Source of the DNA: an uncultured bacterium | GTDB taxonomy: Bacteria > Muiribacteriota > Ozemobacteria > Ozemobacterales > Ozemobacteraceae | Direction of reading: 5' to 3' | Assembly: GCA_964554555.1 (NCBI GenBank) | Contig: CAZKPI010000001.1 | Span: 4,178 to 38,350, forward strand | DNA length: 34,173 nt | In this document: piece by piece, positions 1 through 34,173 of the stretch | How positions within the stretch are numbered: position 1 is the stretch's first letter | How the letters are laid out: every line of letters begins with the position of its first letter | Program-made: the position numbers and the translations under genes | The notes under the pieces: model-generated | Seen by the model: only the letters and a program-made list of their open reading frames with translations | What the model was told of the DNA's origin: nothing | Database searches by the model: none

Positions 1-229
1 CCAGCACATAAAGGACGTGGGTCAGGGCGGAACGGGCAATGTTCAAGGTGCGGACCCGCTCATCGGAATGCACCACCTGCCGGGAGAAGGCCGAGGCGAG
101 GAAGTGGATGGCCCAGCCCAGGAGAATCAGGGCAGTCAGGATCGTCACCACCACGGGGATGGTGCCCCCCCGGTCGGGCCGCCGGAGCGATGGGCGCCAG
201 ACAGCCAGCAACAGCCGTATCGGGCTCAT
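1..229 (-). CDS. Partial CDS (first 76 codons, runs off the left edge): membrane-anchored protein with a GspK/PilX-like hydrophobic N-terminus
   Basis: Absent from the ORF track because it has no stop in the window. The ATG at 229-227 overlaps the TGA (228-226) of the upstream 482-aa gene (ATGA coupling). My translation is MSPIRLLLAVWRPSLRRPDRGGTIPVVVTILTALILLGWAIHFLASAFSRQVVHSDERVRTLNIARSALTHVLYVL. This gives a basic leader plus one hydrophobic helix, similar in layout to the N-terminus of the 405-aa protein at 11409-12626. Confidence 0.45.
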   Translation of the reverse strand, partial: MSPIRLLLAVWRPSLRRPDRGGTIPVVVTILTALILLGWAIHFLASAFSRQVVHSDERVRTLNIARSALTHVLYVL

Positions 230-1674
230 GGCGTGGCTCTCTCCGCCAGGCGGACAGCGAGACGCCCTGCTGTCACTCCGGCTTCCCGCAGGGACCGGAG
301 GGTTCGCACCGTCTGATCGAGCTGGGGATACTCATTCAGGAGGGCCCGGTCATCGCGGGCAAAGGCGACCTCCTGCAGATACAGCAGATGGAGGAAAGGG
401 TCCCGGTCCTGCCACCGGGCCAGGGACGCCCGGGCGAAGGCCTCGTAGGCCCCGGGCGGTTCGAGGCGAAGAGAAAACAGCAGGCGGCGGCTCTCGAGGA
501 CCTTGGCCCGCACCAGGTCCCGCTCCCGCAGGGGAAGCCAGGGCAGGAATCCATCCTGCTCAAGGACCTGGTAGGCGGCCTGGGTCCGCCGGATCCATGG
601 GACCAGCTGTTGTTCCTGGGTGCGGAACAGGGCCAGGGATTTGCCGATGGGAGCCATCGGAAGGTGGTCCAGCCGCGAGGGGATGAACTCCCGTTCCCAA
701 GAGGTGAGCTCGTCCGCCACCTCGCGCAAAACGAAGAAGAGCAGGCTGGCGGTCGTCTCGGTTTGACGTCCGATCATGAATTGCAGTCTGGCCAGTTCCG
801 GGGAAGGAGTTGCCCACAACAGGTCGCGCCGACGCTCAAGCGAGCGGATGCTATTCAGGGAAACCGCCATGGTGGCCACCAGCCGCTCCATGAGAAGGGC
901 GATTTTCCCTCCCCGCAGGGCCGTCTCGCGATCGCACCCGCGGATCTGGACCGCCTGGTCGAAGGTCTTGCCGGGAAGATCGGGAAACAGAGTCTCACGG
1001 ATGTCTGGCAAAAGCACGTCGGCTTCCCCGGAGATCGGCGAAGGGTCTTTCGGCCGGGGACCTGTCGGGTTGTACAGAAGGAGAGGGAGGGAGAACTGAC
1101 GCAAGGTTCCCTCGCGCCCCTCCTGCCAGTCGACCAGGACCTCGAGATGGGCCGCATGCTTTTTCCAGGAGGGGTCGGCCGTATCGCCCAAAGGAACAGC
1201 CAGACACTGGAGGCGGAAGGGCTGATATTGTGCATATTCGGCTTTGTCCGCGGCGGCCAGGCCCCCGTCCACACTTGCCGAGATCTGTCCCCATGGAGGG
1301 CGGCGATCGGCGATGAACCGAAAAAAGGGCGATTGTCCATCAACCACGGGAGACTCGTTCTCAAATTCCGGATACCATCGGAAGAGAGGAAGGATGGTGC
1401 CATGGACGCGGGTGAGTTCGGTCAGGTCCCCGACCACTTTTGACGCCAGCTCCATGGCGGAAAAGCTCCTGGCGGTAAAGGCGGCCTGGGACCCGGAAGA
1501 GCTCAACACGCGAGAGATCACCAACGCCAGCGCCGCAAACAGAACAATCCCGACCAGGACCTCAACCAGCGAAAACCCCCCCCGCTGGCCAAAGGAGCAA
1601 CCTCCCTGCCGATCGCTGACAGGATGACACAGTGATCCGGTTGGGCCTTTCATAGTCCTACCACTTTCCTTCAT
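226..1674 (-). CDS. Oversized pseudopilin-like protein with a prepilin-type (class III) signal peptide, 482 aa
   Basis: The N-terminus QRGG|FSLVEVLVGIVLFAALALVISRVL has G at -1, E at +5 and about 20 hydrophobic residues. It is a paralogue of 10000-11412 (AFTARSFSAMELASKVVGDLTE vs AFSAEHFTAIVLSQKVMQDLTQ; FFRFIADRRPPWGQISASVDGG vs FFSSLEDRREPWRQIDPRIDGG). The start is ATG 1674 or ATG 1653; the latter has GAAGGAAAG upstream. Confidence 0.8.
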   Translation of the reverse strand: MKESGRTMKGPTGSLCHPVSDRQGGCSFGQRGGFSLVEVLVGIVLFAALALVISRVLSSSGSQAAFTARSFSAMELASKVVGDLTELTRVHGTILPLFRWYPEFENESPVVDGQSPFFRFIADRRPPWGQISASVDGGLAAADKAEYAQYQPFRLQCLAVPLGDTADPSWKKHAAHLEVLVDWQEGREGTLRQFSLPLLLYNPTGPRPKDPSPISGEADVLLPDIRETLFPDLPGKTFDQAVQIRGCDRETALRGGKIALLMERLVATMAVSLNSIRSLERRRDLLWATPSPELARLQFMIGRQTETTASLLFFVLREVADELTSWEREFIPSRLDHLPMAPIGKSLALFRTQEQQLVPWIRRTQAAYQVLEQDGFLPWLPLRERDLVRAKVLESRRLLFSLRLEPPGAYEAFARASLARWQDRDPFLHLLYLQEVAFARDDRALLNEYPQLDQTVRTLRSLREAGVTAGRLAVRLAERATP

Positions 1675-1954
1675 GGGATCTCGGGGGATGGTTTAGGGAT
1701 GGCGGATCACTGGTCGAGAGCCCTCTCCAACTCATTTCCGGGATACGCGGGGATCTTCCGGGGAAGGGTGGAGGGGGCTCAAACCCTCAACCGGTCAACA
1801 TTTTATCTGAAATGAAAGAACTTTTCCATGGCGGGGTGCCCAGGGCAGGAAAAATCGGGCGATCCCCCCCTCCAAATGCCCTAAACCTTGGGCGGTCATT
1901 CCATGGTAAAACATGAGGAGAACCAGTTCACGGAGGGAAAGAGGAGAGAGCGCT
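1675..1954. promoter_or_regulatory. Divergent intergenic region, likely carrying promoters for the minus-strand pseudopilin genes and the plus-strand cassette 1
   Basis: This is a 280-nt non-coding gap between divergently oriented genes. It contains the most AT-rich stretch of the left end (caacattttatctgaaatgaaagaacttttcc, about 1797-1828). I could not identify a convincing -35/-10 pair. Confidence 0.3.
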
Positions 1955-3709
1955 ATGAAACAACATCGTTCTGGGTGGGCCGCCCTGGTCCTGATCATCG
2001 TCCTGCCCTGCCTGTGGGGAGTGGGAAATCGCTCCCTTGGCCAAACCATTATGGAGACAAAGCCGGCAGGGGATGTCTCCCAATATGAATCGGTCCAGGA
2101 GATCAATCAGGCCCTTCAGCAGGAAGGTTTGTGCGCGTGGTGCCGAGCCAATCTCGCCAAGGCCTACTTCGACAAGACCAAGGATGGCACGCGAGGCACC
2201 CGGGGAGCCGCCGACGAGGGGGCCGCGGACCCCGGCGTCATCGCGCAAACGCTTGCCCAGGCCTACATTGAACAGGGGAAATACCAGGAAGCCCAGAACG
2301 TCGCCAAGGATGTTGGTGCCAAGGATTGGCTCAAGAGCGACGACTACCAGCACTATTTCGGGGACAATGGTGTTCTGACCAACGAAATCTCCAAAGGTCT
2401 GGAGAAACAGGAAAAATACTACGGAGAGGGCGGACCCGTGCAGACCGCCAAGACCAAACTCGAGAAAGCCCTTTCCGACATGGAGACCGCCAAGACCGAC
2501 ATGCAGACCGCCCAGGACAAATTGAAGGAGGTCGAGACGGCCAAAGAGGAAATGGAAAAGGCGGAGAAAACCTTGAATGAGGCGAAGTCTGCCGTCGAGG
2601 CGGCGGGAGACAACGCGACAGAGGAGCAGAAAGCGGCCGTCGAGGAAGCCCAGAAAGCATTTGACGAGGCGAAGAAGAAGTATGACGATCTCAAGAAGGA
2701 TGCCGAACAGAAAGTCAAGGACGCCGAAAAAAAGTATGAAGACACCATGAAGGCGATCAACGAAACCGCTGACAAGTTCGTGCAGGATGGCGCCAGCTTC
2801 AAGGATTTCTTCACCAACGCCGCCAAGGATAATGAGATCCTGGGCGATGTCTTCGACAAGGTCCAGGCGGCCGTCAAAGACGCTTCCAGCGTCTACAAGG
2901 ACATGAGCTCCTCCGGGAAGGACCTCCTGACCGGCGGGAAAGATGGTTCTGGCGCATACACTCCGAGCAAGGGAGCCAGCCAGGGGGTGAGCGATCTCGC
3001 CCTGCGGGCCTTCAGCCGCCGGGCAAGCGAGGCCCCGTCCCAGCACCTCAACGGGGGCAAGGAATGGGCCGACCGTCTGGGTTGGGCCGGAGTGGGGGAG
3101 GAGGGAAAACCGGGAGGCTGTACCTGCAAAGGCTGGAACCGATCGGCCCCCACCCGTTCGGCAGACACGGGAAACCTGGACACGGCACAATCCACTCCCG
3201 AACCAGAGAAGAAAGGCGACAGACCAAGAGACTACAGTGATACGTTGAAGGAATGGGGCAAAAAGGCCGGTGATCAGATCAAGAAACTCGGTGGCACACC
3301 CCCCGAACCCGGAACAGAGGCGGCACGCGACCTCGCCAACCGACTGCGGGGCCGGGACGCAACGGATGAGGAGGTCCGCCAGGCGGCGGAGGACCTGTGC
3401 CCCGAAGCCCTTGTTCCGGGAGCCAAAACCCGCCAGGAGGCCAAGCAGTCCCTGATCGAGGAGCGGCTGAAGAAAAATGGCCTGCCGACAGACCATCTTC
3501 CCGCCGCCGACAGCTATTTCTGGTCCCAGGCTTGGCAGTGCCGCAACAATCCTGATGCCCTGAAAACCCTTGTCGAAAGGAACACCCGGGAAGAACCCTC
3601 CACGGCCGACAAGCCCTCCAATGAATGGAGAAAACCGGAAGAGGTCAAAGAGGGGGTCAAAAAGATCAAGGAGTATGGTGTCGAGTCCGGTTTGAACCTG
3701 GACGAATAG
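1955..3709 (+). CDS. Secreted K/E/A-rich coiled-coil protein (584 aa from ATG 1955)
   Basis: ATG 1955 is preceded by GGAGGGAAAGAGGAGAG. The signal-like N-terminus is MKQHRSGWAALVLIIVLPCLWGV. A long heptad-like charged region follows (KLEKALSDMETAKTDMQTAQDKLKEVETAKEEMEKAEKTLNEAKSAVEAA...). It shares architecture and gene position with 18122-19924. The track ORF starts at 1913. Confidence 0.8.
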   Translation: MKQHRSGWAALVLIIVLPCLWGVGNRSLGQTIMETKPAGDVSQYESVQEINQALQQEGLCAWCRANLAKAYFDKTKDGTRGTRGAADEGAADPGVIAQTLAQAYIEQGKYQEAQNVAKDVGAKDWLKSDDYQHYFGDNGVLTNEISKGLEKQEKYYGEGGPVQTAKTKLEKALSDMETAKTDMQTAQDKLKEVETAKEEMEKAEKTLNEAKSAVEAAGDNATEEQKAAVEEAQKAFDEAKKKYDDLKKDAEQKVKDAEKKYEDTMKAINETADKFVQDGASFKDFFTNAAKDNEILGDVFDKVQAAVKDASSVYKDMSSSGKDLLTGGKDGSGAYTPSKGASQGVSDLALRAFSRRASEAPSQHLNGGKEWADRLGWAGVGEEGKPGGCTCKGWNRSAPTRSADTGNLDTAQSTPEPEKKGDRPRDYSDTLKEWGKKAGDQIKKLGGTPPEPGTEAARDLANRLRGRDATDEEVRQAAEDLCPEALVPGAKTRQEAKQSLIEERLKKNGLPTDHLPAADSYFWSQAWQCRNNPDALKTLVERNTREEPSTADKPSNEWRKPEEVKEGVKKIKEYGVESGLNLDE

Positions 3710-3728
3710 GAACGCAGGGTGGATACGC

Positions 3729-3770
3729 GCCGGGGGGGCTCACCACAAGGATCCCGTGAGTTCCCCCGGC
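3729..3770 (+). terminator. GC-rich stem-loop 20 nt after the coiled-coil gene stop (possible terminator, attenuator or mRNA stabiliser)
   Basis: GCCGGGGGGGCTCAC (3729-3743) pairs with GTGAGTTCCCCCGGC (3756-3770). This gives 15 bp including two G-U wobbles, with a 12-nt loop. Only TT follows the stem, so it is not a canonical U-tract terminator. Confidence 0.35.
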
Positions 3771-3855
3771 TTCCTGGTCCCGAAAAGATGACAAGGGAGA
3801 CCCCGGTCTTGGTTCACAAGGCGGCCGATTCCATCCTGAAATCATGGAGGTCATC

Positions 3856-4458
3856 ATGAGAAAACGTTCCGAACGAAGGGAAGCCGGCCATGACCCTTCC
3901 ACGCCAGGGACGGCGGGACGACGGGCGAGTCTCGCGCCATGCCAGAGGCCCGTCCGTCCAAAGGGGGAATGTTGCCTTGCCCTGATGATCGCTCTGCTGG
4001 CGGTTTTCACCCCCCTGGCCAGGGCCGCCGACCAGGATGGTTCAGCCTTGGCCAAAGAACTGGGCGAGACGCTCCGGCCAGACAGCCCCGTGGGCAACAC
4101 CAATCCCACCCTTCCCGACGATTTCCAATTCCTGTGGAAAAGCGTCGCGGTGGTTCTCCCCGATGGCTCCATCGGCCATTTCCTGTTCCTCACCCCCGTG
4201 ATCCACCCCGATACCCCTCCAGCCCCCAAGGGCCCGGGCAATGACCTCCCGTCCTTTTCCCGGATCGCCCCCTCGCCCGGGCGAGAGCAACCCGAGACCA
4301 TCTCCGCCGCCGGCAGTACGGCGGGAGAATCGATAACCGCCGGGGAACTCAAACAATGGCAGAGGGAAAAAGTGGAGGAAGCCCTTCGCACCCGCCCCGG
4401 CCTGCCAATCCTGGTGCCGGTGAAAATCGGGCAGGAAACCCGCACGGAAGGAAAATAG
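3856..4458 (+). CDS. Small secreted or membrane-anchored hypothetical protein (200 aa from ATG 3856)
   Basis: GGAGG at 3846-3850 lies 5 nt upstream of ATG 3856. A hydrophobic segment CCLALMIALLAVFTPLARA|AD resembles a signal peptide with an A-x-A site. It sits in the same position as the 341-aa secreted protein of cassette 2. I recognise no domain. Confidence 0.6.
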   Translation: MRKRSERREAGHDPSTPGTAGRRASLAPCQRPVRPKGECCLALMIALLAVFTPLARAADQDGSALAKELGETLRPDSPVGNTNPTLPDDFQFLWKSVAVVLPDGSIGHFLFLTPVIHPDTPPAPKGPGNDLPSFSRIAPSPGREQPETISAAGSTAGESITAGELKQWQREKVEEALRTRPGLPILVPVKIGQETRTEGK

Positions 4459-4485
4459 GCCACGAAGGACACCAGCCACGCCCCC

Positions 4486-6951
4486 ATGCCGCCAGGACAC
4501 CCCAACGCCATCCTCGCAGGACCTCTCCCCTGGAAACCACCCTCCAGGAAGGGATTCGTCCTCGGAATCGCCGTCCTGGTCATGGCTGTCCTGACCATCC
4601 TGATTTTCTCCTTCAGCCGGATCGCCCGGAGCCAGGCTGTGGAGACCCACCACCACCTCTTGACCAAGACCGCCGATCTCCTGGCCCGTTCGGCCATGGA
4701 GATCGTGGTTTCCCGCCTGGGCAGTGGATTCGAGGACACCCTCCTGCGCGAGGCGGCCGCTCTGTATGAGCCCTCCCGCACCCCCGGCCAACCGATTTCC
4801 GTCGGAGAGACCCTGGCCGACGAACTCCGACGGGACCTGAATGTTTTTTTCGGACAGTGCGAAGAGATCCATCCTCTCCCCGGCCTGGACCGCGAGCCTC
4901 CCACCTGCACCCAAGTAAAGATCGAGTTCCAACCCAAACAGCCATTGATTCCCAATTTCCAGGCGGGTCTGGCACGGGATCCTGTGGAAAAGTGGGGAGA
5001 ATTCACCGTTTCCTGTTCGGTCTCCTACCACGGCTTAACCCGCCAGGGAACGGCCGGCCGCCGGTTCTTCCTGGTCAGCATGGTCCCTGGCCCCTACTGC
5101 CGGTTCACCCTGTTTGCCCCCTTCACCCCCTGGGAGTTCTCCTACAATGCGCTCGGGGTGGACAGCGCCGGGAACGTCGATACCACGTATGTTCACCCTT
5201 GGCCCAGACCCATCGCCTTTTCCGGCCCCCTGATCCTGAAGAATGCCACCAGCCCCCAAGCCGTTCCCGCCCCTGATGACGCCCGGGACCTGGAGAATCA
5301 CGGCTGGGTCTTTCTGGGCCCCGCCCCCAAAAAAGGCGAGTCCACCCGCTCGGAGCCGGTGTTCCTGAAACTCCCCGAGGGCTATCACCCGGTTACGGGC
5401 GGGAACTTCCATTACAAGCTTCCTCCCCTGGAAGTCGGTCCCCAAAAAATCCAGGTTCTTCCTCCCGAGAGGGTCGTCGACCCTGAGAACCTGGTTTCCC
5501 CAGAGGAAAAGGGGTTTTCCGAATTCAGCTGGGGAACGCGCTATCAGGGCTTCTTCACCAACTACATGGGAGACCGGGCCGGAGCTCATAGTCTCCTGCT
5601 GTGGGACGTTCTCACCGGCCCCCGCTGGCTGTGCGCCTCCTCCTGGCTCATGCCCTACGGGAACGGGGAGTTCCCCTCGCGCACCCTGATCGTCGGCCCC
5701 GTCCTGGCGGGCTATCTGAAACTGTATTTCATCAAGGGCCAGTTCCCGGACGGCAAAAAATACGCTGGCATCATCCGGGGGGTTCCCGTCCAGGAGGCCT
5801 ACGACTCACGGAAAAGAATCGACACCATCCCCCAATATGTCCTTCCCGTCGACTTTCTCTACAACTCGCTCTTCAAAAAACCCACCACCACCCCCATCGG
5901 ATGGGACAGCTTCCAGAAAGTCTACCCGTATTCCTCCATTCCCCATCCCCGAAAAATGGGACCGCTCGAACACCCCGTGGCCTTCAACCGATACTTCGAT
6001 TTTATGAAATACGAGGCCGGCACCAACCCGGACAAGCCACTGCCCCCAATGGATGAACAGCCGTCTCTGGCCGGCACCGTCTACGATGACAAGCCGCGCT
6101 GTGTGCCCTGCGCCTCCCGCATGCGGACGCCCCAGCTTGCCCAGGTCAAGGGCCTTCATCCCTCCGAAAACGTCAAGATCATGCTCCCCAAACGCAAGGG
6201 AGTCCCGGATACGGACAACGATGCGATCTTCTTCCATGGGTCCCTGAAAGAGTACGATATCCAAAATCACAAGAAAGAAGGATTGTACTACCGGGTCACC
6301 CATGTCATCGACTTGTCCGAGATCGATCCCGGAAAGGAGCAGGCCAGGTTCCAGGACGAGGTGTTCCGCCCCGCCACCCCCGACGACCCCTGCCCTGCCG
6401 GCTCTTGGATACCCAAGCGGTCAGGGATCATCGCCGTCCTTCGCCGGACGGCCGGCGACCTTCCCCCCTTGGAATTCCCCGGAAAGATCTTCGTAAACAG
6501 GTCCATGGTCCTGCTGATCCCGAAGGGGGACGTCGTGATTCCCGCCACCATTACCACAGGCACGCCCCCGCGTCTCCAGAATCTGTTCTCCCTCATCCTG
6601 GCCGGCGGCGATATCAGGCTCGGGCCCGAGGTGGAGGAGATCCATGGCTATCTCGCCGCCCTCCGGCCGGGGCCAGGCTTCCAAGCCGGCGGGGGCCGGA
6701 TCCTGTCGGTGGCTCCTCCCCATCCCAAGCCGCTCGCCATCGTTGGCGGGCTGGCCGCCTGGGAAATGGGTCTGTATTACGAGGCCGGCCAAGACCCCCG
6801 ATCCGTCGGCACCACCATGGAGCATTTCCCGCAAGGCGGAACGATAACGTATAATGGATATCTCAACCCAGCTTCCCCACTGTATCACCGCTCCCTTACC
6901 CTGATCTATGAGGATCAACCATGGACGGTAACCTTCTCCGGAGGATCCTGA
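4486..6951 (+). CDS. Large N-terminally anchored protein, cassette 1 (821 aa); unrecognised family, GspK/PilY1-position analogue
   Basis: The N-terminus RKGFVLGIAVLVMAVLTILIF is pilin-like but lacks Glu+5. It is strongly similar to 14464-17004 and 32731-34173: LVSMVPGPYCRFTLFAPFTPW, GWVFLGPAP, TGGNFHYKLPP, CASSWLMPYGNGEFPSRTLIVGPVLAGYLK, AFNRYFDFMKY, GTTMEHFPQGGTITYN. Confidence 0.85.
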   Translation: MPPGHPNAILAGPLPWKPPSRKGFVLGIAVLVMAVLTILIFSFSRIARSQAVETHHHLLTKTADLLARSAMEIVVSRLGSGFEDTLLREAAALYEPSRTPGQPISVGETLADELRRDLNVFFGQCEEIHPLPGLDREPPTCTQVKIEFQPKQPLIPNFQAGLARDPVEKWGEFTVSCSVSYHGLTRQGTAGRRFFLVSMVPGPYCRFTLFAPFTPWEFSYNALGVDSAGNVDTTYVHPWPRPIAFSGPLILKNATSPQAVPAPDDARDLENHGWVFLGPAPKKGESTRSEPVFLKLPEGYHPVTGGNFHYKLPPLEVGPQKIQVLPPERVVDPENLVSPEEKGFSEFSWGTRYQGFFTNYMGDRAGAHSLLLWDVLTGPRWLCASSWLMPYGNGEFPSRTLIVGPVLAGYLKLYFIKGQFPDGKKYAGIIRGVPVQEAYDSRKRIDTIPQYVLPVDFLYNSLFKKPTTTPIGWDSFQKVYPYSSIPHPRKMGPLEHPVAFNRYFDFMKYEAGTNPDKPLPPMDEQPSLAGTVYDDKPRCVPCASRMRTPQLAQVKGLHPSENVKIMLPKRKGVPDTDNDAIFFHGSLKEYDIQNHKKEGLYYRVTHVIDLSEIDPGKEQARFQDEVFRPATPDDPCPAGSWIPKRSGIIAVLRRTAGDLPPLEFPGKIFVNRSMVLLIPKGDVVIPATITTGTPPRLQNLFSLILAGGDIRLGPEVEEIHGYLAALRPGPGFQAGGGRILSVAPPHPKPLAIVGGLAAWEMGLYYEAGQDPRSVGTTMEHFPQGGTITYNGYLNPASPLYHRSLTLIYEDQPWTVTFSGGS

Positions 6952-7502
6952 CCCCTCGACGTCCCCCAAAACCGGGAGGCGTCTCGATGGTGGAGATCAT
7001 GGTCACCCTCACGGTCATCGGTTTGGCCATCGCCCCTTTGTTCGGCCTTCTCAACGTCTCCAGCCAGCAGACCCAGACCTCGATGTCTTTCTTCCTGGCG
7101 GCCCAATATGCCGACGAGATAGCCCAACAACTGTTCCAGCTCGGCCCGGTCATCCCCCAGATCGTGGCCGAGGCCGCCTCGGGCACCACTGGCCTGGCCC
7201 CCGGCTTCCTCGATCTCCTGTCCGACAAGGAGTTCCTCCAGGACTTCCAGCAGGCTGATCAGTTTTTTCGGCTGGTCCCCTTCCGCCACCAGGGCAAAAA
7301 GCTCCAGGCCTACCTGGTCCTCTCCCCCCTGGAAGGCCATTTCCTGGAAAGGTATCTGGTCATCTCCCGAATCGATGCCTCCAAAACCACCCACCTGGGA
7401 ACCGGCCAGCACATCAAAATCGACATCTGCCTTTCCTGGAGGGATGCCCCTTCCAGGCCGATCCAGAAGGCCGCCTTCCCGATCATCCTGAAATTGTCAT
7501 GA
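6921..7502 (+). CDS. Pseudopilin (prepilin-type signal), GspI-size class, cassette 1 (193 aa)
   Basis: KPGG|VSMVEIMVTLTVIGLAIAPLFGLL has E at +5. Paralogues are 13883-14467 and 32207-32734 (QTSMSFFLAAQYADEIAQQL vs ANVSMYYLLAMHYADEMAQQL). It overlaps the 821-aa gene by 31 nt. Confidence 0.8.
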   Translation: MDGNLLRRILTPRRPPKPGGVSMVEIMVTLTVIGLAIAPLFGLLNVSSQQTQTSMSFFLAAQYADEIAQQLFQLGPVIPQIVAEAASGTTGLAPGFLDLLSDKEFLQDFQQADQFFRLVPFRHQGKKLQAYLVLSPLEGHFLERYLVISRIDASKTTHLGTGQHIKIDICLSWRDAPSRPIQKAAFPIILKLS

Positions 7503-8152
7503 CCCGGTTCCAGACCGCCCGCCACGCCCCCCCCCGGGGCTTCACCCTTCCCGAGGTGGTCTTTGTTGTCCTGTTGGCCTCCCTCGTCGCCAGCATCATC
7601 TCCAATGTGTTCTTTCAGGGGTTCCGTCAGACCGCCAAGGGAACCGACCGCCTGGATTCCATCCGGGCCTTCTCCCTGCTGGCCGAGGCGATCCGGAAGG
7701 ATGTCGCCAACTCCCTCAAGATCACTCCCCCCCCCACCGAACTGTACCCCGAAGAATTGTTGATTCCGGGTGATGTCGAGATGGCTTCCTCCCTCGGTGT
7801 GGATCTGTCAGAGGGTGGAAAGGTGGAGTATTCCATGGTCCCGGGAACCGCTTCCAAAGCCTCGTCCATCCAACGGGTCCAAAGAAACCCTTTGGGCGAG
7901 ACCGTCTCGCAAAAGTTGTTTGCCGCCGGCCGCACCAGATCTTTCAAGGTCCTCCATCTCGTGAAAAGGGTCAACGTGGGGGGATTGGCGCAGGAGTTGG
8001 ACCACGTCCTGGTCCAGATCGACCTCGACTCCCAGGACCCACGGTTCCCCGCCAACACCCTGACCTTCTTCCATGTCTTCGTGAGCGACCGCCTGCCGGG
8101 GTCCTCCTGGAACGACCGCAGCCGGGTTCTCCCTCCCCTGTCCGAACCTTGA
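7499..8152 (+). CDS. Pseudopilin (prepilin-type signal), GspJ-size class, cassette 1 (217 aa)
   Basis: PPRG|FTLPEVVFVVLLASLVASII has E at +5. It has an ATGA overlap with the upstream gene at 7499-7502. Paralogues are 13221-13886 and 30137-30832 (AKGTDRLDSIRAFSLLAEAIRKDVANS vs VKGKDRLDSIRAVTILLARMKEDLANC; DSQDPRFPANTL vs DTNDPRFPGSRL). Confidence 0.85.
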   Translation: MTRFQTARHAPPRGFTLPEVVFVVLLASLVASIISNVFFQGFRQTAKGTDRLDSIRAFSLLAEAIRKDVANSLKITPPPTELYPEELLIPGDVEMASSLGVDLSEGGKVEYSMVPGTASKASSIQRVQRNPLGETVSQKLFAAGRTRSFKVLHLVKRVNVGGLAQELDHVLVQIDLDSQDPRFPANTLTFFHVFVSDRLPGSSWNDRSRVLPPLSEP

Positions 8153-8368
8153 AAAAGGCCTGATTCCCTTCCCACCGATCCCCCCGCTCCTCGCCCCCGC
8201 CCCAAAACGGCCGATCTCCCGAGCCGCTGACTGCCTGGTGGAGTTGAGGCTGATCCCCCATCCAGAATCCGCCTCTCCGGCAGGCGGAACGCCGTTGCCA
8301 GATTCGCCGGCGGAAAAAAACATCCCCCGGGACAATGAGATCCATCCCATTGTTTCCCTCATCCAGCC

Positions 8369-8457
8369 CTTGAAAATACAGAATTCTTGAATTGGACTGA
8401 ACCTTGGAACCCGCCGCCGCAGTATTGGAATGCCAAACCCCAAATCTTGTTCCAAGG
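8369..8457 (+). promoter_or_regulatory. AT-richer segment with reiterated TTG(G)AA hexamers upstream of the C11 peptidase gene; candidate promoter or operator
   Basis: CTTGAA occurs at 8369 and 8386, CTTGGAA at 8403 and ATTGGAA at 8424, spaced about 17, 17 and 21 nt apart. The palindrome CTTGTTCCAAG lies at 8446-8456, and AAGGAG (SD) lies just before ATG 8466. The segment sits in a 313-nt non-coding gap. Confidence 0.3.
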
Positions 8458-8465
8458 AGCACACC

Positions 8466-9866
8466 ATGGCCTATCGAATGCGAATCTTTCTCGTTTCCTT
8501 ATTCCTCCTGCTCTCCATTCTGATCCTGGACTCTCCTGCCCGCGGTCGGGAAACTCAAGAAAAAGACTGGACCCTGGCGGTCTTTCTGAATGCCGACAAC
8601 GATCTGGCCCCCTTCGGGGAGGCGGACCTGCGGGAAATGGCCCAGATCGGTTCTTCCGACTGGCTGGACATCGTGGTGCTCCACGACCGGCCGGCCACCC
8701 CGACCGACCAGGGCACCACCCTCCTCAAACACGTGGAAAAGAACCACGTCAAAGTCATCGAAGACCTTGGGGAACGCGACATGGGTGACCCGCAAGAGCT
8801 GACGCGCTTCATGGAACGGGTGGTTCGGGAGTTTCCGGCCCGCCGGTATGCCCTGGTGGTATGGAATCACGGAGCAGGCTGGCGAAGGCAGGGCCCAGCC
8901 CGGCCGATGCGGGGAATTTCCTATGACGAGACGAATGGCACCCACATCACCACCGAGGGAATGGGTCAGGCCGTTCGTCACATCGCCAATCTTCTGCAAC
9001 GCCCCCTTGACGTGCTAATCTTCGACGCCTGCCTGATGCAGATGGCGGAGGTGGTCCATCCCTGCGCGGCCTCGCTCCGCTTCCTCGTTGCATCTGAGGA
9101 AACCGAACCAGGCAGCGGTGCTCCCTACAACGAGATCCTCCTCCGCTGGCGGCCTGACACCTCTCCTGAGGATCTGGCGCGCCTCTGGGTGAAAACCTTC
9201 GCCGATTCCTACTCGCAAGGCAGTCAGGGCAGTGCTTACACGACCCAATCGGCGCTCGATGCCTCCCGGTATCCCGCCTTCTTGCAAGCCCTGGATGCTT
9301 TCGCCGAGACGATCATTCAACAAAAGGCTTTCTCCGAGGTACTGCTGGCCCGACGGCGATGCCTCGCCTTCGCCGACCGGCAGAGTATCGACCTGCTCGA
9401 CTTCGTCGACAAGGTCCTCTCGGTATCCACCAGGCCCGAGGTGATCGCGGCGGGAGAACGACTCCGCGCGGCCGGCCGTGACCTGATCACTGCCAACGCC
9501 ACCACCGGATGGGCCTACCAGGAGGCGAAGGGGTTGGCCATCTACCTCCCGATGACCTTCCTGCCCGAACCCGCCTACCGGGCCTTGTCCTTCGCCAAAT
9601 CCAGCCGATGGACCGCCATGATGTCAGCCATCTTCGCGGGACGCCACCTCGAAACCCTCCTCGACGATCTCCGGGCCGGCCGGGAAACGATCGACACGTT
9701 CCTGGCCGAGGCCGCCAACCAGTCCCCCGCCGTCGAGTCCCTGATGCTCGATCAGGTTTCCCATGCGGTCCTGACCGATGACCGCCTCCCGCCCGCCCTG
9801 CGCAACGAGATCGGGGAAAGGCTCGCCCAGGTCCGGTTCCTGCGGGCCGCCAGCCCACCCCGCTGA
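8466..9866 (+). CDS. Secreted clostripain-family (MEROPS C11) cysteine peptidase, 466 aa
   Basis: AAGGAG lies 6 nt upstream of ATG 8466. The signal peptide is MAYRMRIFLVSLFLLLSILILDSPA. C11 hallmarks are present: WTLAVFLNADNDL, the catalytic-His motif LVVWNHGAGW and the catalytic-Cys motif VLIFDACLMQMAEV, followed by LVASEETEPG. Confidence 0.85.
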   Translation: MAYRMRIFLVSLFLLLSILILDSPARGRETQEKDWTLAVFLNADNDLAPFGEADLREMAQIGSSDWLDIVVLHDRPATPTDQGTTLLKHVEKNHVKVIEDLGERDMGDPQELTRFMERVVREFPARRYALVVWNHGAGWRRQGPARPMRGISYDETNGTHITTEGMGQAVRHIANLLQRPLDVLIFDACLMQMAEVVHPCAASLRFLVASEETEPGSGAPYNEILLRWRPDTSPEDLARLWVKTFADSYSQGSQGSAYTTQSALDASRYPAFLQALDAFAETIIQQKAFSEVLLARRRCLAFADRQSIDLLDFVDKVLSVSTRPEVIAAGERLRAAGRDLITANATTGWAYQEAKGLAIYLPMTFLPEPAYRALSFAKSSRWTAMMSAIFAGRHLETLLDDLRAGRETIDTFLAEAANQSPAVESLMLDQVSHAVLTDDRLPPALRNEIGERLAQVRFLRAASPPR

Positions 9867-9880
9867 GACACCCCTGGTGA

Positions 9881-9910
9881 CCGGCAGGCACCGCTGAAAG
9901 TGCCTGCCGG
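9881..9910. terminator. Perfect 11-bp hairpin between convergent genes (candidate bidirectional terminator)
   Basis: CCGGCAGGCAC (9881-9891), loop CGCTGAAA, GTGCCTGCCGG (9900-9910). It lies 15 nt after the peptidase stop and 90 nt after the stop of the minus-strand gene ending at 10000. There is no U-tract on either side. Confidence 0.45.
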
Positions 9911-9999
9911 CCGTCTCCCCAGGACGACAGCAAGATGACCGGCCATGGTCCTCAGGAGCGGATCGGAGAGAGGGGCGGAAGGGGTTTCAACCCCCGACT

Positions 10000-11412
10000 T
10001 CACGGGGTGGCGGCTCCACCCCTTCCCCACCGGGATTTGATGAACAGTTCGATCTTGGCCATGTCTTCATCAAGAACCCGGCAAATCAGTTCCAGGGTGG
10101 GATACCTCTGAATGAGATCCCGGACCTTTCCCAGGGTGTCCCGCTCATGGGAAAGAAACCGATGCAGTGCGGGATCACGACCAACCGAACGGGCCCGGAG
10201 ACCATCGAGGAACTCCTCGTACTCAGCGATCCCCTTTGGATGGGTCTGCATGACCGCCAACACCCGGAACAGGTCCAGGAGACGGAACAGGTCTTCGTAA
10301 TTCCGCTTCAACCCGACCTCGGCAATAATCTCCGGATCGAGGAGGCGCAGTCCAGTGGCCCTTCCGTAGATGAGGCCAGACACAAAGTTCTCCCGGGCCG
10401 TTCGCAGTTGCCGGATGCCCCGGCCGACAAGAGAGCTTCGGGGCCAGAGGACGGGCCCCAGATGATCCTGGTCAAATTTCCCAATGGCCTCGATCGCCAG
10501 CGGCTCGAGATTGAACAACACGAAGAAGGAATACCGGGAGACCTCCAGGTATTTCTCCATCAGTTCCTCATAGTAGGCGTGTCGAACGGAGGGCGGTTCC
10601 TTGCCCATGGCCGTCCGTTTGGCCTCCAAGGCCTGGATCTCCTTCAGAAGGGCTCCGATGCCGGTCGTGCCGAGAAAGATCCGCATGACATAGTTCACTT
10701 TGCCGAGGGCCGCCAACAATTGGGGATCAGCCCCATGGGCGGCGGCGAGGTCGGCCAGAGAGCGGGTGTCATCCTCGAAGAAATCCCGGCACGTCTCCTT
10801 CTCGACGATCCCCTCATCGAGCTTCATGGCCAGATCGACCTGCTTGGGGCCGACCGGAGAGGCGAACAGGCACGGCAGGCGATAGTATCCCGCCCCCGTC
10901 CTCGCCGGCCAGGACCACTCGACCCCAGCCAGCCACAGATGGCGGTTTTCCCCCGGGTCGGCCGGCGGGGCTTCCCTGGTGGCCACGACCTTTACCTGAA
11001 AGGATGCCACCTGCAAAAACAACGGCATCATCCCGCGATCGATTCCCCCATCAATTCTGGGATCGATCTGCCGCCAGGGTTCCCGCCGGTCCTCGAGGGA
11101 AGAGAAAAAGACCGAGGCCCCTTCGGTGATCCGGCTGGAGGTGGACCCCGCCTGGTCGATCCCGAGGATGGGAAATCCTGCCACGGGATCGATCAGGTTC
11201 TCCTGGGTGAGGTCCTGCATCACCTTCTGGGACAGGACGATGGCGGTGAAGTGTTCGGCGCTGAAGGCCAGCTCACGGCGGGTCGATTGCATCAGCCGGG
11301 AAAAGATGGTCCCCACCATGGCCACGACAAACAATCCGATCAGGATCTCGAGCAGGGACAGACCCTGGCTCCAATCCCGGCGGGCATGGCCGCGCTCCCT
11401 TCGTCGGGTCAT
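10000..11412 (-). CDS. Oversized pseudopilin-like protein with a prepilin-type signal peptide, 470 aa (last gene of the minus-strand array)
   Basis: ATG 11412 forms an ATGA overlap with the stop of the 405-aa gene. MTRRRERGHARRDWSQG|LSLLEILIGLFVVAMVGTIFSRLM has E at +5. It is a paralogue of 226-1674. The track ORF extension to 11598 would overlap the upstream gene by 190 nt, so I rejected it. Confidence 0.8.
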   Translation of the reverse strand: MTRRRERGHARRDWSQGLSLLEILIGLFVVAMVGTIFSRLMQSTRRELAFSAEHFTAIVLSQKVMQDLTQENLIDPVAGFPILGIDQAGSTSSRITEGASVFFSSLEDRREPWRQIDPRIDGGIDRGMMPLFLQVASFQVKVVATREAPPADPGENRHLWLAGVEWSWPARTGAGYYRLPCLFASPVGPKQVDLAMKLDEGIVEKETCRDFFEDDTRSLADLAAAHGADPQLLAALGKVNYVMRIFLGTTGIGALLKEIQALEAKRTAMGKEPPSVRHAYYEELMEKYLEVSRYSFFVLFNLEPLAIEAIGKFDQDHLGPVLWPRSSLVGRGIRQLRTARENFVSGLIYGRATGLRLLDPEIIAEVGLKRNYEDLFRLLDLFRVLAVMQTHPKGIAEYEEFLDGLRARSVGRDPALHRFLSHERDTLGKVRDLIQRYPTLELICRVLDEDMAKIELFIKSRWGRGGAATP

Positions 11413-12626
11413 TCCATCTCCACTCGCTTGACCTTCAGCTCGGTAAACTGGCTTCCCGCAAAGGTGATCCGGATCTCGTTCTTCTGGCCATCCTCGAAGG
11501 CATCCGCCGGAAGGACGAAATCCTGGAAGGCGGAAGTATTGGCGATCAGCTTGTCTGTCCAGTAGGGGGTGCCATTGATCGACAGGTTGATCCGGCATTG
11601 GGATTCCCCACTGCCATCCGGGGCGGCAGCCATCGTCAGCTTCACGTCATGTTTGTTGGGAACGCGAAAGACCCCAAACGAGTCCGACTCGGACATCCGG
11701 AAATATGGGCCAAGCGCGGGATCGCCCGAATACAGGGCGAAATTCTTGCCATCGGCGCCCATCCCTCCTCCGGCCGTGGGCGGGAAGGTGGTCAAATCGA
11801 CAAACCCCGCGGGAGGCGGAACCGCCGGCGGGGGGGTGGGCGGACTTGCCACCGCGGGCGGAGCGGAGGGTGGATCCGGCGGGTCAGGGACGGCGGGGGG
11901 CGGAGGGGCAGGAGGGTCGGGCAGGGACGGGGCCCCGGGAGTCCGGGCCCCGACCAGATCGATGATGTCCTGGACCTTGGCGGCGGCAGCAATCCTCTTC
12001 CGCTTGTCCGCCGCTTTTGGGCGATTGGCGGCCCGGGTGGCCAGCACCTGGTTCACCCGGGTGCGCATGCTCCCGGACGATCCGACCGGCATGTGGTACG
12101 GTTCGAAGGAACCAAAAAAGAGGGTCCGGATCCGGTTTCCGATATCAAGAATGTCATCGCGAACAGCCACCCGCCACAAGTAGAGTCGGGAAAATCCCAG
12201 GAAACTGGACCGGATGTAGATGTCCGCCTGCCGGGCCTTGCCGGAGTCCTCCACGAAACTATCATACTCCCCGCCGAACAGGGGCACCCCGTTCTCCTGG
12301 ACGGGCCCGTCCTTGAAATACCGGTCGGCCCAGGGCCGGAGGTAGATCCGGGCCAGGATCCGCGAATAGGCCGAATAGGCGATGGTGAAGGTCATTTCCC
12401 GTTTGTTGACCAGCTCGACCTGTCCACGATAACTCCGATTCAGGCCCGTGAAGGTGACCACCATGAACCCCACCACCACCGCCGCCAGGATGGCCAGGGG
12501 AAGGACCAGACCCCGACGCGGCAGGACCCGGCACAGGCCGCTGGGATACCCGGGCCGGCGCTTCCGGCGACACGCGTTGGCGGGCTCCCTCGGAGCCATC
12601 GCAGGCATTCGTCCGTTACTCCACAT
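11409..12626 (-). CDS. Membrane-anchored protein with a proline-rich linker and a C-terminal beta-rich domain (405 aa), GspK/PilX-like N-terminus
   Basis: Basic leader plus RRGLVLPLAILAAVVVGFMVVTF, with no Glu+5. The linker is PGAPSLPDPPAPPPPAVPDPPDPPSAPPAVASPPTPPPAVPPPAG. The C-terminal domain of about 130 aa ends NEIRITFAGSQFTELKVKRVEME. ATG confirmed at 12626; alternative ATGs at 12608 and 12599. Confidence 0.7.
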   Translation of the reverse strand: MWSNGRMPAMAPREPANACRRKRRPGYPSGLCRVLPRRGLVLPLAILAAVVVGFMVVTFTGLNRSYRGQVELVNKREMTFTIAYSAYSRILARIYLRPWADRYFKDGPVQENGVPLFGGEYDSFVEDSGKARQADIYIRSSFLGFSRLYLWRVAVRDDILDIGNRIRTLFFGSFEPYHMPVGSSGSMRTRVNQVLATRAANRPKAADKRKRIAAAAKVQDIIDLVGARTPGAPSLPDPPAPPPPAVPDPPDPPSAPPAVASPPTPPPAVPPPAGFVDLTTFPPTAGGGMGADGKNFALYSGDPALGPYFRMSESDSFGVFRVPNKHDVKLTMAAAPDGSGESQCRINLSINGTPYWTDKLIANTSAFQDFVLPADAFEDGQKNEIRITFAGSQFTELKVKRVEME

Positions 12627-13197
12627 CGGTCAGGTTCATCAGGCCCACATGGGTCAGAAACTGGTAACTGCTGTGCGCGTTGGCCACGGTTGCATTGACC
12701 AGCACCCCGAAGGGACTGACGCAGGTGAACGTCAGGCGCTCGAGCGAATCAGCCAGCACCTTCTCGGCGGTTGGGTCATGTCGGCCGAGATGGCGGTCGG
12801 TGTAGAAAACCAGCCGGTACAGCTTCTTCTTCGTCGACTTGGAGTGGGCCACGTCGTCTTCGAGATACAGCAGGCAGATGTTGTTCTCCGCATCGGTGCA
12901 GGCCAGGAAGTTGGTGGTCTCCCCCGGGGTCGGCCGAAGCACTTCGCTCCCTTCACGAAGATGCTCAACGATCTGGTCGGCCGCTTTCCGGGATTCCATC
13001 TGCAAGACCAGCCGGTTGGTCAATTGCCGCTCGGTGGAATGGAACAGGGTGGTGGAAAACCGCACGGCCAGGGCAAGCACGAAGGACAGGATGGCGGCAC
13101 CGACCATCATTTCGACCAGGGTGAACGCCCGGGAATGGTGAGGTGTCATATCTCTCTCTACTGTCCAACGGTCGAAAGGGTTTACCCTTCTCGACAT
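12616..13197 (-). CDS. Pseudopilin (prepilin-type signal, Ala at -1), 193 aa; candidate major subunit of cassette 2
   Basis: HHSRA|FTLVEMMVGAAILSFVLALAVRF has E at +5. The start is ATG 13197 (24-aa leader, consistent with the long leaders of the other pseudopilins here) or ATG 13149 (8-aa leader). It has no counterpart in cassettes 1 or 3. Confidence 0.8.
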   Translation of the reverse strand: MSRRVNPFDRWTVERDMTPHHSRAFTLVEMMVGAAILSFVLALAVRFSTTLFHSTERQLTNRLVLQMESRKAADQIVEHLREGSEVLRPTPGETTNFLACTDAENNICLLYLEDDVAHSKSTKKKLYRLVFYTDRHLGRHDPTAEKVLADSLERLTFTCVSPFGVLVNATVANAHSSYQFLTHVGLMNLTDVE

Positions 13198-13220
13198 CTT
13201 CCGCCATCATTACCATGGTA

Positions 13221-13886
13221 TCACGGAGGAGGCGAGGTCAGGACGGGCCAGTCGGTCCCGGGCAGGCGGTTGGGCACCAGAACATGCCGGAAATTCAGTC
13301 GACTGCCGGGGAACCGCGGATCATTGGTATCGAGAACCAGATTCAGAAAAACCAGGTCGGCCGCCAGGGGGACCGTCCCGGCACGGAAGGCCCGGACGGC
13401 ATGGCAGAGTTCGAACGTCCGAATCCGGGGAATGCCAAACCGTTCCGACTGCCGCCCGCTTTCGGGCGATTCCACGATTCGCTCAACCCAGGAGCTTCCA
13501 CCCCCGGGTGCCTGTTCCTGGCGATAGGTGACCCGCCGCTTCCCCGTCTGAAAGGTCAATTGGGGGGAAAACACCGCCTCGTCGGGAAGCTGGTCTTCTT
13601 CCTCATACAGAATCAGCGGCGGACCTGTTCCCTGGATGGCGGTGCAATTGGCCAGGTCCTCCTTCATCCGGGCCAACAGAATGGTCACGGCCCGGATCGA
13701 GTCAAGCCGATCCTTCCCTTTTACCGTGGTACGGACCCCGTGCGAGAAGAAGGCAAAGAGGGTCAACAGAACCATCGACACCAGGCAGACGACGATGACG
13801 ATCTCCGGGAAGGTGAACCCGGCCGGCGGGGGTCTTCTTCCCGGGAATCTCTGAGCCTGACCTGACCCGGTGACTCCTGCGGTCAT
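13221..13886 (-). CDS. Pseudopilin (prepilin-type signal), GspJ-size class, cassette 2 (221 aa)
   Basis: PPPAG|FTFPEIVIVVCLVSMVLLTLFAFF has E at +5. It has an ATGA overlap at 13883-13886. It is a paralogue of 7499-8152 and 30137-30832. Confidence 0.85.
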   Translation of the reverse strand: MTAGVTGSGQAQRFPGRRPPPAGFTFPEIVIVVCLVSMVLLTLFAFFSHGVRTTVKGKDRLDSIRAVTILLARMKEDLANCTAIQGTGPPLILYEEEDQLPDEAVFSPQLTFQTGKRRVTYRQEQAPGGGSSWVERIVESPESGRQSERFGIPRIRTFELCHAVRAFRAGTVPLAADLVFLNLVLDTNDPRFPGSRLNFRHVLVPNRLPGTDWPVLTSPPP

Positions 13887-14467
13887 GGGGCGCCCATGAG
13901 GATCGGGAAAACGGCCGTCTTTGCCCCGCCATCAGGTGTTTCCTTCCAGGACAGGACGAGATTGATCTTCAGGGCAGGGGGAACGGCCAGCAGTTCGACC
14001 TGATCGGAGGCCAGCGCCTCAACCTTGATGGTGCGGCCAATGAAATGCTCGTCCAGGGGTGAAACCGCCAGGAATCCTTCCAGGGGCTTTCCGGCATACC
14101 GGAACCGGATCACCCGGAAAGTGGAGGCGGGAGCCTGCAGTTCCGCCAGGAAGGTTGGGTCGGTCAACACTTCGGCCAGGGTCGGAATGCGGCCGGTGTT
14201 GGAATCCCGGGCCGCCGCCAGGAGTTGATCGAGATGGGGAGCAAGCCGCTGAAGCTGTTGGGCCATCTCGTCGGCATAGTGCATGGCCAGCAGGTAGTAC
14301 ATCGAGACATTGGCTTTCTGGTTCGACGAACTCAGCATCCCCACGAGGGGCCCAAGAACAAGCCCCAGCAGGAAAAGGGCAACCATCACCTCGACCACGG
14401 TCACCGCCCGATAGGCTCGCCGCCTGAGGATCCCAACGCCGCCACGGCATTTCTCGGGCGGGGTCAT
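13883..14467 (-). CDS. Pseudopilin (prepilin-type signal, Ala at -1), GspI-size class, cassette 2 (194 aa)
   Basis: RRRAYRA|VTVVEVMVALFLLGLVLGPLVGML has E at +5. It has an ATGA overlap at 14464-14467 with the 846-aa gene. It is a paralogue of 6921-7502 and 32207-32734. Confidence 0.8.
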   Translation of the reverse strand: MTPPEKCRGGVGILRRRAYRAVTVVEVMVALFLLGLVLGPLVGMLSSSNQKANVSMYYLLAMHYADEMAQQLQRLAPHLDQLLAAARDSNTGRIPTLAEVLTDPTFLAELQAPASTFRVIRFRYAGKPLEGFLAVSPLDEHFIGRTIKVEALASDQVELLAVPPALKINLVLSWKETPDGGAKTAVFPILMGAP

Positions 14468-17004
14468 CCCCCTCCCCCGCGAAAGGTGATGGAGATGGGC
14501 TTGTCCGCCAGCACAACCCGTCGGGACTCGACATAGGAAGGTTCGCTGGGGTTGAAGCGGGGGTTGTAGGTGATGATGCCGCCGTTGGGGAAGTGTTCCA
14601 TCGTTGTCCCGCAGGAGCGCGGATCCTCGTCCTGGTTAGGATACAAACCCATCTCCCAAACCGCCAGTCCTCCGGTGATCGACAAGGGGGCGGCATGAGG
14701 ACGGGACAGGGCCAGCAACCGCCCCCCCCCCGGGCCAAACCCGCCGCCTTCCACACCAATCCCGGGCTTGAGAGCGACCAGGTAGGCCTGAACATCGGCG
14801 GCGGCCGGCCCCAGGTAGAGATCTCCGTCAAGGACCAGAAGCGAACACAGATGAGGTGAGACCGGGGCCCCGCCCGCCCCGATACTGGCCGGAACTACCA
14901 GATCGCCGTGGTCCACCACGATGATCAGGGAACGGTCGAGATGAAGGCGCCCCGGGAGAGACAACCGCACCCCCCGCGCTACCGCCTGCTTCGAACGCTG
15001 AACCAGGAAAATCCCCGTGCGGCGTGGAATCCACCACCCTACCCCGCACGGATCCGCCGCGGTGGATGGCCGGAACAGGCGGTCCCGAAGCCGATCGCTT
15101 TCCCCGGTTTCCAGATCCGCCGCCGGCAGGCCGGTCAGATCGAGGATATGGGTGATCCGCCGAAGGATTCCGTCCCGCGTCACCTGGTAATCCTTCAAAT
15201 TTCCCCGGAAATAGCGGGCCTCCGGGGTGTCATCCCCCACCCCGGGCGTGGGCGGCAACAGGATCCGCACATCCTCGGAAGGATGCAGGCCGGGGATGCC
15301 CCCGCCGGCCCCCCCCAACCGCATGGAAGCCGCGAAGGGAACACAACGGGGATCCTGATCATACCGCGCCTCGCTGACCGAGGGTGCTCCCTCCAGGGTC
15401 GGGAACGGCTTCTTGGGATCCCGGCCCGTGGTGTAGTTCATGAAATCGAACAGGCGGTTGAAGGCCATTCCCGGGAACACCCGGACCGCCCCCGACACAG
15501 GCAAGGTGCTGAAGGGGGCCACCAGCTTGAGGCTTTCATACCCCGCCAGCGGATCAGGCATGGGAGGCTGGAGAAACAGTGCCTGATTGATGAACTCTTC
15601 GGGAAACCGCCCCCCCGGCGCCACGCTCACATCCGCACGGGGATCGTAGAATTCCTGGGCCTGCGGACCGCGGAAGAACCCCCCCCAACGGGCGCCATCC
15701 CGCCCCGCGCCGCGGGCGAAAAAGGCTTTCAGCAGTCCCCCCAAAACCGGGCCGATGATCAGCGTCCGAGAGGGGTGGGCCTGGTGACCGTAGGGGAACA
15801 ACCAGGTCGAGGCACACAGGAAACGCCACCGCGAGGACCAGCGGACACCCTCCGGCCAGAGTTCGGGCCACATTTCGAAGGCCGCCGCTCCCATGTGGCT
15901 CAGACTGCCGAACTGGGAATGGGTGAAGTAGCCGAACAGCTTGGCGCCAAGCGTGTATGGCTCCCAGCCTTCCGTCCGGAACTCTTTCGGGTCCTCGATG
16001 ATTTCGGGAGGACTGTCATTCATGCCTGCAGAGGTCCGGATGGGGGGGAGATGGAAATGGAACTGGCCCCCGGTCTGGGGGTCGTACCCGTTCGGGATCT
16101 TCAGGATGACCGGCCCCGATCGCGGCCGGCCGGCGATGGGAGCAGGTCCCAGAAAAACCCAGCCGCGGGTGCGAAGGTCGGCGGCATCGTCGGGGCTTTG
16201 GCTGGGCAGGCCGGGAGTGGGCGAGTTCCGCAAGACCAGCGGCCCGCCGAAGGTCTGACGCCGGGGAATCGGATGCTGATAGGTGGTATCGACCACCCCG
16301 TTGAACCTCACCCCCACCGCGTTGTAGGCGTGATCCCAAGGGGTGAAGGGGACAAACAGAGTGAATCGGCAGTAGGGGCCGGGAACCATGCTCACCAGCT
16401 TGAAGGGAAATGTTCCCTCCGCCCGGCGGACGACCCCGTGGTACTCAACCAGGCAGACAATGTCCACTTCCCCTTCCTTCTCCACCGGATCGCGGGCCAC
16501 CTGGATTTCCGGCACAGGGGTCAATGGGGCGATCGTCCGAAAACGGATCTCCACCCCTGTGCATTCGGGGGTTCGGGGGGTCAAACCGTCCAGGTAATGC
16601 AATTCGCCGAGCTGGGCGAAATACCGGTTCAGATCCTCCTGGAATTGCCCGGCAAGAGCAGGGCCCACGACAACCGTGGCCGGCGCGTTGGCCTGGAAGA
16701 GGCCGGCCACTTCTGCCCGGAGGCGGGGCTCGAGATCGCTTCCCACCCGACGGGCAATCAGAGCGATACCTGACTGGCCCAAATGATCGGCCGTCCGCAC
16801 CAGCAGTTCGTGGTAGGCACGAAGGTTCTGGCTCCGGACCATGGCATGGAAGGAGGTGATGAACACCCCCAACAGCAGGAACACCAATCCCGCGACCCAC
16901 AGGATGAATCCCAGCCTCGACTTGGAGCGATCGACGACCAGCAGGAACAGCGAGAGTCCCAAACGGGTCCTGCTTCCCCGATCAGAGGATGGGTGAAGGG
17001 GCAT
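14464..17004 (-). CDS. Large N-terminally anchored protein, cassette 2 (846 aa); same unrecognised family as 4486-6951
   Basis: N-terminal anchor LGFILWVAGLVFLLLGVFITSF. Shared blocks are ARDPVEKEGE, LVSMVPGPYCRFTLFVPFTPW, GWVFLGPAP, TGGQFHFHLPP, CASTWLFPYGHQAHPSRTLIIGPVLGGLLK, AFNRLFDFMNY, DPRCVP, GLHPSEDVRI and GTTMEHFPNGGIITYNPRFNPSEPSY. Confidence 0.85.
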   Translation of the reverse strand: MPLHPSSDRGSRTRLGLSLFLLVVDRSKSRLGFILWVAGLVFLLLGVFITSFHAMVRSQNLRAYHELLVRTADHLGQSGIALIARRVGSDLEPRLRAEVAGLFQANAPATVVVGPALAGQFQEDLNRYFAQLGELHYLDGLTPRTPECTGVEIRFRTIAPLTPVPEIQVARDPVEKEGEVDIVCLVEYHGVVRRAEGTFPFKLVSMVPGPYCRFTLFVPFTPWDHAYNAVGVRFNGVVDTTYQHPIPRRQTFGGPLVLRNSPTPGLPSQSPDDAADLRTRGWVFLGPAPIAGRPRSGPVILKIPNGYDPQTGGQFHFHLPPIRTSAGMNDSPPEIIEDPKEFRTEGWEPYTLGAKLFGYFTHSQFGSLSHMGAAAFEMWPELWPEGVRWSSRWRFLCASTWLFPYGHQAHPSRTLIIGPVLGGLLKAFFARGAGRDGARWGGFFRGPQAQEFYDPRADVSVAPGGRFPEEFINQALFLQPPMPDPLAGYESLKLVAPFSTLPVSGAVRVFPGMAFNRLFDFMNYTTGRDPKKPFPTLEGAPSVSEARYDQDPRCVPFAASMRLGGAGGGIPGLHPSEDVRILLPPTPGVGDDTPEARYFRGNLKDYQVTRDGILRRITHILDLTGLPAADLETGESDRLRDRLFRPSTAADPCGVGWWIPRRTGIFLVQRSKQAVARGVRLSLPGRLHLDRSLIIVVDHGDLVVPASIGAGGAPVSPHLCSLLVLDGDLYLGPAAADVQAYLVALKPGIGVEGGGFGPGGGRLLALSRPHAAPLSITGGLAVWEMGLYPNQDEDPRSCGTTMEHFPNGGIITYNPRFNPSEPSYVESRRVVLADKPISITFRGGGG

Positions 17005-17007
17005 CGG

Positions 17008-18033
17008 TCAGGGGTTGGTCGTAACCGACTGGGAGTTCTCGATGACCTGGCCGTTTTGGATGATCACTTTGGAGTTGATGGAAACGCCCCCCCCGGCGGA
17101 AAGTCCACCGGTGGTGACCGGCTTCCCATTCACCGTAACGGTGACTCCGGCGCCAGTCGAAGACACCGTCACCCGCGAAGCCGCTCCGGCAGACTGCCGG
17201 GCCCGCTCGGCATCCTCCAGGTCCTGGGAGGTGGTGGAATCGATCACCACGGGACCCTGTGACACCTCGGCGGGATCTCCAGCAGGGGTATCCGTTTCCG
17301 ACGAGCGATCGGCACCCACCTCCAAAGGGGTGCCCGCAGAAAGATCGGCCAAATCGCCCCCCCGATCCACCAGGATGCTTCCTGGATCAGCCGCGGGGAG
17401 AGTCAGGTTGGCAGGGGGATTCCCGGTGCCGGAGGGGGGAGGGGAATCAACGGTCTGGACTTCAGGGGCATAGTATTCAAAACTTTCCACCGCCCCTTCC
17501 GCCGTTCGGAACCGGACTCTTTTCTTCTGGATGCGGACCCGGCGGGGAGTTTTGGGAGCCGCCCCCGCGTGCGGCAAGGGTCCATCGCAGAAGGTCTTCA
17601 TCCCATCCAGAACGTCCTTCAGGACCGAGGCCTGGTCTGAATTCAGGCCCGGTCGGCCGGCCATGGGATCCGCCGCAGAAAGACCACTGGAAGTTTCGGG
17701 GTCCCTGGCGGCGGAGGGGCGATCGAAGGAAATCCGGGCCGCCAGGAGATCCTCGATCCGGCCCTCCTCGAGCAACCCGGCATCGGCCAGGCGCTGGAGT
17801 CCCTGCCGGGTAGCCTCCCCGCGCAGGGGAATCCCCGGAGGACAATGAGCCTGGTTATACCGGTCGACCAAGGCCGCGAAGGATTCCATCTCGGCTGGTG
17901 AGAGGGCCCAGACCCCCGGCCTGGCCATGAACACCAAAACGAGGATAAGCACCCAGGAGACGGCCTTCGTTACCCCGAACCAGGCGTCGGGGTCGAGGGA
18001 GGAAAAGGGTTTGGCCGTGGTCATTCGTGGCAT
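17008..18033 (-). CDS. Secreted or anchored hypothetical protein (341 aa from ATG 18033)
   Basis: AAGGAG lies 7 nt upstream of ATG 18033; the track ORF start at 18114 is a GTG. The hydrophobic segment VSWVLILVLVFMARPGVWA|LSP resembles a signal peptide. The central region is acidic and P/S/T-rich. The C-terminus is beta-like and G/T/V-rich (RVTVSSTGAGVTVTVNGKPVTTGGLSAGGGVSINSKVIIQNGQVIEN). The stop is 3 nt before the 846-aa start. Confidence 0.65.
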   Translation of the reverse strand: MPRMTTAKPFSSLDPDAWFGVTKAVSWVLILVLVFMARPGVWALSPAEMESFAALVDRYNQAHCPPGIPLRGEATRQGLQRLADAGLLEEGRIEDLLAARISFDRPSAARDPETSSGLSAADPMAGRPGLNSDQASVLKDVLDGMKTFCDGPLPHAGAAPKTPRRVRIQKKRVRFRTAEGAVESFEYYAPEVQTVDSPPPSGTGNPPANLTLPAADPGSILVDRGGDLADLSAGTPLEVGADRSSETDTPAGDPAEVSQGPVVIDSTTSQDLEDAERARQSAGAASRVTVSSTGAGVTVTVNGKPVTTGGLSAGGGVSINSKVIIQNGQVIENSQSVTTNP

Positions 18034-18121
18034 GGCTTCGCTCCTTGGACCGTGCATCGGCCGCGGAACCCGACGCCCCCCCTGGGCGGGAGGGCGGCAG
18101 GCTCCCGCATTCACCCTCAGA

Positions 18122-19924
18122 TCATTCCGGGGAAATGGTGGCCTCTTTGTTGTCGGAACCCGTTTCCTGGGATGGCGACTCGTCCTTTTCGTCCTCCGGT
18201 TCGGAAGAATCCCCTTCCGAGGGAAGGCCCTTTTTGTACAGTTTATCCCAGATGTTGATCAAGGTGGCCCGGGTGGGCTTGTCCTCGGTGATATCAGGCA
18301 CGGTGTAGTCGGTTCCGCCTGTTTCCTTCATCAACTCGCGGGCGATCGCCAGCCAATCGGGCCCGTATTCGGCGGGAAGGTCGAACCCTGTGAACGCGGA
18401 GTTCTTCTTCAGAAGCTGGAAGGCATAGGCTTTCCGGTAGTCGCCCTTCGACTTCCCCCCGGCTGGGGAATCCAGCATGCCCTTCGGGAAGTAGACATAC
18501 CATCGCTTGATCACGGTCTCCCGGGAGGGCTTGTCCGCCGAGAAGGGTTGGTCGAATTCCTTCAGGGCCTCCCCCAGGGCCTTCCAGGCATCGACATCGG
18601 TGTCAGCCTTGGGCAGGGCGAACCCCAGTTCCTTCCAAACTCCGTTCTTCTCCTTGAATTCCTTCCAAACCTCCCCGAGGGTTCCCGAGGTCTTCGAGGC
18701 CGCCTCATCACCCTCATCTTCCTCGTCATCGTTCTCATCGGCGTCGTCCTCATCCGGCGACGACGCACCCGACCCGCATACGGCACAGGTGGAGCCCGCT
18801 TCACACCCCCACGGCTGGCGCTCCTTCAGCAGGTCCCGGAGATTTTCGGCCAACTTTTCGGCCAGAGGCAACAGATTGCCAAGATCGTCCTTCACCCCTT
18901 TCCTGGCAGACTCGGGTGCCTTTTCCAGGGCCTTCTGGAAATCCTTGTAGAGCTGGTCGATCTCCTGGAACTTCCCGGTCAGTCCTCCTGACTCCTCATC
19001 TCCGGATTTCCCGTCCTTTTTCCCTTTGTCATCCTTCCCCTTTTTCTCCTCTCCCTCTTTGTCCTTCTTCTTGTCTTTCTCGTCATCATCATCGGCTTTC
19101 CCGGAGAGGAAGTCCTTCAGCTCGTCGTTCTCGAACTTGTAGTCCTGGGTCCAATCCGATCCGGCTTTGGTTTTCTGGTCCTTGATCGCCTTTTCGAAGG
19201 TTTTGACGGCCTTTTCCAGGCCATTGGCGATTTCTTCCAGCCCGTCATGCGCCTTCTTCAGGTTCTCGGTCACCGCCTTGGTGGCCTCTCCGGGCTCCGG
19301 GTCCCCCTCTTTCTTTTCCTTCTCGGCCTTCTCGGCCTTCTCGATTTCCTCCTCGGCGGCATCCATCTTCTCGTCAGCTTTGTCCAGGGCTTCGCGAACA
19401 TCGTCGGCCCGGTCGATCTGCTTTTCCACCGCTTCTTTGAAGGCCGCAAACGGCCCGGAGCCCTTCTTGTAGAATTCCTCCTGGACTTTGGCAAGGTCCT
19501 CGAGAGTCTTCACCTTGCCTTGCGTGGAAGTCCCCCATTTGTCATACCAGCTCTCGCCCGCGTATCCCTTCAGGGTCGCTAAAGCCTTGTCGAACCGGCC
19601 GCAGAACTCATGGGCATGGATCAGGGCGTCCACGATCTCGCTCTTGTCGGGAAGCCCCTGGCTTCCCCAGACCAGACCATAGCTTTCGAGACGGCCGCTA
19701 TCAATCTTTCCCAGCATCGATTCGGCCATCTTGATGACGCACTCGTGATGTCTTTTTTCCCGGGCATCCTCGAGTTTGGCATACTCGTCGATCAACTCCT
19801 GCTTCTTGGCCTCCCGGTCCGAGTCGGAAACGGCGGCCTTCTCCCCGGTCGATGCTGTGGGCAGAAGCCAGCCAACCATCAAAACCGCCAGTACCACCAC
19901 CCACCGAATCCTGCTTCGTGCCAT
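18122..19924 (-). CDS. Secreted K/E/D-rich coiled-coil protein (600 aa from ATG 19924)
   Basis: AGGAGG lies 10 nt upstream of ATG 19924. The signal-like N-terminus is MARSRIRWVVVLAVLMVGWLLPTAST. A charged coiled-coil follows (EKQIDRADDVREALDKADEKMDAAEEEIEKAEKAEKEKKEG). There are highly charged tracts KADDDDEKDKKKDKEGEEKKGKDDKGKKDGK and SSPDEDDADENDDEEDEGDE. Architecture and position match 1955-3709. Confidence 0.8.
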   Translation of the reverse strand: MARSRIRWVVVLAVLMVGWLLPTASTGEKAAVSDSDREAKKQELIDEYAKLEDAREKRHHECVIKMAESMLGKIDSGRLESYGLVWGSQGLPDKSEIVDALIHAHEFCGRFDKALATLKGYAGESWYDKWGTSTQGKVKTLEDLAKVQEEFYKKGSGPFAAFKEAVEKQIDRADDVREALDKADEKMDAAEEEIEKAEKAEKEKKEGDPEPGEATKAVTENLKKAHDGLEEIANGLEKAVKTFEKAIKDQKTKAGSDWTQDYKFENDELKDFLSGKADDDDEKDKKKDKEGEEKKGKDDKGKKDGKSGDEESGGLTGKFQEIDQLYKDFQKALEKAPESARKGVKDDLGNLLPLAEKLAENLRDLLKERQPWGCEAGSTCAVCGSGASSPDEDDADENDDEEDEGDEAASKTSGTLGEVWKEFKEKNGVWKELGFALPKADTDVDAWKALGEALKEFDQPFSADKPSRETVIKRWYVYFPKGMLDSPAGGKSKGDYRKAYAFQLLKKNSAFTGFDLPAEYGPDWLAIARELMKETGGTDYTVPDITEDKPTRATLINIWDKLYKKGLPSEGDSSEPEDEKDESPSQETGSDNKEATISPE

Positions 19925-20016
19925 GTCCTTCTTTCCTCCTGTTTGGCCGGGTTTTTGTCTCCACAGTGGATTACCGGAAGCACCACCCATGAGGTTCAGC
20001 CGAATATTCCCCCGAC

Positions 20017-20757
20017 TCATTGACGGTTCAATTTCAGGCTCTCGAACGGCACATCCTTGAACAGGGATTCCCGCTCGAAGGGATCCACCGCCGCCGGAGG
20101 CGTCACAGGGGACCCGCGGCGGGCGATCACCCGCTGTCCTGCCCCCACCTCGACCGTCGTTCCCATCAGGTCAGTGAAGGATACTCTGCCCTCCTCCACG
20201 ACCAGGGTGGTGGAATCGGCATCGACCTCCAGCAGGAACATGGTGCCCAAAACCGCCGTCAACCCATGCGGAGTCTTGATCCTGGTTTCCTGCTGTTGTT
20301 TGTTGAACCGGTAGATCACCAGACCCTTTTCCTGGAGGGCGCGCGGAACTTTGGCATGCACCTCGAAATAGGCTTCTGCCTTCACCACCGCCTCGCTCCC
20401 GTCGGCAAACGCGATCCGGGCCCCACTGGCCCGGCCAGTCCGGACCCCGCCGCCCTCCTTCAAGGGTTGCTCCCCTTGCACCGAGGCGAACCCCTCCCCG
20501 GCCTTGAGACGGGCTTCGACTTCTCCCACCGGTTCCCGAACCTTGGCCAGGGGGGGGTCGTCGGCCCCGCCGCACCCCACCAGGGAGGCGAAGGTGACCA
20601 GAACGGCCAAGCCGACCAGGACTGCCCTCTTTTTCCACGGGGCTTCTTCATGAGCGGTCGCCTGCCACGGGGAGCCGGAGCCCTCCCGGAAAACGGGTCG
20701 ATCCTGCCGCCGCATGCCCCTGGTCCCAACGCATTTCAGGCCCTCCAAGTCCTGCAT
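20017..20757 (-). CDS. FecR-domain lipoprotein (246 aa)
   Basis: AGGAGG lies 8 nt upstream of ATG 20757. The lipobox is AVLVTFASLVG|CGG. FecR-type blocks are RIAFADGSEAVVKAEAYFEV and IKTPHGLTAVLGTMFLLEVDADSTTLVVEEGRVSF. Confidence 0.8.
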   Translation of the reverse strand: MQDLEGLKCVGTRGMRRQDRPVFREGSGSPWQATAHEEAPWKKRAVLVGLAVLVTFASLVGCGGADDPPLAKVREPVGEVEARLKAGEGFASVQGEQPLKEGGGVRTGRASGARIAFADGSEAVVKAEAYFEVHAKVPRALQEKGLVIYRFNKQQQETRIKTPHGLTAVLGTMFLLEVDADSTTLVVEEGRVSFTDLMGTTVEVGAGQRVIARRGSPVTPPAAVDPFERESLFKDVPFESLKLNRQ

Positions 20758-20760
20758 GCT

Positions 20761-22701
20761 TCAACCCTCCTGGGCGACAACCGCCCGTCGTTCGATGATC
20801 ATCAAGGTCACGTCGTCCACAAAGGGCCGTCCCTCGGTATGCGACCGGACGGTGCCAAGAGTTCGATCCCAGAGGTGGTCAAACGGTTCCTGCGGCCATG
20901 TCCCACAATACTCTTTCCATCGTTTGAACTCGAAAGGTTTATTCTCCCAATTCACCGCTTCCACGAAACCATCAGTATAGAACACCAGACGGTCACCCGG
21001 GTCGAGAGAAAAGCTCAGGGAATTGGGACGGAACAAGGGGGAGGACCCCACAGGGAATGCGGGCTGGGCCCTTTCTTCGATTTCTCCGGTTTGTTTCAGG
21101 AGAAAGGCGGGGAGGTGCCCGCCGTAAGCCAGTTCAACCTCCCCGGTGGCAAACTGGAGAGACCCCACCACGAGGGTAATCATCCGCTTCCGTCTGACCA
21201 CGTCAAGGATGACCTGGTTGAGGGTGGTCAGAAGGTCGGCCGGACGCAGGGCCCCCGCCTGCCGAAACTGGCTGACGATGGCTTTGACGATGGTGGTCAG
21301 CATCGCCGCGCCAAACCCATGTCCCGTGACGTCGCCGATCATGAAGACCAGGCGATCCTCACCCAGGGGGAAGAAGTCGAAGTAGTCCCCTCCGGCCTCT
21401 TCACAGGGCAGACAACGGCCGGCACAGATGAATCCTTTCGGGTGTTCGAAGGGCTTGGCCGGAAACAGCATCCGCTGGATCTCTCCGATGGCGCCGGCTT
21501 CTGCCCGCATGATCTGGGCCCGCACCAGATCGAGAAAGGCGATCACCATCGCGGCGGTCAGGGAGCCAAACAGCCAGGCCAGGATGAATGCCCCCATGGG
21601 CAGGTACCACCCCCAAGCCCACAAGGCCGCCCAGCCCGCCACGATCAGACCAGTCAGAGCGGCTCCACTGCGAAGCCAGGGGTGGGACCACGGCCGAAAA
21701 ACCAGACCCGCTCCCAGGAGCCATCCCATCAAGGTGGCCAGCAACCGCCCCCCCGCTCCCGTTCGCGGCTGAACCACCCAGCCTTTGAGCAGGGCGTCGA
21801 ACGAGGCCGCCAGAATCTCCACCCCGGCCACCACTCCAAACGGCATCCGATGCTCGTCATGCAGGATCGACGCACTGACCCCCACGAACACCACCCGATC
21901 CTGGAGAAAAGAGGGGGGAACCCGCTCTTCCAGCACGTCCATGGCGCTGACAACCGGAATCCCTCCCCCCCAGCGAGGCAAGGGCAGGAGACACTGAGAG
22001 ACCCCGTCCTCGTCAGGGGCCGGCAGATCCACGGCCACACCGAAATGCCTGGCCAGCTGGAGGACACAGCTTTCCTTGCCCAGCCGCTCGTCGCGCAGGG
22101 CGACGGAACGGGTCAGGCCATCGCTGTCGACCACCGCCCAGACGAACCCTTCCAGGAAGGCGGCGTCCCGAAACAGTTCCAGGCAGGGAATGTTGCGGAC
22201 ATCCAGGCCGCGCTCGGTCCAGAAGGTCTCGATGATCGAGATCAAACCCACCTTCCCCAGGCGCCGCAGGGTTCCGGCCAGGACTTGATCGTTTTTTCCT
22301 CCATCCCCATCCTGGGGGTTCTGCAGGAGGATGTCGAGGATGATGGCACGAGGATTATTCTGGGCAATAGCCTCCAGGAGCCGGGCAAACTCCGCTCGGG
22401 GCCAGGGCCATCGCAGGCCGATGGTTTCCAGGGCCTCGGTGTCGATGGCGACAATGACGAGCCGCGGGTCCGGAGCCTGATGAGGGGATAACAAGACCAG
22501 GAAAAGGTCGTAGACCCCCCGGTCGAGCCACCGGCTGGTTCCCGGGAGAAACCCCACCAGCCCCAGCAGGATCAGGATCAAAGCCACCAGGGCCAAGGAC
22601 CGGGCCCGCCCCAGCCGCGTAACCAGTTCGCCCTTGACCTGACGCAGACGCTCCCAGAAAGAGACAGGGGCTCCCCCGCCCTTCACTGCGAGATCGACCA
22701 T
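20761..22701 (-). CDS. CHASE2 sensor domain fused to a PP2C/SpoIIE-type serine phosphatase (RsbU-like), 646 aa
   Basis: An N-terminal TM is followed by CHASE2 blocks LVIVAIDTEALETIGLRWPWPRAEFARLLEAIAQNNPRAIILDILL and VVFVGVSASILHDEHRMPFGVVAGVEILAASFDALL. Three TM helices follow. The SpoIIE/PP2C blocks are GGDYFDFFPLGEDRLVFMIGDVTGHGFGAAMLT and LVFYTDGFVEA. Confidence 0.9.
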   Translation of the reverse strand: MVDLAVKGGGAPVSFWERLRQVKGELVTRLGRARSLALVALILILLGLVGFLPGTSRWLDRGVYDLFLVLLSPHQAPDPRLVIVAIDTEALETIGLRWPWPRAEFARLLEAIAQNNPRAIILDILLQNPQDGDGGKNDQVLAGTLRRLGKVGLISIIETFWTERGLDVRNIPCLELFRDAAFLEGFVWAVVDSDGLTRSVALRDERLGKESCVLQLARHFGVAVDLPAPDEDGVSQCLLPLPRWGGGIPVVSAMDVLEERVPPSFLQDRVVFVGVSASILHDEHRMPFGVVAGVEILAASFDALLKGWVVQPRTGAGGRLLATLMGWLLGAGLVFRPWSHPWLRSGAALTGLIVAGWAALWAWGWYLPMGAFILAWLFGSLTAAMVIAFLDLVRAQIMRAEAGAIGEIQRMLFPAKPFEHPKGFICAGRCLPCEEAGGDYFDFFPLGEDRLVFMIGDVTGHGFGAAMLTTIVKAIVSQFRQAGALRPADLLTTLNQVILDVVRRKRMITLVVGSLQFATGEVELAYGGHLPAFLLKQTGEIEERAQPAFPVGSSPLFRPNSLSFSLDPGDRLVFYTDGFVEAVNWENKPFEFKRWKEYCGTWPQEPFDHLWDRTLGTVRSHTEGRPFVDDVTLMIIERRAVVAQEG

Positions 22702-22729
22702 CCCAATCCCCTGTCACCCCTCCAGACCG

Positions 22730-23077
22730 TCAGTTCATCACCTGCCGAACAGCCGTGGCCCGATCCGGAGTCACCTGGGCATACATCGTCAAACCCACCG
22801 AGGAAAAACAGGCCATCACCGTGTTGGCGGCGGCACAGAAGCACAATTTGAGATCCGGCATCGACAAAGTCTTCGACACGATATCGATCAGCTCGCCCAG
22901 GGCGGCCGAACTGACCAGGGGACAGGCGGCCAGGTCGAACACCAGGCGCCGGGCGCCCTGGCCCACCAGATCCTCGACCCGAGCCCGGACCTGCTTACCC
23001 GCCTCGAGGTCGAGGTATCCCTGCAATCCCAGAATGACCACCTGCCCCTCATGCTGGACCGAAAGTGAGAATGCCAT
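22730..23077 (-). CDS. STAS-domain protein (anti-sigma-factor-antagonist type, SpoIIAA/RsbV-like), 115 aa
   Basis: AGGAGG lies 7 nt upstream of ATG 23077. The fold pattern VVILGLQGYLDLEAGKQVRARVEDLV...RRLVFDLAACPLVSSAALGELIDIV has the Ser-Ser at the position of the phosphorylatable Ser in SpoIIAA/RsbV. It is a paralogue of 25786-26133. Confidence 0.85.
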   Translation of the reverse strand: MAFSLSVQHEGQVVILGLQGYLDLEAGKQVRARVEDLVGQGARRLVFDLAACPLVSSAALGELIDIVSKTLSMPDLKLCFCAAANTVMACFSSVGLTMYAQVTPDRATAVRQVMN

Positions 23078-23119
23078 CTCGTTTCCTCCTGCCGGGGCCA
23101 GGCCAGGACCCCTGTCTGC

Positions 23120-25633
23120 TCATGGATCTCGCCCCTCGGAACGACCTGAGAGGGCTTGCATTTCCTTGACGGTATAGACCGGCCGGCCGCGACGGACCTG
23201 GCTGGTCTTCTCGACCCGGATGGCAACCCGATCATTGGGGCGACCGGCCACCCCCGCCGGGAGGGATACCTGGAAGATGTGGTGATCATCGGTCCGGAAC
23301 AGCCAGAATTGGTGCCGTTGGTCGAACCGCACCAGGGTCCCTTCCTGGAATCCCTCGCCCAGGCCTCCCTGACCAGGCCTGATCGAAACACCGGTCGGGC
23401 GGCCTCCCGCGGCGGGGCCCCCAGACCGGGAGGGACCCGCCGCATTGCCGGGAAGCAGGACGTTCGTCACGATCCAGACGGTGAACAGGACTGTTCCCAA
23501 TACCACCAGCCACATCTGGGCGTAGGAATCACCCAGCAGGCGGCTCATCACCCCTCCGCCGGGTTCGAAATGGATGGCCCGGACCTGGGCCAGCAGTAAT
23601 TCGATCTGTTCCCGTGACAGGAAGCGGGCCAGGGGACCCTCGCGGTCCCCCGAGGATCGGATCACCCGCAGATTCTGGGCCACCCGGTCAGCCAGCTTCT
23701 GCAGGAACTCCCGGCGGGGCCCGCCATCCTGCCCGGCCAATCCCTGCAGGGTCACCACGAGATCGGCCTCGGGGTTGACCAACAGAAGGTTGCCGAATCC
23801 TTCCAGGAGGGCGGGATCGTGGAGCTTCTGCAAAGCTTTCAGGACCAGCGGACGGGCCCGGGAAAACCGCATCTGGGAGAGGCCGGTCAGAGCGGCTCGC
23901 CGCGCTCGCGGATCCCTGGCATCGTCGATCCAGACGTTGATCCGTTGCAAGAAAGCGGCCTCGTCGAGTCTCCGGAAATGCCGAATGGCCTGGTTGACCA
24001 CCAGGGGCTGGTCGTGGAAGCAGAGCGTGGCGAGATGAGGAACCAGGATCCGGGAACCGAAGCGGGACAGAAGTTCCATGGCCGGAATAATCACCGCGGT
24101 CTCAGCGCTTTCGAGGGCCTTTTCCACCCACAACAACAAGCGTGAGTCACGTGAACGGGTCTTTTCCATCCAGACAGCGAGGGCATTCAACAGATCAGGA
24201 CGGGGCTGGGGCGGCAGAACGGCCACCAGATCCAGGGCACCCGCCCCGGCCGCCAGCCGCTTCAGGAACTCGGCGGCCGGATCGGTTTCCACCCGGTCCC
24301 CCGCCTTGCCGTCGGTGGCGGGCACTTCAGGGACGACAGTCTTCCCGGAAACCTGGGATGCCAGATCAGGCCGGGGACCAGTACCCGCGGCAGGCGGGGG
24401 AACCTTTTCCCGGGCGACCAGCGATGGATCAACGGGCGGTGCCTCCCCCCCCGAAGGTTTCGAGGGGGGCATGGACTCCCGCTCCGGCAGATCGGGAAGG
24501 GTTGGCCCGGCCGGCCCTTCTTCCACCGGCGGTGCCACCAGAGCCGCCCCATCCATCATGCCCGCGAGATGATCCCTCGCCCGCTGCAGGGCCCGTCCGA
24601 GAATGGCCCCGGGCGTGCCAGATTCGAGGCCGACCAGGGCCATCGACTCGGCCACCGCCTTCATGATCGGACGGCCTTCCGGGAAGTCTTCACCGCGCCG
24701 GCAAAACATCTCCGCCACCCGGTCCAGGAATTCGGGATCGGGATTGTTGCGAACCAGGTCGAGGACGATGGCCAGGACACGCCCGGGGATCAACCCTTCT
24801 TCCAGCATCATGAGCAGGATGGGAGCTATGTCTGGAAAGGGGAAGACCAGCATCAGGCTGACCGCCACCATCCGGACTTCCTCCCGGGGCGCCGCGGCCA
24901 TTTCTTTCAGCAAGCGGAGGCTTTCCGTGGGATAGAGACGCTGCAAGGTCCGCACCGCCATGATCCGGACGGAGAGGGACCGATGCAGGAGCAACCGGGG
25001 CAAGGAAGGCAATCCCACCGCGGGATCAAGGTCCAGCAGTCGGGGATAGGCCCGCAACAACACGGCCGGCGGGGCATTCTGCAGGAAAGCCTGGATCCGC
25101 GCGGCATGACCGTCGGGATCGATTTCTCCTGAGGCCCGAAACAGGGCACCCCAGGCGGCGGGACGCTCCTCACCCACCAGGCCGTCTCTCAGACACGATT
25201 CCTGAAACGCCCGCGGATAGCCGCGGAGGGTCCCGAGGAGGCGATCCCAGGCGGGTTCAGAGGCGGCGCGAAACCGGCTCAGCCAAGCCTGGGGAGTGAC
25301 ATCTTCGGAAGGGGCTTGCCGCTCAGCGCCCCCCTCCCCTCCGACTGCCGCCGCCGGGTGCGCCGCCCCGCTGGTCACCTGCGGTGCGGCAGAATCGCGG
25401 CGGGTTGGCACCCCGCCGAGAATCTGGGTCAGGACCAATCGGCACTCATCGTCGGTCTCTTGCCGAACATGGACCTCGAGACGGTCCCGGACTTCAGGAA
25501 CGCTCAGGAATCCCTGCAGTCGCAGGATGGCTCCCAGGCGGGCCAGAGGGGTTTCCGCCTCCAGTTCGAAGAGCAACCCCTTGACGATCTCGCCGAGATC
25601 CCCGGTTCGCGACTCTGCTGGAGGTTTCTCCAT
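23120..25633 (-). CDS. Large HEAT/ARM-like repeat protein with one C-proximal TM helix and a small extracytoplasmic C-terminal domain (837 aa from ATG 25633)
   Basis: HEAT-like repeats include LLHRSLSVRIMAVRTLQRLYPTESLRLLKEMAAAPREEVRMVAVSLMLVFP. The TM helix is MWLVVLGTVLFTVWIVTNVLL. The C-terminal domain is GTLVRFDQRHQFWLFRTDDHHIFQVSLP. It is collinear with its paralogue 26234-28522. The track ORF start at 25744 is a TTG; in-frame ATGs occur at 25678 and 25633, so the start is uncertain. Confidence 0.8.
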   Translation of the reverse strand: MEKPPAESRTGDLGEIVKGLLFELEAETPLARLGAILRLQGFLSVPEVRDRLEVHVRQETDDECRLVLTQILGGVPTRRDSAAPQVTSGAAHPAAAVGGEGGAERQAPSEDVTPQAWLSRFRAASEPAWDRLLGTLRGYPRAFQESCLRDGLVGEERPAAWGALFRASGEIDPDGHAARIQAFLQNAPPAVLLRAYPRLLDLDPAVGLPSLPRLLLHRSLSVRIMAVRTLQRLYPTESLRLLKEMAAAPREEVRMVAVSLMLVFPFPDIAPILLMMLEEGLIPGRVLAIVLDLVRNNPDPEFLDRVAEMFCRRGEDFPEGRPIMKAVAESMALVGLESGTPGAILGRALQRARDHLAGMMDGAALVAPPVEEGPAGPTLPDLPERESMPPSKPSGGEAPPVDPSLVAREKVPPPAAGTGPRPDLASQVSGKTVVPEVPATDGKAGDRVETDPAAEFLKRLAAGAGALDLVAVLPPQPRPDLLNALAVWMEKTRSRDSRLLLWVEKALESAETAVIIPAMELLSRFGSRILVPHLATLCFHDQPLVVNQAIRHFRRLDEAAFLQRINVWIDDARDPRARRAALTGLSQMRFSRARPLVLKALQKLHDPALLEGFGNLLLVNPEADLVVTLQGLAGQDGGPRREFLQKLADRVAQNLRVIRSSGDREGPLARFLSREQIELLLAQVRAIHFEPGGGVMSRLLGDSYAQMWLVVLGTVLFTVWIVTNVLLPGNAAGPSRSGGPAAGGRPTGVSIRPGQGGLGEGFQEGTLVRFDQRHQFWLFRTDDHHIFQVSLPAGVAGRPNDRVAIRVEKTSQVRRGRPVYTVKEMQALSGRSEGRDP

Positions 25634-25785
25634 TCCCGCTGGTTTCCCTTCGAGCCTTCTCCGGGGGTACCACCCCATCCAACCCCGCCAAACCCAGGGG
25701 CCGCGGTACCACCCTTCCCATGATATCCCATGGCCCAAGGGCAATCAACGCTGAGGAAGGGGGAAAAGGGGAAAGCCGGTCGGCC

Positions 25786-26133
25786 CTAAGTGCCAATCCG
25801 GGCGAGGGCTTCCGTTCGGTCGGCGGCGACGGAGGCATACAAAGCCAGTCCCACCGCCTGGAAGCAGGTGTTGACCGTCTCGCTCAGACCGCAGAAGCAG
25901 ATTTCCAGGGAAGGGTTGGTCAGGGTCTTGGACACGAGATCCACCAGGTCGCCCATCGCCCCGGAACTGACCAGGGGTGCATCGGCCAGATCAAAGACCA
26001 AGCCACGAACACCCTTGGCAAGCAGGTCTTCCACCTTCCCACGCAGGCCCCGGCTGGCTTCCTGATCGAGATAGCCATGGAAGACGATGATGGCGATCGA
26101 ACCATGCTCGAGGAAATCGGCCGTAAAGGCCAT
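25786..26133 (-). CDS. STAS-domain protein, second copy, 115 aa
   Basis: ATG 26133 is preceded by GGAGACGGAAGC. The sequence is MAFTADFLEHGSIAIIVFHGYLDQEASRGLRGKVEDLLAKGVRGLVFDLADAPLVSSGAMGDLVDLV, with the SSG motif conserved. It is the same length as 22730-23077 and clearly similar to it by eye. Confidence 0.85.
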   Translation of the reverse strand: MAFTADFLEHGSIAIIVFHGYLDQEASRGLRGKVEDLLAKGVRGLVFDLADAPLVSSGAMGDLVDLVSKTLTNPSLEICFCGLSETVNTCFQAVGLALYASVAADRTEALARIGT

Positions 26134-26233
26134 GCTTCCGTCTCCACCCAAGCCTGAAATCCGAGGGACCAAACGGATCCCTCGCCCATCAGGCTAATGG
26201 ATTTGCACCGGGATGGCAAGCCTGGCCTGCGGG

Positions 26234-28522
26234 TCAATACTCCCACAAAACCGCTGTCGACACGGGCACCCCCTGGAGGCGACGACCTGAATCGCGGACC
26301 ATCAAGACGATCGACTGTCCCTCCCGGACCTTGGCTGACAGGGGAATCATGACGGGAAAGGTCTCCCCTTCGGGGGTCCGGAAGAACCAGATGCGGGATT
26401 TGGCATCGTAGCTTACCAGCGTTCCCCGACGCTTGGCATCGCCGAATGGGGTACCCGCCACTTGGGGCAGGGACGGGGCAGGGACCGCACCACGGGTGTC
26501 CCGGGAACGAAGACCGCCCGGGGCCCATCCTCGCAGGCCCAACCACACGCCGATGCCTCCCAGGATCACGATCAGACCGATGGCCAGAACGCGCCCTCCC
26601 CCGAACAGGTCGAACCACCCTTCCCTCTGCTCAGGCCCCAGGTGAACCGAGCGGATTTCCTCCAGAAGATCGGTCACCTGGGCGGGAGACAACAGGCGGG
26701 TGACGCGGGCCAGGAAACCGTCACCGGAAGCGCCAATGACCGCCAGATTGGCCTCAACCCGCCCGGCCAGGGTTTCAAAATGGGGCCGCAGCCGGGAAGA
26801 CGCTCGCCGCGCCTGCCGGCGAAGGCGCATCACCGTCTCCCGATCCGGGTTCAACAGCAGGATGTTCCCGAAATTGGCGATCAATTCAGAATGGGTGGCA
26901 CCCTCCAGGACCTGCCAGACCAGGGGAGCCGCTTGGGAAAAGGGCATCTGGGCCAATCCAATGAGAGCCGCCCGGCGGGTGGTCCGGTCGCCGCACCCGC
27001 TGATCCAGATCCCGATCCGGCGGAGAAACCCGGCCGGATCCCCTTTCCGGAACTGGCGGATGGCCTGATTCATGACGAGAGGATCGGCATGCAGGCTCAA
27101 CACGGGAAGGTGGGGCAACAGGAGCCGGGGGGCCCAGGTCCCCAGCAACTCGATGGCGATGGAAACCACTCTGGGTTGCTCATCCTGTAGCCGGTCCACC
27201 AGCCAGGAAACAACCCCGGCGGGGGGCTGGGTCCCTTGAGGGAAGCGGCGGAAGAGGGCGAGGAGGTCCGCGGGAGTGGGAGAGGCCGGCAACGAGAGGG
27301 GGGTTCCATCGGGAGAAGGGGAGAGACCGCACTGCCCCTCGCCGCCGGGGCCGCCCTCAGAACCTGCGACGCGAGGGCCCCCAGCCGTGGACTCCATCCC
27401 CCCGCGAGAACAGACTCCGCCCTCAGACGGGTCAGATCCGGGTAGCGGAACCGGTGTTGCCGTCGAAGGGTCGGAGAGGTCCGTCAAGACTTCGGCCACG
27501 ATATCGACCGTCAAAAGACCGGTCAACCGCTGCCGGGCGGTCTCCAGAGCCCGGCCAAGCACCATCCCGGGAGTGCCGACCTCCCGTCGCACCATCACGA
27601 TCGACTCCGCCAGGGTCTTGAGCAAGGGCCAGAGCGTGGGGATCTCCCCTCCGCGACGGCAGTAGAGTTCCGCCAATCCGGCCAGGAGAGAGGGCTCGGG
27701 GTTGTTCCGAACCAGCTCGAGAACGATCGGGGCCCCGGAGGGAGGAATCCGGCCTTCCTCCAGGGCCGACAGCAAAGGGCCTTGCATGTGGGAGAGGGGA
27801 AAGGTCCCGAGCAAACCGACCGCCATGAGGCGGACCGCCTCTTCCGGCGAGGCCAGGAGCTCCCCCACCAGCCGGACCGCTTCTTCCGGAAACAACCGGT
27901 AAATCGTCCGGACCGTCAACACCCGGACCGGTTGGGAAGGATGCCGCAACAGCGCGGGAAGCTGTGGAACAACCAGCTCCGCATCGCCTTCCAGAAGGAT
28001 GGGAAGAAGCCTCAGGAGAGGCAGAGCGGTGGTTGCCCGGACGATCTTTTGCACCCGGGAATGGTGTTCCGCGGCCGGCCGATGCTGGCGTGAATAGGCC
28101 AGCAGTTGGGCAAGGACGGCGGGACGATGGTCCAGGGCCAACGACTGGTCAATGATGTCCCCCACTTCCCCACTCGGCAGGGTCGCGAGGAACCCGGCGA
28201 CCGACCCCGGCCCCAGGCGGGGAAGTTCCTGTAGCCATTGCCGCCGGCGGGTCTCCGCCCCGGCGCCCCATCCAGGACCGCCGAGGGTTCCCAGATCCGC
28301 GGGGAGGTGGTCGTCCACCTCCCCGCCCAGGAAATGGGCCAGCATCTCCCGACACTCGGGATCTTCCTCCCGGGTCAGGCGGTCACGAAACAGGGCGGCG
28401 GCCTGACCGGGAGGCAGGCAGGCTTGGATCGAGAGCATCGCCCCCATCCGCACCAGGGGGGCCGAGGCCTCCAGGTTTCGCTGAAGAGCCGTCTGTACAT
28501 CGAAACCGGAACGCGGCAACAT
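26234..28522 (-). CDS. Large HEAT/ARM-like repeat protein with a C-proximal TM helix and small external domain, second copy (762 aa)
   Basis: LLRHPSQPVRVLTVRTIYRLFPEEAVRLVGELLASPEEAVRLMAVGLLGTFP and IVLELVRNNPEPSLL match IVLDLVRNNPDPEFL in the paralogue. The TM helix is VLAIGLIVILGGIGVWLGL. The C-terminal domain is GTLVSYDAKSRIWFFRTPEGETFPVMIP. Confidence 0.8.
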   Translation of the reverse strand: MLPRSGFDVQTALQRNLEASAPLVRMGAMLSIQACLPPGQAAALFRDRLTREEDPECREMLAHFLGGEVDDHLPADLGTLGGPGWGAGAETRRRQWLQELPRLGPGSVAGFLATLPSGEVGDIIDQSLALDHRPAVLAQLLAYSRQHRPAAEHHSRVQKIVRATTALPLLRLLPILLEGDAELVVPQLPALLRHPSQPVRVLTVRTIYRLFPEEAVRLVGELLASPEEAVRLMAVGLLGTFPLSHMQGPLLSALEEGRIPPSGAPIVLELVRNNPEPSLLAGLAELYCRRGGEIPTLWPLLKTLAESIVMVRREVGTPGMVLGRALETARQRLTGLLTVDIVAEVLTDLSDPSTATPVPLPGSDPSEGGVCSRGGMESTAGGPRVAGSEGGPGGEGQCGLSPSPDGTPLSLPASPTPADLLALFRRFPQGTQPPAGVVSWLVDRLQDEQPRVVSIAIELLGTWAPRLLLPHLPVLSLHADPLVMNQAIRQFRKGDPAGFLRRIGIWISGCGDRTTRRAALIGLAQMPFSQAAPLVWQVLEGATHSELIANFGNILLLNPDRETVMRLRRQARRASSRLRPHFETLAGRVEANLAVIGASGDGFLARVTRLLSPAQVTDLLEEIRSVHLGPEQREGWFDLFGGGRVLAIGLIVILGGIGVWLGLRGWAPGGLRSRDTRGAVPAPSLPQVAGTPFGDAKRRGTLVSYDAKSRIWFFRTPEGETFPVMIPLSAKVREGQSIVLMVRDSGRRLQGVPVSTAVLWEY

Positions 28523-28534
28523 GAGGTTCAGAAA

Positions 28535-28572
28535 TCCGCCCCCTCCCTGGCGGACTCGAGGGAGGGGGCGGA
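28535..28572 (-). terminator. Strong intrinsic-terminator-like hairpin on the minus strand (14-bp perfect GC-rich stem followed by TTTCT)
   Basis: TCCGCCCCCTCCCT (28535-28548) pairs perfectly with AGGGAGGGGGCGGA (28559-28572), with a 10-nt loop. On the minus-strand transcript it starts 17 nt after the stop at 28590 and is followed by UUUCU. It ends only 12 nt before the ATG at 28522. Confidence 0.55.
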
Positions 28573-28589
28573 CGGCAAGCGATATCTCC

Positions 28590-30104
28590 TCACCGGGTGG
28601 AAACCCGCTCCGGCGGCACGGTAATGGTCCCGAACGGGGTGTTGCGGATGGTCACTCCGGCCTTGTTATCCGTGACCTGGGGAGTCCCCAGGTCCACTCC
28701 ATTATAGAACCAGTGGCCGGTTCGTCGGTCCTTGACCAGGTTTCCATTTTGGGAAGCCGATTGCGCCGCGCTCGGCGCGGGTGTCGATGTGGTCGGAGCC
28801 GGAGTCGGAGCCGGGGAGGGGGCCTCGGTGACCTTGGCCGGCGTGGTGTTGGAACCTTGCTGGCGAAGGGCGGCCACCAATCGTTCGATGGTTCCCGGGG
28901 GGAGATCCCGCTGGGGGAGGGTGACGCTTTCCCCCTTGAGAAGCTTGGCTTTTTGCTCTGGGGTCAGGCGGTCGATCAGATCCTGGATGTCCGCGTCGGA
29001 GGTGGTGATCGTCGCCTCGGTCGGCCCTGGACTCTCCGTGGAGGCCGGCGGGACGGTGGCCGCTGGTTCTTCCTGGTCTTCGGAGGGGGTGGAAACGGGC
29101 GCTTCGGTGGGAACTTGAGCGGTGGAGGGGGCCTGGGCGGTCGAAGGAACGGTGGATGGCTCCGGCGTCTCGACGCCCGCCTTGATAGCGTCTTCGTTCG
29201 GATCGATGCGGGCACCGTGATCTTCGTCGAACCCGTATTTGTTCGTATCCCCGCGCCGGTTGGTGGCCTCGACGTGCACCTTCTTCGACTCCTGGTCATG
29301 CGTCACCTTGGTGATCACGTAGCCACCGTCGAGCACGTCGCCCTCTTTCAGGTCCGTGGCTTTTCGGGTGGTGACGACGCCCTTGCCTCCCATCCCGCTG
29401 AGGATGTTGGTATTGGCGGCATTGGCGGCAGGGGCGACCACCACCGCTCCACCTGTTTCCCCCGAAGTGGTGCTGGGCTCTGGCGGATTGTACACCGTCG
29501 CCAGGATGGTATCGACCTTGGACTTGACATCCGTAGCGGTTCCCGGGGAGATCTCTTCGATCTTGTCGAGGATGTTCGGAGTGTCCTTGAAAAAGTCATT
29601 GGGAAGGAAGGTCCATTCACCCGGATTGTTCGCAAAGCTGGTAAACATCCTGGGGAGCTGGTTGTCCCAGAATTTGATCTCCTCCTCCAGGCTCTTCTTG
29701 GAGTCGATCCGGTTGAAAGTGACTCCTCCCGTGTGATCCCGCCAGGCCAGGAATCCCCGGGAAAAGTCGAGAGGGTTTCCTCGCATCGAGTCTTTCACCT
29801 TCCGAACCGCTTCTTTTTTCGCAGGATCTTTCCAGTCGTAATCCATCAACTGCAAGAGTGTGGCCAGATATACATACCGGCGGTACATCTCCTTCAGGTT
29901 GTTGGCATTTTCCCCCCGCTTTCCAAACAGGTCGTCAGAAGCGTTGTCCAGGGTCCGAAGGGTTTCCGAAAATCCAGTCTGGTGTTTGGCGATGGCGGCA
30001 TCCCCGAAGTTCTCGGCGGCCCACCCTTGGGAGACCGGCAGAAGAACCAAGGGCAATCCGATCAGAACGGTGACCACAACGAGGCTTCGAATAGTGATTC
30101 TCAT
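28590..30104 (-). CDS. Secreted hypothetical protein with T/P/S/A-rich linkers (504 aa from ATG 30104)
   Basis: AGGAGG lies 7 nt upstream of ATG 30104. The signal peptide is MRITIRSLVVVTVLIGLPLVLLPVSQGWA|AE. The N-terminal region is helical. The linkers are ETPEPSTVPSTAQAPSTAQVPTEAPVSTPSEDQEEPAATVPPASTESPGPTE and TEAPSPAPTPAPTTSTPAPSAAQ. I recognise no domain. Confidence 0.75.
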   Translation of the reverse strand: MRITIRSLVVVTVLIGLPLVLLPVSQGWAAENFGDAAIAKHQTGFSETLRTLDNASDDLFGKRGENANNLKEMYRRYVYLATLLQLMDYDWKDPAKKEAVRKVKDSMRGNPLDFSRGFLAWRDHTGGVTFNRIDSKKSLEEEIKFWDNQLPRMFTSFANNPGEWTFLPNDFFKDTPNILDKIEEISPGTATDVKSKVDTILATVYNPPEPSTTSGETGGAVVVAPAANAANTNILSGMGGKGVVTTRKATDLKEGDVLDGGYVITKVTHDQESKKVHVEATNRRGDTNKYGFDEDHGARIDPNEDAIKAGVETPEPSTVPSTAQAPSTAQVPTEAPVSTPSEDQEEPAATVPPASTESPGPTEATITTSDADIQDLIDRLTPEQKAKLLKGESVTLPQRDLPPGTIERLVAALRQQGSNTTPAKVTEAPSPAPTPAPTTSTPAPSAAQSASQNGNLVKDRRTGHWFYNGVDLGTPQVTDNKAGVTIRNTPFGTITVPPERVSTR

Positions 30105-30136
30105 ACAATTCCTCCTGAGACTTCGGAATTTCTGGT

Positions 30137-30832
30137 TCAACGGGAAGGCGGAACGAACGGCAGGTCCACCGGTTGCCACCGGACGGAGGACCGGGAGGAC
30201 GTGGGAAGGACCACCGACAAGGGAAAGGTCGCGGCGGGAACGGTGGGATCATCCGACCCCACAACCAGCGATATGTGGAGAAACTCCTGCCGGCAAGGCG
30301 CGGCCTGGGGGTGAACTCTTTGATCGCGAAAGAAAGGGAAGACCCGAAACATCTTGATGCGGTCACCTCCGAACTCCAACGGAGATTCGGTCACTCCATC
30401 GATCACCGCCTCCCGGATCACCCGCAGCCTCTCACCCTGGCGCCGCAGGGAATAGGTGACCGTGGCGGCTTCCCCGTGAAAACAGACCGATTCGGCAACC
30501 GATCCCGCATCGACTTCCCCGGGACGAAACACTCCGATCTCGCCTGGGGCAACCGCCTCCTGGCCGGCCCCCACGGTCACCGCCTGGCTCCGCAGGAGAT
30601 CCTGGTGGAGGGACCGCCAAAGACGTGCCGCGGCGGCAATCGCATCGAGCCGATCGACTCCATGGGCGGAACTGCGAACCAGACTGGAATACAATTTCTG
30701 GACCCCCATCAACAGCAAGGCGGCCAAGACCAGACTGACCAGGACTTCCACCAGCGTAAACCCACGGGAAAACCCCCGGAAGACGGAAAGGCAGGATCCG
30801 GCTCCACTCGGTTGCCTCACACCCCCGGTCAT
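30137..30832 (-). CDS. Pseudopilin (prepilin-type signal), GspJ-size class, cassette 3 (231 aa)
   Basis: GFSRG|FTLVEVLVSLVLAALLLMGVQKLY has E at +5. AHGVDRLDAIAAAARLWRSLHQDLLRS aligns with the 217- and 221-aa paralogues. The start overlaps the upstream stop (TAATG at 30832). Confidence 0.85.
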   Translation of the reverse strand: MTGGVRQPSGAGSCLSVFRGFSRGFTLVEVLVSLVLAALLLMGVQKLYSSLVRSSAHGVDRLDAIAAAARLWRSLHQDLLRSQAVTVGAGQEAVAPGEIGVFRPGEVDAGSVAESVCFHGEAATVTYSLRRQGERLRVIREAVIDGVTESPLEFGGDRIKMFRVFPFFRDQRVHPQAAPCRQEFLHISLVVGSDDPTVPAATFPLSVVLPTSSRSSVRWQPVDLPFVPPSR

Positions 30833-32040
30833 TACTGGAATCCCTCGAGCAAGGAGGCAGGTGAACTGCCAACCGTCGCTGGCCGCCCGGGAAGGATACG
30901 GGTCGGAGGATCCTCGGAGGGGGCTGATCCGGCAGATTCGGCCGGTTGAACGTTGTCAGAGGGTTCTGTCCACAAGGTGTCGAGAGGGTTGCCCATCCCG
31001 GGATCGACAGACGGTTCGGAAGGTTCGGCAGAACCAGGCTCTTCTGGCTCCCCGCCAGCAGAAGCGCTGGCTGTTTTCACGAGACGGCCAGGCTCCGGCG
31101 AGGTCTTGACCGCGGCCGTTGCCCCATCGACCCCGATGGCGTCCAAGGAGGCGGAAGGCGGAGTGGCAAGAGCGGCGGCCGGGGGACGGGGGACGGCAGG
31201 CCGGCGCCCAAGAGTGCCGGAAAGGCCGATGAGAAGGTGCTCGCCGGCGGCGACCTGGCGTTCCTCACCACGGGCGAGGGTCAGGACCCGGACCCGGCCC
31301 TCGAAGACTTCGACCAGGGTTCCCGTGGCTGGGGAAACCCCCACCTGGAAAACCGTGCCCATCGCGGCAATGGCTGTCTGCGGGGTTTCCAGCCGAAACG
31401 CGGTCCCGGGGCGGGTGATCCGGACCAGCATGGTTCCCGCGAGAAGATGGACGGCATCAGCGGCAAGCCGGAAGGTACCTTCCCACGCTTCGAGGACCAC
31501 CGCTTCCCCCAAGGCGAGCCGGGCATGCCCAGCCTGGAGGGTTCCCAGTCCGGCGGGAATGACCGCCATCCGGCCGAGATCTGCCCCGCCTGCGCTCACC
31601 GCCCCATCCAGGAGGCGAGCCACAATGGGAGGGGAGGAGGGAGACACCGGAGGGGCCACCGGGAGGGTGGGAGTGGCCGGCTCCGATGCAGGTTGGACCG
31701 TTTTGGAGGCCACCCCTGAGGACGGAAGTGACCGGAAGGGTCCCAGGGCCAGCCCAAGGCCCAGCATGGCGAGAACGGCCCCCCCAATCAGGATTGGCGC
31801 CCAGGGAACCCATGGAATGGGCGAGGCCGGAGAAGGAGCCGGGGTGGTGTTGGTGGGCAGGGAAACCGGAGGAACCGGGGGCAAGAGGTCGAGGGTGACC
31901 TCCACCCAGGTTCCCAGTTGGCCTTCGAGCCGGGCCACCTGCTCGAGACAGTCCCGGCATTCCGGGCATTCCCGGGCGTGTTGCCGGTCTTCCGGGGTGG
32001 GCCGGAGAGGGCGGTCCTGGGTGAGGAGCCGTTCTCTCAT
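30832..32040 (-). CDS. Anti-sigma-factor-like membrane protein: N-terminal zf-HC2 motif, one TM helix, periplasmic FecR-like domain (402 aa from ATG 32040)
   Basis: MRERLLTQDRPLRPTPEDRQHARECPECRDCLEQ contains H-x3-C-x2-C. The TM helix is WAPILIGGAVLAMLGLGLALG. The FecR-like block is FRLETPQTAIAAMGTVFQVGVSPATGTLVEVFEGRVRVL. The C-terminal tail is acidic and P/S-rich. The track ORF extends to 32190, so the start is uncertain (no clear SD at 32040). Confidence 0.7.
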   Translation of the reverse strand: MRERLLTQDRPLRPTPEDRQHARECPECRDCLEQVARLEGQLGTWVEVTLDLLPPVPPVSLPTNTTPAPSPASPIPWVPWAPILIGGAVLAMLGLGLALGPFRSLPSSGVASKTVQPASEPATPTLPVAPPVSPSSPPIVARLLDGAVSAGGADLGRMAVIPAGLGTLQAGHARLALGEAVVLEAWEGTFRLAADAVHLLAGTMLVRITRPGTAFRLETPQTAIAAMGTVFQVGVSPATGTLVEVFEGRVRVLTLARGEERQVAAGEHLLIGLSGTLGRRPAVPRPPAAALATPPSASLDAIGVDGATAAVKTSPEPGRLVKTASASAGGEPEEPGSAEPSEPSVDPGMGNPLDTLWTEPSDNVQPAESAGSAPSEDPPTRILPGRPATVGSSPASLLEGFQ

Positions 32041-32206
32041 CTGACCAACTCTGGGACAACTCACTCCTGCTTCCTGCCTTCCTGAAGGGACTCCGTAAAC
32101 TTTGGAGGCCAGCCCTCGCGGTTGGGTTCCAATTGCATGCCATAGGATTCTACCTGAACCGTGCCCAAAAGGTTGGGAGGAACCCTCCAAGAATTTTCCA
32201 TCGGGC

Positions 32207-32734
32207 TTAGCCCTCCCTGATCAGCATCCGGAATATCGCCCGGTGCTCGACCGGGTCCTGGGGGCTCAGCCGCCAACCGATGATCACCCGAACCCCCCAG
32301 ATGGTTCCCCCCTTGAGAACTTGCAGTCCCGAATCGTCAAGCTGAGCCCCGACCTCGATCCGGCGGGTGGTGAAGTGAGGGTCGAGGGGGGAGACGAACA
32401 AGGCCAGATCGGTTCCCGGAAGCCTGATTCCTTTGAGTTCGGGAGCCGTGGACACCCATTGGAGGTCAGCGCTCACCGCCTCATCCTCGAGCAGGAGTTT
32501 CAAAGTCCTCCCCGATGCAGCCAGGGCAGGAAGAAATGGACTCAGACGGCGCACCTGCGAGAGGATTTCCCACCCATATTGCCCGGCCATGACTTCGTAT
32601 CCTGAAGCTTTGCCCACCCTTTGAGAACCGGTCATCAGGTGGGCAAGAGGCAACAGAAGGAATGAAAGGATGATGATTCCCATCAGAATCTCGATCAGAC
32701 TCAACCCGATCCGGAAGCGAGCCCTCCCCATCAC
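32207..32734 (-). CDS. Pseudopilin (prepilin-type signal), GspI-size class, cassette 3 (about 174 aa)
   Basis: RFRIG|LSLIEILMGIIILSFLLLPLAHLM has E at +5. Position 32734 is a GTG and ATG 32731 follows immediately; either one overlaps the stop of the upstream large gene. It is a paralogue of the 193- and 194-aa pseudopilins. Confidence 0.8.
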   Translation of the reverse strand: MMGRARFRIGLSLIEILMGIIILSFLLLPLAHLMTGSQRVGKASGYEVMAGQYGWEILSQVRRLSPFLPALAASGRTLKLLLEDEAVSADLQWVSTAPELKGIRLPGTDLALFVSPLDPHFTTRRIEVGAQLDDSGLQVLKGGTIWGVRVIIGWRLSPQDPVEHRAIFRMLIREG

Positions 32735-34173
32735 TCGCCCGCTCCCGACAGCACGAGAGTCCGGTCTTCCGGGCTCACCAGGAAGGCCCGGCTTTCCTCA
32801 TAGGAAGGAGAACCGGGGTTGAACCGCGGATTGTATTCGATCGTTCCGCCTTTGGGAAACTCGGTCTGGGTCGTCGGCAAGGCCTGGCCGGGAAAGACCC
32901 CCAGACTGCGGACGGCCGCCCCTCCCAGAATATGGAAGGATGGACATCCGCCCCCCCCCAACAGCCTGCCGCCGGCTCCATCCACCGACGGGTGGAGGGC
33001 CACCAGATACGCCGCAACCGGCTGGTCCGTGGTCACCCGGACATTCCCCTCCAGGGCCGCGAGGGTCAGCAAATGGTCGGGTTCGGACCCTTCCCCTCCC
33101 CCGGAGATGGCCGCAGGCACGACCAAATCGCCGCGGTCGATCAGCAGGAGGAGATGGCGGTCTAGCTCGAGAGGCTTTGCCGGAAGCGCCAAAGGTTCCC
33201 GCCCCGCCCCCTTCCTCCGGATGAGATAAACCATCCCCCCCAACCGGGGTCGCATCATATCCGGATGATCGGCAAAGACCAGCTCATGGAAGGTTCGGGC
33301 TTCCTCTTCGGGGGTGGAGCAATCGGAAAGATCGACAACCGTTGAAACCCGCAGGGGTATGTTCCCGGGGTGTTGGGCATCAAATGACACCCGGGCCAAG
33401 TCTCCCTTGAAATAGACATCCTCCGGATCGGTCCCACCAGCCTTGAAACGTATCTCCACCCGTTCGTGGGAAACCAGCCCAGGGATGTCCTGATACCGCG
33501 TTTGAGAACCGGAAGGACCGAAATAGGGATCTCCATTCCCGGCAAAAGACGGAACCCCCACACGAGGGAGCGGATACCCCATGCTCTTCGTCCGGGAATA
33601 ATCCATGAACTCAAAGAACAGATTGAAGGCAACACCCTCGGACTTCCCCACCTGCGGTTGGTCCACAGCGTAGTTTCTCGGCAAGACCAGCCGGTGACTC
33701 TCGCTTTTTTTCAGGAAGAAGTCCCCATAGGTGAGCTTGGGTGAAGCAAGGAGGGGAAGATCATCCTGATACGGATCGGGAGGGAAAAGGGTGGCCCAGG
33801 CCTGGGCCGGAAGGGGATCGGACAAGGCATAGGCCTTGAGATAACCCGCCAAAACCGGCCCGAACACGACGGTCCGGCTCGGGTTCCGGTGGTCGCCATA
33901 GGGGAACAACCACGTGGAAGCGCACTTCCAGACGGGATCGGAAGGTTGCAGGCCTGCCCAAAGCTGGTTGGCCCGGGCATCGACAAAAAAACCCACATGT
34001 TGAATCAGGATCTGCAGGTTCAATCCTTTCCACGTCGTCGGAAAATGAGTGGGGTCCGCCAACTCTTCCAAGGGCACGATCGATTTCCCTTCCTTGTTGG
34101 CATCTGGCGGCAACGCAAAATGGAAATTCCCTCCCGTATCAGGGGAAGAGCGTCGTGTAGGGAAAGAGTGTAG
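32731..34173 (-). CDS. Large protein of the 821/846-aa family, cassette 3; 5' end lies beyond the window (C-terminal about 480 aa present)
   Basis: The track ORF begins at a TTG (34113), but I translated the frame upstream to the window edge. It stays open: LHSFPTRRSSPDTGGNFHFALPPDANK. This aligns with TGGNFHYKLPP and TGGQFHFHLPP about 300 aa into the paralogues. Further shared blocks are CASTWLFPYGDHRNPSRTVVFGPVLAGYLK, AFNLFFEFMDY and FPKGGTIEYNPRFNPGSPSY. Confidence 0.85.
   Translation of the reverse strand, partial: LHSFPTRRSSPDTGGNFHFALPPDANKEGKSIVPLEELADPTHFPTTWKGLNLQILIQHVGFFVDARANQLWAGLQPSDPVWKCASTWLFPYGDHRNPSRTVVFGPVLAGYLKAYALSDPLPAQAWATLFPPDPYQDDLPLLASPKLTYGDFFLKKSESHRLVLPRNYAVDQPQVGKSEGVAFNLFFEFMDYSRTKSMGYPLPRVGVPSFAGNGDPYFGPSGSQTRYQDIPGLVSHERVEIRFKAGGTDPEDVYFKGDLARVSFDAQHPGNIPLRVSTVVDLSDCSTPEEEARTFHELVFADHPDMMRPRLGGMVYLIRRKGAGREPLALPAKPLELDRHLLLLIDRGDLVVPAAISGGGEGSEPDHLLTLAALEGNVRVTTDQPVAAYLVALHPSVDGAGGRLLGGGGCPSFHILGGAAVRSLGVFPGQALPTTQTEFPKGGTIEYNPRFNPGSPSYEESRAFLVSPEDRTLVLSGAGE

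What the first reader, a model, noticed from the sequence alone, without database searches (positions are those of the whole stretch)
4486..34173. One cassette (giant N-anchored protein + two pseudopilins) occurs three times in 34 kb
The three gene triads are 4486-6951 / 6921-7502 / 7499-8152 (+), 17004-14464 / 14467-13883 / 13886-13221 (-), and 34173-32731 / 32734-32207 / 30832-30137 (-). They are collinear, and each position is paralogous at the protein level. The large proteins share long identical blocks. The first pseudopilins share the motif YADE[IM]AQQL. The second pseudopilins share G.DRLD[SA]I and DPRFP. Within each triad the genes are translationally coupled. This layout resembles the minor-pilin plus large-tip-protein sets that prime type IV filaments, such as GspH-K in T2SS and the multiple minor-pilin/PilY1 sets described in Myxococcus. 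The large component here is not a family I recognise. Three divergent copies suggest interchangeable tip or priming complexes with different specificities. One caveat applies: some lineages, for example PVC-group bacteria, are known for large expansions of prepilin-motif proteins, so multiplicity alone is not unprecedented.
Basis: partly seen in the sequence, partly recalled or inferred. Interest (0 to 1): 0.85.

Follow-up and report, generated by a model that had tools for sequence, protein, structure and literature searches.

The report
Three giant-cap pilin gene sets
A Riflebacteria-type genome fragment carries three old copies of a three-gene set (a giant pilin-like protein plus two small pilins) that most likely builds alternative tips for type IV filaments; the concept is known, but this protein family has not been described.

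Summary
The three triads sit at the stated coordinates, and each gene position is paralogous (large proteins E=0 to 1e-47, small ones 1e-40 to 4e-6). Triad 3 is cut by a contig end carrying Illumina adapter and is split by an anti-sigma/FecR gene.

The order Large-pp1-pp2 recurs in about 40 loci from Candidatus Riflebacteria genomes, with up to 7 copies per genome. It also recurs in more distant relatives, including Candidatus Wallbacteria. The three window copies are ancient paralogs: each has a closer counterpart in another genome.

pp1 and pp2 carry canonical prepilin signals, with G/A at -1 and Glu5 (Asp in one pp1) in every sequence. The 800-850 aa protein has the same leader and helix but never Glu5, which is the GspK trait. 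Its model shows a 60-residue N-terminal helix followed by a beta-sheet. Its best, though non-significant, structural matches are all ComZ, a giant GspK-like tip pilin.

The most likely reading is alternative, separately regulated GspK/I/J-like tip complexes. The large subunit is not PilY1, a GspK family member or a Verru_Chthon cassette protein.

Not shown: assignment of pp1/pp2 to GspI/GspJ, subunit interaction, and presence of an assembly machinery. I rate it a new variant of a known kind, of moderate interest.

The parts
4486..6951 (+). Large-1: 821-aa giant pilin-class protein. Leader ...SRKG|FVLGI has no Glu5, as in GspK and ComZ.
   Evidence: ORF. 43% identical to Large-2. 63% identical to its counterpart in L004. 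No Pfam or NCBIfam family. N-terminal statistics.
6921..7502 (+). pp1-1: 193-aa prepilin, G|VSMVE.
7499..8152 (+). pp2-1: 217-aa prepilin, G|FTLPE.
   Evidence: TIGR02532 scores 21.7 bits, above its cut-off. Also.
14464..17004 (-). Large-2: 846-aa giant pilin-class protein, G|FILWV, no Glu5.
   Evidence: AF2 model: helix 29-88 plus strands 147-205 plus a beta-rich C-terminus. Top Foldseek hits are ComZ 6qvi. Homologs found.
13883..14467 (-). pp1-2: 194-aa prepilin, A|VTVVE. 4-nt overlap with Large-2.
13221..13886 (-). pp2-2: 221-aa prepilin, G|FTFPE. 4-nt overlap with pp1-2.
   Evidence: AF2 model: helix 26-80 plus 9 strands. Also.
32731..34143 (-). Large-3: C-terminal ~470 aa only, truncated by the contig end. 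Bases 34144-34171 are Illumina adapter.
   Evidence: Best counterpart is L026.
32207..32734 (-). pp1-3: 175-aa prepilin, G|LSLIE.
30137..30832 (-). pp2-3: 231-aa prepilin, G|FTLVE.
   Evidence: N_methyl 28.3 bits, above cut-off. Also.
30832..32190 (-). Anti-sigma-like protein (CxxC zinc finger plus FecR domain) inserted between pp1-3 and pp2-3. It probably starts at Met51.
   Evidence: FecR E=1e-6. Matches the anti-sigma family found beside triads elsewhere, E=4e-22. Same insertion in L026.
12616..13197 (-). pp3: a further prepilin (A|FTLVE), directly downstream of triad 2.
   Evidence: N_methyl 29.5 bits. 60% identical homolog beside the triad in L002.
11409..12626 (-). 405-aa N-anchored protein, G|LVLPL, no Glu5 (same leader type as the Large proteins). 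Proline-rich middle region.
   Evidence: No Pfam or NCBIfam family.
10000..11412 (-). ~470-aa prepilin-like protein, G|LSLLE. Likely start at Met63 of the listed ORF.
   Evidence: Paralog of 226-1674, E=1e-27.
226..1674 (-). 482-aa prepilin-like protein, G|FSLVE. Paralog of 10000-11412.
   Evidence: N_methyl 21.7 bits..
17008..18114 (-). Accessory protein directly upstream of Large-2. Member of a ~273-aa family found beside triads in 19 other loci.
18122..20020 (-). K/E-rich 632-aa exported protein upstream of triad 2. Paralog of 1913-3709 (+), which lies upstream of triad 1.
   Evidence: The triad-1 copy (1913-3709) has a counterpart in L004. In L002 a 581-aa gene occupies the same position but gave no significant match to the window proteins.
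20017..23077 (-). Regulatory block upstream of triad 2: FecR protein (20017-20757), CHASE2-SpoIIE/PP2C phosphatase (20761-22701) and STAS protein (22730-23077).
   Evidence: Pfam. Same order in L002/L003.

Best explanation
Each triad most likely encodes the tip (priming) complex of a type IV filament, either a pilus or a T2SS-like pseudopilus.

Proposed mechanism:
1. pp1 and pp2 are ordinary minor pilins, cleaved after G/A by a prepilin peptidase encoded elsewhere.
2. The 800-850 aa protein is a giant GspK/ComZ-class cap pilin. It has the same leader and hydrophobic alpha1 helix but no Glu5, as expected for the top subunit, which has no partner above it to neutralise.
3. Its remaining ~650 residues form a bulky distal module displayed at the filament tip. 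This module would set what the filament binds.
4. The three proteins assemble through their N-terminal helices in the inner membrane and nucleate polymerisation of a major pilin.
5. The several divergent triads per genome are alternative tips. Each is wired to its own regulators: ECF sigma with a FecR-type anti-sigma, or a STAS / CHASE2-PP2C partner switch.

Shown here: the pilin-class signals and their strict conservation, the conserved gene order, the multiple copies per genome, the co-divergence of the three genes, and the predicted pilin-like N-terminal fold.

Inferred: cleavage, assembly, tip position, ligand specificity and conditional expression.
For: Paralogy and coordinates.

Class III signal statistics over the loci:
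- pp1: G/A at -1 in 43/43, Glu or Asp at +5 in 43/43.
- pp2: G/A at -1 in 41/41, Phe at +1 in 40/41, Glu5 in 41/41.
- Large: Gly at -1 in 42/46, never Glu at +5 (V/I/L/M in 43/46).

Structure:
- AF2 model of Large-2 (pLDDT 75.9, pTM 0.79) has a 60-residue N-terminal helix followed by long antiparallel strands.
- Its three best PDB matches are all chains of ComZ, the giant tip pilin of Thermus (E 7e-3 to 3e-2). ComZ is GspK-like and carries a domain inserted into the pilin fold (PMC6561018).
- The pp2 model has helix 26-80 followed by a beta-sheet.

Sequence links to GspK and PilX:
- Among E. coli GspG-K, the Large profile aligns best with GspK.
- A distant family member hits NCBIfam T2SS_GspK at its N-terminus, E=3.4e-5.
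- Another is named 'PilX N-terminal domain-containing' by UniRef.

Conservation of the unit:
- Large-pp1-pp2 in that order in about 40 of 44 Riflebacteria loci.
- A Large-like gene followed by two small genes in more distant relatives. At least one of the small genes carries an N_methyl hit in three of these four loci; none is on record for L050.
- Up to 7 loci per genome.
- Each window triad has a consistent best counterpart elsewhere for all three genes, and pairwise identities correlate with rho 0.80-0.86.

Established knowledge:
- The GspK-I-J trimer caps pseudopili.
- Modular pilins are widespread and are expected at filament tips (PMC8179133).
- PilI-J-K complexes license assembly, and large K-like proteins supply the last beta-strand in cis (PMC13533445).
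Against: - No PilB/GspE-type Walker motif was found in the window or in the flanks of the first 47 fetched loci; the one motif hit is a SIR2-HerA ATPase. The called genes of the four more distant loci also show no Pfam hit to an ATPase, platform protein, secretin or prepilin peptidase. Such genes were not otherwise searched for in the flanks, and whether these genomes encode a machinery could not be checked.
- The ComZ match is not statistically significant, and TM-scores are low.
- The pp2 model has no pilin match in the PDB.
- The hhalign assignment of pp1 to GspI and pp2 to GspJ is not specific, because GspG scores nearly as well.
- Several pp1/pp2 score below the Pfam N_methyl cut-off.
- No major pilin gene is evident next to the triads.
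- Some lineages hold large expansions of prepilin-motif proteins that are not known to form filaments.
Confidence: 0.6

Rival explanations
1. The triads form membrane-anchored envelope complexes, not filaments. The prepilin-like N-termini serve only as inner-membrane anchors or targeting signals. The three proteins form a periplasmic or surface complex, possibly a sensor feeding the adjacent FecR-type anti-sigma / ECF sigma pair. This would resemble the unexplained prepilin-motif expansions and 'Verru_Chthon' cassettes of PVC bacteria.
For: - No Type IV filament machinery gene was seen near any of the loci examined.
- ECF sigma and FecR-type anti-sigma genes recur next to the triads: sigma in 22 loci, anti-sigma in 18, plus L048 and L050.
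- A faint N-terminal similarity to Verru_Chthon cassette protein A.
Against: - Glu5 (Asp in one pp1) is retained in all 84 pp1/pp2 sequences, and it is systematically absent only from the large subunit. That is the pattern expected for subunits that stack in a filament under a cap, and it would not be needed for a mere anchor.
- Minor-pilin gene sets commonly lie away from the machinery genes (general knowledge of fimU-pilVWXY1E and similar clusters).
- Scores against the Verru_Chthon models are far below cut-off.
Confidence: 0.2
2. The triads are substrate-specific T2SS pseudopilus tips. Each triad is a cargo-recognition tip that pushes out particular neighbouring exported proteins, such as the K/E-rich 600-aa proteins, the C11 peptidase, and the dockerin-like 585-aa protein found in other loci.
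For: - Exported proteins are encoded directly beside the triads: 1913-3709, 18122-20020 and 8430-9866 in the window, and a 585-aa family downstream of the triad in 23 loci.
- The weak best matches are to T2SS pseudopilins.
Against: - No GspD/E/F/L/M genes were seen in any flank.
- The neighbouring exported proteins differ between triads.
- An 800-aa cap may be too bulky to pass a secretin-enclosed pseudopilus (my own inference, untested).
- This is a sub-case of the best explanation rather than a true alternative.
Confidence: 0.12
3. The triads form competence-pilus DNA receptors like ComZ-PilA2 of Thermus. The large subunit would bind DNA at the pilus tip.
For: ComZ is the top structural match. 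ComZ also works with an adjacent small pilin (PMC6561018).
Against: - The match is weak and covers mainly the pilin part.
- Five to seven divergent copies per genome, each with ECF or partner-switch regulators, are hard to reconcile with a single DNA-uptake function.
- No competence genes were seen nearby.
Confidence: 0.05

Closest known systems
GspK-GspI-GspJ pseudopilus tip of type II secretion systems, and the PilX/PilV/PilW or PilK/I/J equivalents of type IVa pili
   Same: - Three adjacent, translationally coupled pilin-class genes.
- Two have canonical G|FxxxE signals.
- One larger subunit lacks Glu5.
- Weak best profile matches: Large to GspK, and pp2 to GspJ.
   Different: - The gene order is K-I-J rather than (H-)I-J-K.
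- The cap is 800-850 aa, against ~330 aa for GspK.
- No hit to the T2SSK, GspI or GspJ models above cut-off.
- Not embedded in a gsp or pil operon.
- 5-7 copies per genome.
ComZ-PilA2 of Thermus thermophilus (PDB 6qvi; PMC6561018)
   Same: - A giant pilin with a GspK-like pilin domain and a large extra beta-rich module.
- Proposed to sit only at the tip.
- Encoded next to a small partner pilin.
- Top Foldseek match of the Large model.
   Different: - The match is non-significant (E about 7e-3, TM 0.17-0.26).
- No sequence similarity.
- ComZ is single-copy and dedicated to DNA uptake.
- The Large proteins are ~300 aa longer.
The three minor-pilin/PilY1 gene sets of Myxococcus xanthus (PMC7541494)
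   Same: Several alternative gene sets for tip or priming complexes in one genome.
   Different: - There the large tip protein, PilY1, is a non-pilin beta-propeller protein carried by four minor pilins.
- Here the large protein is itself pilin-class, gave no hit to any Pfam model (so none to a PilY1/PilC model), and has only two small pilins with it.
Modular pilins such as PilB and PilC of Streptococcus sanguinis (PMC8179133, PMC9934059)
   Same: A pilin module fused to a bulky functional module, expected to be tip-exposed. The concept is already known to be widespread.
   Different: The extra module here matches no known domain, and the subunit lacks Glu5.
Verru_Chthon cassette (NCBIfam TIGR02600 with TIGR02596, TIGR02598 and TIGR02599). 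Its description as a multi-copy cassette of one very large protein plus small prepilin-motif proteins is from my memory of the TIGRFAMs entries.
   Same: The same kind of architecture, with many copies per genome, in an environmental lineage.
   Different: Scores are far below cut-off (7.7 vs 332 bits for A; 15 vs 256 bits for C, and only for pp3). The lineage is different. No literature was found.

Membership tests
Type IV pilin class (class III signal peptide; PF07963 / TIGR02532) | Short basic leader ending in Gly/Ala, hydrophobic +1, Glu at +5, then ~20 hydrophobic residues. | tested here: met
   pp1: 43/43 G/A at -1 and 43/43 E/D at +5. pp2: 41/41 G/A at -1 and 41/41 Glu5. HMM scores are above cut-off for pp2-1 (TIGR02532), pp2-3, pp3 and 226-1674, and just below for the others.
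Type IV pilin class | Long N-terminal alpha1 helix packed on an antiparallel beta-sheet. | tested here: inconclusive
   The secondary structure of the AF2 models fits: Large has helix 29-88 plus strands 147-205, and pp2 has helix 26-80 plus 9 strands. Foldseek gives no significant pilin hit for pp2.
Type IV pilin class | Cleavage and N-methylation by a prepilin peptidase, and assembly by a PilB/GspE-PilC/GspF machinery. | not testable with these tools
   No PilB/GspE-type Walker motif in the window or in the flanks of the first 47 loci.
GspK / PilX-class cap minor pilin | Pilin-like leader and helix, but no Glu5. | tested here: met
   0/46 Large sequences have Glu at +5. Gly at -1 in 42/46.
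GspK / PilX-class cap minor pilin | Match to family models (Pfam T2SSK / PilX_N; NCBIfam T2SS_GspK). | tested here: not met
   No hit for any window protein or any of the 17 aligned members at E<=1. Only a distant relative, P0049, hits T2SS_GspK, at 23.5 bits vs a cut-off of 130. hhalign vs E. coli GspK gives probability 8-11%.
GspK / PilX-class cap minor pilin | GspK-like fold with a domain inserted in the pilin beta-sheet and the last strand returning to the sheet. | tested here: inconclusive
   The top three PDB hits are ComZ (GspK-like), but E is 7e-3 to 3e-2 and TM <=0.26.
GspI and GspJ (TIGR01707, TIGR01711; XpsI NF047828) | Family model match, or a specific profile match beyond the N-terminal helix. 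| tested here: inconclusive
   Model hits are all N-terminal and far below cut-off. hhalign: pp2 is best with GspJ (83 columns, E=8e-7), but GspG is nearly equal. pp1 has its longest alignment with GspI (98 columns) but not its best score.
PilY1 / PilC tip adhesin | C-terminal PilY1/PilC beta-propeller domain (Pfam Neisseria_PilC), and no pilin-like N-terminus. | tested here: not met
   No Pfam hit at E<=1 in any of 17 members. The protein has a pilin-like N-terminus.
Verru_Chthon cassette (TIGR02600 A; TIGR02596/8/9 B-D) | Scores above the NCBIfam cut-offs for the A protein and the small prepilin proteins. | tested here: not met
   Large-1 scores 7.7 bits vs 332.3. pp3 scores 15.1 vs 256.5 and 12.8 vs 70. 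pp1 and pp2 have no hit.
ComZ-type competence tip pilin | Beta-solenoid inserted in a GspK-like pilin domain, and DNA binding. | tested here: inconclusive
   Best but non-significant structural match. No sequence match to any PDB chain. DNA binding is not testable here.

The most novel reading that the evidence does not exclude
The triads may be filament tips that double as sensors. Ligand binding or mechanical load at the giant cap would be relayed to the FecR-type anti-sigma factor encoded beside it (in triad 3, inside the triad). That would release an ECF sigma factor. Each of the 5-7 triads per genome would then be a separate 'pilus-tip surface-signalling' channel. This wiring is conserved from Riflebacteria to Wallbacteria-like lineages and has no described precedent.
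Probability: 0.12. Interest if true: 0.8.

Novelty: new variant of a known kind. Interest (0 to 1): 0.5.

Why it matters
If correct, this defines an unannotated family of giant cap pilins with two dedicated partner pilins.
- There are about 370 clusters at 50% identity, and no Pfam or NCBIfam model.
- The family is expanded to several copies per genome in a candidate phylum known mainly for its unknown genes.
- It would add a natural 'library' of interchangeable filament tips. That would help test how GspK/PilK-type caps license assembly and how tips set specificity.
- The recurrent link to ECF sigma/anti-sigma pairs suggests how such tips are chosen, or what they report.
- In practice, gene callers that start Large-1 at Met33 remove the pilin signal, so automated annotation hides the relationship.

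Tried and rejected
- Pfam and NCBIfam on all window proteins and on all 17 Large homologs found nothing for the large proteins.
- Profile searches of PDB sequences with the Large, pp1 and pp2 alignments gave only N-terminal helix similarity to pilins.
- Foldseek of the Large model against viral structures found nothing.
- Foldseek of the pp2 model against the PDB found no pilin and no significant hit.
Two further protein searches returned only 2-4 usable homologs, so pp2 was folded with 6 sequences.
- A search for PilB/GspE-type Walker motifs in the locus flanks gave one hit, which is a SIR2-HerA defence ATPase.
- The window's own contig could not be retrieved to see beyond the window.
- Literature searches for the Verru_Chthon cassette, and for Riflebacteria together with type IV pili, gave nothing relevant.
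- PilY1-like, Verru_Chthon and bona fide GspK membership were considered and rejected on model scores.
- Recent tandem duplication was rejected, because each triad has a closer counterpart in another genome.

Full report
**1. Observation**

The window has about 62% G+C and contains ORFs at exactly the coordinates given. BLASTP among the window's proteins confirms position-by-position paralogy.

| Pair | Result |
|---|---|
| Large-1 (4486-6951, +) vs Large-2 (14464-17004, -) | 43% identity over 828 aa, E=0 |
| Large-1 or Large-2 vs truncated Large-3 (32731-34173, -) | 30-32% identity, E about 1e-47 |
| pp1 pairs | E 3e-35 to 6e-15 |
| pp2 pairs | E 8e-40 to 1.5e-5 |

Junctions are 4-nt overlaps, except a 31-nt overlap between Large-1 and pp1-1.

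Three corrections apply:
- Triad 3 is interrupted by an anti-sigma-like gene with a zinc finger and a FecR domain (30832-32190).
- Large-3 is cut by a contig end. Bases 34144-34171 (-) are an exact 28-nt piece of the Illumina TruSeq adapter (the adapter identity is from my own knowledge).
- Two of the quoted motifs (YADE[IM]AQQL and DPRFP) occur in only two of the three copies.

**2. What the proteins are**

pp1 and pp2 have class III (prepilin) signal peptides. I extracted 43 pp1 and 41 pp2 sequences from the window and related loci.
- The residue before the predicted cleavage site is G or A in all of them.
- Position +5 is Glu in all but one, and Asp in that one.
- pp2 has Phe at +1 in 40 of 41.
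- A fully hydrophobic stretch follows.

HMM support is mixed. N_methyl/TIGR02532 scores are above cut-off for pp2-1, pp2-3, pp3 and the 482-aa protein, and slightly below for the others.

The large proteins match no Pfam or NCBIfam family, even when all 17 aligned homologs are scanned at E<=1. They match no PDB sequence either. Their N-terminus is nevertheless conserved and pilin-like: a basic residue, then G|F-x-L-G-V followed by ~20 hydrophobic residues. Gly is at -1 in 42/46 sequences, and Glu is never at +5. Lack of Glu5 is a hallmark of GspK.

The AlphaFold2 model of Large-2 has pLDDT 75.9 and pTM 0.79. It shows:
- a 60-residue N-terminal helix (29-88) followed by long antiparallel strands (147-205);
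- a poorly defined middle region;
- a confident beta-rich C-terminal third.

The three best PDB matches are all chains of ComZ from Thermus thermophilus (E 7e-3 to 3e-2, probability up to 0.75, low TM). ComZ is a giant pilin whose pilin domain is closest to GspK and carries an inserted beta-solenoid. On steric grounds it has been argued to sit only at the pilus tip together with the neighbouring pilin PilA2 (PMC6561018). The match is a lead, not proof.

Additional weak links point the same way:
- Among E. coli GspG-K, the Large profile aligns best with GspK (52 columns, E 4e-3, probability 8%).
- The distant family member P0049 hits NCBIfam T2SS_GspK at its N-terminus (E 3.4e-5, below cut-off).
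- Another, from Candidatus Wallbacteria, is named 'PilX N-terminal domain-containing' by UniRef.

The pp2 model (pLDDT 74.5) has a helix at 26-80 followed by nine strands. It has no significant PDB match and no pilin among its hits.

The hhalign comparisons do not settle subunit identity:
- pp2 scores best with GspJ (83 columns, E 8e-7), but GspG is nearly as good.
- pp1 gives its longest alignment with GspI (98 columns), but the score is not better than with GspG or GspJ.

So the pilin class is well supported, and the specific I/J identities are not.

**3. Distribution and conservation**

The word-indexed search found only 17 homologs of Large-2 among 5.8 billion proteins. The named ones come from Candidatus Riflebacteria. 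A scan of GTDB species representatives found 44 loci. Almost all are labelled Riflebacteria, Rifleibacteriota, Ozemobacteraceae or 'uncultured bacterium', and two carry other genus labels.
- One genome (CAYRYU01) has 7 loci.
- Another (JADFZL01) has 5.
- Several have 2.

In about 40 of these loci the large gene is followed, in the same order and mostly with 4-nt overlaps, by a pp1 and a pp2 homolog.

Each window triad has its best counterpart in another genome, consistently for all three genes:

| Window triad | Best counterpart | Identity (Large / pp1 / pp2) |
|---|---|---|
| Triad 1 | L004 | 63 / 55 / 53% |
| Triad 2 | L002 | 45 / 46 / 54% |
| Triad 3 | L026 | 35 / 46 / 37% |

L026 also shares the inserted anti-sigma gene. 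Across 41 triads, the pairwise identities of the three genes correlate with Spearman 0.80-0.86. The copies are therefore ancient paralogous units, not recent duplications.

An exhaustive HMM search of 1.84 billion cluster representatives found 367 proteins at E<=1e-3. About 48 are full-length close relatives. Many others are 650-900 aa proteins that match the N-terminal ~400 positions.

Four such distant members were looked up. Each is again followed by two small genes, and in three of the four loci at least one small gene has a recorded N_methyl hit; none is on record for L050:
- L048 (Wallbacteria): 783 aa + 159 aa (N_methyl) + 199 aa + ECF sigma + FecR.
- L050: 911 + 153 + 250 aa + ECF sigma + FecR.
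- L051: 826 + 214 + 364 aa (N_methyl).
- L052: 774 + 182 aa (N_methyl) + 316 aa.

**4. Surroundings**

Triad 2 lies in a long co-directional block on the minus strand:
- two paralogous HEAT-repeat proteins (E 1e-96);
- a STAS protein;
- a CHASE2-SpoIIE/PP2C phosphatase;
- a FecR protein;
- a K/E-rich exported protein;
- a 368-aa protein;
- then Large-2, pp1-2 and pp2-2;
- then three more pilin-class genes: pp3, a 405-aa protein with a Glu5-less leader, and a ~470-aa prepilin.

The upstream part has the same gene order in L002/L003, with sequence homology for all positions except the 581-aa gene that sits where the K/E-rich protein is.

Triad 1 is preceded by paralogs or counterparts of the K/E-rich protein and a ~200-aa protein, as in L004. 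It is followed by a clostripain-family (C11) peptidase.

In other Riflebacteria loci the triad is usually followed by these families:

| Family | Number of loci |
|---|---|
| 585-aa family (the L001 member has a Dockerin_1 hit and a faint EF-hand hit) | 23 |
| 273-aa family, homologous to window 17008-18114 | 19 |
| ECF sigma factor | 22 |
| Anti-sigma factor, homologous to window 30832-32190 and 20017-20757 | 18 |

A search for the PilB/GspE-type Walker motif found nothing in the window or in the flanks of the first 47 loci. The one motif hit is a SIR2-HerA ATPase. The called genes of the distant loci L048 and L050-L052 also show no Pfam hit to a secretion ATPase, platform protein, secretin or prepilin peptidase.

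**5. Mechanism**

The best-supported reading is that each triad encodes a GspK/I/J-like tip (priming) complex of a type IV filament.

The argument from the sequences runs as follows. Glu5 (Asp in one pp1) is kept in every pp1 and pp2, and it is missing only from the large subunit. In type IV filaments, Glu5 neutralises the N-terminal amine of a neighbouring subunit in the helix bundle. The top subunit, GspK, dispenses with it (established knowledge; GspK/I/J as tip is cited in PMC6561018 and PMC8179133).

A subunit with ~650 extra residues can hardly be accommodated anywhere except at the tip. This is the argument made for ComZ and for modular pilins in general.

Recent work proposes that a PilI-PilJ dimer recognises a folded PilK-type subunit to license assembly. 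It also proposes that large K-like proteins supply the final beta-strand in cis (PMC13533445). The confident C-terminal strands of the Large model would fit this, but I could not inspect their packing.

Multiple divergent triads, each with its own regulators, suggest conditionally expressed alternative tips. Cleavage, assembly, tip location, ligand and regulation are all inferred.

**6. Rivals**

- (a) Non-filament envelope complexes or sensors that use pilin-like anchors, coupled to the FecR/ECF pairs. The absence of nearby machinery and the regulatory neighbourhood favour this. The strict Glu5 pattern argues against it.
- (b) Cargo-specific T2SS pseudopilus tips. This is a sub-case of the main reading.
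- (c) ComZ-like DNA receptors. This is unlikely given 5-7 divergent, separately regulated copies per genome.

**7. Comparison and novelty**

In working terms the triads resemble GspK-I-J, ComZ-PilA2 and modular-pilin tips. In layout they resemble the multiple minor-pilin sets of Myxococcus (PMC7541494) and the Verru_Chthon cassettes.

Membership in the GspK, PilY1 and Verru_Chthon families was tested on model scores and not met.

Modular pilins are already known to be widespread and under-annotated (PMC8179133). Riflebacteria are known for the highest density of novel gene families per genome (PMC10849945). An unannotated phylum-rich family is therefore not in itself surprising.

I rate it a new variant of a known kind. 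It is a previously undescribed giant cap-pilin family with two dedicated partners, multi-copy, and recurrently linked to ECF sigma/anti-sigma genes. Interest is moderate, at 0.5.

The most novel reading not excluded is that the tips act as inputs to the adjacent anti-sigma/ECF pairs. I put its probability at about 0.12.

Noticed in passing
window 34144-34171 (- strand): Exact 28-nt match to the Illumina TruSeq universal adapter (ACACTCTTTCCCTACACGACGCTCTTCC) at the very end of the window. This is a contig end with untrimmed adapter. The first ~10 codons of the 'Large-3' ORF (LHSFPTRRSS) are artefact.
   Followed up: yes
window 10000-13197 (- strand) and 226-1674 (- strand): Four more pilin-class genes: pp3 (12616-13197), a 405-aa protein with a Glu5-less leader and a proline-rich middle (11409-12626), and two paralogous ~470-480-aa prepilins with a large helical C-terminal part (10000-11412 and 226-1674; E=1e-27). 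The window therefore holds 13 pilin-class genes in 34 kb.
   Followed up: partly
window 23120-25744 and 26234-28522 (- strand): Two paralogous HEAT-repeat proteins (34% identity, E=1e-96), each ending in a transmembrane segment plus a small C-terminal domain. Homologs sit beside triads in L002, L026, L046 and L047. Their role is unknown.
   Followed up: partly
window 20017-23077 (- strand): A partner-switching-type block (STAS protein, CHASE2-SpoIIE/PP2C phosphatase, FecR-domain protein) directly upstream of the triad-2 operon. It is conserved in the same order in L002/L003.
   Followed up: partly
window 1913-3709 (+) and 18122-20020 (-): Paralogous K/E-rich, coiled-coil-like exported proteins of ~600 aa, upstream of triads 1 and 2. 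They cause the strong AT-skew excursions in the composition profile. The triad-1 copy has a counterpart in L004.
   Followed up: partly
window 8430-9866 (+): Clostripain-family (Peptidase_C11, E=1e-45) exported protease immediately downstream of triad 1.
   Followed up: no
window 4486-4582 (+): The public gene call for Large-1 (P0004, 789 aa) starts at Met33. That removes the basic leader and half of the hydrophobic helix, and so hides the pilin-like signal.
   Followed up: yes
window 28521-30314 (+) and 28590-30179 (-): Two long ORFs lie on opposite strands. The minus-strand one has a signal-peptide-like start and P/T/S-rich linkers and looks real. The plus-strand one is R/G-rich and looks like a shadow ORF. 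No family hit for the minus-strand protein.
   Followed up: partly
L001, L013 and about 20 other loci, ~4.5-7 kb downstream of the large gene: In most Riflebacteria loci the triad is followed by a 585-aa family (its L001 member has a Dockerin_1 hit and a faint EF-hand hit), a 273-aa protein, an ECF sigma factor and its anti-sigma factor. The window has the anti-sigma and 273-aa homologs but no sigma factor.
   Followed up: partly
L035 2252-5168: A SIR2-domain protein plus a HerA-type ATPase (a defence-system-like pair), a few kb upstream of a divergent large-protein gene. That gene has no recognisable pp1/pp2 partners by phmmer.
   Followed up: partly
L048 7704-12352: In the Candidatus Wallbacteria locus a 766-aa gene with no Pfam hit lies immediately before the 783-aa Large-like gene. 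The two small genes, an ECF sigma factor and a FecR protein follow. I did not test whether the 766-aa protein belongs to the same family.
   Followed up: no

What the first reader, a model, noticed from the sequence alone, without database searches (positions are those of the whole stretch)
14464..17004. Family of about 830-aa proteins that I cannot place in any characterised family
The three copies are 821 aa, 846 aa and a partial copy. They share many invariant blocks: ARDPVEK.GE, LVSMVPGPYCRFTLF[AV]PFTPW, GWVFLGPAP, TGG[NQ]FH[FY].LPP, CAS[ST]WL[MF]PYG....PSRT[LV][IV].GPVL[AG]G[YL]LK, AFN..F[DE]FM.Y, and GTTMEHFP.GG.ITYN...NP..P.Y at the extreme C-terminus. The N-terminus is a pilin-like hydrophobic helix after a basic leader, but it lacks the Gly-1/Glu+5 signature. 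That is the pattern of GspK-type cap pseudopilins. However, these proteins are two to three times the size of GspK. I see no catalytic motif, no repeat and no known adhesin domain. The degree of conservation between copies implies a structured, selected fold.
Basis: partly seen in the sequence, partly recalled or inferred. Interest (0 to 1): 0.8.

Follow-up and report, generated by a model that had tools for sequence, protein, structure and literature searches.

The report
Giant cap pilin family in Riflebacteria
These ~830-residue proteins are an unannotated family, found only in the candidate phylum Riflebacteria, that most likely forms the oversized tip subunit of a type IV pilus-like filament together with the two small pilin genes that always follow it.

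Summary
Three paralogues (846 aa, 821 aa, and one cut by the contig end) share 37-45% identity and the listed motifs. One detail is wrong: Gly-1 is present and invariant (42/42 homologues). Only Glu+5 is missing, which is the GspK/PilX-type cap signature.

The family has no Pfam, NCBIfam or PDB sequence match. A word-indexed search of 5.8 billion proteins gave 17 hits and a profile search of 1.8 billion gave 367. All 44 loci in GTDB representative genomes are Riflebacteria/Ozemobacteraceae MAGs, or unnamed or probably mislabelled ones, with up to 7 copies per genome.

In 33 of 34 loci with enough flank, a prepilin gene starts within a few bases of the stop codon. A second follows in 30 of 34. 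These resemble GspI (hhalign 71%) and GspJ (89.5%).

An AlphaFold model (pTM 0.79) shows a 60-residue N-terminal helix, then three long strands and a large beta-rich remainder. Its only notable PDB match is ComZ, the Thermus tip pilin with an inserted beta-solenoid (E 7e-3, borderline).

Best reading: a giant cap minor pilin that primes a filament with I-like and J-like partners and displays a ~600-residue head of unknown function. This is a new variant of a known kind (ComZ, cyanobacterial PilX/HpsA, CofB).

The parts
14464..17004 (-). The finding itself: cap-type giant minor pilin, copy 2, 846 aa. Predicted prepilin cleavage is after Gly32 (SRLG|FILWV), with no Glu+5.
4486..6951 (+). Copy 1, 821 aa (SRKG|FVLGI), 45% identical to copy 2.
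32731..34143 (-). Copy 3, the C-terminal ~470 aa only, cut by the contig end. An adapter remnant occupies 34144-34173.
13883..14467 (-). Pilin A of cassette 2, 194 aa, a GspI/PilV-like prepilin (RA|VTVVE). Its ATG overlaps the stop codon of the big gene (ATGA).
13221..13886 (-). Pilin B of cassette 2, 221 aa, a GspJ/PilW-like prepilin (AG|FTFPE). It overlaps pilin A by 4 nt.
6921..7502 (+). Pilin A of cassette 1, a 193-aa ORF (GG|VSMVE).
7499..8152 (+). Pilin B of cassette 1, 217 aa (RG|FTLPE).
32207..32734 (-). Pilin A of cassette 3, 175 aa (IG|LSLIE). It overlaps the stop of copy 3 by 4 nt.
30137..30832 (-). Pilin B of cassette 3, 231 aa (RG|FTLVE). It gives weak NCBIfam hits to GspJ. A FecR-domain gene separates it from pilin A.
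12616..13197 (-). A third prepilin in cassette 2, 193 aa (RA|FTLVE), passing the N_methyl gathering score.
11409..12626 (-). 405-aa protein with a second Glu5-less pilin-like N-terminus (RRG|LVLPL), a Pro-rich linker and a C-terminal beta domain. Its role is unknown.
10000..11598 (-). Large prepilin-like protein (QG|LSLLE), a 532-aa ORF and paralogue of 226..1674.
226..1674 (-). Large prepilin-like protein, 482 aa (GG|FSLVE, N_methyl hit), paralogue of 10000..11598.
17008..18114 (-). 368-aa protein with an N-terminal hydrophobic segment, directly upstream of copy 2. It is weakly related to the small secreted proteins that follow pilin B in 13 other loci.
18122..20020 (-). 632-aa Lys/Glu-rich protein with a signal peptide, the first gene of cassette 2. 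It is a paralogue of 1913..3709.
1913..3709 (+). 598-aa Lys/Glu-rich protein with a signal peptide, the first gene of cassette 1.

Best explanation
The protein is the cap (tip-most) minor pilin of a type IV filament, meaning either a type IV pilus or a type II-secretion-like pseudopilus.

Proposed mechanism, step by step:
1. It is made with a class III signal peptide and inserted in the inner membrane by its ~20-residue hydrophobic helix.
2. A prepilin peptidase cuts it after the invariant Gly.
3. It lacks Glu+5, the residue an incoming subunit uses to dock onto the subunit above it. It can therefore only occupy the top position.
4. It nucleates a 1:1:1 priming complex with the two translationally coupled prepilins that follow it. 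Pilin A is GspI/PilV-like and pilin B is GspJ/PilW-like.
5. Major pilin then polymerises beneath this complex.
6. The ~600 residues beyond the pilin-like module form a bulky, beta-rich head carried at the filament tip. It would act as a plug plus an adhesin or receptor, as proposed for ComZ, cyanobacterial PilX/HpsA and PilY1.
7. Several cassettes per genome would give alternative tips.

Shown here: the signal-peptide signature, the family's restriction to one phylum, the operon structure, and the I-like and J-like character of the partners (moderate support).

Inferred: cleavage, tip position, complex formation and the role of the head.
For: N-terminus. [KR][KR]G|[FMIV]xLG[VI] followed by a hydrophobic helix is found in 42 of 43 homologues. 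Gly-1 is 42/42 and +5 is never Glu. This holds down to 25% identity. E. coli GspK (RG|VALLIV) aligns in register.

Synteny. A canonical prepilin gene with Glu5 starts at -66 to +18 nt from the end of the big-gene match (+3 or +6 in most loci) in 33 of 34 loci. A second follows at about +540 nt in 30 of 34. By tblastn, pilin A is found in 32-37 loci and pilin B in 27-38 of 50 loci. No other neighbouring gene is conserved as widely. In the window the stop and start codons overlap by 4 nt.

Partners. Pilin A against GspI gives hhalign 70.7% over 100 columns. Pilin B gives 89.5% over 82 columns against GspJ and 15% against GspI. NCBIfam gives weak XpsI/PilV hits for pilin A and weak GspJ hits for a pilin B copy.

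Structure. The AF2 model has pTM 0.79 and mean pLDDT 75.9. It shows helix 29-88, short helices, and three long antiparallel strands (147-160, 176-188, 191-205). A beta-rich C-terminal third follows with pLDDT ~90. The three top Foldseek PDB hits are all chains of ComZ (6qvi), with E 7e-3 to 3e-2 and probability 0.33-0.75.

Precedent. ComZ is a GspK-like pilin domain with an inserted beta-solenoid, is argued to be a tip pilin, and binds the adjacent pilin PilA2 (PMC6561018). Cyanobacterial PilX and HpsA have the same architecture and are proposed to act as a tip plug.
Against: No sequence model of GspK, PilX, ComZ-like or any pilin family matches the big protein. hhalign against E. coli GspK gives only 11% probability.

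The ComZ fold match is borderline, with TM 0.12-0.26 and no hit at E<=1e-3. The N-terminal module modelled alone gave no pilin hit at all.

I could not inspect coordinates, so the 'pilin fold with inserted domain' topology is unverified.

No assembly ATPase, platform protein, secretin or prepilin peptidase was found in 688 kb of window plus related loci. Whether these genomes have a filament machine was not tested.

Cassette 2 holds a second Glu5-less pilin-like protein (11409..12626), so which one caps is ambiguous.

A mature ~90-kDa tip subunit must still pass an outer-membrane channel.
Confidence: 0.65

Rival explanations
1. It caps a type II-secretion-like pseudopilus rather than a surface pilus. 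Each cassette would build a periplasmic piston tip whose head recognises a dedicated Sec-exported cargo encoded in the same cassette. This is the same molecular logic as the best explanation, with a different output (secretion rather than adhesion).
For: The partner pilins resemble GspI and GspJ. In 23 of 25 related loci where an ORF followed pilin B, that ORF encodes a protein with a Sec-type signal peptide. These fall into two recurrent families of ~160-290 aa and ~540-563 aa. In the window, a signal-peptide clostripain-family protease (8430..9866, Pfam 1.4e-45) follows cassette 1. A 529-aa signal-peptide protein follows cassette 3.
Against: No GspC/D/E/F/L/M homologues lie near any cassette. 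Five to seven cassettes per genome is unlike known T2SS. GspK-type caps in T2SS are ~330 aa, and a 600-residue head inside a periplasmic pseudopilus has no precedent.
Confidence: 0.2
2. It is a bitopic inner-membrane protein with a signal anchor and a large periplasmic domain, for example an assembly or regulatory accessory. It would never be cleaved or incorporated into a filament.
For: A short basic N-terminus followed by one hydrophobic helix is also the topology of uncleaved anchors. No pilin HMM matches. The fold evidence for a pilin domain is weak.
Against: An invariant Gly placed exactly before the helix and after [KR][KR] in 42/42 sequences, down to 25% identity, is not expected of a plain anchor. 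The tight and nearly universal coupling to two true prepilins and the ComZ top hit also argue against it.
Confidence: 0.1
3. It is a PilY1/PilC-type non-pilin tip adhesin.
For: Its size (~800-900 aa) and its position in a minor-pilin operon resemble PilY1.
Against: PilY1 has a Sec signal peptide and a C-terminal beta-propeller (Pfam Neisseria_PilC). This protein instead has a pilin-type N-terminus and matches no such domain. No propeller hit appears in Foldseek.
Confidence: 0.03

Closest known systems
ComZ of Thermus thermophilus (PDB 6qvi)
   Same: Both have a pilin-like N-terminal helix that pilin predictors miss. Both have a GspK-like logic, a very large beta-rich extra domain, and a gene adjacent to a partner minor pilin. 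ComZ is argued to sit only at the tip (PMC6561018). It accounts for the three top Foldseek hits of the full model.
   Different: There is no detectable sequence similarity. The fold match is borderline (E 7e-3, TM <=0.26). The Riflebacteria protein is ~300 residues longer. Whether its extra part is a solenoid inserted before the last strand was not verified. DNA binding is unknown.
Cyanobacterial PilX subfamilies and HpsA (hormogonium polysaccharide secretion locus)
   Same: These are Glu5-less cap pilins carrying a bulky apical domain, proposed to replace PilY1 as a tip plug. Several distinct minor-pilin sets per genome prime different filaments (bioRxiv 10.64898/2026.02.12.705559). Gene order is also shared, but this rests on my own knowledge and was not checked here: in the hps locus the large gene precedes the small pseudopilin genes.
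   Different: NCBIfam holds Hps pseudopilin models. The small pilins hit HpsB and HpsC only weakly, and the big protein hit no Hps model. The phylum is different. The number of cassettes is higher (up to 7 per genome).
GspK (T2SS cap pseudopilin; GspI-GspJ-GspK tip complex, PDB 3CI0)
   Same: Both have Gly-1, no Glu+5 and an N-terminal helix alignable in register. Both are co-encoded with I-like and J-like partners.
   Different: The Riflebacteria protein is 2.5 times larger. It gives no Pfam T2SSK hit and no Foldseek hit to GspK. It is not in a gsp operon. The gene order is K-I-J instead of I-J-K.
CofB/TcpB (type IVb initiator minor pilins) and modular pilins PilB/PilC of Streptococcus sanguinis
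   Same: In both, a pilin module is fused to large extra domains displayed on or at the tip of the filament. CofB is structurally related to GspK and is needed to initiate assembly (PMC6561018). That CofB binds a secreted partner, CofJ, is my own knowledge.
   Different: The added domains are different (lectin-like or vWA) and show no similarity here. Those proteins retain or lack Glu5 in their own ways. Trimeric tip architecture was not assessed.
Verru_Chthon cassette protein A (TIGR02600)
   Same: It is a large protein (~1300 aa) encoded with several prepilin-type proteins in a phylum-restricted cassette. It gave the only NCBIfam line for copy 1, covering the N-terminal helix region.
   Different: The match is not significant (E = 0.69, 7.7 bits against a cutoff of 332). 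The phyla are different.

Membership tests
Type IV filament prepilins (class III signal peptide) | Short basic leader ending in Gly-1, followed by a ~20-residue hydrophobic helix | tested here: met
   [KR][KR]G|[FMIV] followed by a hydrophobic stretch in 42 of 43 homologues.
Type IV filament prepilins (class III signal peptide) | Glu at +5; match to Pfam N_methyl / TIGR02532 | tested here: not met
   Position +5 is V/I/L/M/A/T and never E. There is no N_methyl or TIGR02532 hit. This is expected for cap subunits only.
GspK / T2SSK cap pseudopilin | Gly-1 present and Glu+5 absent | tested here: met
   E. coli GspK reads RG|VALLIV.
GspK / T2SSK cap pseudopilin | Sequence match to T2SSK (Pfam) or to GspK | tested here: not met
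   No Pfam or NCBIfam hit at E<=1-5 in any of 17 members. hhalign against E. coli GspK gives 10.9% probability over the N-terminal 53 columns only.
GspK / T2SSK cap pseudopilin | Pilin fold with an alpha-helical domain inserted between strands 3 and 4 | tested here: inconclusive
   The model has the long helix plus three long strands. No Foldseek hit to GspK was found. The remainder is beta-rich rather than alpha-helical.
GspK / T2SSK cap pseudopilin | Co-encoded with GspI-like and GspJ-like partners | tested here: met
   33 of 34 and 30 of 34 loci. hhalign gives pilin A-GspI 70.7% and pilin B-GspJ 89.5%. Support for the I and J identities is moderate.
GspK / T2SSK cap pseudopilin | Located in a gsp operon with secretin, ATPase and platform genes | tested here: not met
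   tblastn of E. coli GspD/E/F/L/M/O found nothing in 688 kb of window plus 50 loci.
ComZ / solenoid-bearing PilX tip pilins | [quoted passage not shown] | tested here: inconclusive
   The top three Foldseek PDB hits are ComZ chains, with E 7e-3 to 3e-2, probability 0.33-0.75 and TM 0.12-0.26. DSSP shows many short strands in residues 579-843.
ComZ / solenoid-bearing PilX tip pilins | Adjacent partner minor pilin | tested here: met
ComZ / solenoid-bearing PilX tip pilins | DNA binding or tip localisation | not testable with these tools
   This needs experiment.
PilY1 / PilC tip adhesin | Sec signal peptide and a C-terminal beta-propeller (Pfam Neisseria_PilC) | tested here: not met
   The N-terminus is pilin-type. 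There is no Pfam hit and no propeller appears in Foldseek.
Verru_Chthon cassette protein A (TIGR02600) | Score above the curated cutoff of 332 bits | tested here: not met
   7.7 bits, E = 0.69, for copy 1 only.

The most novel reading that the evidence does not exclude
The ~600-residue head would be a new fold. Each of the 5-7 cassettes per genome would pair a distinct head with its own co-encoded Sec-exported partner protein, in the manner of CofB-CofJ. One filament machine in Riflebacteria could then be fitted with interchangeable tips, each presenting or exporting a different cargo. Cargoes might include a clostripain-type protease or Lys/Glu-rich proteins. Control could come from the neighbouring CHASE2-PP2C/STAS partner-switching module.
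Probability: 0.2. Interest if true: 0.65.

Novelty: new variant of a known kind. Interest (0 to 1): 0.45.

Why it matters
Minor-pilin tip complexes decide what a type IV filament does: adhesion, DNA uptake, secretion or surface sensing. They are poorly known outside a few model phyla.

This family extends the 'bulky cap pilin instead of PilY1' solution to an uncultured phylum. That solution has so far been described for Thermus and cyanobacteria. Here the head is larger and unrelated in sequence, and the cassettes are unusually numerous.

It offers a defined three-gene unit that could be used to annotate about 50 loci now labelled hypothetical. It also offers a set of natural head variants for asking how tip modules specify filament function. 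The family's conserved triad makes complex prediction and heterologous reconstitution directly testable.

Tried and rejected
Sequence searches that found nothing:
- Pfam and NCBIfam scans of all three copies, of 10 distant relatives and of all 17 aligned members.
- PDB sequence searches with the single protein and with profiles of the big protein, pilin A and pilin B. These found only N-terminal pilin-helix matches for the small pilins.

Fold searches that did not help:
- Foldseek of the N-terminal module modelled alone (residues 33-335) gave only noise, such as levivirus coats and thioesterases. Residues 207-335 lost confidence when isolated, so they belong structurally with the rest of the protein.
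- Foldseek against viral structures (BFVD) gave nothing.

Comparison with GspK:
- hhalign against a single E. coli GspK gave an in-register alignment that was not significant.

Context and literature searches:
- A search for filament machinery near the cassettes by tblastn found none.
- Three attempts to fetch the rest of the window's own contig failed because the proteins are not on record.
- The promoter and terminator scan of cassette 2 did not exceed the shuffled expectation.
- A literature search on Riflebacteria pili found nothing relevant.

Interpretations considered and rejected:
- PilY1-like adhesin, rejected because the N-terminus is pilin-type and there is no propeller.
- Verru_Chthon cassette protein A, rejected at E = 0.69.
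- Pseudogene status for copy 3, rejected because it is simply cut by the contig end.
Full report
**1. What is in the sequence**

The window has ~62% G+C. It holds three paralogous long ORFs:
- 14464..17004(-), 846 aa
- 4486..6951(+), 821 aa
- a third copy from 32731 to the window end on the - strand

MAFFT identity to the 846-aa copy is 45% and 37%. Local blastp gives E = 0 and E = 1e-47.

The C-terminal block is degenerate in the partial copy.

The partial copy is not decayed. The contig simply ends, and the final 30 bases of the window are an Illumina adapter remnant.

The start codon of the 846-aa ORF is uncertain. The public gene call is 832 aa. The ATG at 17004 lies 3 nt after the upstream stop.

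**2. The N-terminus**

Only half of that is right.

In the 17-member alignment and in 42 of 43 genomic homologues, the hydrophobic helix is preceded by [KR][KR]-Gly:
- Gly-1 is present in 42/42.
- Position +1 is F (24), M (10), I (4) or V (4).
- Position +5 is V/I/L/M/A/T and never Glu.

The remaining homologue (L038) has GSG|FVLPV without the basic pair.

The signature persists in relatives that are only 25-29% identical (L041-L049). It is the signature of GspK/PilX-type cap subunits. E. coli GspK reads RG|VALLIV and aligns in register with the family profile, although without statistical support (hhalign probability 10.9%).

The cyanobacterial preprint describes PilX, which lacks Glu5, as the terminal capping subunit. 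The docking salt bridge itself is my own knowledge: Glu5 bridges to the N-terminus of the subunit above. Only the top-most subunit can do without it.

**3. How rare the family is and where it lives**

Sequence-level searches:
- The big protein has no match in Pfam, NCBIfam or PDB sequences. The only line at E<=1 is a non-significant NCBIfam match at E 0.69.
- A scan of all 17 aligned members at E<=5 gave only scattered single-member noise.
- A word-indexed search of 5.8 billion proteins gave 17 hits, all unnamed or 'hypothetical'. The named ones come from Candidatus Riflebacteria.
- An exhaustive profile search of 1.84 billion cluster representatives gave 367 hits at E<=1e-3 and 42 at E<=1e-30. 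More distant ~650-900-aa proteins mostly match the N-terminal ~400 profile positions, and a few match a C-terminal piece.
- Ten of those distant proteins have no Pfam domain. Those with names are again Riflebacteria.

A scan of one genome per GTDB species found 44 loci. All that carry a phylum or family label are Riflebacteria/Rifleibacteriota or Ozemobacteraceae MAGs. The rest are 'uncultured bacterium', plus two labelled Anaerolinea and Methylomirabilis.

One MAG has 7 loci and another has 5. The phylum name is confirmed in the taxonomy.

**4. Neighbours**

In the window each copy is followed by two small genes with prepilin N-termini carrying Glu5:
- 13883..14467 and 13221..13886
- 6921..7502 and 7499..8152
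- 32207..32734, with 30137..30832 lying one gene further on

The junctions overlap by 4 nt (ATGA), which indicates translational coupling.

Across the related loci with enough downstream sequence:
- 33 of 34 have a prepilin gene starting at -66 to +18 nt from the end of the big-gene match, at +3 or +6 in most loci. This is pilin A, ~175-195 aa, [GA]-[LF]-S-[LM]-V-E.
- 30 of 34 have a second at about +540 nt. This is pilin B, ~200-235 aa, G-F-T-F-V-E.

By tblastn, pilin A is found in 32-37 loci and pilin B in 27-38 of 50 loci. No other neighbouring gene is conserved as widely. Gene tables from independent look-ups show the same triad. The one exception is P0017/L038.

That condition is not met.

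**5. What the small pilins are**

Profiles of pilin A (36 sequences) and pilin B (32 sequences) hit PDB only through the N-terminal helix.

hhalign against E. coli proteins is more discriminating:

| Query | Target | Probability | Columns |
|---|---|---|---|
| Pilin A | GspI | 70.7% | 100 |
| Pilin A | GspJ | 81.5% | 43, the helix only |
| Pilin B | GspJ | 89.5% | 82, reaching past the helix |
| Pilin B | GspI | 15% | 34 |

NCBIfam gives weak XpsI/PilV hits for pilin A, and weak GspJ hits for the third pilin B copy.

The conserved unit is therefore best read as a K-like/I-like/J-like triad, with moderate support for the I and J labels.

**6. Structure**

AlphaFold2 on the 17-sequence alignment gave mean pLDDT 75.9 and pTM 0.79. 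The model shows:
- a 60-residue N-terminal helix (29-88)
- short helices
- three long antiparallel strands (147-160, 176-188, 191-205)
- a less confident middle (about 310-530)
- a C-terminal third (about 580-846) of many short strands at pLDDT ~90

Foldseek against PDB found nothing at E<=1e-3. The three best hits are all chains of ComZ from Thermus thermophilus (6qvi), with E 7e-3 to 3e-2, probability 0.33-0.75 and TM 0.12-0.26. The next hit is at E 0.7.

ComZ is a GspK-like pilin domain with a ~380-residue beta-solenoid inserted before the last strand. It binds the adjacent pilin PilA2 and is argued to fit only at the tip (PMC6561018).

The match is coherent but borderline. When the N-terminal 33-335 was modelled alone, only 33-204 stayed confident, and Foldseek returned noise. 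BFVD gave nothing.

I could not access coordinates. Whether the extra mass is inserted into the pilin sheet, and whether it is a solenoid, remains untested.

**7. Mechanism proposed**

Shown here:
- the cap-type class III signal peptide
- coupling to two Glu5-bearing prepilins

Inferred:
- cleavage by a prepilin peptidase
- assembly of a 1:1:1 priming complex with the big protein on top
- polymerisation of major pilin beneath it
- display of the ~600-residue head at the filament tip as plug and adhesin or receptor

Confidence is about 0.65.

The main variant, at about 0.2, is that the filament is a secretion pseudopilus and the head handles cargo. The gene after pilin B encodes a Sec-signal protein in 23 of 25 loci where an ORF followed pilin B. 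These fall into two recurrent families. In the window, a signal-peptide clostripain-family protease and other signal-peptide proteins flank the cassettes.

Two further rivals are less likely. A plain uncleaved membrane anchor (about 0.1) is disfavoured by the invariant Gly. A PilY1-type adhesin (about 0.03) is disfavoured by the pilin N-terminus and the lack of a propeller.

**8. Weak points**

- No filament machinery genes were found in 688 kb around the cassettes, and the rest of these genomes could not be examined.
- Cassette 2 contains a second Glu5-less pilin-like protein (11409..12626, RRG|LVLPL) and six pilin-like N-termini in all. The exact subunit order is therefore open.
- The fold evidence rests on one borderline match.

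**9. Comparison with what is known, and novelty**

By function, the closest are:
- ComZ
- the cyanobacterial PilX/HpsA cap pilins, whose bulky solenoid is proposed to replace PilY1 as a tip plug, with several minor-pilin sets per genome priming different filaments
- GspK
- CofB

Membership in any of these families fails at the sequence level and is inconclusive at the fold level. I therefore file it as a new, phylum-restricted family that is a new variant of a known kind, the modular cap minor pilin.

It is not categorically new.

Interest is 0.45. It is a solid annotation gain, with an unusual number of cassettes and a large head of unknown fold and function. The organising principle is already described.

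Noticed in passing
window 34144-34173: The last 30 bases of the window read, on the - strand, as CTACACTCTTTCCCTACACGACGCTCTTCC. This is an Illumina TruSeq adapter remnant left at the contig end. It fuses in frame to the third copy of the big gene.
   Followed up: partly
window 8430-9866 (+); 28590-30179 (-); related loci L007-L048 about 0-400 nt after pilin B: The gene after the second pilin encodes a Sec-signal protein in 23 of 25 related loci where an ORF followed pilin B. Two recurrent families appear: ~160-290 aa in 13 loci and ~540-563 aa in 6 loci. In the window the equivalents are a clostripain-family peptidase C11 and a 529-aa protein. These could be cargo or tip partners.
   Followed up: partly
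window 11409-12626 (-): A 405-aa protein carries a second Glu5-less pilin-like N-terminus (RRG|LVLPLAIL). It has a long Pro-rich linker and a C-terminal beta-rich domain, and sits in the same operon as the 846-aa copy. It has no Pfam hit, and its relation to the cap role is unexplained.
   Followed up: no
window 226-1674 (-) and 10000-11598 (-): Two paralogous large prepilin-like proteins (482 and 532 aa, 25% identical, E 7e-28) have canonical G|[FL]S[LV][LV]E N-termini. They represent another unannotated modular pilin family beside the cassettes.
   Followed up: partly
window 20017-25744 (-) and 26234-28522 (-); L003/L004 1363-7121: A regulatory block precedes the cassette in the same order in the window and in L003/L004. 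It comprises a HEAT-repeat protein, a STAS anti-anti-sigma-like protein, a CHASE2-SpoIIE/PP2C phosphatase and a FecR-domain protein. This may be a partner-switching control of the cassette. The HEAT and FecR genes are each duplicated in the window.
   Followed up: partly
window 1913-3709 (+) and 18122-20020 (-): Two Lys/Glu/Asp-rich ~600-aa proteins with signal peptides open cassettes 1 and 2 (24% identical, E 1e-6). They give only coiled-coil-type low-complexity Pfam noise.
   Followed up: no
L010 (DYEI01000254.1) and L026 (DYKG01000044.1): Two contigs carrying family members are labelled Anaerolinea sp. and Candidatus Methylomirabilis sp. L010 has nearly the same length, match coordinates and identity as the Ozemobacter sibiricus contig L012. 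They are probably binning or labelling errors.
   Followed up: no
L024 3386-4681: A 431-aa signal-peptide protein lies upstream of a family member. Its C-terminal ~100 residues resemble GspG (tblastn 4e-4) but it lacks a prepilin N-terminus.
   Followed up: no

Follow-up and report, generated by a model that had tools for sequence, protein, structure and literature searches.

The stretch of DNA that we analysed (34,173 nucleotides, the window) carries a phosphatase and STAS gene block that resembles a partner switch and is set between pseudopilin cassettes. Our tentative reading of this arrangement is a phospho-STAS module with an unlinked kinase, which has been built into type IV-filament (pseudopilin) cassettes and has as its candidate output a large HEAT-repeat transmembrane protein (HEAT-TM).

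The preliminary description had listed five genes on the minus strand, all of which were found as open reading frames with matching Pfam domains: HEAT-A (26234..28522, 762 aa; HEAT_2 and HEAT, E 2e-12), STAS-A (25786..26133, 115 aa from its ATG; STAS, E 9e-9), HEAT-B (23120..25633, 837 aa from its ATG; HEAT_2, E 3e-10), STAS-B (22730..23077, 115 aa; STAS, E 4e-8, above the gathering score) and a CHASE2-PP2C phosphatase (20761..22701, 646 aa; CHASE2, E 4e-43, and SpoIIE/PP2C, E 1e-37). HEAT and STAS genes are thus present in two copies each. For HEAT-B, the family alignment favours the ATG over an upstream TTG, which would give 874 aa. An addition to the earlier list is the next minus-strand gene after the phosphatase (20017..20757), which encodes a FecR-domain protein of 246 aa (Pfam FecR, E 2e-8) that has a signal sequence and the lipobox LVGC.

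The placement of the block between pseudopilin cassettes was borne out by the flanking genes, which encode prepilin-type proteins with N_methyl matches and G-F-[ST]-L-x-E motifs. Downstream and co-directional lies cassette II (10000..20020, minus strand), which was recognised by these features and by synteny with the related locus L005. It encodes, in this order, a charged secreted protein of 632 aa, proteins of 368 and 846 aa, prepilin-type proteins of 194, 221 and 193 aa, and proteins of 405 and 532 aa, and its gene ends overlap or nearly abut. From HEAT-B onward, the switch block is tightly packed with this cassette; by ORF coordinates, the spacing between HEAT-B and w405 ranges from overlaps of 4-11 nt up to gaps of 42 nt. 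Upstream, cassette III (28590..34113, minus strand; N_methyl matches and prepilin motifs) ends just before HEAT-A. Its members are a 460-aa protein, which matches the C-terminal portion of the 846-aa cassette II protein, a 175-aa pilin-like protein, a 452-aa FecR-type anti-sigma-like protein, a 231-aa prepilin and a 529-aa protein. In the interval from the end of that upstream cassette (28590) to the start of HEAT-A, the minus strand carries a G+C-rich hairpin followed by AUUUCU (28534..28573), with an RNA fold of -35.8 kcal/mol (z -3.2) and not one equally stable structure in 200 shuffles. A simple terminator scan did not call this hairpin, which by its sequence resembles a terminator or attenuator.

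STAS-A and STAS-B are both single-domain proteins and are 50% identical. It had been claimed that they retain a serine at the position that is phosphorylated in SpoIIAA, and an alignment confirmed this: Ser57, the second Ser of VSS(A/G) in both proteins (in STAS-A, part of the conserved Ser56-Ser57), falls on the SpoIIAA phospho-serine. When aligned to PDB 1th8 by HMMER, Ser57 is matched to the first Ser of DSS, a position that is Ala in the 1tid chain. The residue is invariant in all five STAS subfamily members, as is its flanking motif. The score of the STAS proteins against the anti-sigma-antagonist family NCBIfam TIGR00377 is below the cutoff (approximately 36 versus 53 bits).

The phosphatase of the block is indeed of the SpoIIE type. 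A periplasmic CHASE2 domain (residues 44-331) is followed by additional TM segments and, on the cytoplasmic side, by a SpoIIE/PP2C domain (448-638), whose catalytic and metal-binding motifs (GGDYFD, GDVTGHG, TDG and DDVT) are intact; going by these motifs, the enzyme is apparently active. The PP2C domain aligns to that of Rv1364c (PDB 3ke6, E 3e-18), and CHASE2-PP2C orthologs are 37-49% identical. A FecR-domain gene adjoins the CHASE2-PP2C gene also in L005, L007 and L003, and its product is a probable periplasmic co-sensor of CHASE2. The Burkholderia BiofilmReg operon likewise encodes a secreted FecR-domain protein beside a CHASE2 transmembrane sensor (PMC5192318). The BiofilmReg FecR protein carries LysM, whereas Pfam finds no LysM in the FecR protein of the window, and the output there is a histidine kinase and response regulator, whereas here it is a PP2C that we propose to act on STAS.

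In the AF2 model of HEAT-A, two HEAT-like solenoids (residues 1-347 and 417-628) are separated by a Pro-rich disordered linker, and a TM helix (approximately 645-661) and a C-terminal OB-fold (approximately 696-761) are predicted to follow. HEAT-B, which is 33% identical to HEAT-A along its entire length, has the same architecture, and the AF2 secondary structure places a single TM helix near the C-terminus of each protein. The full-length model is of low confidence (pLDDT 58); the C-terminal domain model has a pLDDT of 84, is OB-like and resembles CspA and IF1. The cytoplasmic part is predicted to be all-helical, Foldseek matches HEAT-TM to the solenoids of PP2A-A and karyopherins, which are generic scaffolds, and a kinase fold was found neither by structure prediction nor by Foldseek. 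HEAT-TM is therefore, by prediction, a scaffold rather than an enzyme. From the lack of a signal peptide we infer an N-in topology, i.e., a bitopic protein with cytoplasmic solenoids; a fairly basic stretch directly behind the TM helix is mild evidence to the contrary. Among the four core proteins, only HEAT-TM is predicted to have a large cytoplasmic protein-binding scaffold, and it is the best available candidate for the output partner that STAS, putatively, binds. The family is rare: 1.84e9 proteins yielded 35 representatives at E <= 1e-30, and peptide patterns from the HEAT-TM of close relatives matched in one of 185,579 species genomes. Because of this rarity, a chance adjacency to STAS is unlikely. 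Of the two window proteins, HEAT-B is nearest to those of relatives (39-42% identity to the HEAT-TM of L005, L015 and L016). A recent duplication of the gene pair as the origin of HEAT-A and HEAT-B was considered and rejected, since the family comparison shows them to be old paralogs.

FecR, CHASE2-PP2C, STAS and HEAT-TM occur together in the window and in two other uncultured genomes, that is, in three diverged lineages. The gene order is HEAT808-STAS-PP2C-FecR in L001/L004/L005, and it is rearranged in L007/L011, where STAS-PP2C-FecR is accompanied by a convergent gene for a HEAT-TM of 848 aa. Across the three lineages, the PP2C is 47-49% identical and the core proteins have diverged to 31-66% identity, and still the four genes are adjacent. 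The pairing of STAS with HEAT genes noted in the preliminary description holds from the side of STAS, in that all four STAS subfamily genes with visible context lie within approximately 3.3 kb of a HEAT-TM gene. It does not hold from the side of HEAT-TM: of nine genes with visible context, four have a STAS gene near them, and the other five (L015, L016, L017, L013 and L012) have neither STAS nor PP2C nearby. Pairing with STAS is therefore confined to some members of the family, and HEAT-TM can work without an adjacent switch. The HEAT-TM genes track pseudopilin cassettes more closely (seven of nine). The HEAT-TM gene lies at or beside such a cassette in L015, L016, L005, L017 and L012, the cassette of L009/L015 has the same order as cassette III and likewise ends in a HEAT-TM gene, and in L016 the HEAT-TM gene is near T2SSF and T2SSE, with one small 91-aa gene between.

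An RsbW/SpoIIAB-type kinase and a sigma factor had been reported missing from the window, and HMM, Pfam and tblastn searches found neither. With an HMM built from HATPase_c_2 domains, no such kinase was detected among window ORFs of at least 60 aa (the best match, E = 0.019, is noise), none of the RsbW type was found in 17 related loci, and it is absent also from the syntenic loci L005 (20 kb) and L011 (17 kb). A sigma-70 family gene was not found in the window by Pfam or by tblastn with the ECF sigma of relatives; in the relatives themselves, this ECF sigma lies approximately 4 kb away and is partnered by a FecR-type anti-sigma, not by RsbW. The term kinase-less is valid at the level of the locus only: the kinase is undetected, not proven absent, since the searches did not extend to 12.7 kb of the contig, which is 46.9 kb long, or to the remaining genome. 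Unlinked kinases are documented, and this is one of the points that speak for a conventional switch, in which an RsbW-like kinase/anti-sigma and a sigma factor encoded elsewhere are the true STAS partners, the sigma factor transcribes the cassettes, and HEAT-TM is a structural or accessory part of the filament that is merely co-located. STAS and PP2C are ordinary in sequence, the association of HEAT-TM with the pseudopilin cassettes and T2SS E/F is more consistent than that with STAS, and the cassettes of relatives have their own transcription control by ECF sigma and FecR-type anti-sigma. We nonetheless consider such a switch rather unlikely, given that three lineages show no kinase or RsbW-type anti-sigma within 17-34 kb, that the only sigmas nearby belong to the ECF type, whose FecR-type anti-sigmas work without a STAS antagonist, and that HEAT-TM has remained beside the module despite the rearranged gene order.

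The three STAS-linked lineages are related, and shared descent therefore accounts for part of the linkage. That it accounts for all of it, such that the FecR/CHASE2-PP2C/STAS sensor module, HEAT-TM and the pseudopilins are neighbours by inheritance in a small clade and serve separate pathways, would agree with the restriction of the association to these lineages, with its lack in five of nine HEAT-TM genes and with L002 and L003, where the short visible stretches around the CHASE2-PP2C orthologs contain neither STAS nor HEAT-TM. It is, however, improbable in view of the adjacency that has outlasted sequence divergence and one rearrangement, the retention of both HEAT and STAS as two copies in the window, and the tight, co-directional packing with cassette II.

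The characteristic substrates of SpoIIE/RsbU-type PP2Cs are STAS proteins encoded alongside. This general knowledge, the conserved STAS-PP2C adjacency and the invariance of Ser57 and its flanking motif exactly at the phosphosite make it very unlikely that the PP2C has another substrate, for instance Ser/Thr in the Pro-rich HEAT linker, and that the STAS proteins are constitutive ligand- or nucleotide-binding subunits of HEAT-TM, as might be argued from their low TIGR00377 score, the long disordered linkers and the lack of a STAS-specific-type kinase nearby.

In the phospho-STAS mechanism that we favour, a Ser kinase encoded elsewhere would phosphorylate Ser57. An envelope signal sensed by the periplasmic FecR protein and CHASE2 would activate the cytoplasmic PP2C, which would dephosphorylate STAS-A and STAS-B, and dephospho-STAS would then bind an output partner, for which the best candidate is the HEAT solenoid on the cytoplasmic side of the neighbouring HEAT-TM protein. 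Via its TM helix and periplasmic OB-fold, HEAT-TM might couple the signal to the assembly or use of pseudopilins by a T2SS/T4P-type motor.

The module shares with the Bacillus RsbU/RsbV/RsbW-sigmaB and SpoIIE/SpoIIAA/SpoIIAB-sigmaF switches the single-domain STAS, the aligned phospho-serine and the adjacent SpoIIE-family PP2C. It differs from them in that the GHKL kinase/anti-sigma and cognate sigma are missing from the locus and its syntenic relatives, the phosphatase has a periplasmic CHASE2 as its input domain and FecR as the partner, and the STAS genes adjoin large HEAT-TM proteins. A non-sigma output is found in Pseudomonas SiaABCD, where a diguanylate cyclase is under the control of SiaA, a membrane PP2C, and of a partner-switch protein; the SiaB kinase and SiaD are encoded within the operon, and SiaC is not a Pfam STAS. 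The window PP2C has a weak NCBIfam match to SiaA and a PDB match to 6k4e, whereas a GGDEF protein is absent here.

Further similarity exists to the non-canonical phospho-STAS modules Vibrio SypE/SypA, Nostoc HmpU/V/W, Rhodobacter RbaV/W/Y and Bordetella BtrU/V/W, whose loci concern surface polysaccharide, motility, secretion or gene transfer (PMC8256260). Among these, SypA, RbaV and HmpV provide a precedent for the output proposed here, in that the dephospho-STAS is thought to target a non-sigma or unknown partner (PMC8256260). In these four systems the kinase is encoded in the same locus or fused (SypE), whereas here there is none at the locus; they have no HEAT-repeat membrane protein and no CHASE2 sensor, both of which the window has; and here, unlike there, the gene neighbourhood itself indicates a candidate target. 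A PP2C-STAS pair with unlinked kinases has its precedent in Anabaena HenR (PP2C) and All4160 (STAS-glycosyltransferase), for which the authors conclude that phosphatase and STAS control a non-sigma output and for which a two-hybrid screen yielded the candidate kinases Alr3423 and All2284 (bioRxiv 10.64898/2026.04.08.717354), which, by their locus numbers, lie away from the module in the genome. In Anabaena, STAS and its target enzyme form one fusion protein, and a receiver domain provides the input to HenR; in the window, by contrast, the STAS proteins stand alone, a separate HEAT scaffold is the candidate target, and CHASE2/FecR serves as the input. The window probably holds a modified form of a known switch whose target is a surface filament instead of a sigma factor, the link to the filament being drawn from the gene neighbourhood.

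The locus carries a conserved core of FecR, CHASE2-PP2C, STAS and HEAT-TM genes, with a canonical STAS phosphosite and an intact phosphatase, and it encodes neither a kinase nor a sigma factor. The HEAT-TM family, membrane proteins that combine HEAT solenoids, a single TM helix and a C-terminal OB-fold, is moreover tied to type IV-filament genes. Six real genes occupy the minus strand of the window between 28522 and 20017: HEAT-A (26234-28522, 762 aa, Pfam HEAT_2/HEAT), STAS-A (25786-26133, 115 aa, Pfam STAS), HEAT-B (23120-25633, 837 aa, Pfam HEAT_2), STAS-B (22730-23077, 115 aa, Pfam STAS), a sensor phosphatase (20761-22701, 646 aa, CHASE2 at E 4e-43 and SpoIIE at E 1e-37) and a FecR-domain protein (20017-20757, 246 aa, FecR at E 2e-8). 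ORF positions and Pfam searches thus reproduce the coordinates, sizes and domains that the preliminary description had given for the HEAT/STAS/CHASE2-PP2C block. At a G+C content of about 63%, the window abounds in spurious antisense ORFs, some of them very long, such as the 823-aa frame opposite the phosphatase gene (20020-22491, plus strand). These long frames are high-G+C artefacts; they have no family matches and their translations are low-complexity.

HEAT-B, STAS-B, the phosphatase, FecR and the genes of pseudopilin cassette II downstream of FecR all run in one direction, and as far as the 405-aa gene the spacing between neighbours ranges from -11 to 42 nt. The final gene, of 532 aa, has a listed start about 190 nt inside the 405-aa gene, so that its true start is probably further downstream. 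Longer gaps, 100 and 152 nt when measured from ATG starts, are found between HEAT-A and STAS-A and between STAS-A and HEAT-B. The boundary between HEAT-A and cassette III, which lies upstream of it, is marked by a hairpin that folds stably (-35.8 kcal/mol, z -3.2) and precedes AUUUCU; RNA genes were not found anywhere in the window by Rfam and tRNA scans.

Both STAS proteins, which share 50% identity, score above the Pfam gathering threshold for STAS and are single-domain proteins of the antagonist type. In HMMER alignments to structures, the second serine of their PLVSS(A/G) motif pairs with the first serine of the SpoIIAA motif MDSSGLG; the 1tid chain has an alanine at this phospho-serine position. 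All five members of the window STAS subfamily that were found among 5.8 billion clusters carry this serine, Ser57. The proposal that the conserved STAS serine occupies the SpoIIAA phospho-site is hence borne out by the alignments.

The phosphatase has a SpoIIE domain (PF07228, E 1e-37) that aligns to the Rv1364c phosphatase (PDB 3ke6, E 3e-18) and keeps the catalytic motifs with their aspartates, namely GGDYFD (GGDxFD), GDVTGHG (GDVxGHG), TDG and DDVT. Judged from its sequence, the PP2C domain looks catalytically competent, which would imply a phosphorylated substrate and thus a kinase somewhere. The predicted topology comprises a basic N-terminus, TM1, an extracytoplasmic CHASE2 domain, three further TM segments and a cytoplasmic PP2C domain. 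The adjoining FecR gene encodes a protein with a signal sequence and an LVGC lipobox, and the pairing with the sensor gene is kept beside orthologous phosphatases in three loci of relatives (L005, L007 and L003). The last of these, a metagenome contig, has two tandem CHASE2-PP2C paralogs (2101-6840) beside a divergent FecR gene and prepilin-like genes; STAS and HEAT-TM genes are both absent from the 7.4 kb visible.

The pairing of the two genes is also known from the Burkholderia BiofilmReg operon (PMC5192318), with which the window shares the juxtaposition of a CHASE2 TM sensor gene and a gene for a secreted FecR-domain protein. However, BiofilmReg has a histidine-kinase output with a response regulator and a LysM domain on the FecR protein, whereas the output domain in the window is PP2C, and HisKA, HATPase, REC and LysM have no Pfam matches there. 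In the literature that we searched, we found no description of a CHASE2-SpoIIE phosphatase or of a HEAT-STAS pairing.

As to the missing partners, a profile of HATPase_c_2 domains from recovered proteins, seeded with RsbW and SpoIIAB sequences, was run against all ORFs of at least 60 aa in the window and 17 loci of relatives. None of these 2174 ORFs matched as a GHKL serine kinase/anti-sigma (best E 0.019). Likewise, neither Pfam searches of all large ORFs nor tblastn with the ECF sigma of relatives revealed a Sigma70-family gene in the window. The window negatives cover 34 kb of a 46.9-kb contig. Within this scope, the absence of an RsbW/SpoIIAB-type kinase and of a sigma factor that had been reported from first reading holds, and "kinase-less" is true at the level of the locus in three lineages. 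A FecR-type anti-sigma-like protein of 452 aa is encoded within cassette III (30832-32190, minus strand), which contains no gene for a sigma factor. The homologous genes of L005 (1752-2846) and L015 (3596-4654) each directly follow a gene for a 176-aa ECF sigma, and the ECF sigmas in these two loci are partnered with FecR-type anti-sigmas. This sigma factor seems to have been lost from the window or to have moved elsewhere.

The two HEAT-TM paralogs are 33% identical over their full length, and both exceed the gathering score for HEAT_2, which identifies them as HEAT-solenoid proteins. An AF2 model of full-length HEAT-A (overall pLDDT 58, but 80-90 across residues 417-598) shows an all-helical solenoid (1-347), a disordered Pro-rich linker, a second solenoid (417-628), a TM helix (645-661) and a C-terminal beta domain. 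Its Foldseek matches are confined to generic HEAT scaffolds, among them the PP2A A subunit and karyopherin-beta. The idea that HEAT-TM is a hidden kinase can be dismissed, since its cytoplasmic part is all-helical, Foldseek finds only HEAT solenoids and an alpha/beta GHKL fold is lacking. Modelled from a 15-sequence alignment, the C-terminal domain is a five-stranded OB-type barrel (pLDDT 84) without a PDB match at E <= 1e-3, the best being CspA and IF1 at a TM of about 0.5-0.6. This generic OB-fold lends no support to a GspC/PilP-type HR domain that would link to a secretin. Lacking a signal peptide, HEAT-TM most likely has its N-terminal 640 residues in the cytoplasm and its OB-fold in the periplasm; the basic-rich residues right after the TM helix are a mild argument against such an N-in topology.

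HEAT-TM is a rare protein family that is apparently undescribed in the literature searched. A k-mer search with HEAT-A returned HEAT-A alone, and an exhaustive HMMER search of 1.84 billion representatives gave 291 matches at E <= 1e-3 and 35 at E <= 1e-30, about 15 of the latter being full-length. Common to full-length members are the motifs LPxLLxHxSxxVR, LVRNNPD, PHLPVLCFH, NQAIR, FGNxLLMNPE and a C-terminal G.L..YDP.N..W. Among 185,579 species, each represented by one genome and scanned with peptide patterns that catch close relatives, the family turned up in just one, the MAG GCA_964428355.1 ("uncultured bacterium"), which carries three paralogs; one short contig came in addition from a scan of metagenomes. 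In a neighbour-joining tree, HEAT-A and HEAT-B are old, non-sister paralogs, although HEAT-A sits on a long branch and its placement is uncertain, and the STAS-linked genes are dispersed across their close clade. A recent tandem duplication giving rise to the two HEAT/STAS pairs is thereby ruled out for the HEAT genes. A second, canonical HEAT-repeat family (785-909 aa, strong HEAT_2; L001 16845-19202, L015 10244-12973, L007 1-807) recurs beside the loci of both related genomes and is absent from the window; its L001 member is about 19% identical to HEAT-TM.

The gene neighbourhoods of HEAT-TM in relatives fall on either side of the STAS question. P0070 (808 aa; L001/L004/L005) lies in the order HEAT808-STAS115-CHASE2/PP2C-FecR211, followed by a cassette as in the window, with prepilins, an ECF sigma and a FecR-type anti-sigma divergently upstream. 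P0073 (848 aa; L007/L011), 34% identical to HEAT-B over the full length, is convergent just downstream of STAS-PP2C-FecR. The remaining members have no STAS/PP2C genes nearby. Here, P0071 (776 aa; L009/L015) is the last gene of a cassette ordered like window cassette III, P0072 (810 aa; L010/L016) stands between a pseudopilin cassette and T2SSF+T2SSE, P0074 (738 aa; L017) has prepilin genes 8-10 kb off, a partial copy on a 3-kb contig (L012) has one about 0.8 kb off, and P0075 (847 aa; L013) neighbours Peptidase_C11, DUF3857 and ABC transporter genes. The co-occurrence of STAS and HEAT genes depends on the side from which it is viewed: each of the four STAS genes whose context is visible has both a HEAT-TM and a CHASE2-PP2C gene nearby, but just four of nine HEAT-TM genes, the two window copies included, are near STAS, and seven of the nine are near prepilin genes.

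The window itself contains three paralogous cassettes, at 4486-8152 (plus strand), 10000-17004 and 28590-34113 (both minus strand), each consisting of a protein of about 820-846 aa followed by two or three prepilin-type proteins. Pairwise identities between paralogs are 25-44% (846-aa versus 821-aa, 44%; 194-aa versus 193-aa, 37%). The large protein of the third cassette measures only 460 aa and matches just the C-terminal part (319-845) of the 846-aa protein, and so may be truncated or split. The prepilin-type methylation motif is present as Pfam N_methyl matches in the cassettes and, together with a hydrophobic helix, as G-F-[ST]-L-x-E in six further ORFs. An assembly ATPase (GspE/PilB) and a platform protein (GspF/PilC) are absent from the window. 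Filament motor genes were seen at L016 only, where T2SSF (519 aa) and T2SSE (685 aa) lie at 13021-16652 just downstream of P0072, separated from it by one 91-aa gene, with the pseudopilin cassette on its other side. The plus-strand cassette is followed by a clostripain-family Peptidase_C11 gene (8430-9866, plus strand); a C11 peptidase also occurs near the more distant P0075 (L013 250-2493), and the association with cassettes and HEAT-TM may be recurrent. Large low-complexity proteins are encoded at 18122-20020 (minus), 1913-3709 (plus) and 28590-30179 (minus), one of them between FecR and cassette II. They comprise a highly charged K/E/D-rich protein of 632 aa, a Pro/Thr/Ser-rich one of 529 aa and one of 598 aa with coiled-coil-like Pfam matches; none has a significant Pfam family. 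At least two (632 and 529 aa) have N-terminal signal or anchor sequences, and these proteins may be secreted substrates or filament-associated.

How would such a switch operate? Ser57 would be phosphorylated by a kinase encoded elsewhere, an envelope signal would switch the phosphatase on, and dephospho-STAS would then bind an output partner. HEAT-TM is the best available candidate for this partner, and would couple the switch to pseudopilus assembly, because it is the sole core protein with a large cytoplasmic protein-binding scaffold and without another assigned role. The locus shares with the Rsb/SpoIIA partner switch a phosphorylatable single-domain STAS protein and a SpoIIE/RsbU-type PP2C, but it lacks the co-encoded GHKL kinase and cognate sigma output of that system. 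Precedents for other outputs exist: SypA, RbaV and HmpV are STAS outputs whose non-sigma targets are unknown (PMC8256260), and HenR/All4160 is a PP2C-STAS pair with unlinked kinases and a non-sigma target (bioRxiv 10.64898/2026.04.08.717354). Non-canonical STAS-output modules of the SypA/HmpV/All4160 type are characterised by dephospho-STAS acting directly on a non-sigma target; in the window, genomic association points to HEAT-TM as a candidate for such a target. Of the interpretation in the preliminary description, the missing kinase stands at the level of the locus in three lineages, and the HEAT proteins as switch targets are a reasonable hypothesis with gene neighbourhood as its sole basis.

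The main rival is a conventional switch, in which a kinase/anti-sigma and a sigma factor would be encoded at another site and HEAT-TM would serve the filament system as an accessory component. That HEAT-TM tracks pseudopilin cassettes more faithfully than STAS fits this rival about as well as it fits HEAT-TM as the output partner. A bolder version of the latter, which we consider rather unlikely, is that HEAT-TM-OB proteins form a new class of partner-switch output in which docking of the cognate dephospho-STAS on the solenoid gates cassette choice. Each HEAT-TM paralog would receive its own dephospho-STAS at the cytoplasmic solenoid, and the TM helix and periplasmic OB-fold would gate which cassette a shared T2SS/T4P-type motor assembles. 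Selection between filaments would then be post-translational and sigma-independent, with FecR/CHASE2 reading the envelope signal that drives it.

Among the STAS-only switches studied, SypA, RbaV and HmpV still lack an identified direct target of dephospho-STAS. Here, the conserved neighbourhood provides one concrete candidate, namely a HEAT-repeat membrane protein of a rare family with links of its own to pseudopilin cassettes and T2SS E/F genes. Should HEAT-TM not be the target, the locus would be an ordinary Rsb-like module with its kinase encoded elsewhere. If it is, this would be a partner switch acting directly on the type IV-filament apparatus; a new protein family of HEAT solenoids, TM helix and OB-fold would be defined, and the poorly understood CHASE2/FecR sensor pair would gain a phosphatase output.

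Follow-up and report, generated by a model that had tools for sequence, protein, structure and literature searches.

An intact gene for a transmembrane anti-sigma factor lies within the third pseudopilin cassette of the window (the whole stretch of 34,173 nucleotides analysed), and its partner ECF sigma gene has quite probably been deleted in cis, so that this member of a rare single-pass family is orphaned, with a promoter motif and a short coding remnant left behind. The sigma/anti-sigma pair at the same site in the closest relative (L001), the short gap with its remnants and the confirmed junction together argue that the anti-sigma gene was orphaned and not inserted. The preliminary description had proposed an insertion into the operon.

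The window carries three paralogous pseudopilin cassettes (C1, C2 and C3), as identified by blastp. The genes of the cassettes and the end of the contig are as follows.

4486-6948, plus strand: C1 large gene (blastp)
6921-7499, plus strand: C1 pilin A (blastp)
7499-8149, plus strand: C1 pilin B (blastp)
13224-13886, minus strand: C2 pilin B (blastp)
13886-14467, minus strand: C2 pilin A (blastp)
14467-17004, minus strand: C2 large gene (blastp)
28590-30179, minus strand: 529-aa protein encoded downstream, its start resembling a signal peptide
30137-30832, minus strand: C3 pilin B, 231 aa, N_methyl
30832-32064, minus strand: orphan transmembrane anti-sigma factor, 410 aa (alignment, FecR Pfam match, AlphaFold, PupR fold match)
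32207-32734, minus strand: C3 pilin A, 175 aa, whose GTG start overlaps the large-gene stop (GTGA)
32731-34113, minus strand: C3 large gene, 3' part only, cut off by the contig end
34144-34173, no strand: Illumina adapter, non-biological, reading ACACTCTTTCCCTACACGACGCTCTTCC, at the contig end

The two pilin genes overlap by ATGA in C1 and C2, just as had been described. In C3, one minus-strand gene, that of the anti-sigma factor, separates pilin A from pilin B; this gene order was confirmed by blastp, and the overlap of the anti-sigma stop TAA with the pilin B ATG (TAATG) had also been read correctly. Pilin A and pilin B of C3 are paralogous to their counterparts in C1 and C2 (blastp). In Pfam scans, pilin B matches N_methyl at 28.3 bits (threshold 21.2) and pilin A at 14.6 bits, which is below threshold. 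The C3 large gene has no match in the Pfam scan; its product shows 31% identity (E 1.5e-42, blastp) to residues 319-845 of the C2 large protein, aligns with residues 282-772 of the L001 large protein and is, by inference, GspK-like. The 529-aa protein, which has no Pfam or NCBIfam matches, holds the operon position of a 557-aa protein in L001, with which sequence similarity is undetectable. The terminal adapter word has a depth of ~16,000-32,000 (about 23,000x) in four unrelated runs. Because the contig ends in this adapter, the region upstream of C3 is invisible and the large gene is truncated.

The anti-sigma protein is divided into four segments.

31885-32064, minus strand: residues 1-60, three-helix domain with the zinc anti-sigma motif C3-x25-H29-x3-C33-x2-C36
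31735-31800, minus strand: residues 89-110, single membrane helix (AlphaFold helix 89-107)
31228-31623, minus strand: residues 148-279, FecR-fold beta-sandwich (pLDDT about 96, AlphaFold)
30835-31197, minus strand: residues 290-410, Pro/Ser/Glu-rich tail (pLDDT 40-52, predicted disordered)

The start is placed at GTG 32064, and neither at ATG 32040 nor at TTG 32190 as first proposed, because the alignment with 21 homologues fixes the start together with the conserved residues. This start adds Cys3 and gives the pattern C-x25-H-x3-C-x2-C. H29, C33 and C36 are invariant in the 22 homologues and, given this start, C3 is at least 90% conserved across the family, whose members are most alike in this N-terminal Cys/His domain. 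The domain is modelled by AlphaFold with a pLDDT of 91 (helices 5-15, 24-32 and 34-60). The zf-HC2 N-terminus announced in the preliminary description holds for the H-x3-C-x2-C motif and fails for the profile: Pfam zf-HC2 gives no match to the protein even at E<=10 and matches one of the 22 homologues, at E=0.15. A profile of the N-terminal domain has RslA (3hug_B, E 0.016) as its best PDB match, followed by DdvA, and the top Foldseek match is RsiW, which is non-significant (E 8.6, TM 0.40).

The single transmembrane helix expected earlier is reproduced by the AlphaFold model, and its hydrophobic window is APILIGGAVLAMLGLGLAL. Lysine and arginine residues flanking the helix number 35 vs 46 family-wide, positive-inside charges that leave the topology unfixed; the N-terminal domain is probably cytoplasmic and the beta-sandwich probably periplasmic. 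The FecR-like assignment, the other profile to be checked, was borne out by PF04773 (29.5-29.8 bits, gathering score 24), the match covering profile positions 42-97 only. In Foldseek, the beta-sandwich matches 6ovk_R, the signalling domain of PupR (E 9.6e-6; rmsd 2.3 A over 121 columns), and also the putative anti-sigma factor BDI_1681 (4m0h/4m0n), and 4m0n is likewise the PDB profile match of this domain (E 3.6e-7). The tail exceeds that of most homologues in length and aligns poorly in the family alignment. Strain variants contain three synonymous changes and one non-synonymous change in the FecR domain, and one synonymous and six non-synonymous changes in the linkers; the evidence for continuing selection on the gene is thin. 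The identification of the 30832-32064 product as a membrane-spanning anti-sigma factor, which agrees with the architecture recognised at the outset, is supported by the conserved Cys/His motif, by the single membrane helix and by the FecR fold matching PupR, and above all by the genes found upstream in related loci.

A HMMER search over 1.84 billion representatives returned 121 matches, about 20 of them full length. The family is rare, and one member is labelled Candidatus Riflebacteria; its members combine the three-helix domain and its zinc-type motif with one membrane helix and a FecR-fold beta-sandwich on the outside. In 10/10 other loci, the gene immediately upstream of the family gene encodes an ECF sigma factor. 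This arrangement was seen in L001, L004, L007, L008, L009, L011, L017 and L018, mostly with overlapping stop and start, and partial sigma C-termini precede the anti-sigma gene in L005 and L019 (E 1e-30 and 7e-27). TIGR02937 identifies them as true ECF sigmas (about 70-91 bits), for which the nearest NCBIfam models are SigW, SigY and SigM-like, not FecI-like. Six loci extend far enough to show the surroundings of the pair, and in each of them it lies within or next to a homologous cassette of pseudopilin genes: the neighbouring pilin A and pilin B genes are homologous in L001, L004, L007, L009 and L011, and L017 is arranged alike, with N_methyl pilins. The L001 cassette, orthologous to C3 (pilin A 46% identical, E 1e-44; pilin B 37% identical), has the pair at the same place: pilin A is followed by sigma, anti-sigma and then pilin B. 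A sigma/anti-sigma pair is an ancestral feature of pseudopilin cassettes of this type. The window is the sole sigma-less case among 11 loci.

No ECF sigma gene was detected in the window by Pfam scans of all large open reading frames or by tblastn with a relative's sigma, and an HMM of six sigmas, run on the six-frame translation, reached E 0.36 at best, at an unrelated place; the earlier statement to this effect was correct. The distance from pilin A to the anti-sigma gene is only 142 bp, and about 450 bp are missing at the sigma position compared with L001. Three features were recognised in this gap.

32192-32201, minus strand: 10-mer ATGGAAAATT, just after the pilin A stop and common to L001 (DNA alignment)
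32149-32176, minus strand: motif CCAACC-N17-GTAGA, resembling an ECF-type promoter and placed where relatives have the promoter that precedes sigma
32061-32138, minus strand: 25-codon open reading frame MQLEPNREGWPPKFTESLQEGRKQE*, whose TGA overlaps the anti-sigma GTG (GTGA)

TCAACC-N16/17-GTnAT is found upstream of the sigma gene in L001, L007, L008 and L011; the -10 part fits poorly in L004, and the motif is absent in forward orientation from the sigma-upstream region of L009. The window motif is degenerate; a stricter pattern matches the window only at this site, with 0.34 matches expected by chance. The 25-codon frame is a probable remnant of the deleted sigma gene. Its KFTESLQEGRK resembles sigma C-termini (e.g., KLLELLQEKRK), a likeness that rests on 11 residues and is equalled by only 9 of 57,914 window 11-mers (rank fraction 1.6e-4); the full sigma HMM leaves the frame undetected. 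GTGA coupling of sigma and anti-sigma is also present in L018, and ATGA in others.

It is extremely improbable that a sigma gene present in the organism was collapsed out of the contig, even though the source is a low-coverage metagenome assembly (about 4x) ending in adapter. Logan contigs built independently from runs X2 (32030-32697) and X5 (32005-32237, a different study) span the sigma-less junction with zero differences and contain no joints or loose ends there. The junction is confirmed by these two other runs and is no assembly error.

In the family, the N-terminal domain would hold the sigma factor at the membrane and the outer domain would receive a signal connected with the filament subunits of the cassette; the freed sigma would then act on the TCAACC-N17-GTnAT promoter that precedes the sigma gene and so switch on both this gene and the cassette genes downstream of it. 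In the window, the sigma reading frame has probably been removed, and the promoter motif and the 25-codon frame with its GTGA overlap remain. The orphan is probably still co-transcribed with pilin A and pilin B and probably still translated. Lacking a cis partner, it may restrain a related sigma encoded elsewhere or may be a recently stranded relic, and the trans-acting role is slightly favoured. With the cognate sigma gene deleted, the proposed feedback between assembly and transcription is not an intact loop here, and signalling of any kind would depend on a sigma factor from another locus; the sigma gene itself has possibly been relocated in the genome beyond this contig.

Live feedback through an anti-sigma gene that was inserted into the cassette and acts with an unlinked orphan ECF sigma is a doubtful reading. 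The frame is intact with every conserved family position kept, the TAATG coupling to pilin B persists, the promoter motif is retained (sensible if a related sigma still uses it) and changes in the FecR domain are mostly synonymous. However, all ten relatives keep the sigma in cis, so a partner encoded at another locus would be atypical of the family; insertion alone conflicts with the ancestral pair at this site, and no candidate sigma is visible in the window. ECF anti-sigma factors are, moreover, usually specific to their own group, as stated in the main text of the ECF classification paper (PMC7826278). That the gene is a functionless, decaying relic of a recent sigma deletion, persisting through short time or through translational coupling to pilin B, is also rather unlikely. 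Loss of the cognate sigma in one locus of 11, searches that found no close relatives in which conservation of the sigma-less state would show, the unusually long disordered tail and the mostly non-synonymous linker substitutions are consistent with decay, but the 410-codon frame is open with all conserved residues, the few folded-domain substitutions are mostly synonymous and the identical junction occurs in samples from different studies. It is very unlikely that the FecR-fold domain acts independently of any sigma factor, as an accessory to the pseudopilus tip in the periplasm that binds, for instance, pilin B or the 529-aa protein. FecR domains do occur in non-anti-sigma proteins, a lipoprotein-like FecR protein (20017-20757) adjoins CHASE2-SpoIIE in the same window and the gene is embedded between filament subunits, but a purely periplasmic role leaves unexplained the best-conserved Cys/His domain, always accompanied by a sigma gene. 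Deletion of the sigma gene in cis from an ancestral pair is the preferred reading.

A cassette-embedded ECF sigma/anti-sigma pair was not found in the literature searched on this association, and the main text of PMC7826278 describes no such built-in pair. The cassette itself resembles minor pseudopilin tips (GspK-GspI-GspJ; PilVWX/FimU) in combining a large protein, whose hydrophobic N-terminus is GspK-like, and two prepilin-type proteins with weak matches to GspI/PilV and GspJ models, all below family thresholds. It occurs in several paralogous copies. Its large protein (700-850 aa) far exceeds GspK in size and has no Pfam family match. Like the FecR/PupR regulators of cell-surface signalling (FecI-FecR-FecA type), the anti-sigma protein is single-pass with a beta-sandwich that is recognised by Pfam FecR and can be superposed on a portion of the C-terminal signalling domain of PupR (6ovk). 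Only about half of that domain aligns, the remainder of the window protein being the disordered tail; the FecR-type N-terminal domain and the C-terminal STN-binding subdomain are absent, neither the window nor the relatives have a TonB-dependent transducer near the gene, and the relatives' partner sigmas are not FecI-like. Compared with the zinc-binding anti-sigma factors (ZAS proteins, with a class I anti-sigma domain: RsiW/SigW of Bacillus subtilis, RslA/SigL of Mycobacterium tuberculosis, RsrA and ChrR), the window protein differs in having no Pfam zf-HC2 match, only three predicted helices in ~60 residues and no sigma partner in the window, and its outer domain, unlike those of RsiW and RslA, has a FecR fold. 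It shares with the ZAS proteins a small N-terminal domain of helices and the H-x3-C-x2-C motif with its fourth ligand ~25 residues upstream, with RsiW and RslA (its top, non-significant, fold match and its best PDB sequence-profile match, respectively) the single membrane helix, and through its relatives the coupling of the anti-sigma gene to an ECF sigma nearest to SigW, SigY and SigM-like models.

All-against-all blastp of the main open reading frames identified three paralogous cassettes in the window (63% GC; from 10 kb on, the minus strand carries almost every gene), each encoding a large protein and two small proteins, pilin A and pilin B.

Cassettes of the window and contig end
Cassette 1, plus strand: large gene 4486-6948, pilin A 6921-7499, pilin B 7499-8149 (blastp)
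Cassette 2, minus strand: large gene 14467-17004, pilin A 13886-14467, pilin B 13224-13886, then further genes (blastp)
Cassette 3, minus strand: partial large gene 32734-34113, pilin A 32210-32734, pilin B 30140-30832 (blastp)
34144-34173: Illumina adapter, reading ACACTCTTTCCCTACACGACGCTCTTCC; word depth ~23,000-fold (~16,000-32,000-fold in four unrelated public runs)

The pilin A and pilin B genes of cassettes 1 and 2 overlap by ATGA. In cassette 3, they are separated by a gene of 410 codons (30832-32064, minus strand), the TAA stop codon of which shares its last A with the ATG of pilin B (TAATG). These junctions read exactly as in the preliminary description. Pilin B of cassette 3 matches the N_methyl (28.3 bits; threshold 21.2) and TIGR02532 (23.9 bits) models. 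Pilin A reaches only 14.6 bits with N_methyl and is homologous to pilin A of cassettes 1 and 2 and of L001, the nearest related locus found in other contigs. Because positions 34144-34173 are adapter, the window ends at a contig end and the large gene of cassette 3 is truncated (first ~320 codons missing); the region upstream of this gene is therefore out of view.

HMMER, run exhaustively against 1.84 billion representatives, gathered 121 relatives of the intervening gene product, ~20 of which align over the whole length (query residues 1-300) at 21-36% identity and share with it an N-terminal Cys/His domain, a membrane helix and a FecR-fold domain. Among 5.8 billion proteins, a word-indexed search recovered nothing but the window protein itself, called as 402 amino acids from ATG 32040, and no context records were found for this exact protein. 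The genome scan for further family loci returned the L001 contig only, and the metagenome scan returned a duplicate of locus L004 and three fragments aligning over the FecR domain only. The family member MBF0499408.1 carries the label FecR domain-containing protein, Candidatus Riflebacteria. Three homologues (P0004, P0023 and P0087, from loci L005/L006) have ankyrin repeats at the C-terminus, following the FecR-fold domain and on the predicted periplasmic side.

In an alignment with 21 homologues, the ATG at 32040 falls ~10 residues short of their N-termini, and the start was therefore assigned to GTG 32064 (MSCPRVGQMRERLL..., 410 amino acids), which is preceded by the purine run GGAAGCAGGA. 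The H-x3-C-x2-C motif reported from the sequence alone is present as H29, C33 and C36, and is invariant across 22 aligned family members. With the GTG start, a further cysteine, C3, stands 25 residues before H29 and is shared by at least 90% of homologues, which gives the motif C-x25-H-x3-C-x2-C. This spacing is that known for zinc-binding anti-sigma (ZAS) factors, in which the fourth zinc ligand is a Cys or His located 23-26 residues upstream of the His. The automatic start at ATG 32040 thus removes Cys3, the first conserved (predicted) zinc ligand, from the annotated protein, whereas GTG 32064 agrees with all homologues.

The two domains named in the preliminary description fared differently in profile searches. 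Pfam FecR (PF04773) matches the window protein at 29.5-29.8 bits (gathering score 24), over profile positions 42-97, the second half only, and also matches 20 of 22 homologues. No other Pfam model, zf-HC2 (PF13490) included, matches the window protein at E<=10, and among the 22 homologues zf-HC2 gave a single match with E 0.15. The NCBIfam anti-sigma models did not match the window protein.

An AlphaFold model was built on the alignment of the window protein with its homologues. It contains N-terminal helices at residues 5-15, 24-32 and 34-60 (pLDDT ~90-91), a membrane helix at 89-107, in agreement with the single transmembrane helix described earlier, a beta-sandwich at 148-279 (pLDDT ~96) and a Pro/Ser/Glu-rich tail of 120 C-terminal residues that is predicted to be disordered. 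In Foldseek searches, the sandwich superposes on the signalling domain of the anti-sigma factor PupR (6ovk; E 9.6e-6, rmsd 2.3 Å, 121 columns) and likewise hits BDI_1681 (4m0h/4m0n), a putative anti-sigma factor. A profile of the N-terminal 70 residues compared with the PDB gave the zinc anti-sigma factor RslA (3hug_B) as the best match at a borderline E of 0.016, with DdvA next among anti-sigma factors (E 0.13). RsiW (5wuq_D) ranks first for the N-terminal domain alone in Foldseek, at a non-significant level (E 8.6, TM 0.40). A cytoplasmic N-terminus is inferred because the protein has no signal peptide and carries a heavily charged domain with the Cys/His motif, and because FecR-fold domains are periplasmic; the flanking charges are ambiguous for topology (35 vs 46 Lys+Arg across the family). 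The reading of the product of 30832-32064 as an anti-sigma factor is well supported.

Neighbourhoods were compared for ten distinct family members, and an ECF sigma gene lies directly upstream of the family gene in all ten. It was seen in L001, L004, L007, L008, L009, L011, L017 and L018, and in the short contigs L005 and L019 the truncated upstream genes match the family sigma profile with E values of 1e-30 and 7e-27, respectively. The sigma and anti-sigma genes of these pairs usually overlap by ATGA or GTGA. The partner sigmas are genuine ECF factors (TIGR02937, ~70-91 bits), nearest to the SigW, SigY and SigM models and not to FecI. Wherever flanking DNA suffices, the pair is accompanied by a large protein and two small prepilin-like proteins, which phmmer ties across loci to pilin A and pilin B of the window; the homology was confirmed in L004, L007, L009 and L011. 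In these four loci and in L017 and L018, the pair lies 3' of the two small prepilin-like genes, either directly or a few genes on. The order in L001 is large protein, pilin A, sigma, anti-sigma, pilin B, a 557-amino-acid protein, a 170-amino-acid protein and a HEAT protein, with identities to the window of 46% for pilin A, 37% for pilin B and 38% for the HEAT protein. L001, the closest relative, is orthologous to cassette 3 and carries the anti-sigma gene at the same site, together with its sigma gene.

Several other genes were recorded around the cassettes. The HEAT-repeat paralogues at 23120-25744 and 26234-28522 (minus strand, 34% identical) adjoin cassette 3, and HEAT proteins also adjoin the cassette in L001, L011 and L017; given this recurrence, they may be part of the cassette system. 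The region 20017-23077 (minus strand) looks like a partner-switching module, with a STAS protein (22730-23077), a CHASE2-SpoIIE phosphatase (20761-22701) and, directly 3' of the phosphatase, a second FecR-domain protein (from 20017; 246 amino acids, lipobox-like LVGCGG), the FecR domain of which shares 32% identity with its counterpart in the anti-sigma factor. In L007 and L017, the cassette is likewise flanked by SpoIIE phosphatases. A gene encoding a clostripain-family (C11) peptidase (8430-9866, plus strand; 156.9 bits) lies 3' of cassette 1. Two large paralogous proteins, encoded at 226-1674 and 10000-11598 (minus strand), are 25% identical across ~440 amino acids; the first has a prepilin N-terminal motif, and both may be further filament subunits.

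The statement that the window contains no ECF sigma gene held in tblastn searches and in searches of all six frames with a six-sigma HMM. The space between the pilin A stop and the anti-sigma GTG measures 142 bp (32065-32206), and the same place in L001 is occupied by 61 bp and a 531-bp sigma gene. The stretch 32065-32206 is recognisably a former sigma locus because it retains a 10-mer shared with L001, a promoter-like motif and a short, putative remnant open reading frame.

Features of the probable former sigma locus
32192-32201, minus strand: 10-mer ATGGAAAATT, also at 3013-3022 of L001; in both cases immediately 3' of the pilin A stop
32138 to 32061, minus strand: putative remnant open reading frame of 25 codons; its TGA overlaps the anti-sigma GTG, a coupling as in relatives

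The 10-mer is kept although the proteins of the window and L001 are only 36-46% identical. It is followed by a promoter-like motif, which reads CCAACC-N17-GTAGA in the window; the L001 counterpart is TCAACC-N17-GTAAT. The motif TCAACC-N16/17-GTnAT also occurs upstream of the sigma gene in L007, L008 and L011; L004 has TCAACC with a poor -10, and in L009 the motif is absent in the forward orientation. ECF promoters such as those of SigW are typified by a -35 element containing AAC and a -10 element containing GT. A stricter form of the pattern has its one match in the window at the gap, although 0.34 matches in the window would be expected by chance. TCAACC-N17-GTCGA was also seen at 14528-14555 (minus strand), within the 3' end of the cassette 2 large gene and ~60 nt before the start of pilin A; it could be a chance occurrence or an internal promoter. 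The putative remnant ends in KFTESLQEGRK, which resembles the C-termini of sigma factors (KLLELLQEKRK, RLMEILEEGKE and others), and in an anchored C-terminal comparison only 9 of the 57,914 11-mers in the six-frame translation of the window reach as good a score. This short signal is supportive of a sigma remnant and not conclusive; among six-frame peptides, the one at the gap scored E ~400 with the full sigma HMM. No sigma-70-like promoter or terminator was found in 32065-32206, so the anti-sigma gene is probably transcribed together with pilin A. The same interval has no unusually stable RNA fold (z = 0.89).

An assembly error was considered as the cause of the missing sigma gene and was ruled out by independent contigs crossing the junction. 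A 668-bp contig of public run X2 (32030-32697) and a 233-bp contig of run X5 from another study (32005-32237) pass through it without difference, no joints or loose ends were found at the junction, and no strain variant with a sigma gene was present among the contigs of six runs. The window sequence was found in hot-spring metagenomes. Run X5 is a soil metagenome of a different study, and its contig is 100% identical to the hot-spring sequence, which reflects either a widespread organism or carry-over between datasets. The gene between the pilin genes is real and anti-sigma-like, as originally proposed, but it was not inserted alone, since the sigma/anti-sigma pair is ancestral, as in L001. 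Loss of the sigma partner from this pair replaces insertion of an anti-sigma gene as the explanation of cassette 3.

Bacteria most commonly carry envelope signals to transcription through ECF sigma/anti-sigma pairs. In the family, the zinc-type N-terminal domain is predicted to sequester the sigma factor at the membrane, and the FecR-fold domain would sense something tied to the cassette subunits. The released sigma factor would activate the promoter that precedes its own gene and thereby the genes that follow, which in the arrangement of L001 and the window would include pilin B. The feedback between assembly and transcription that had been suggested for cassette 3 is broken in cis in the window, where the sigma gene is absent. 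The anti-sigma open reading frame is intact there and keeps every conserved family position. Among the strain variants of runs X3 and X4, the folded FecR domain has three synonymous changes and one non-synonymous change, and the linkers have one synonymous and six non-synonymous changes, a weak hint of continuing constraint on the protein. It may now restrain a related sigma factor encoded elsewhere, or it may be a recent relic. A bolder and improbable proposal is that the family represents a novel mode of surface signalling, with the FecR-fold sensor reading the assembly state of a pseudopilus tip complex and not a TonB-dependent receptor, and that the sigma-less anti-sigma factor is a trans brake on a related sigma factor. 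If so, the other cassettes would be suppressed or gated when cassette 3 is expressed (tip-complex exclusion). Family members join a zinc-motif anti-sigma domain to a FecR-fold sensor, and the conservation of this fusion beside the pseudopilin genes of uncultured, Riflebacteria-like bacteria suggests that certain tip complexes of filaments or secretion systems signal their state back to their own promoter. The window copy is a natural sigma deletion, useful for asking what such an anti-sigma factor does without its partner.

Literature searches on ECF/anti-sigma factors with pseudopilins revealed no published ECF pair integrated in a pseudopilin cassette, and searches for zf-HC2 with FecR and for Riflebacteria with pilins gave nothing relevant. 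In an ECF classification paper (PMC7826278), the main text makes no mention of pilins. The cassette genes resemble those of the GspK-GspI-GspJ tip complex weakly, with all matches below threshold. The periplasmic FecR fold is common to FecR, PupR and the window protein. However, FecR and PupR have an N-terminal sigma-regulating domain, for which the window protein gave no Pfam match, and PupR has a C-terminal STN-contacting subdomain, whereas the window protein aligns over 121 columns of the 213-residue domain and continues into a disordered tail. FecR and PupR also work with a FecI-type sigma factor and a TonB-dependent transducer, neither of which is encoded in the window or in the loci of relatives. 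The window protein lacks these N- and C-terminal modules and partners and is not a member of the FecR family in the strict sense. ZAS factors are described by the curated zf-HC2 profile, which the window protein does not match, and are co-encoded with an ECF sigma factor, which the window protein lacks and all ten relatives have. The H-x3-C-x2-C motif of ZAS factors is also present in the window protein (H29, C33 and C36), as is a predicted fourth ligand, C3, and the protein would work like a ZAS-type membrane anti-sigma factor such as RsiW and RslA.
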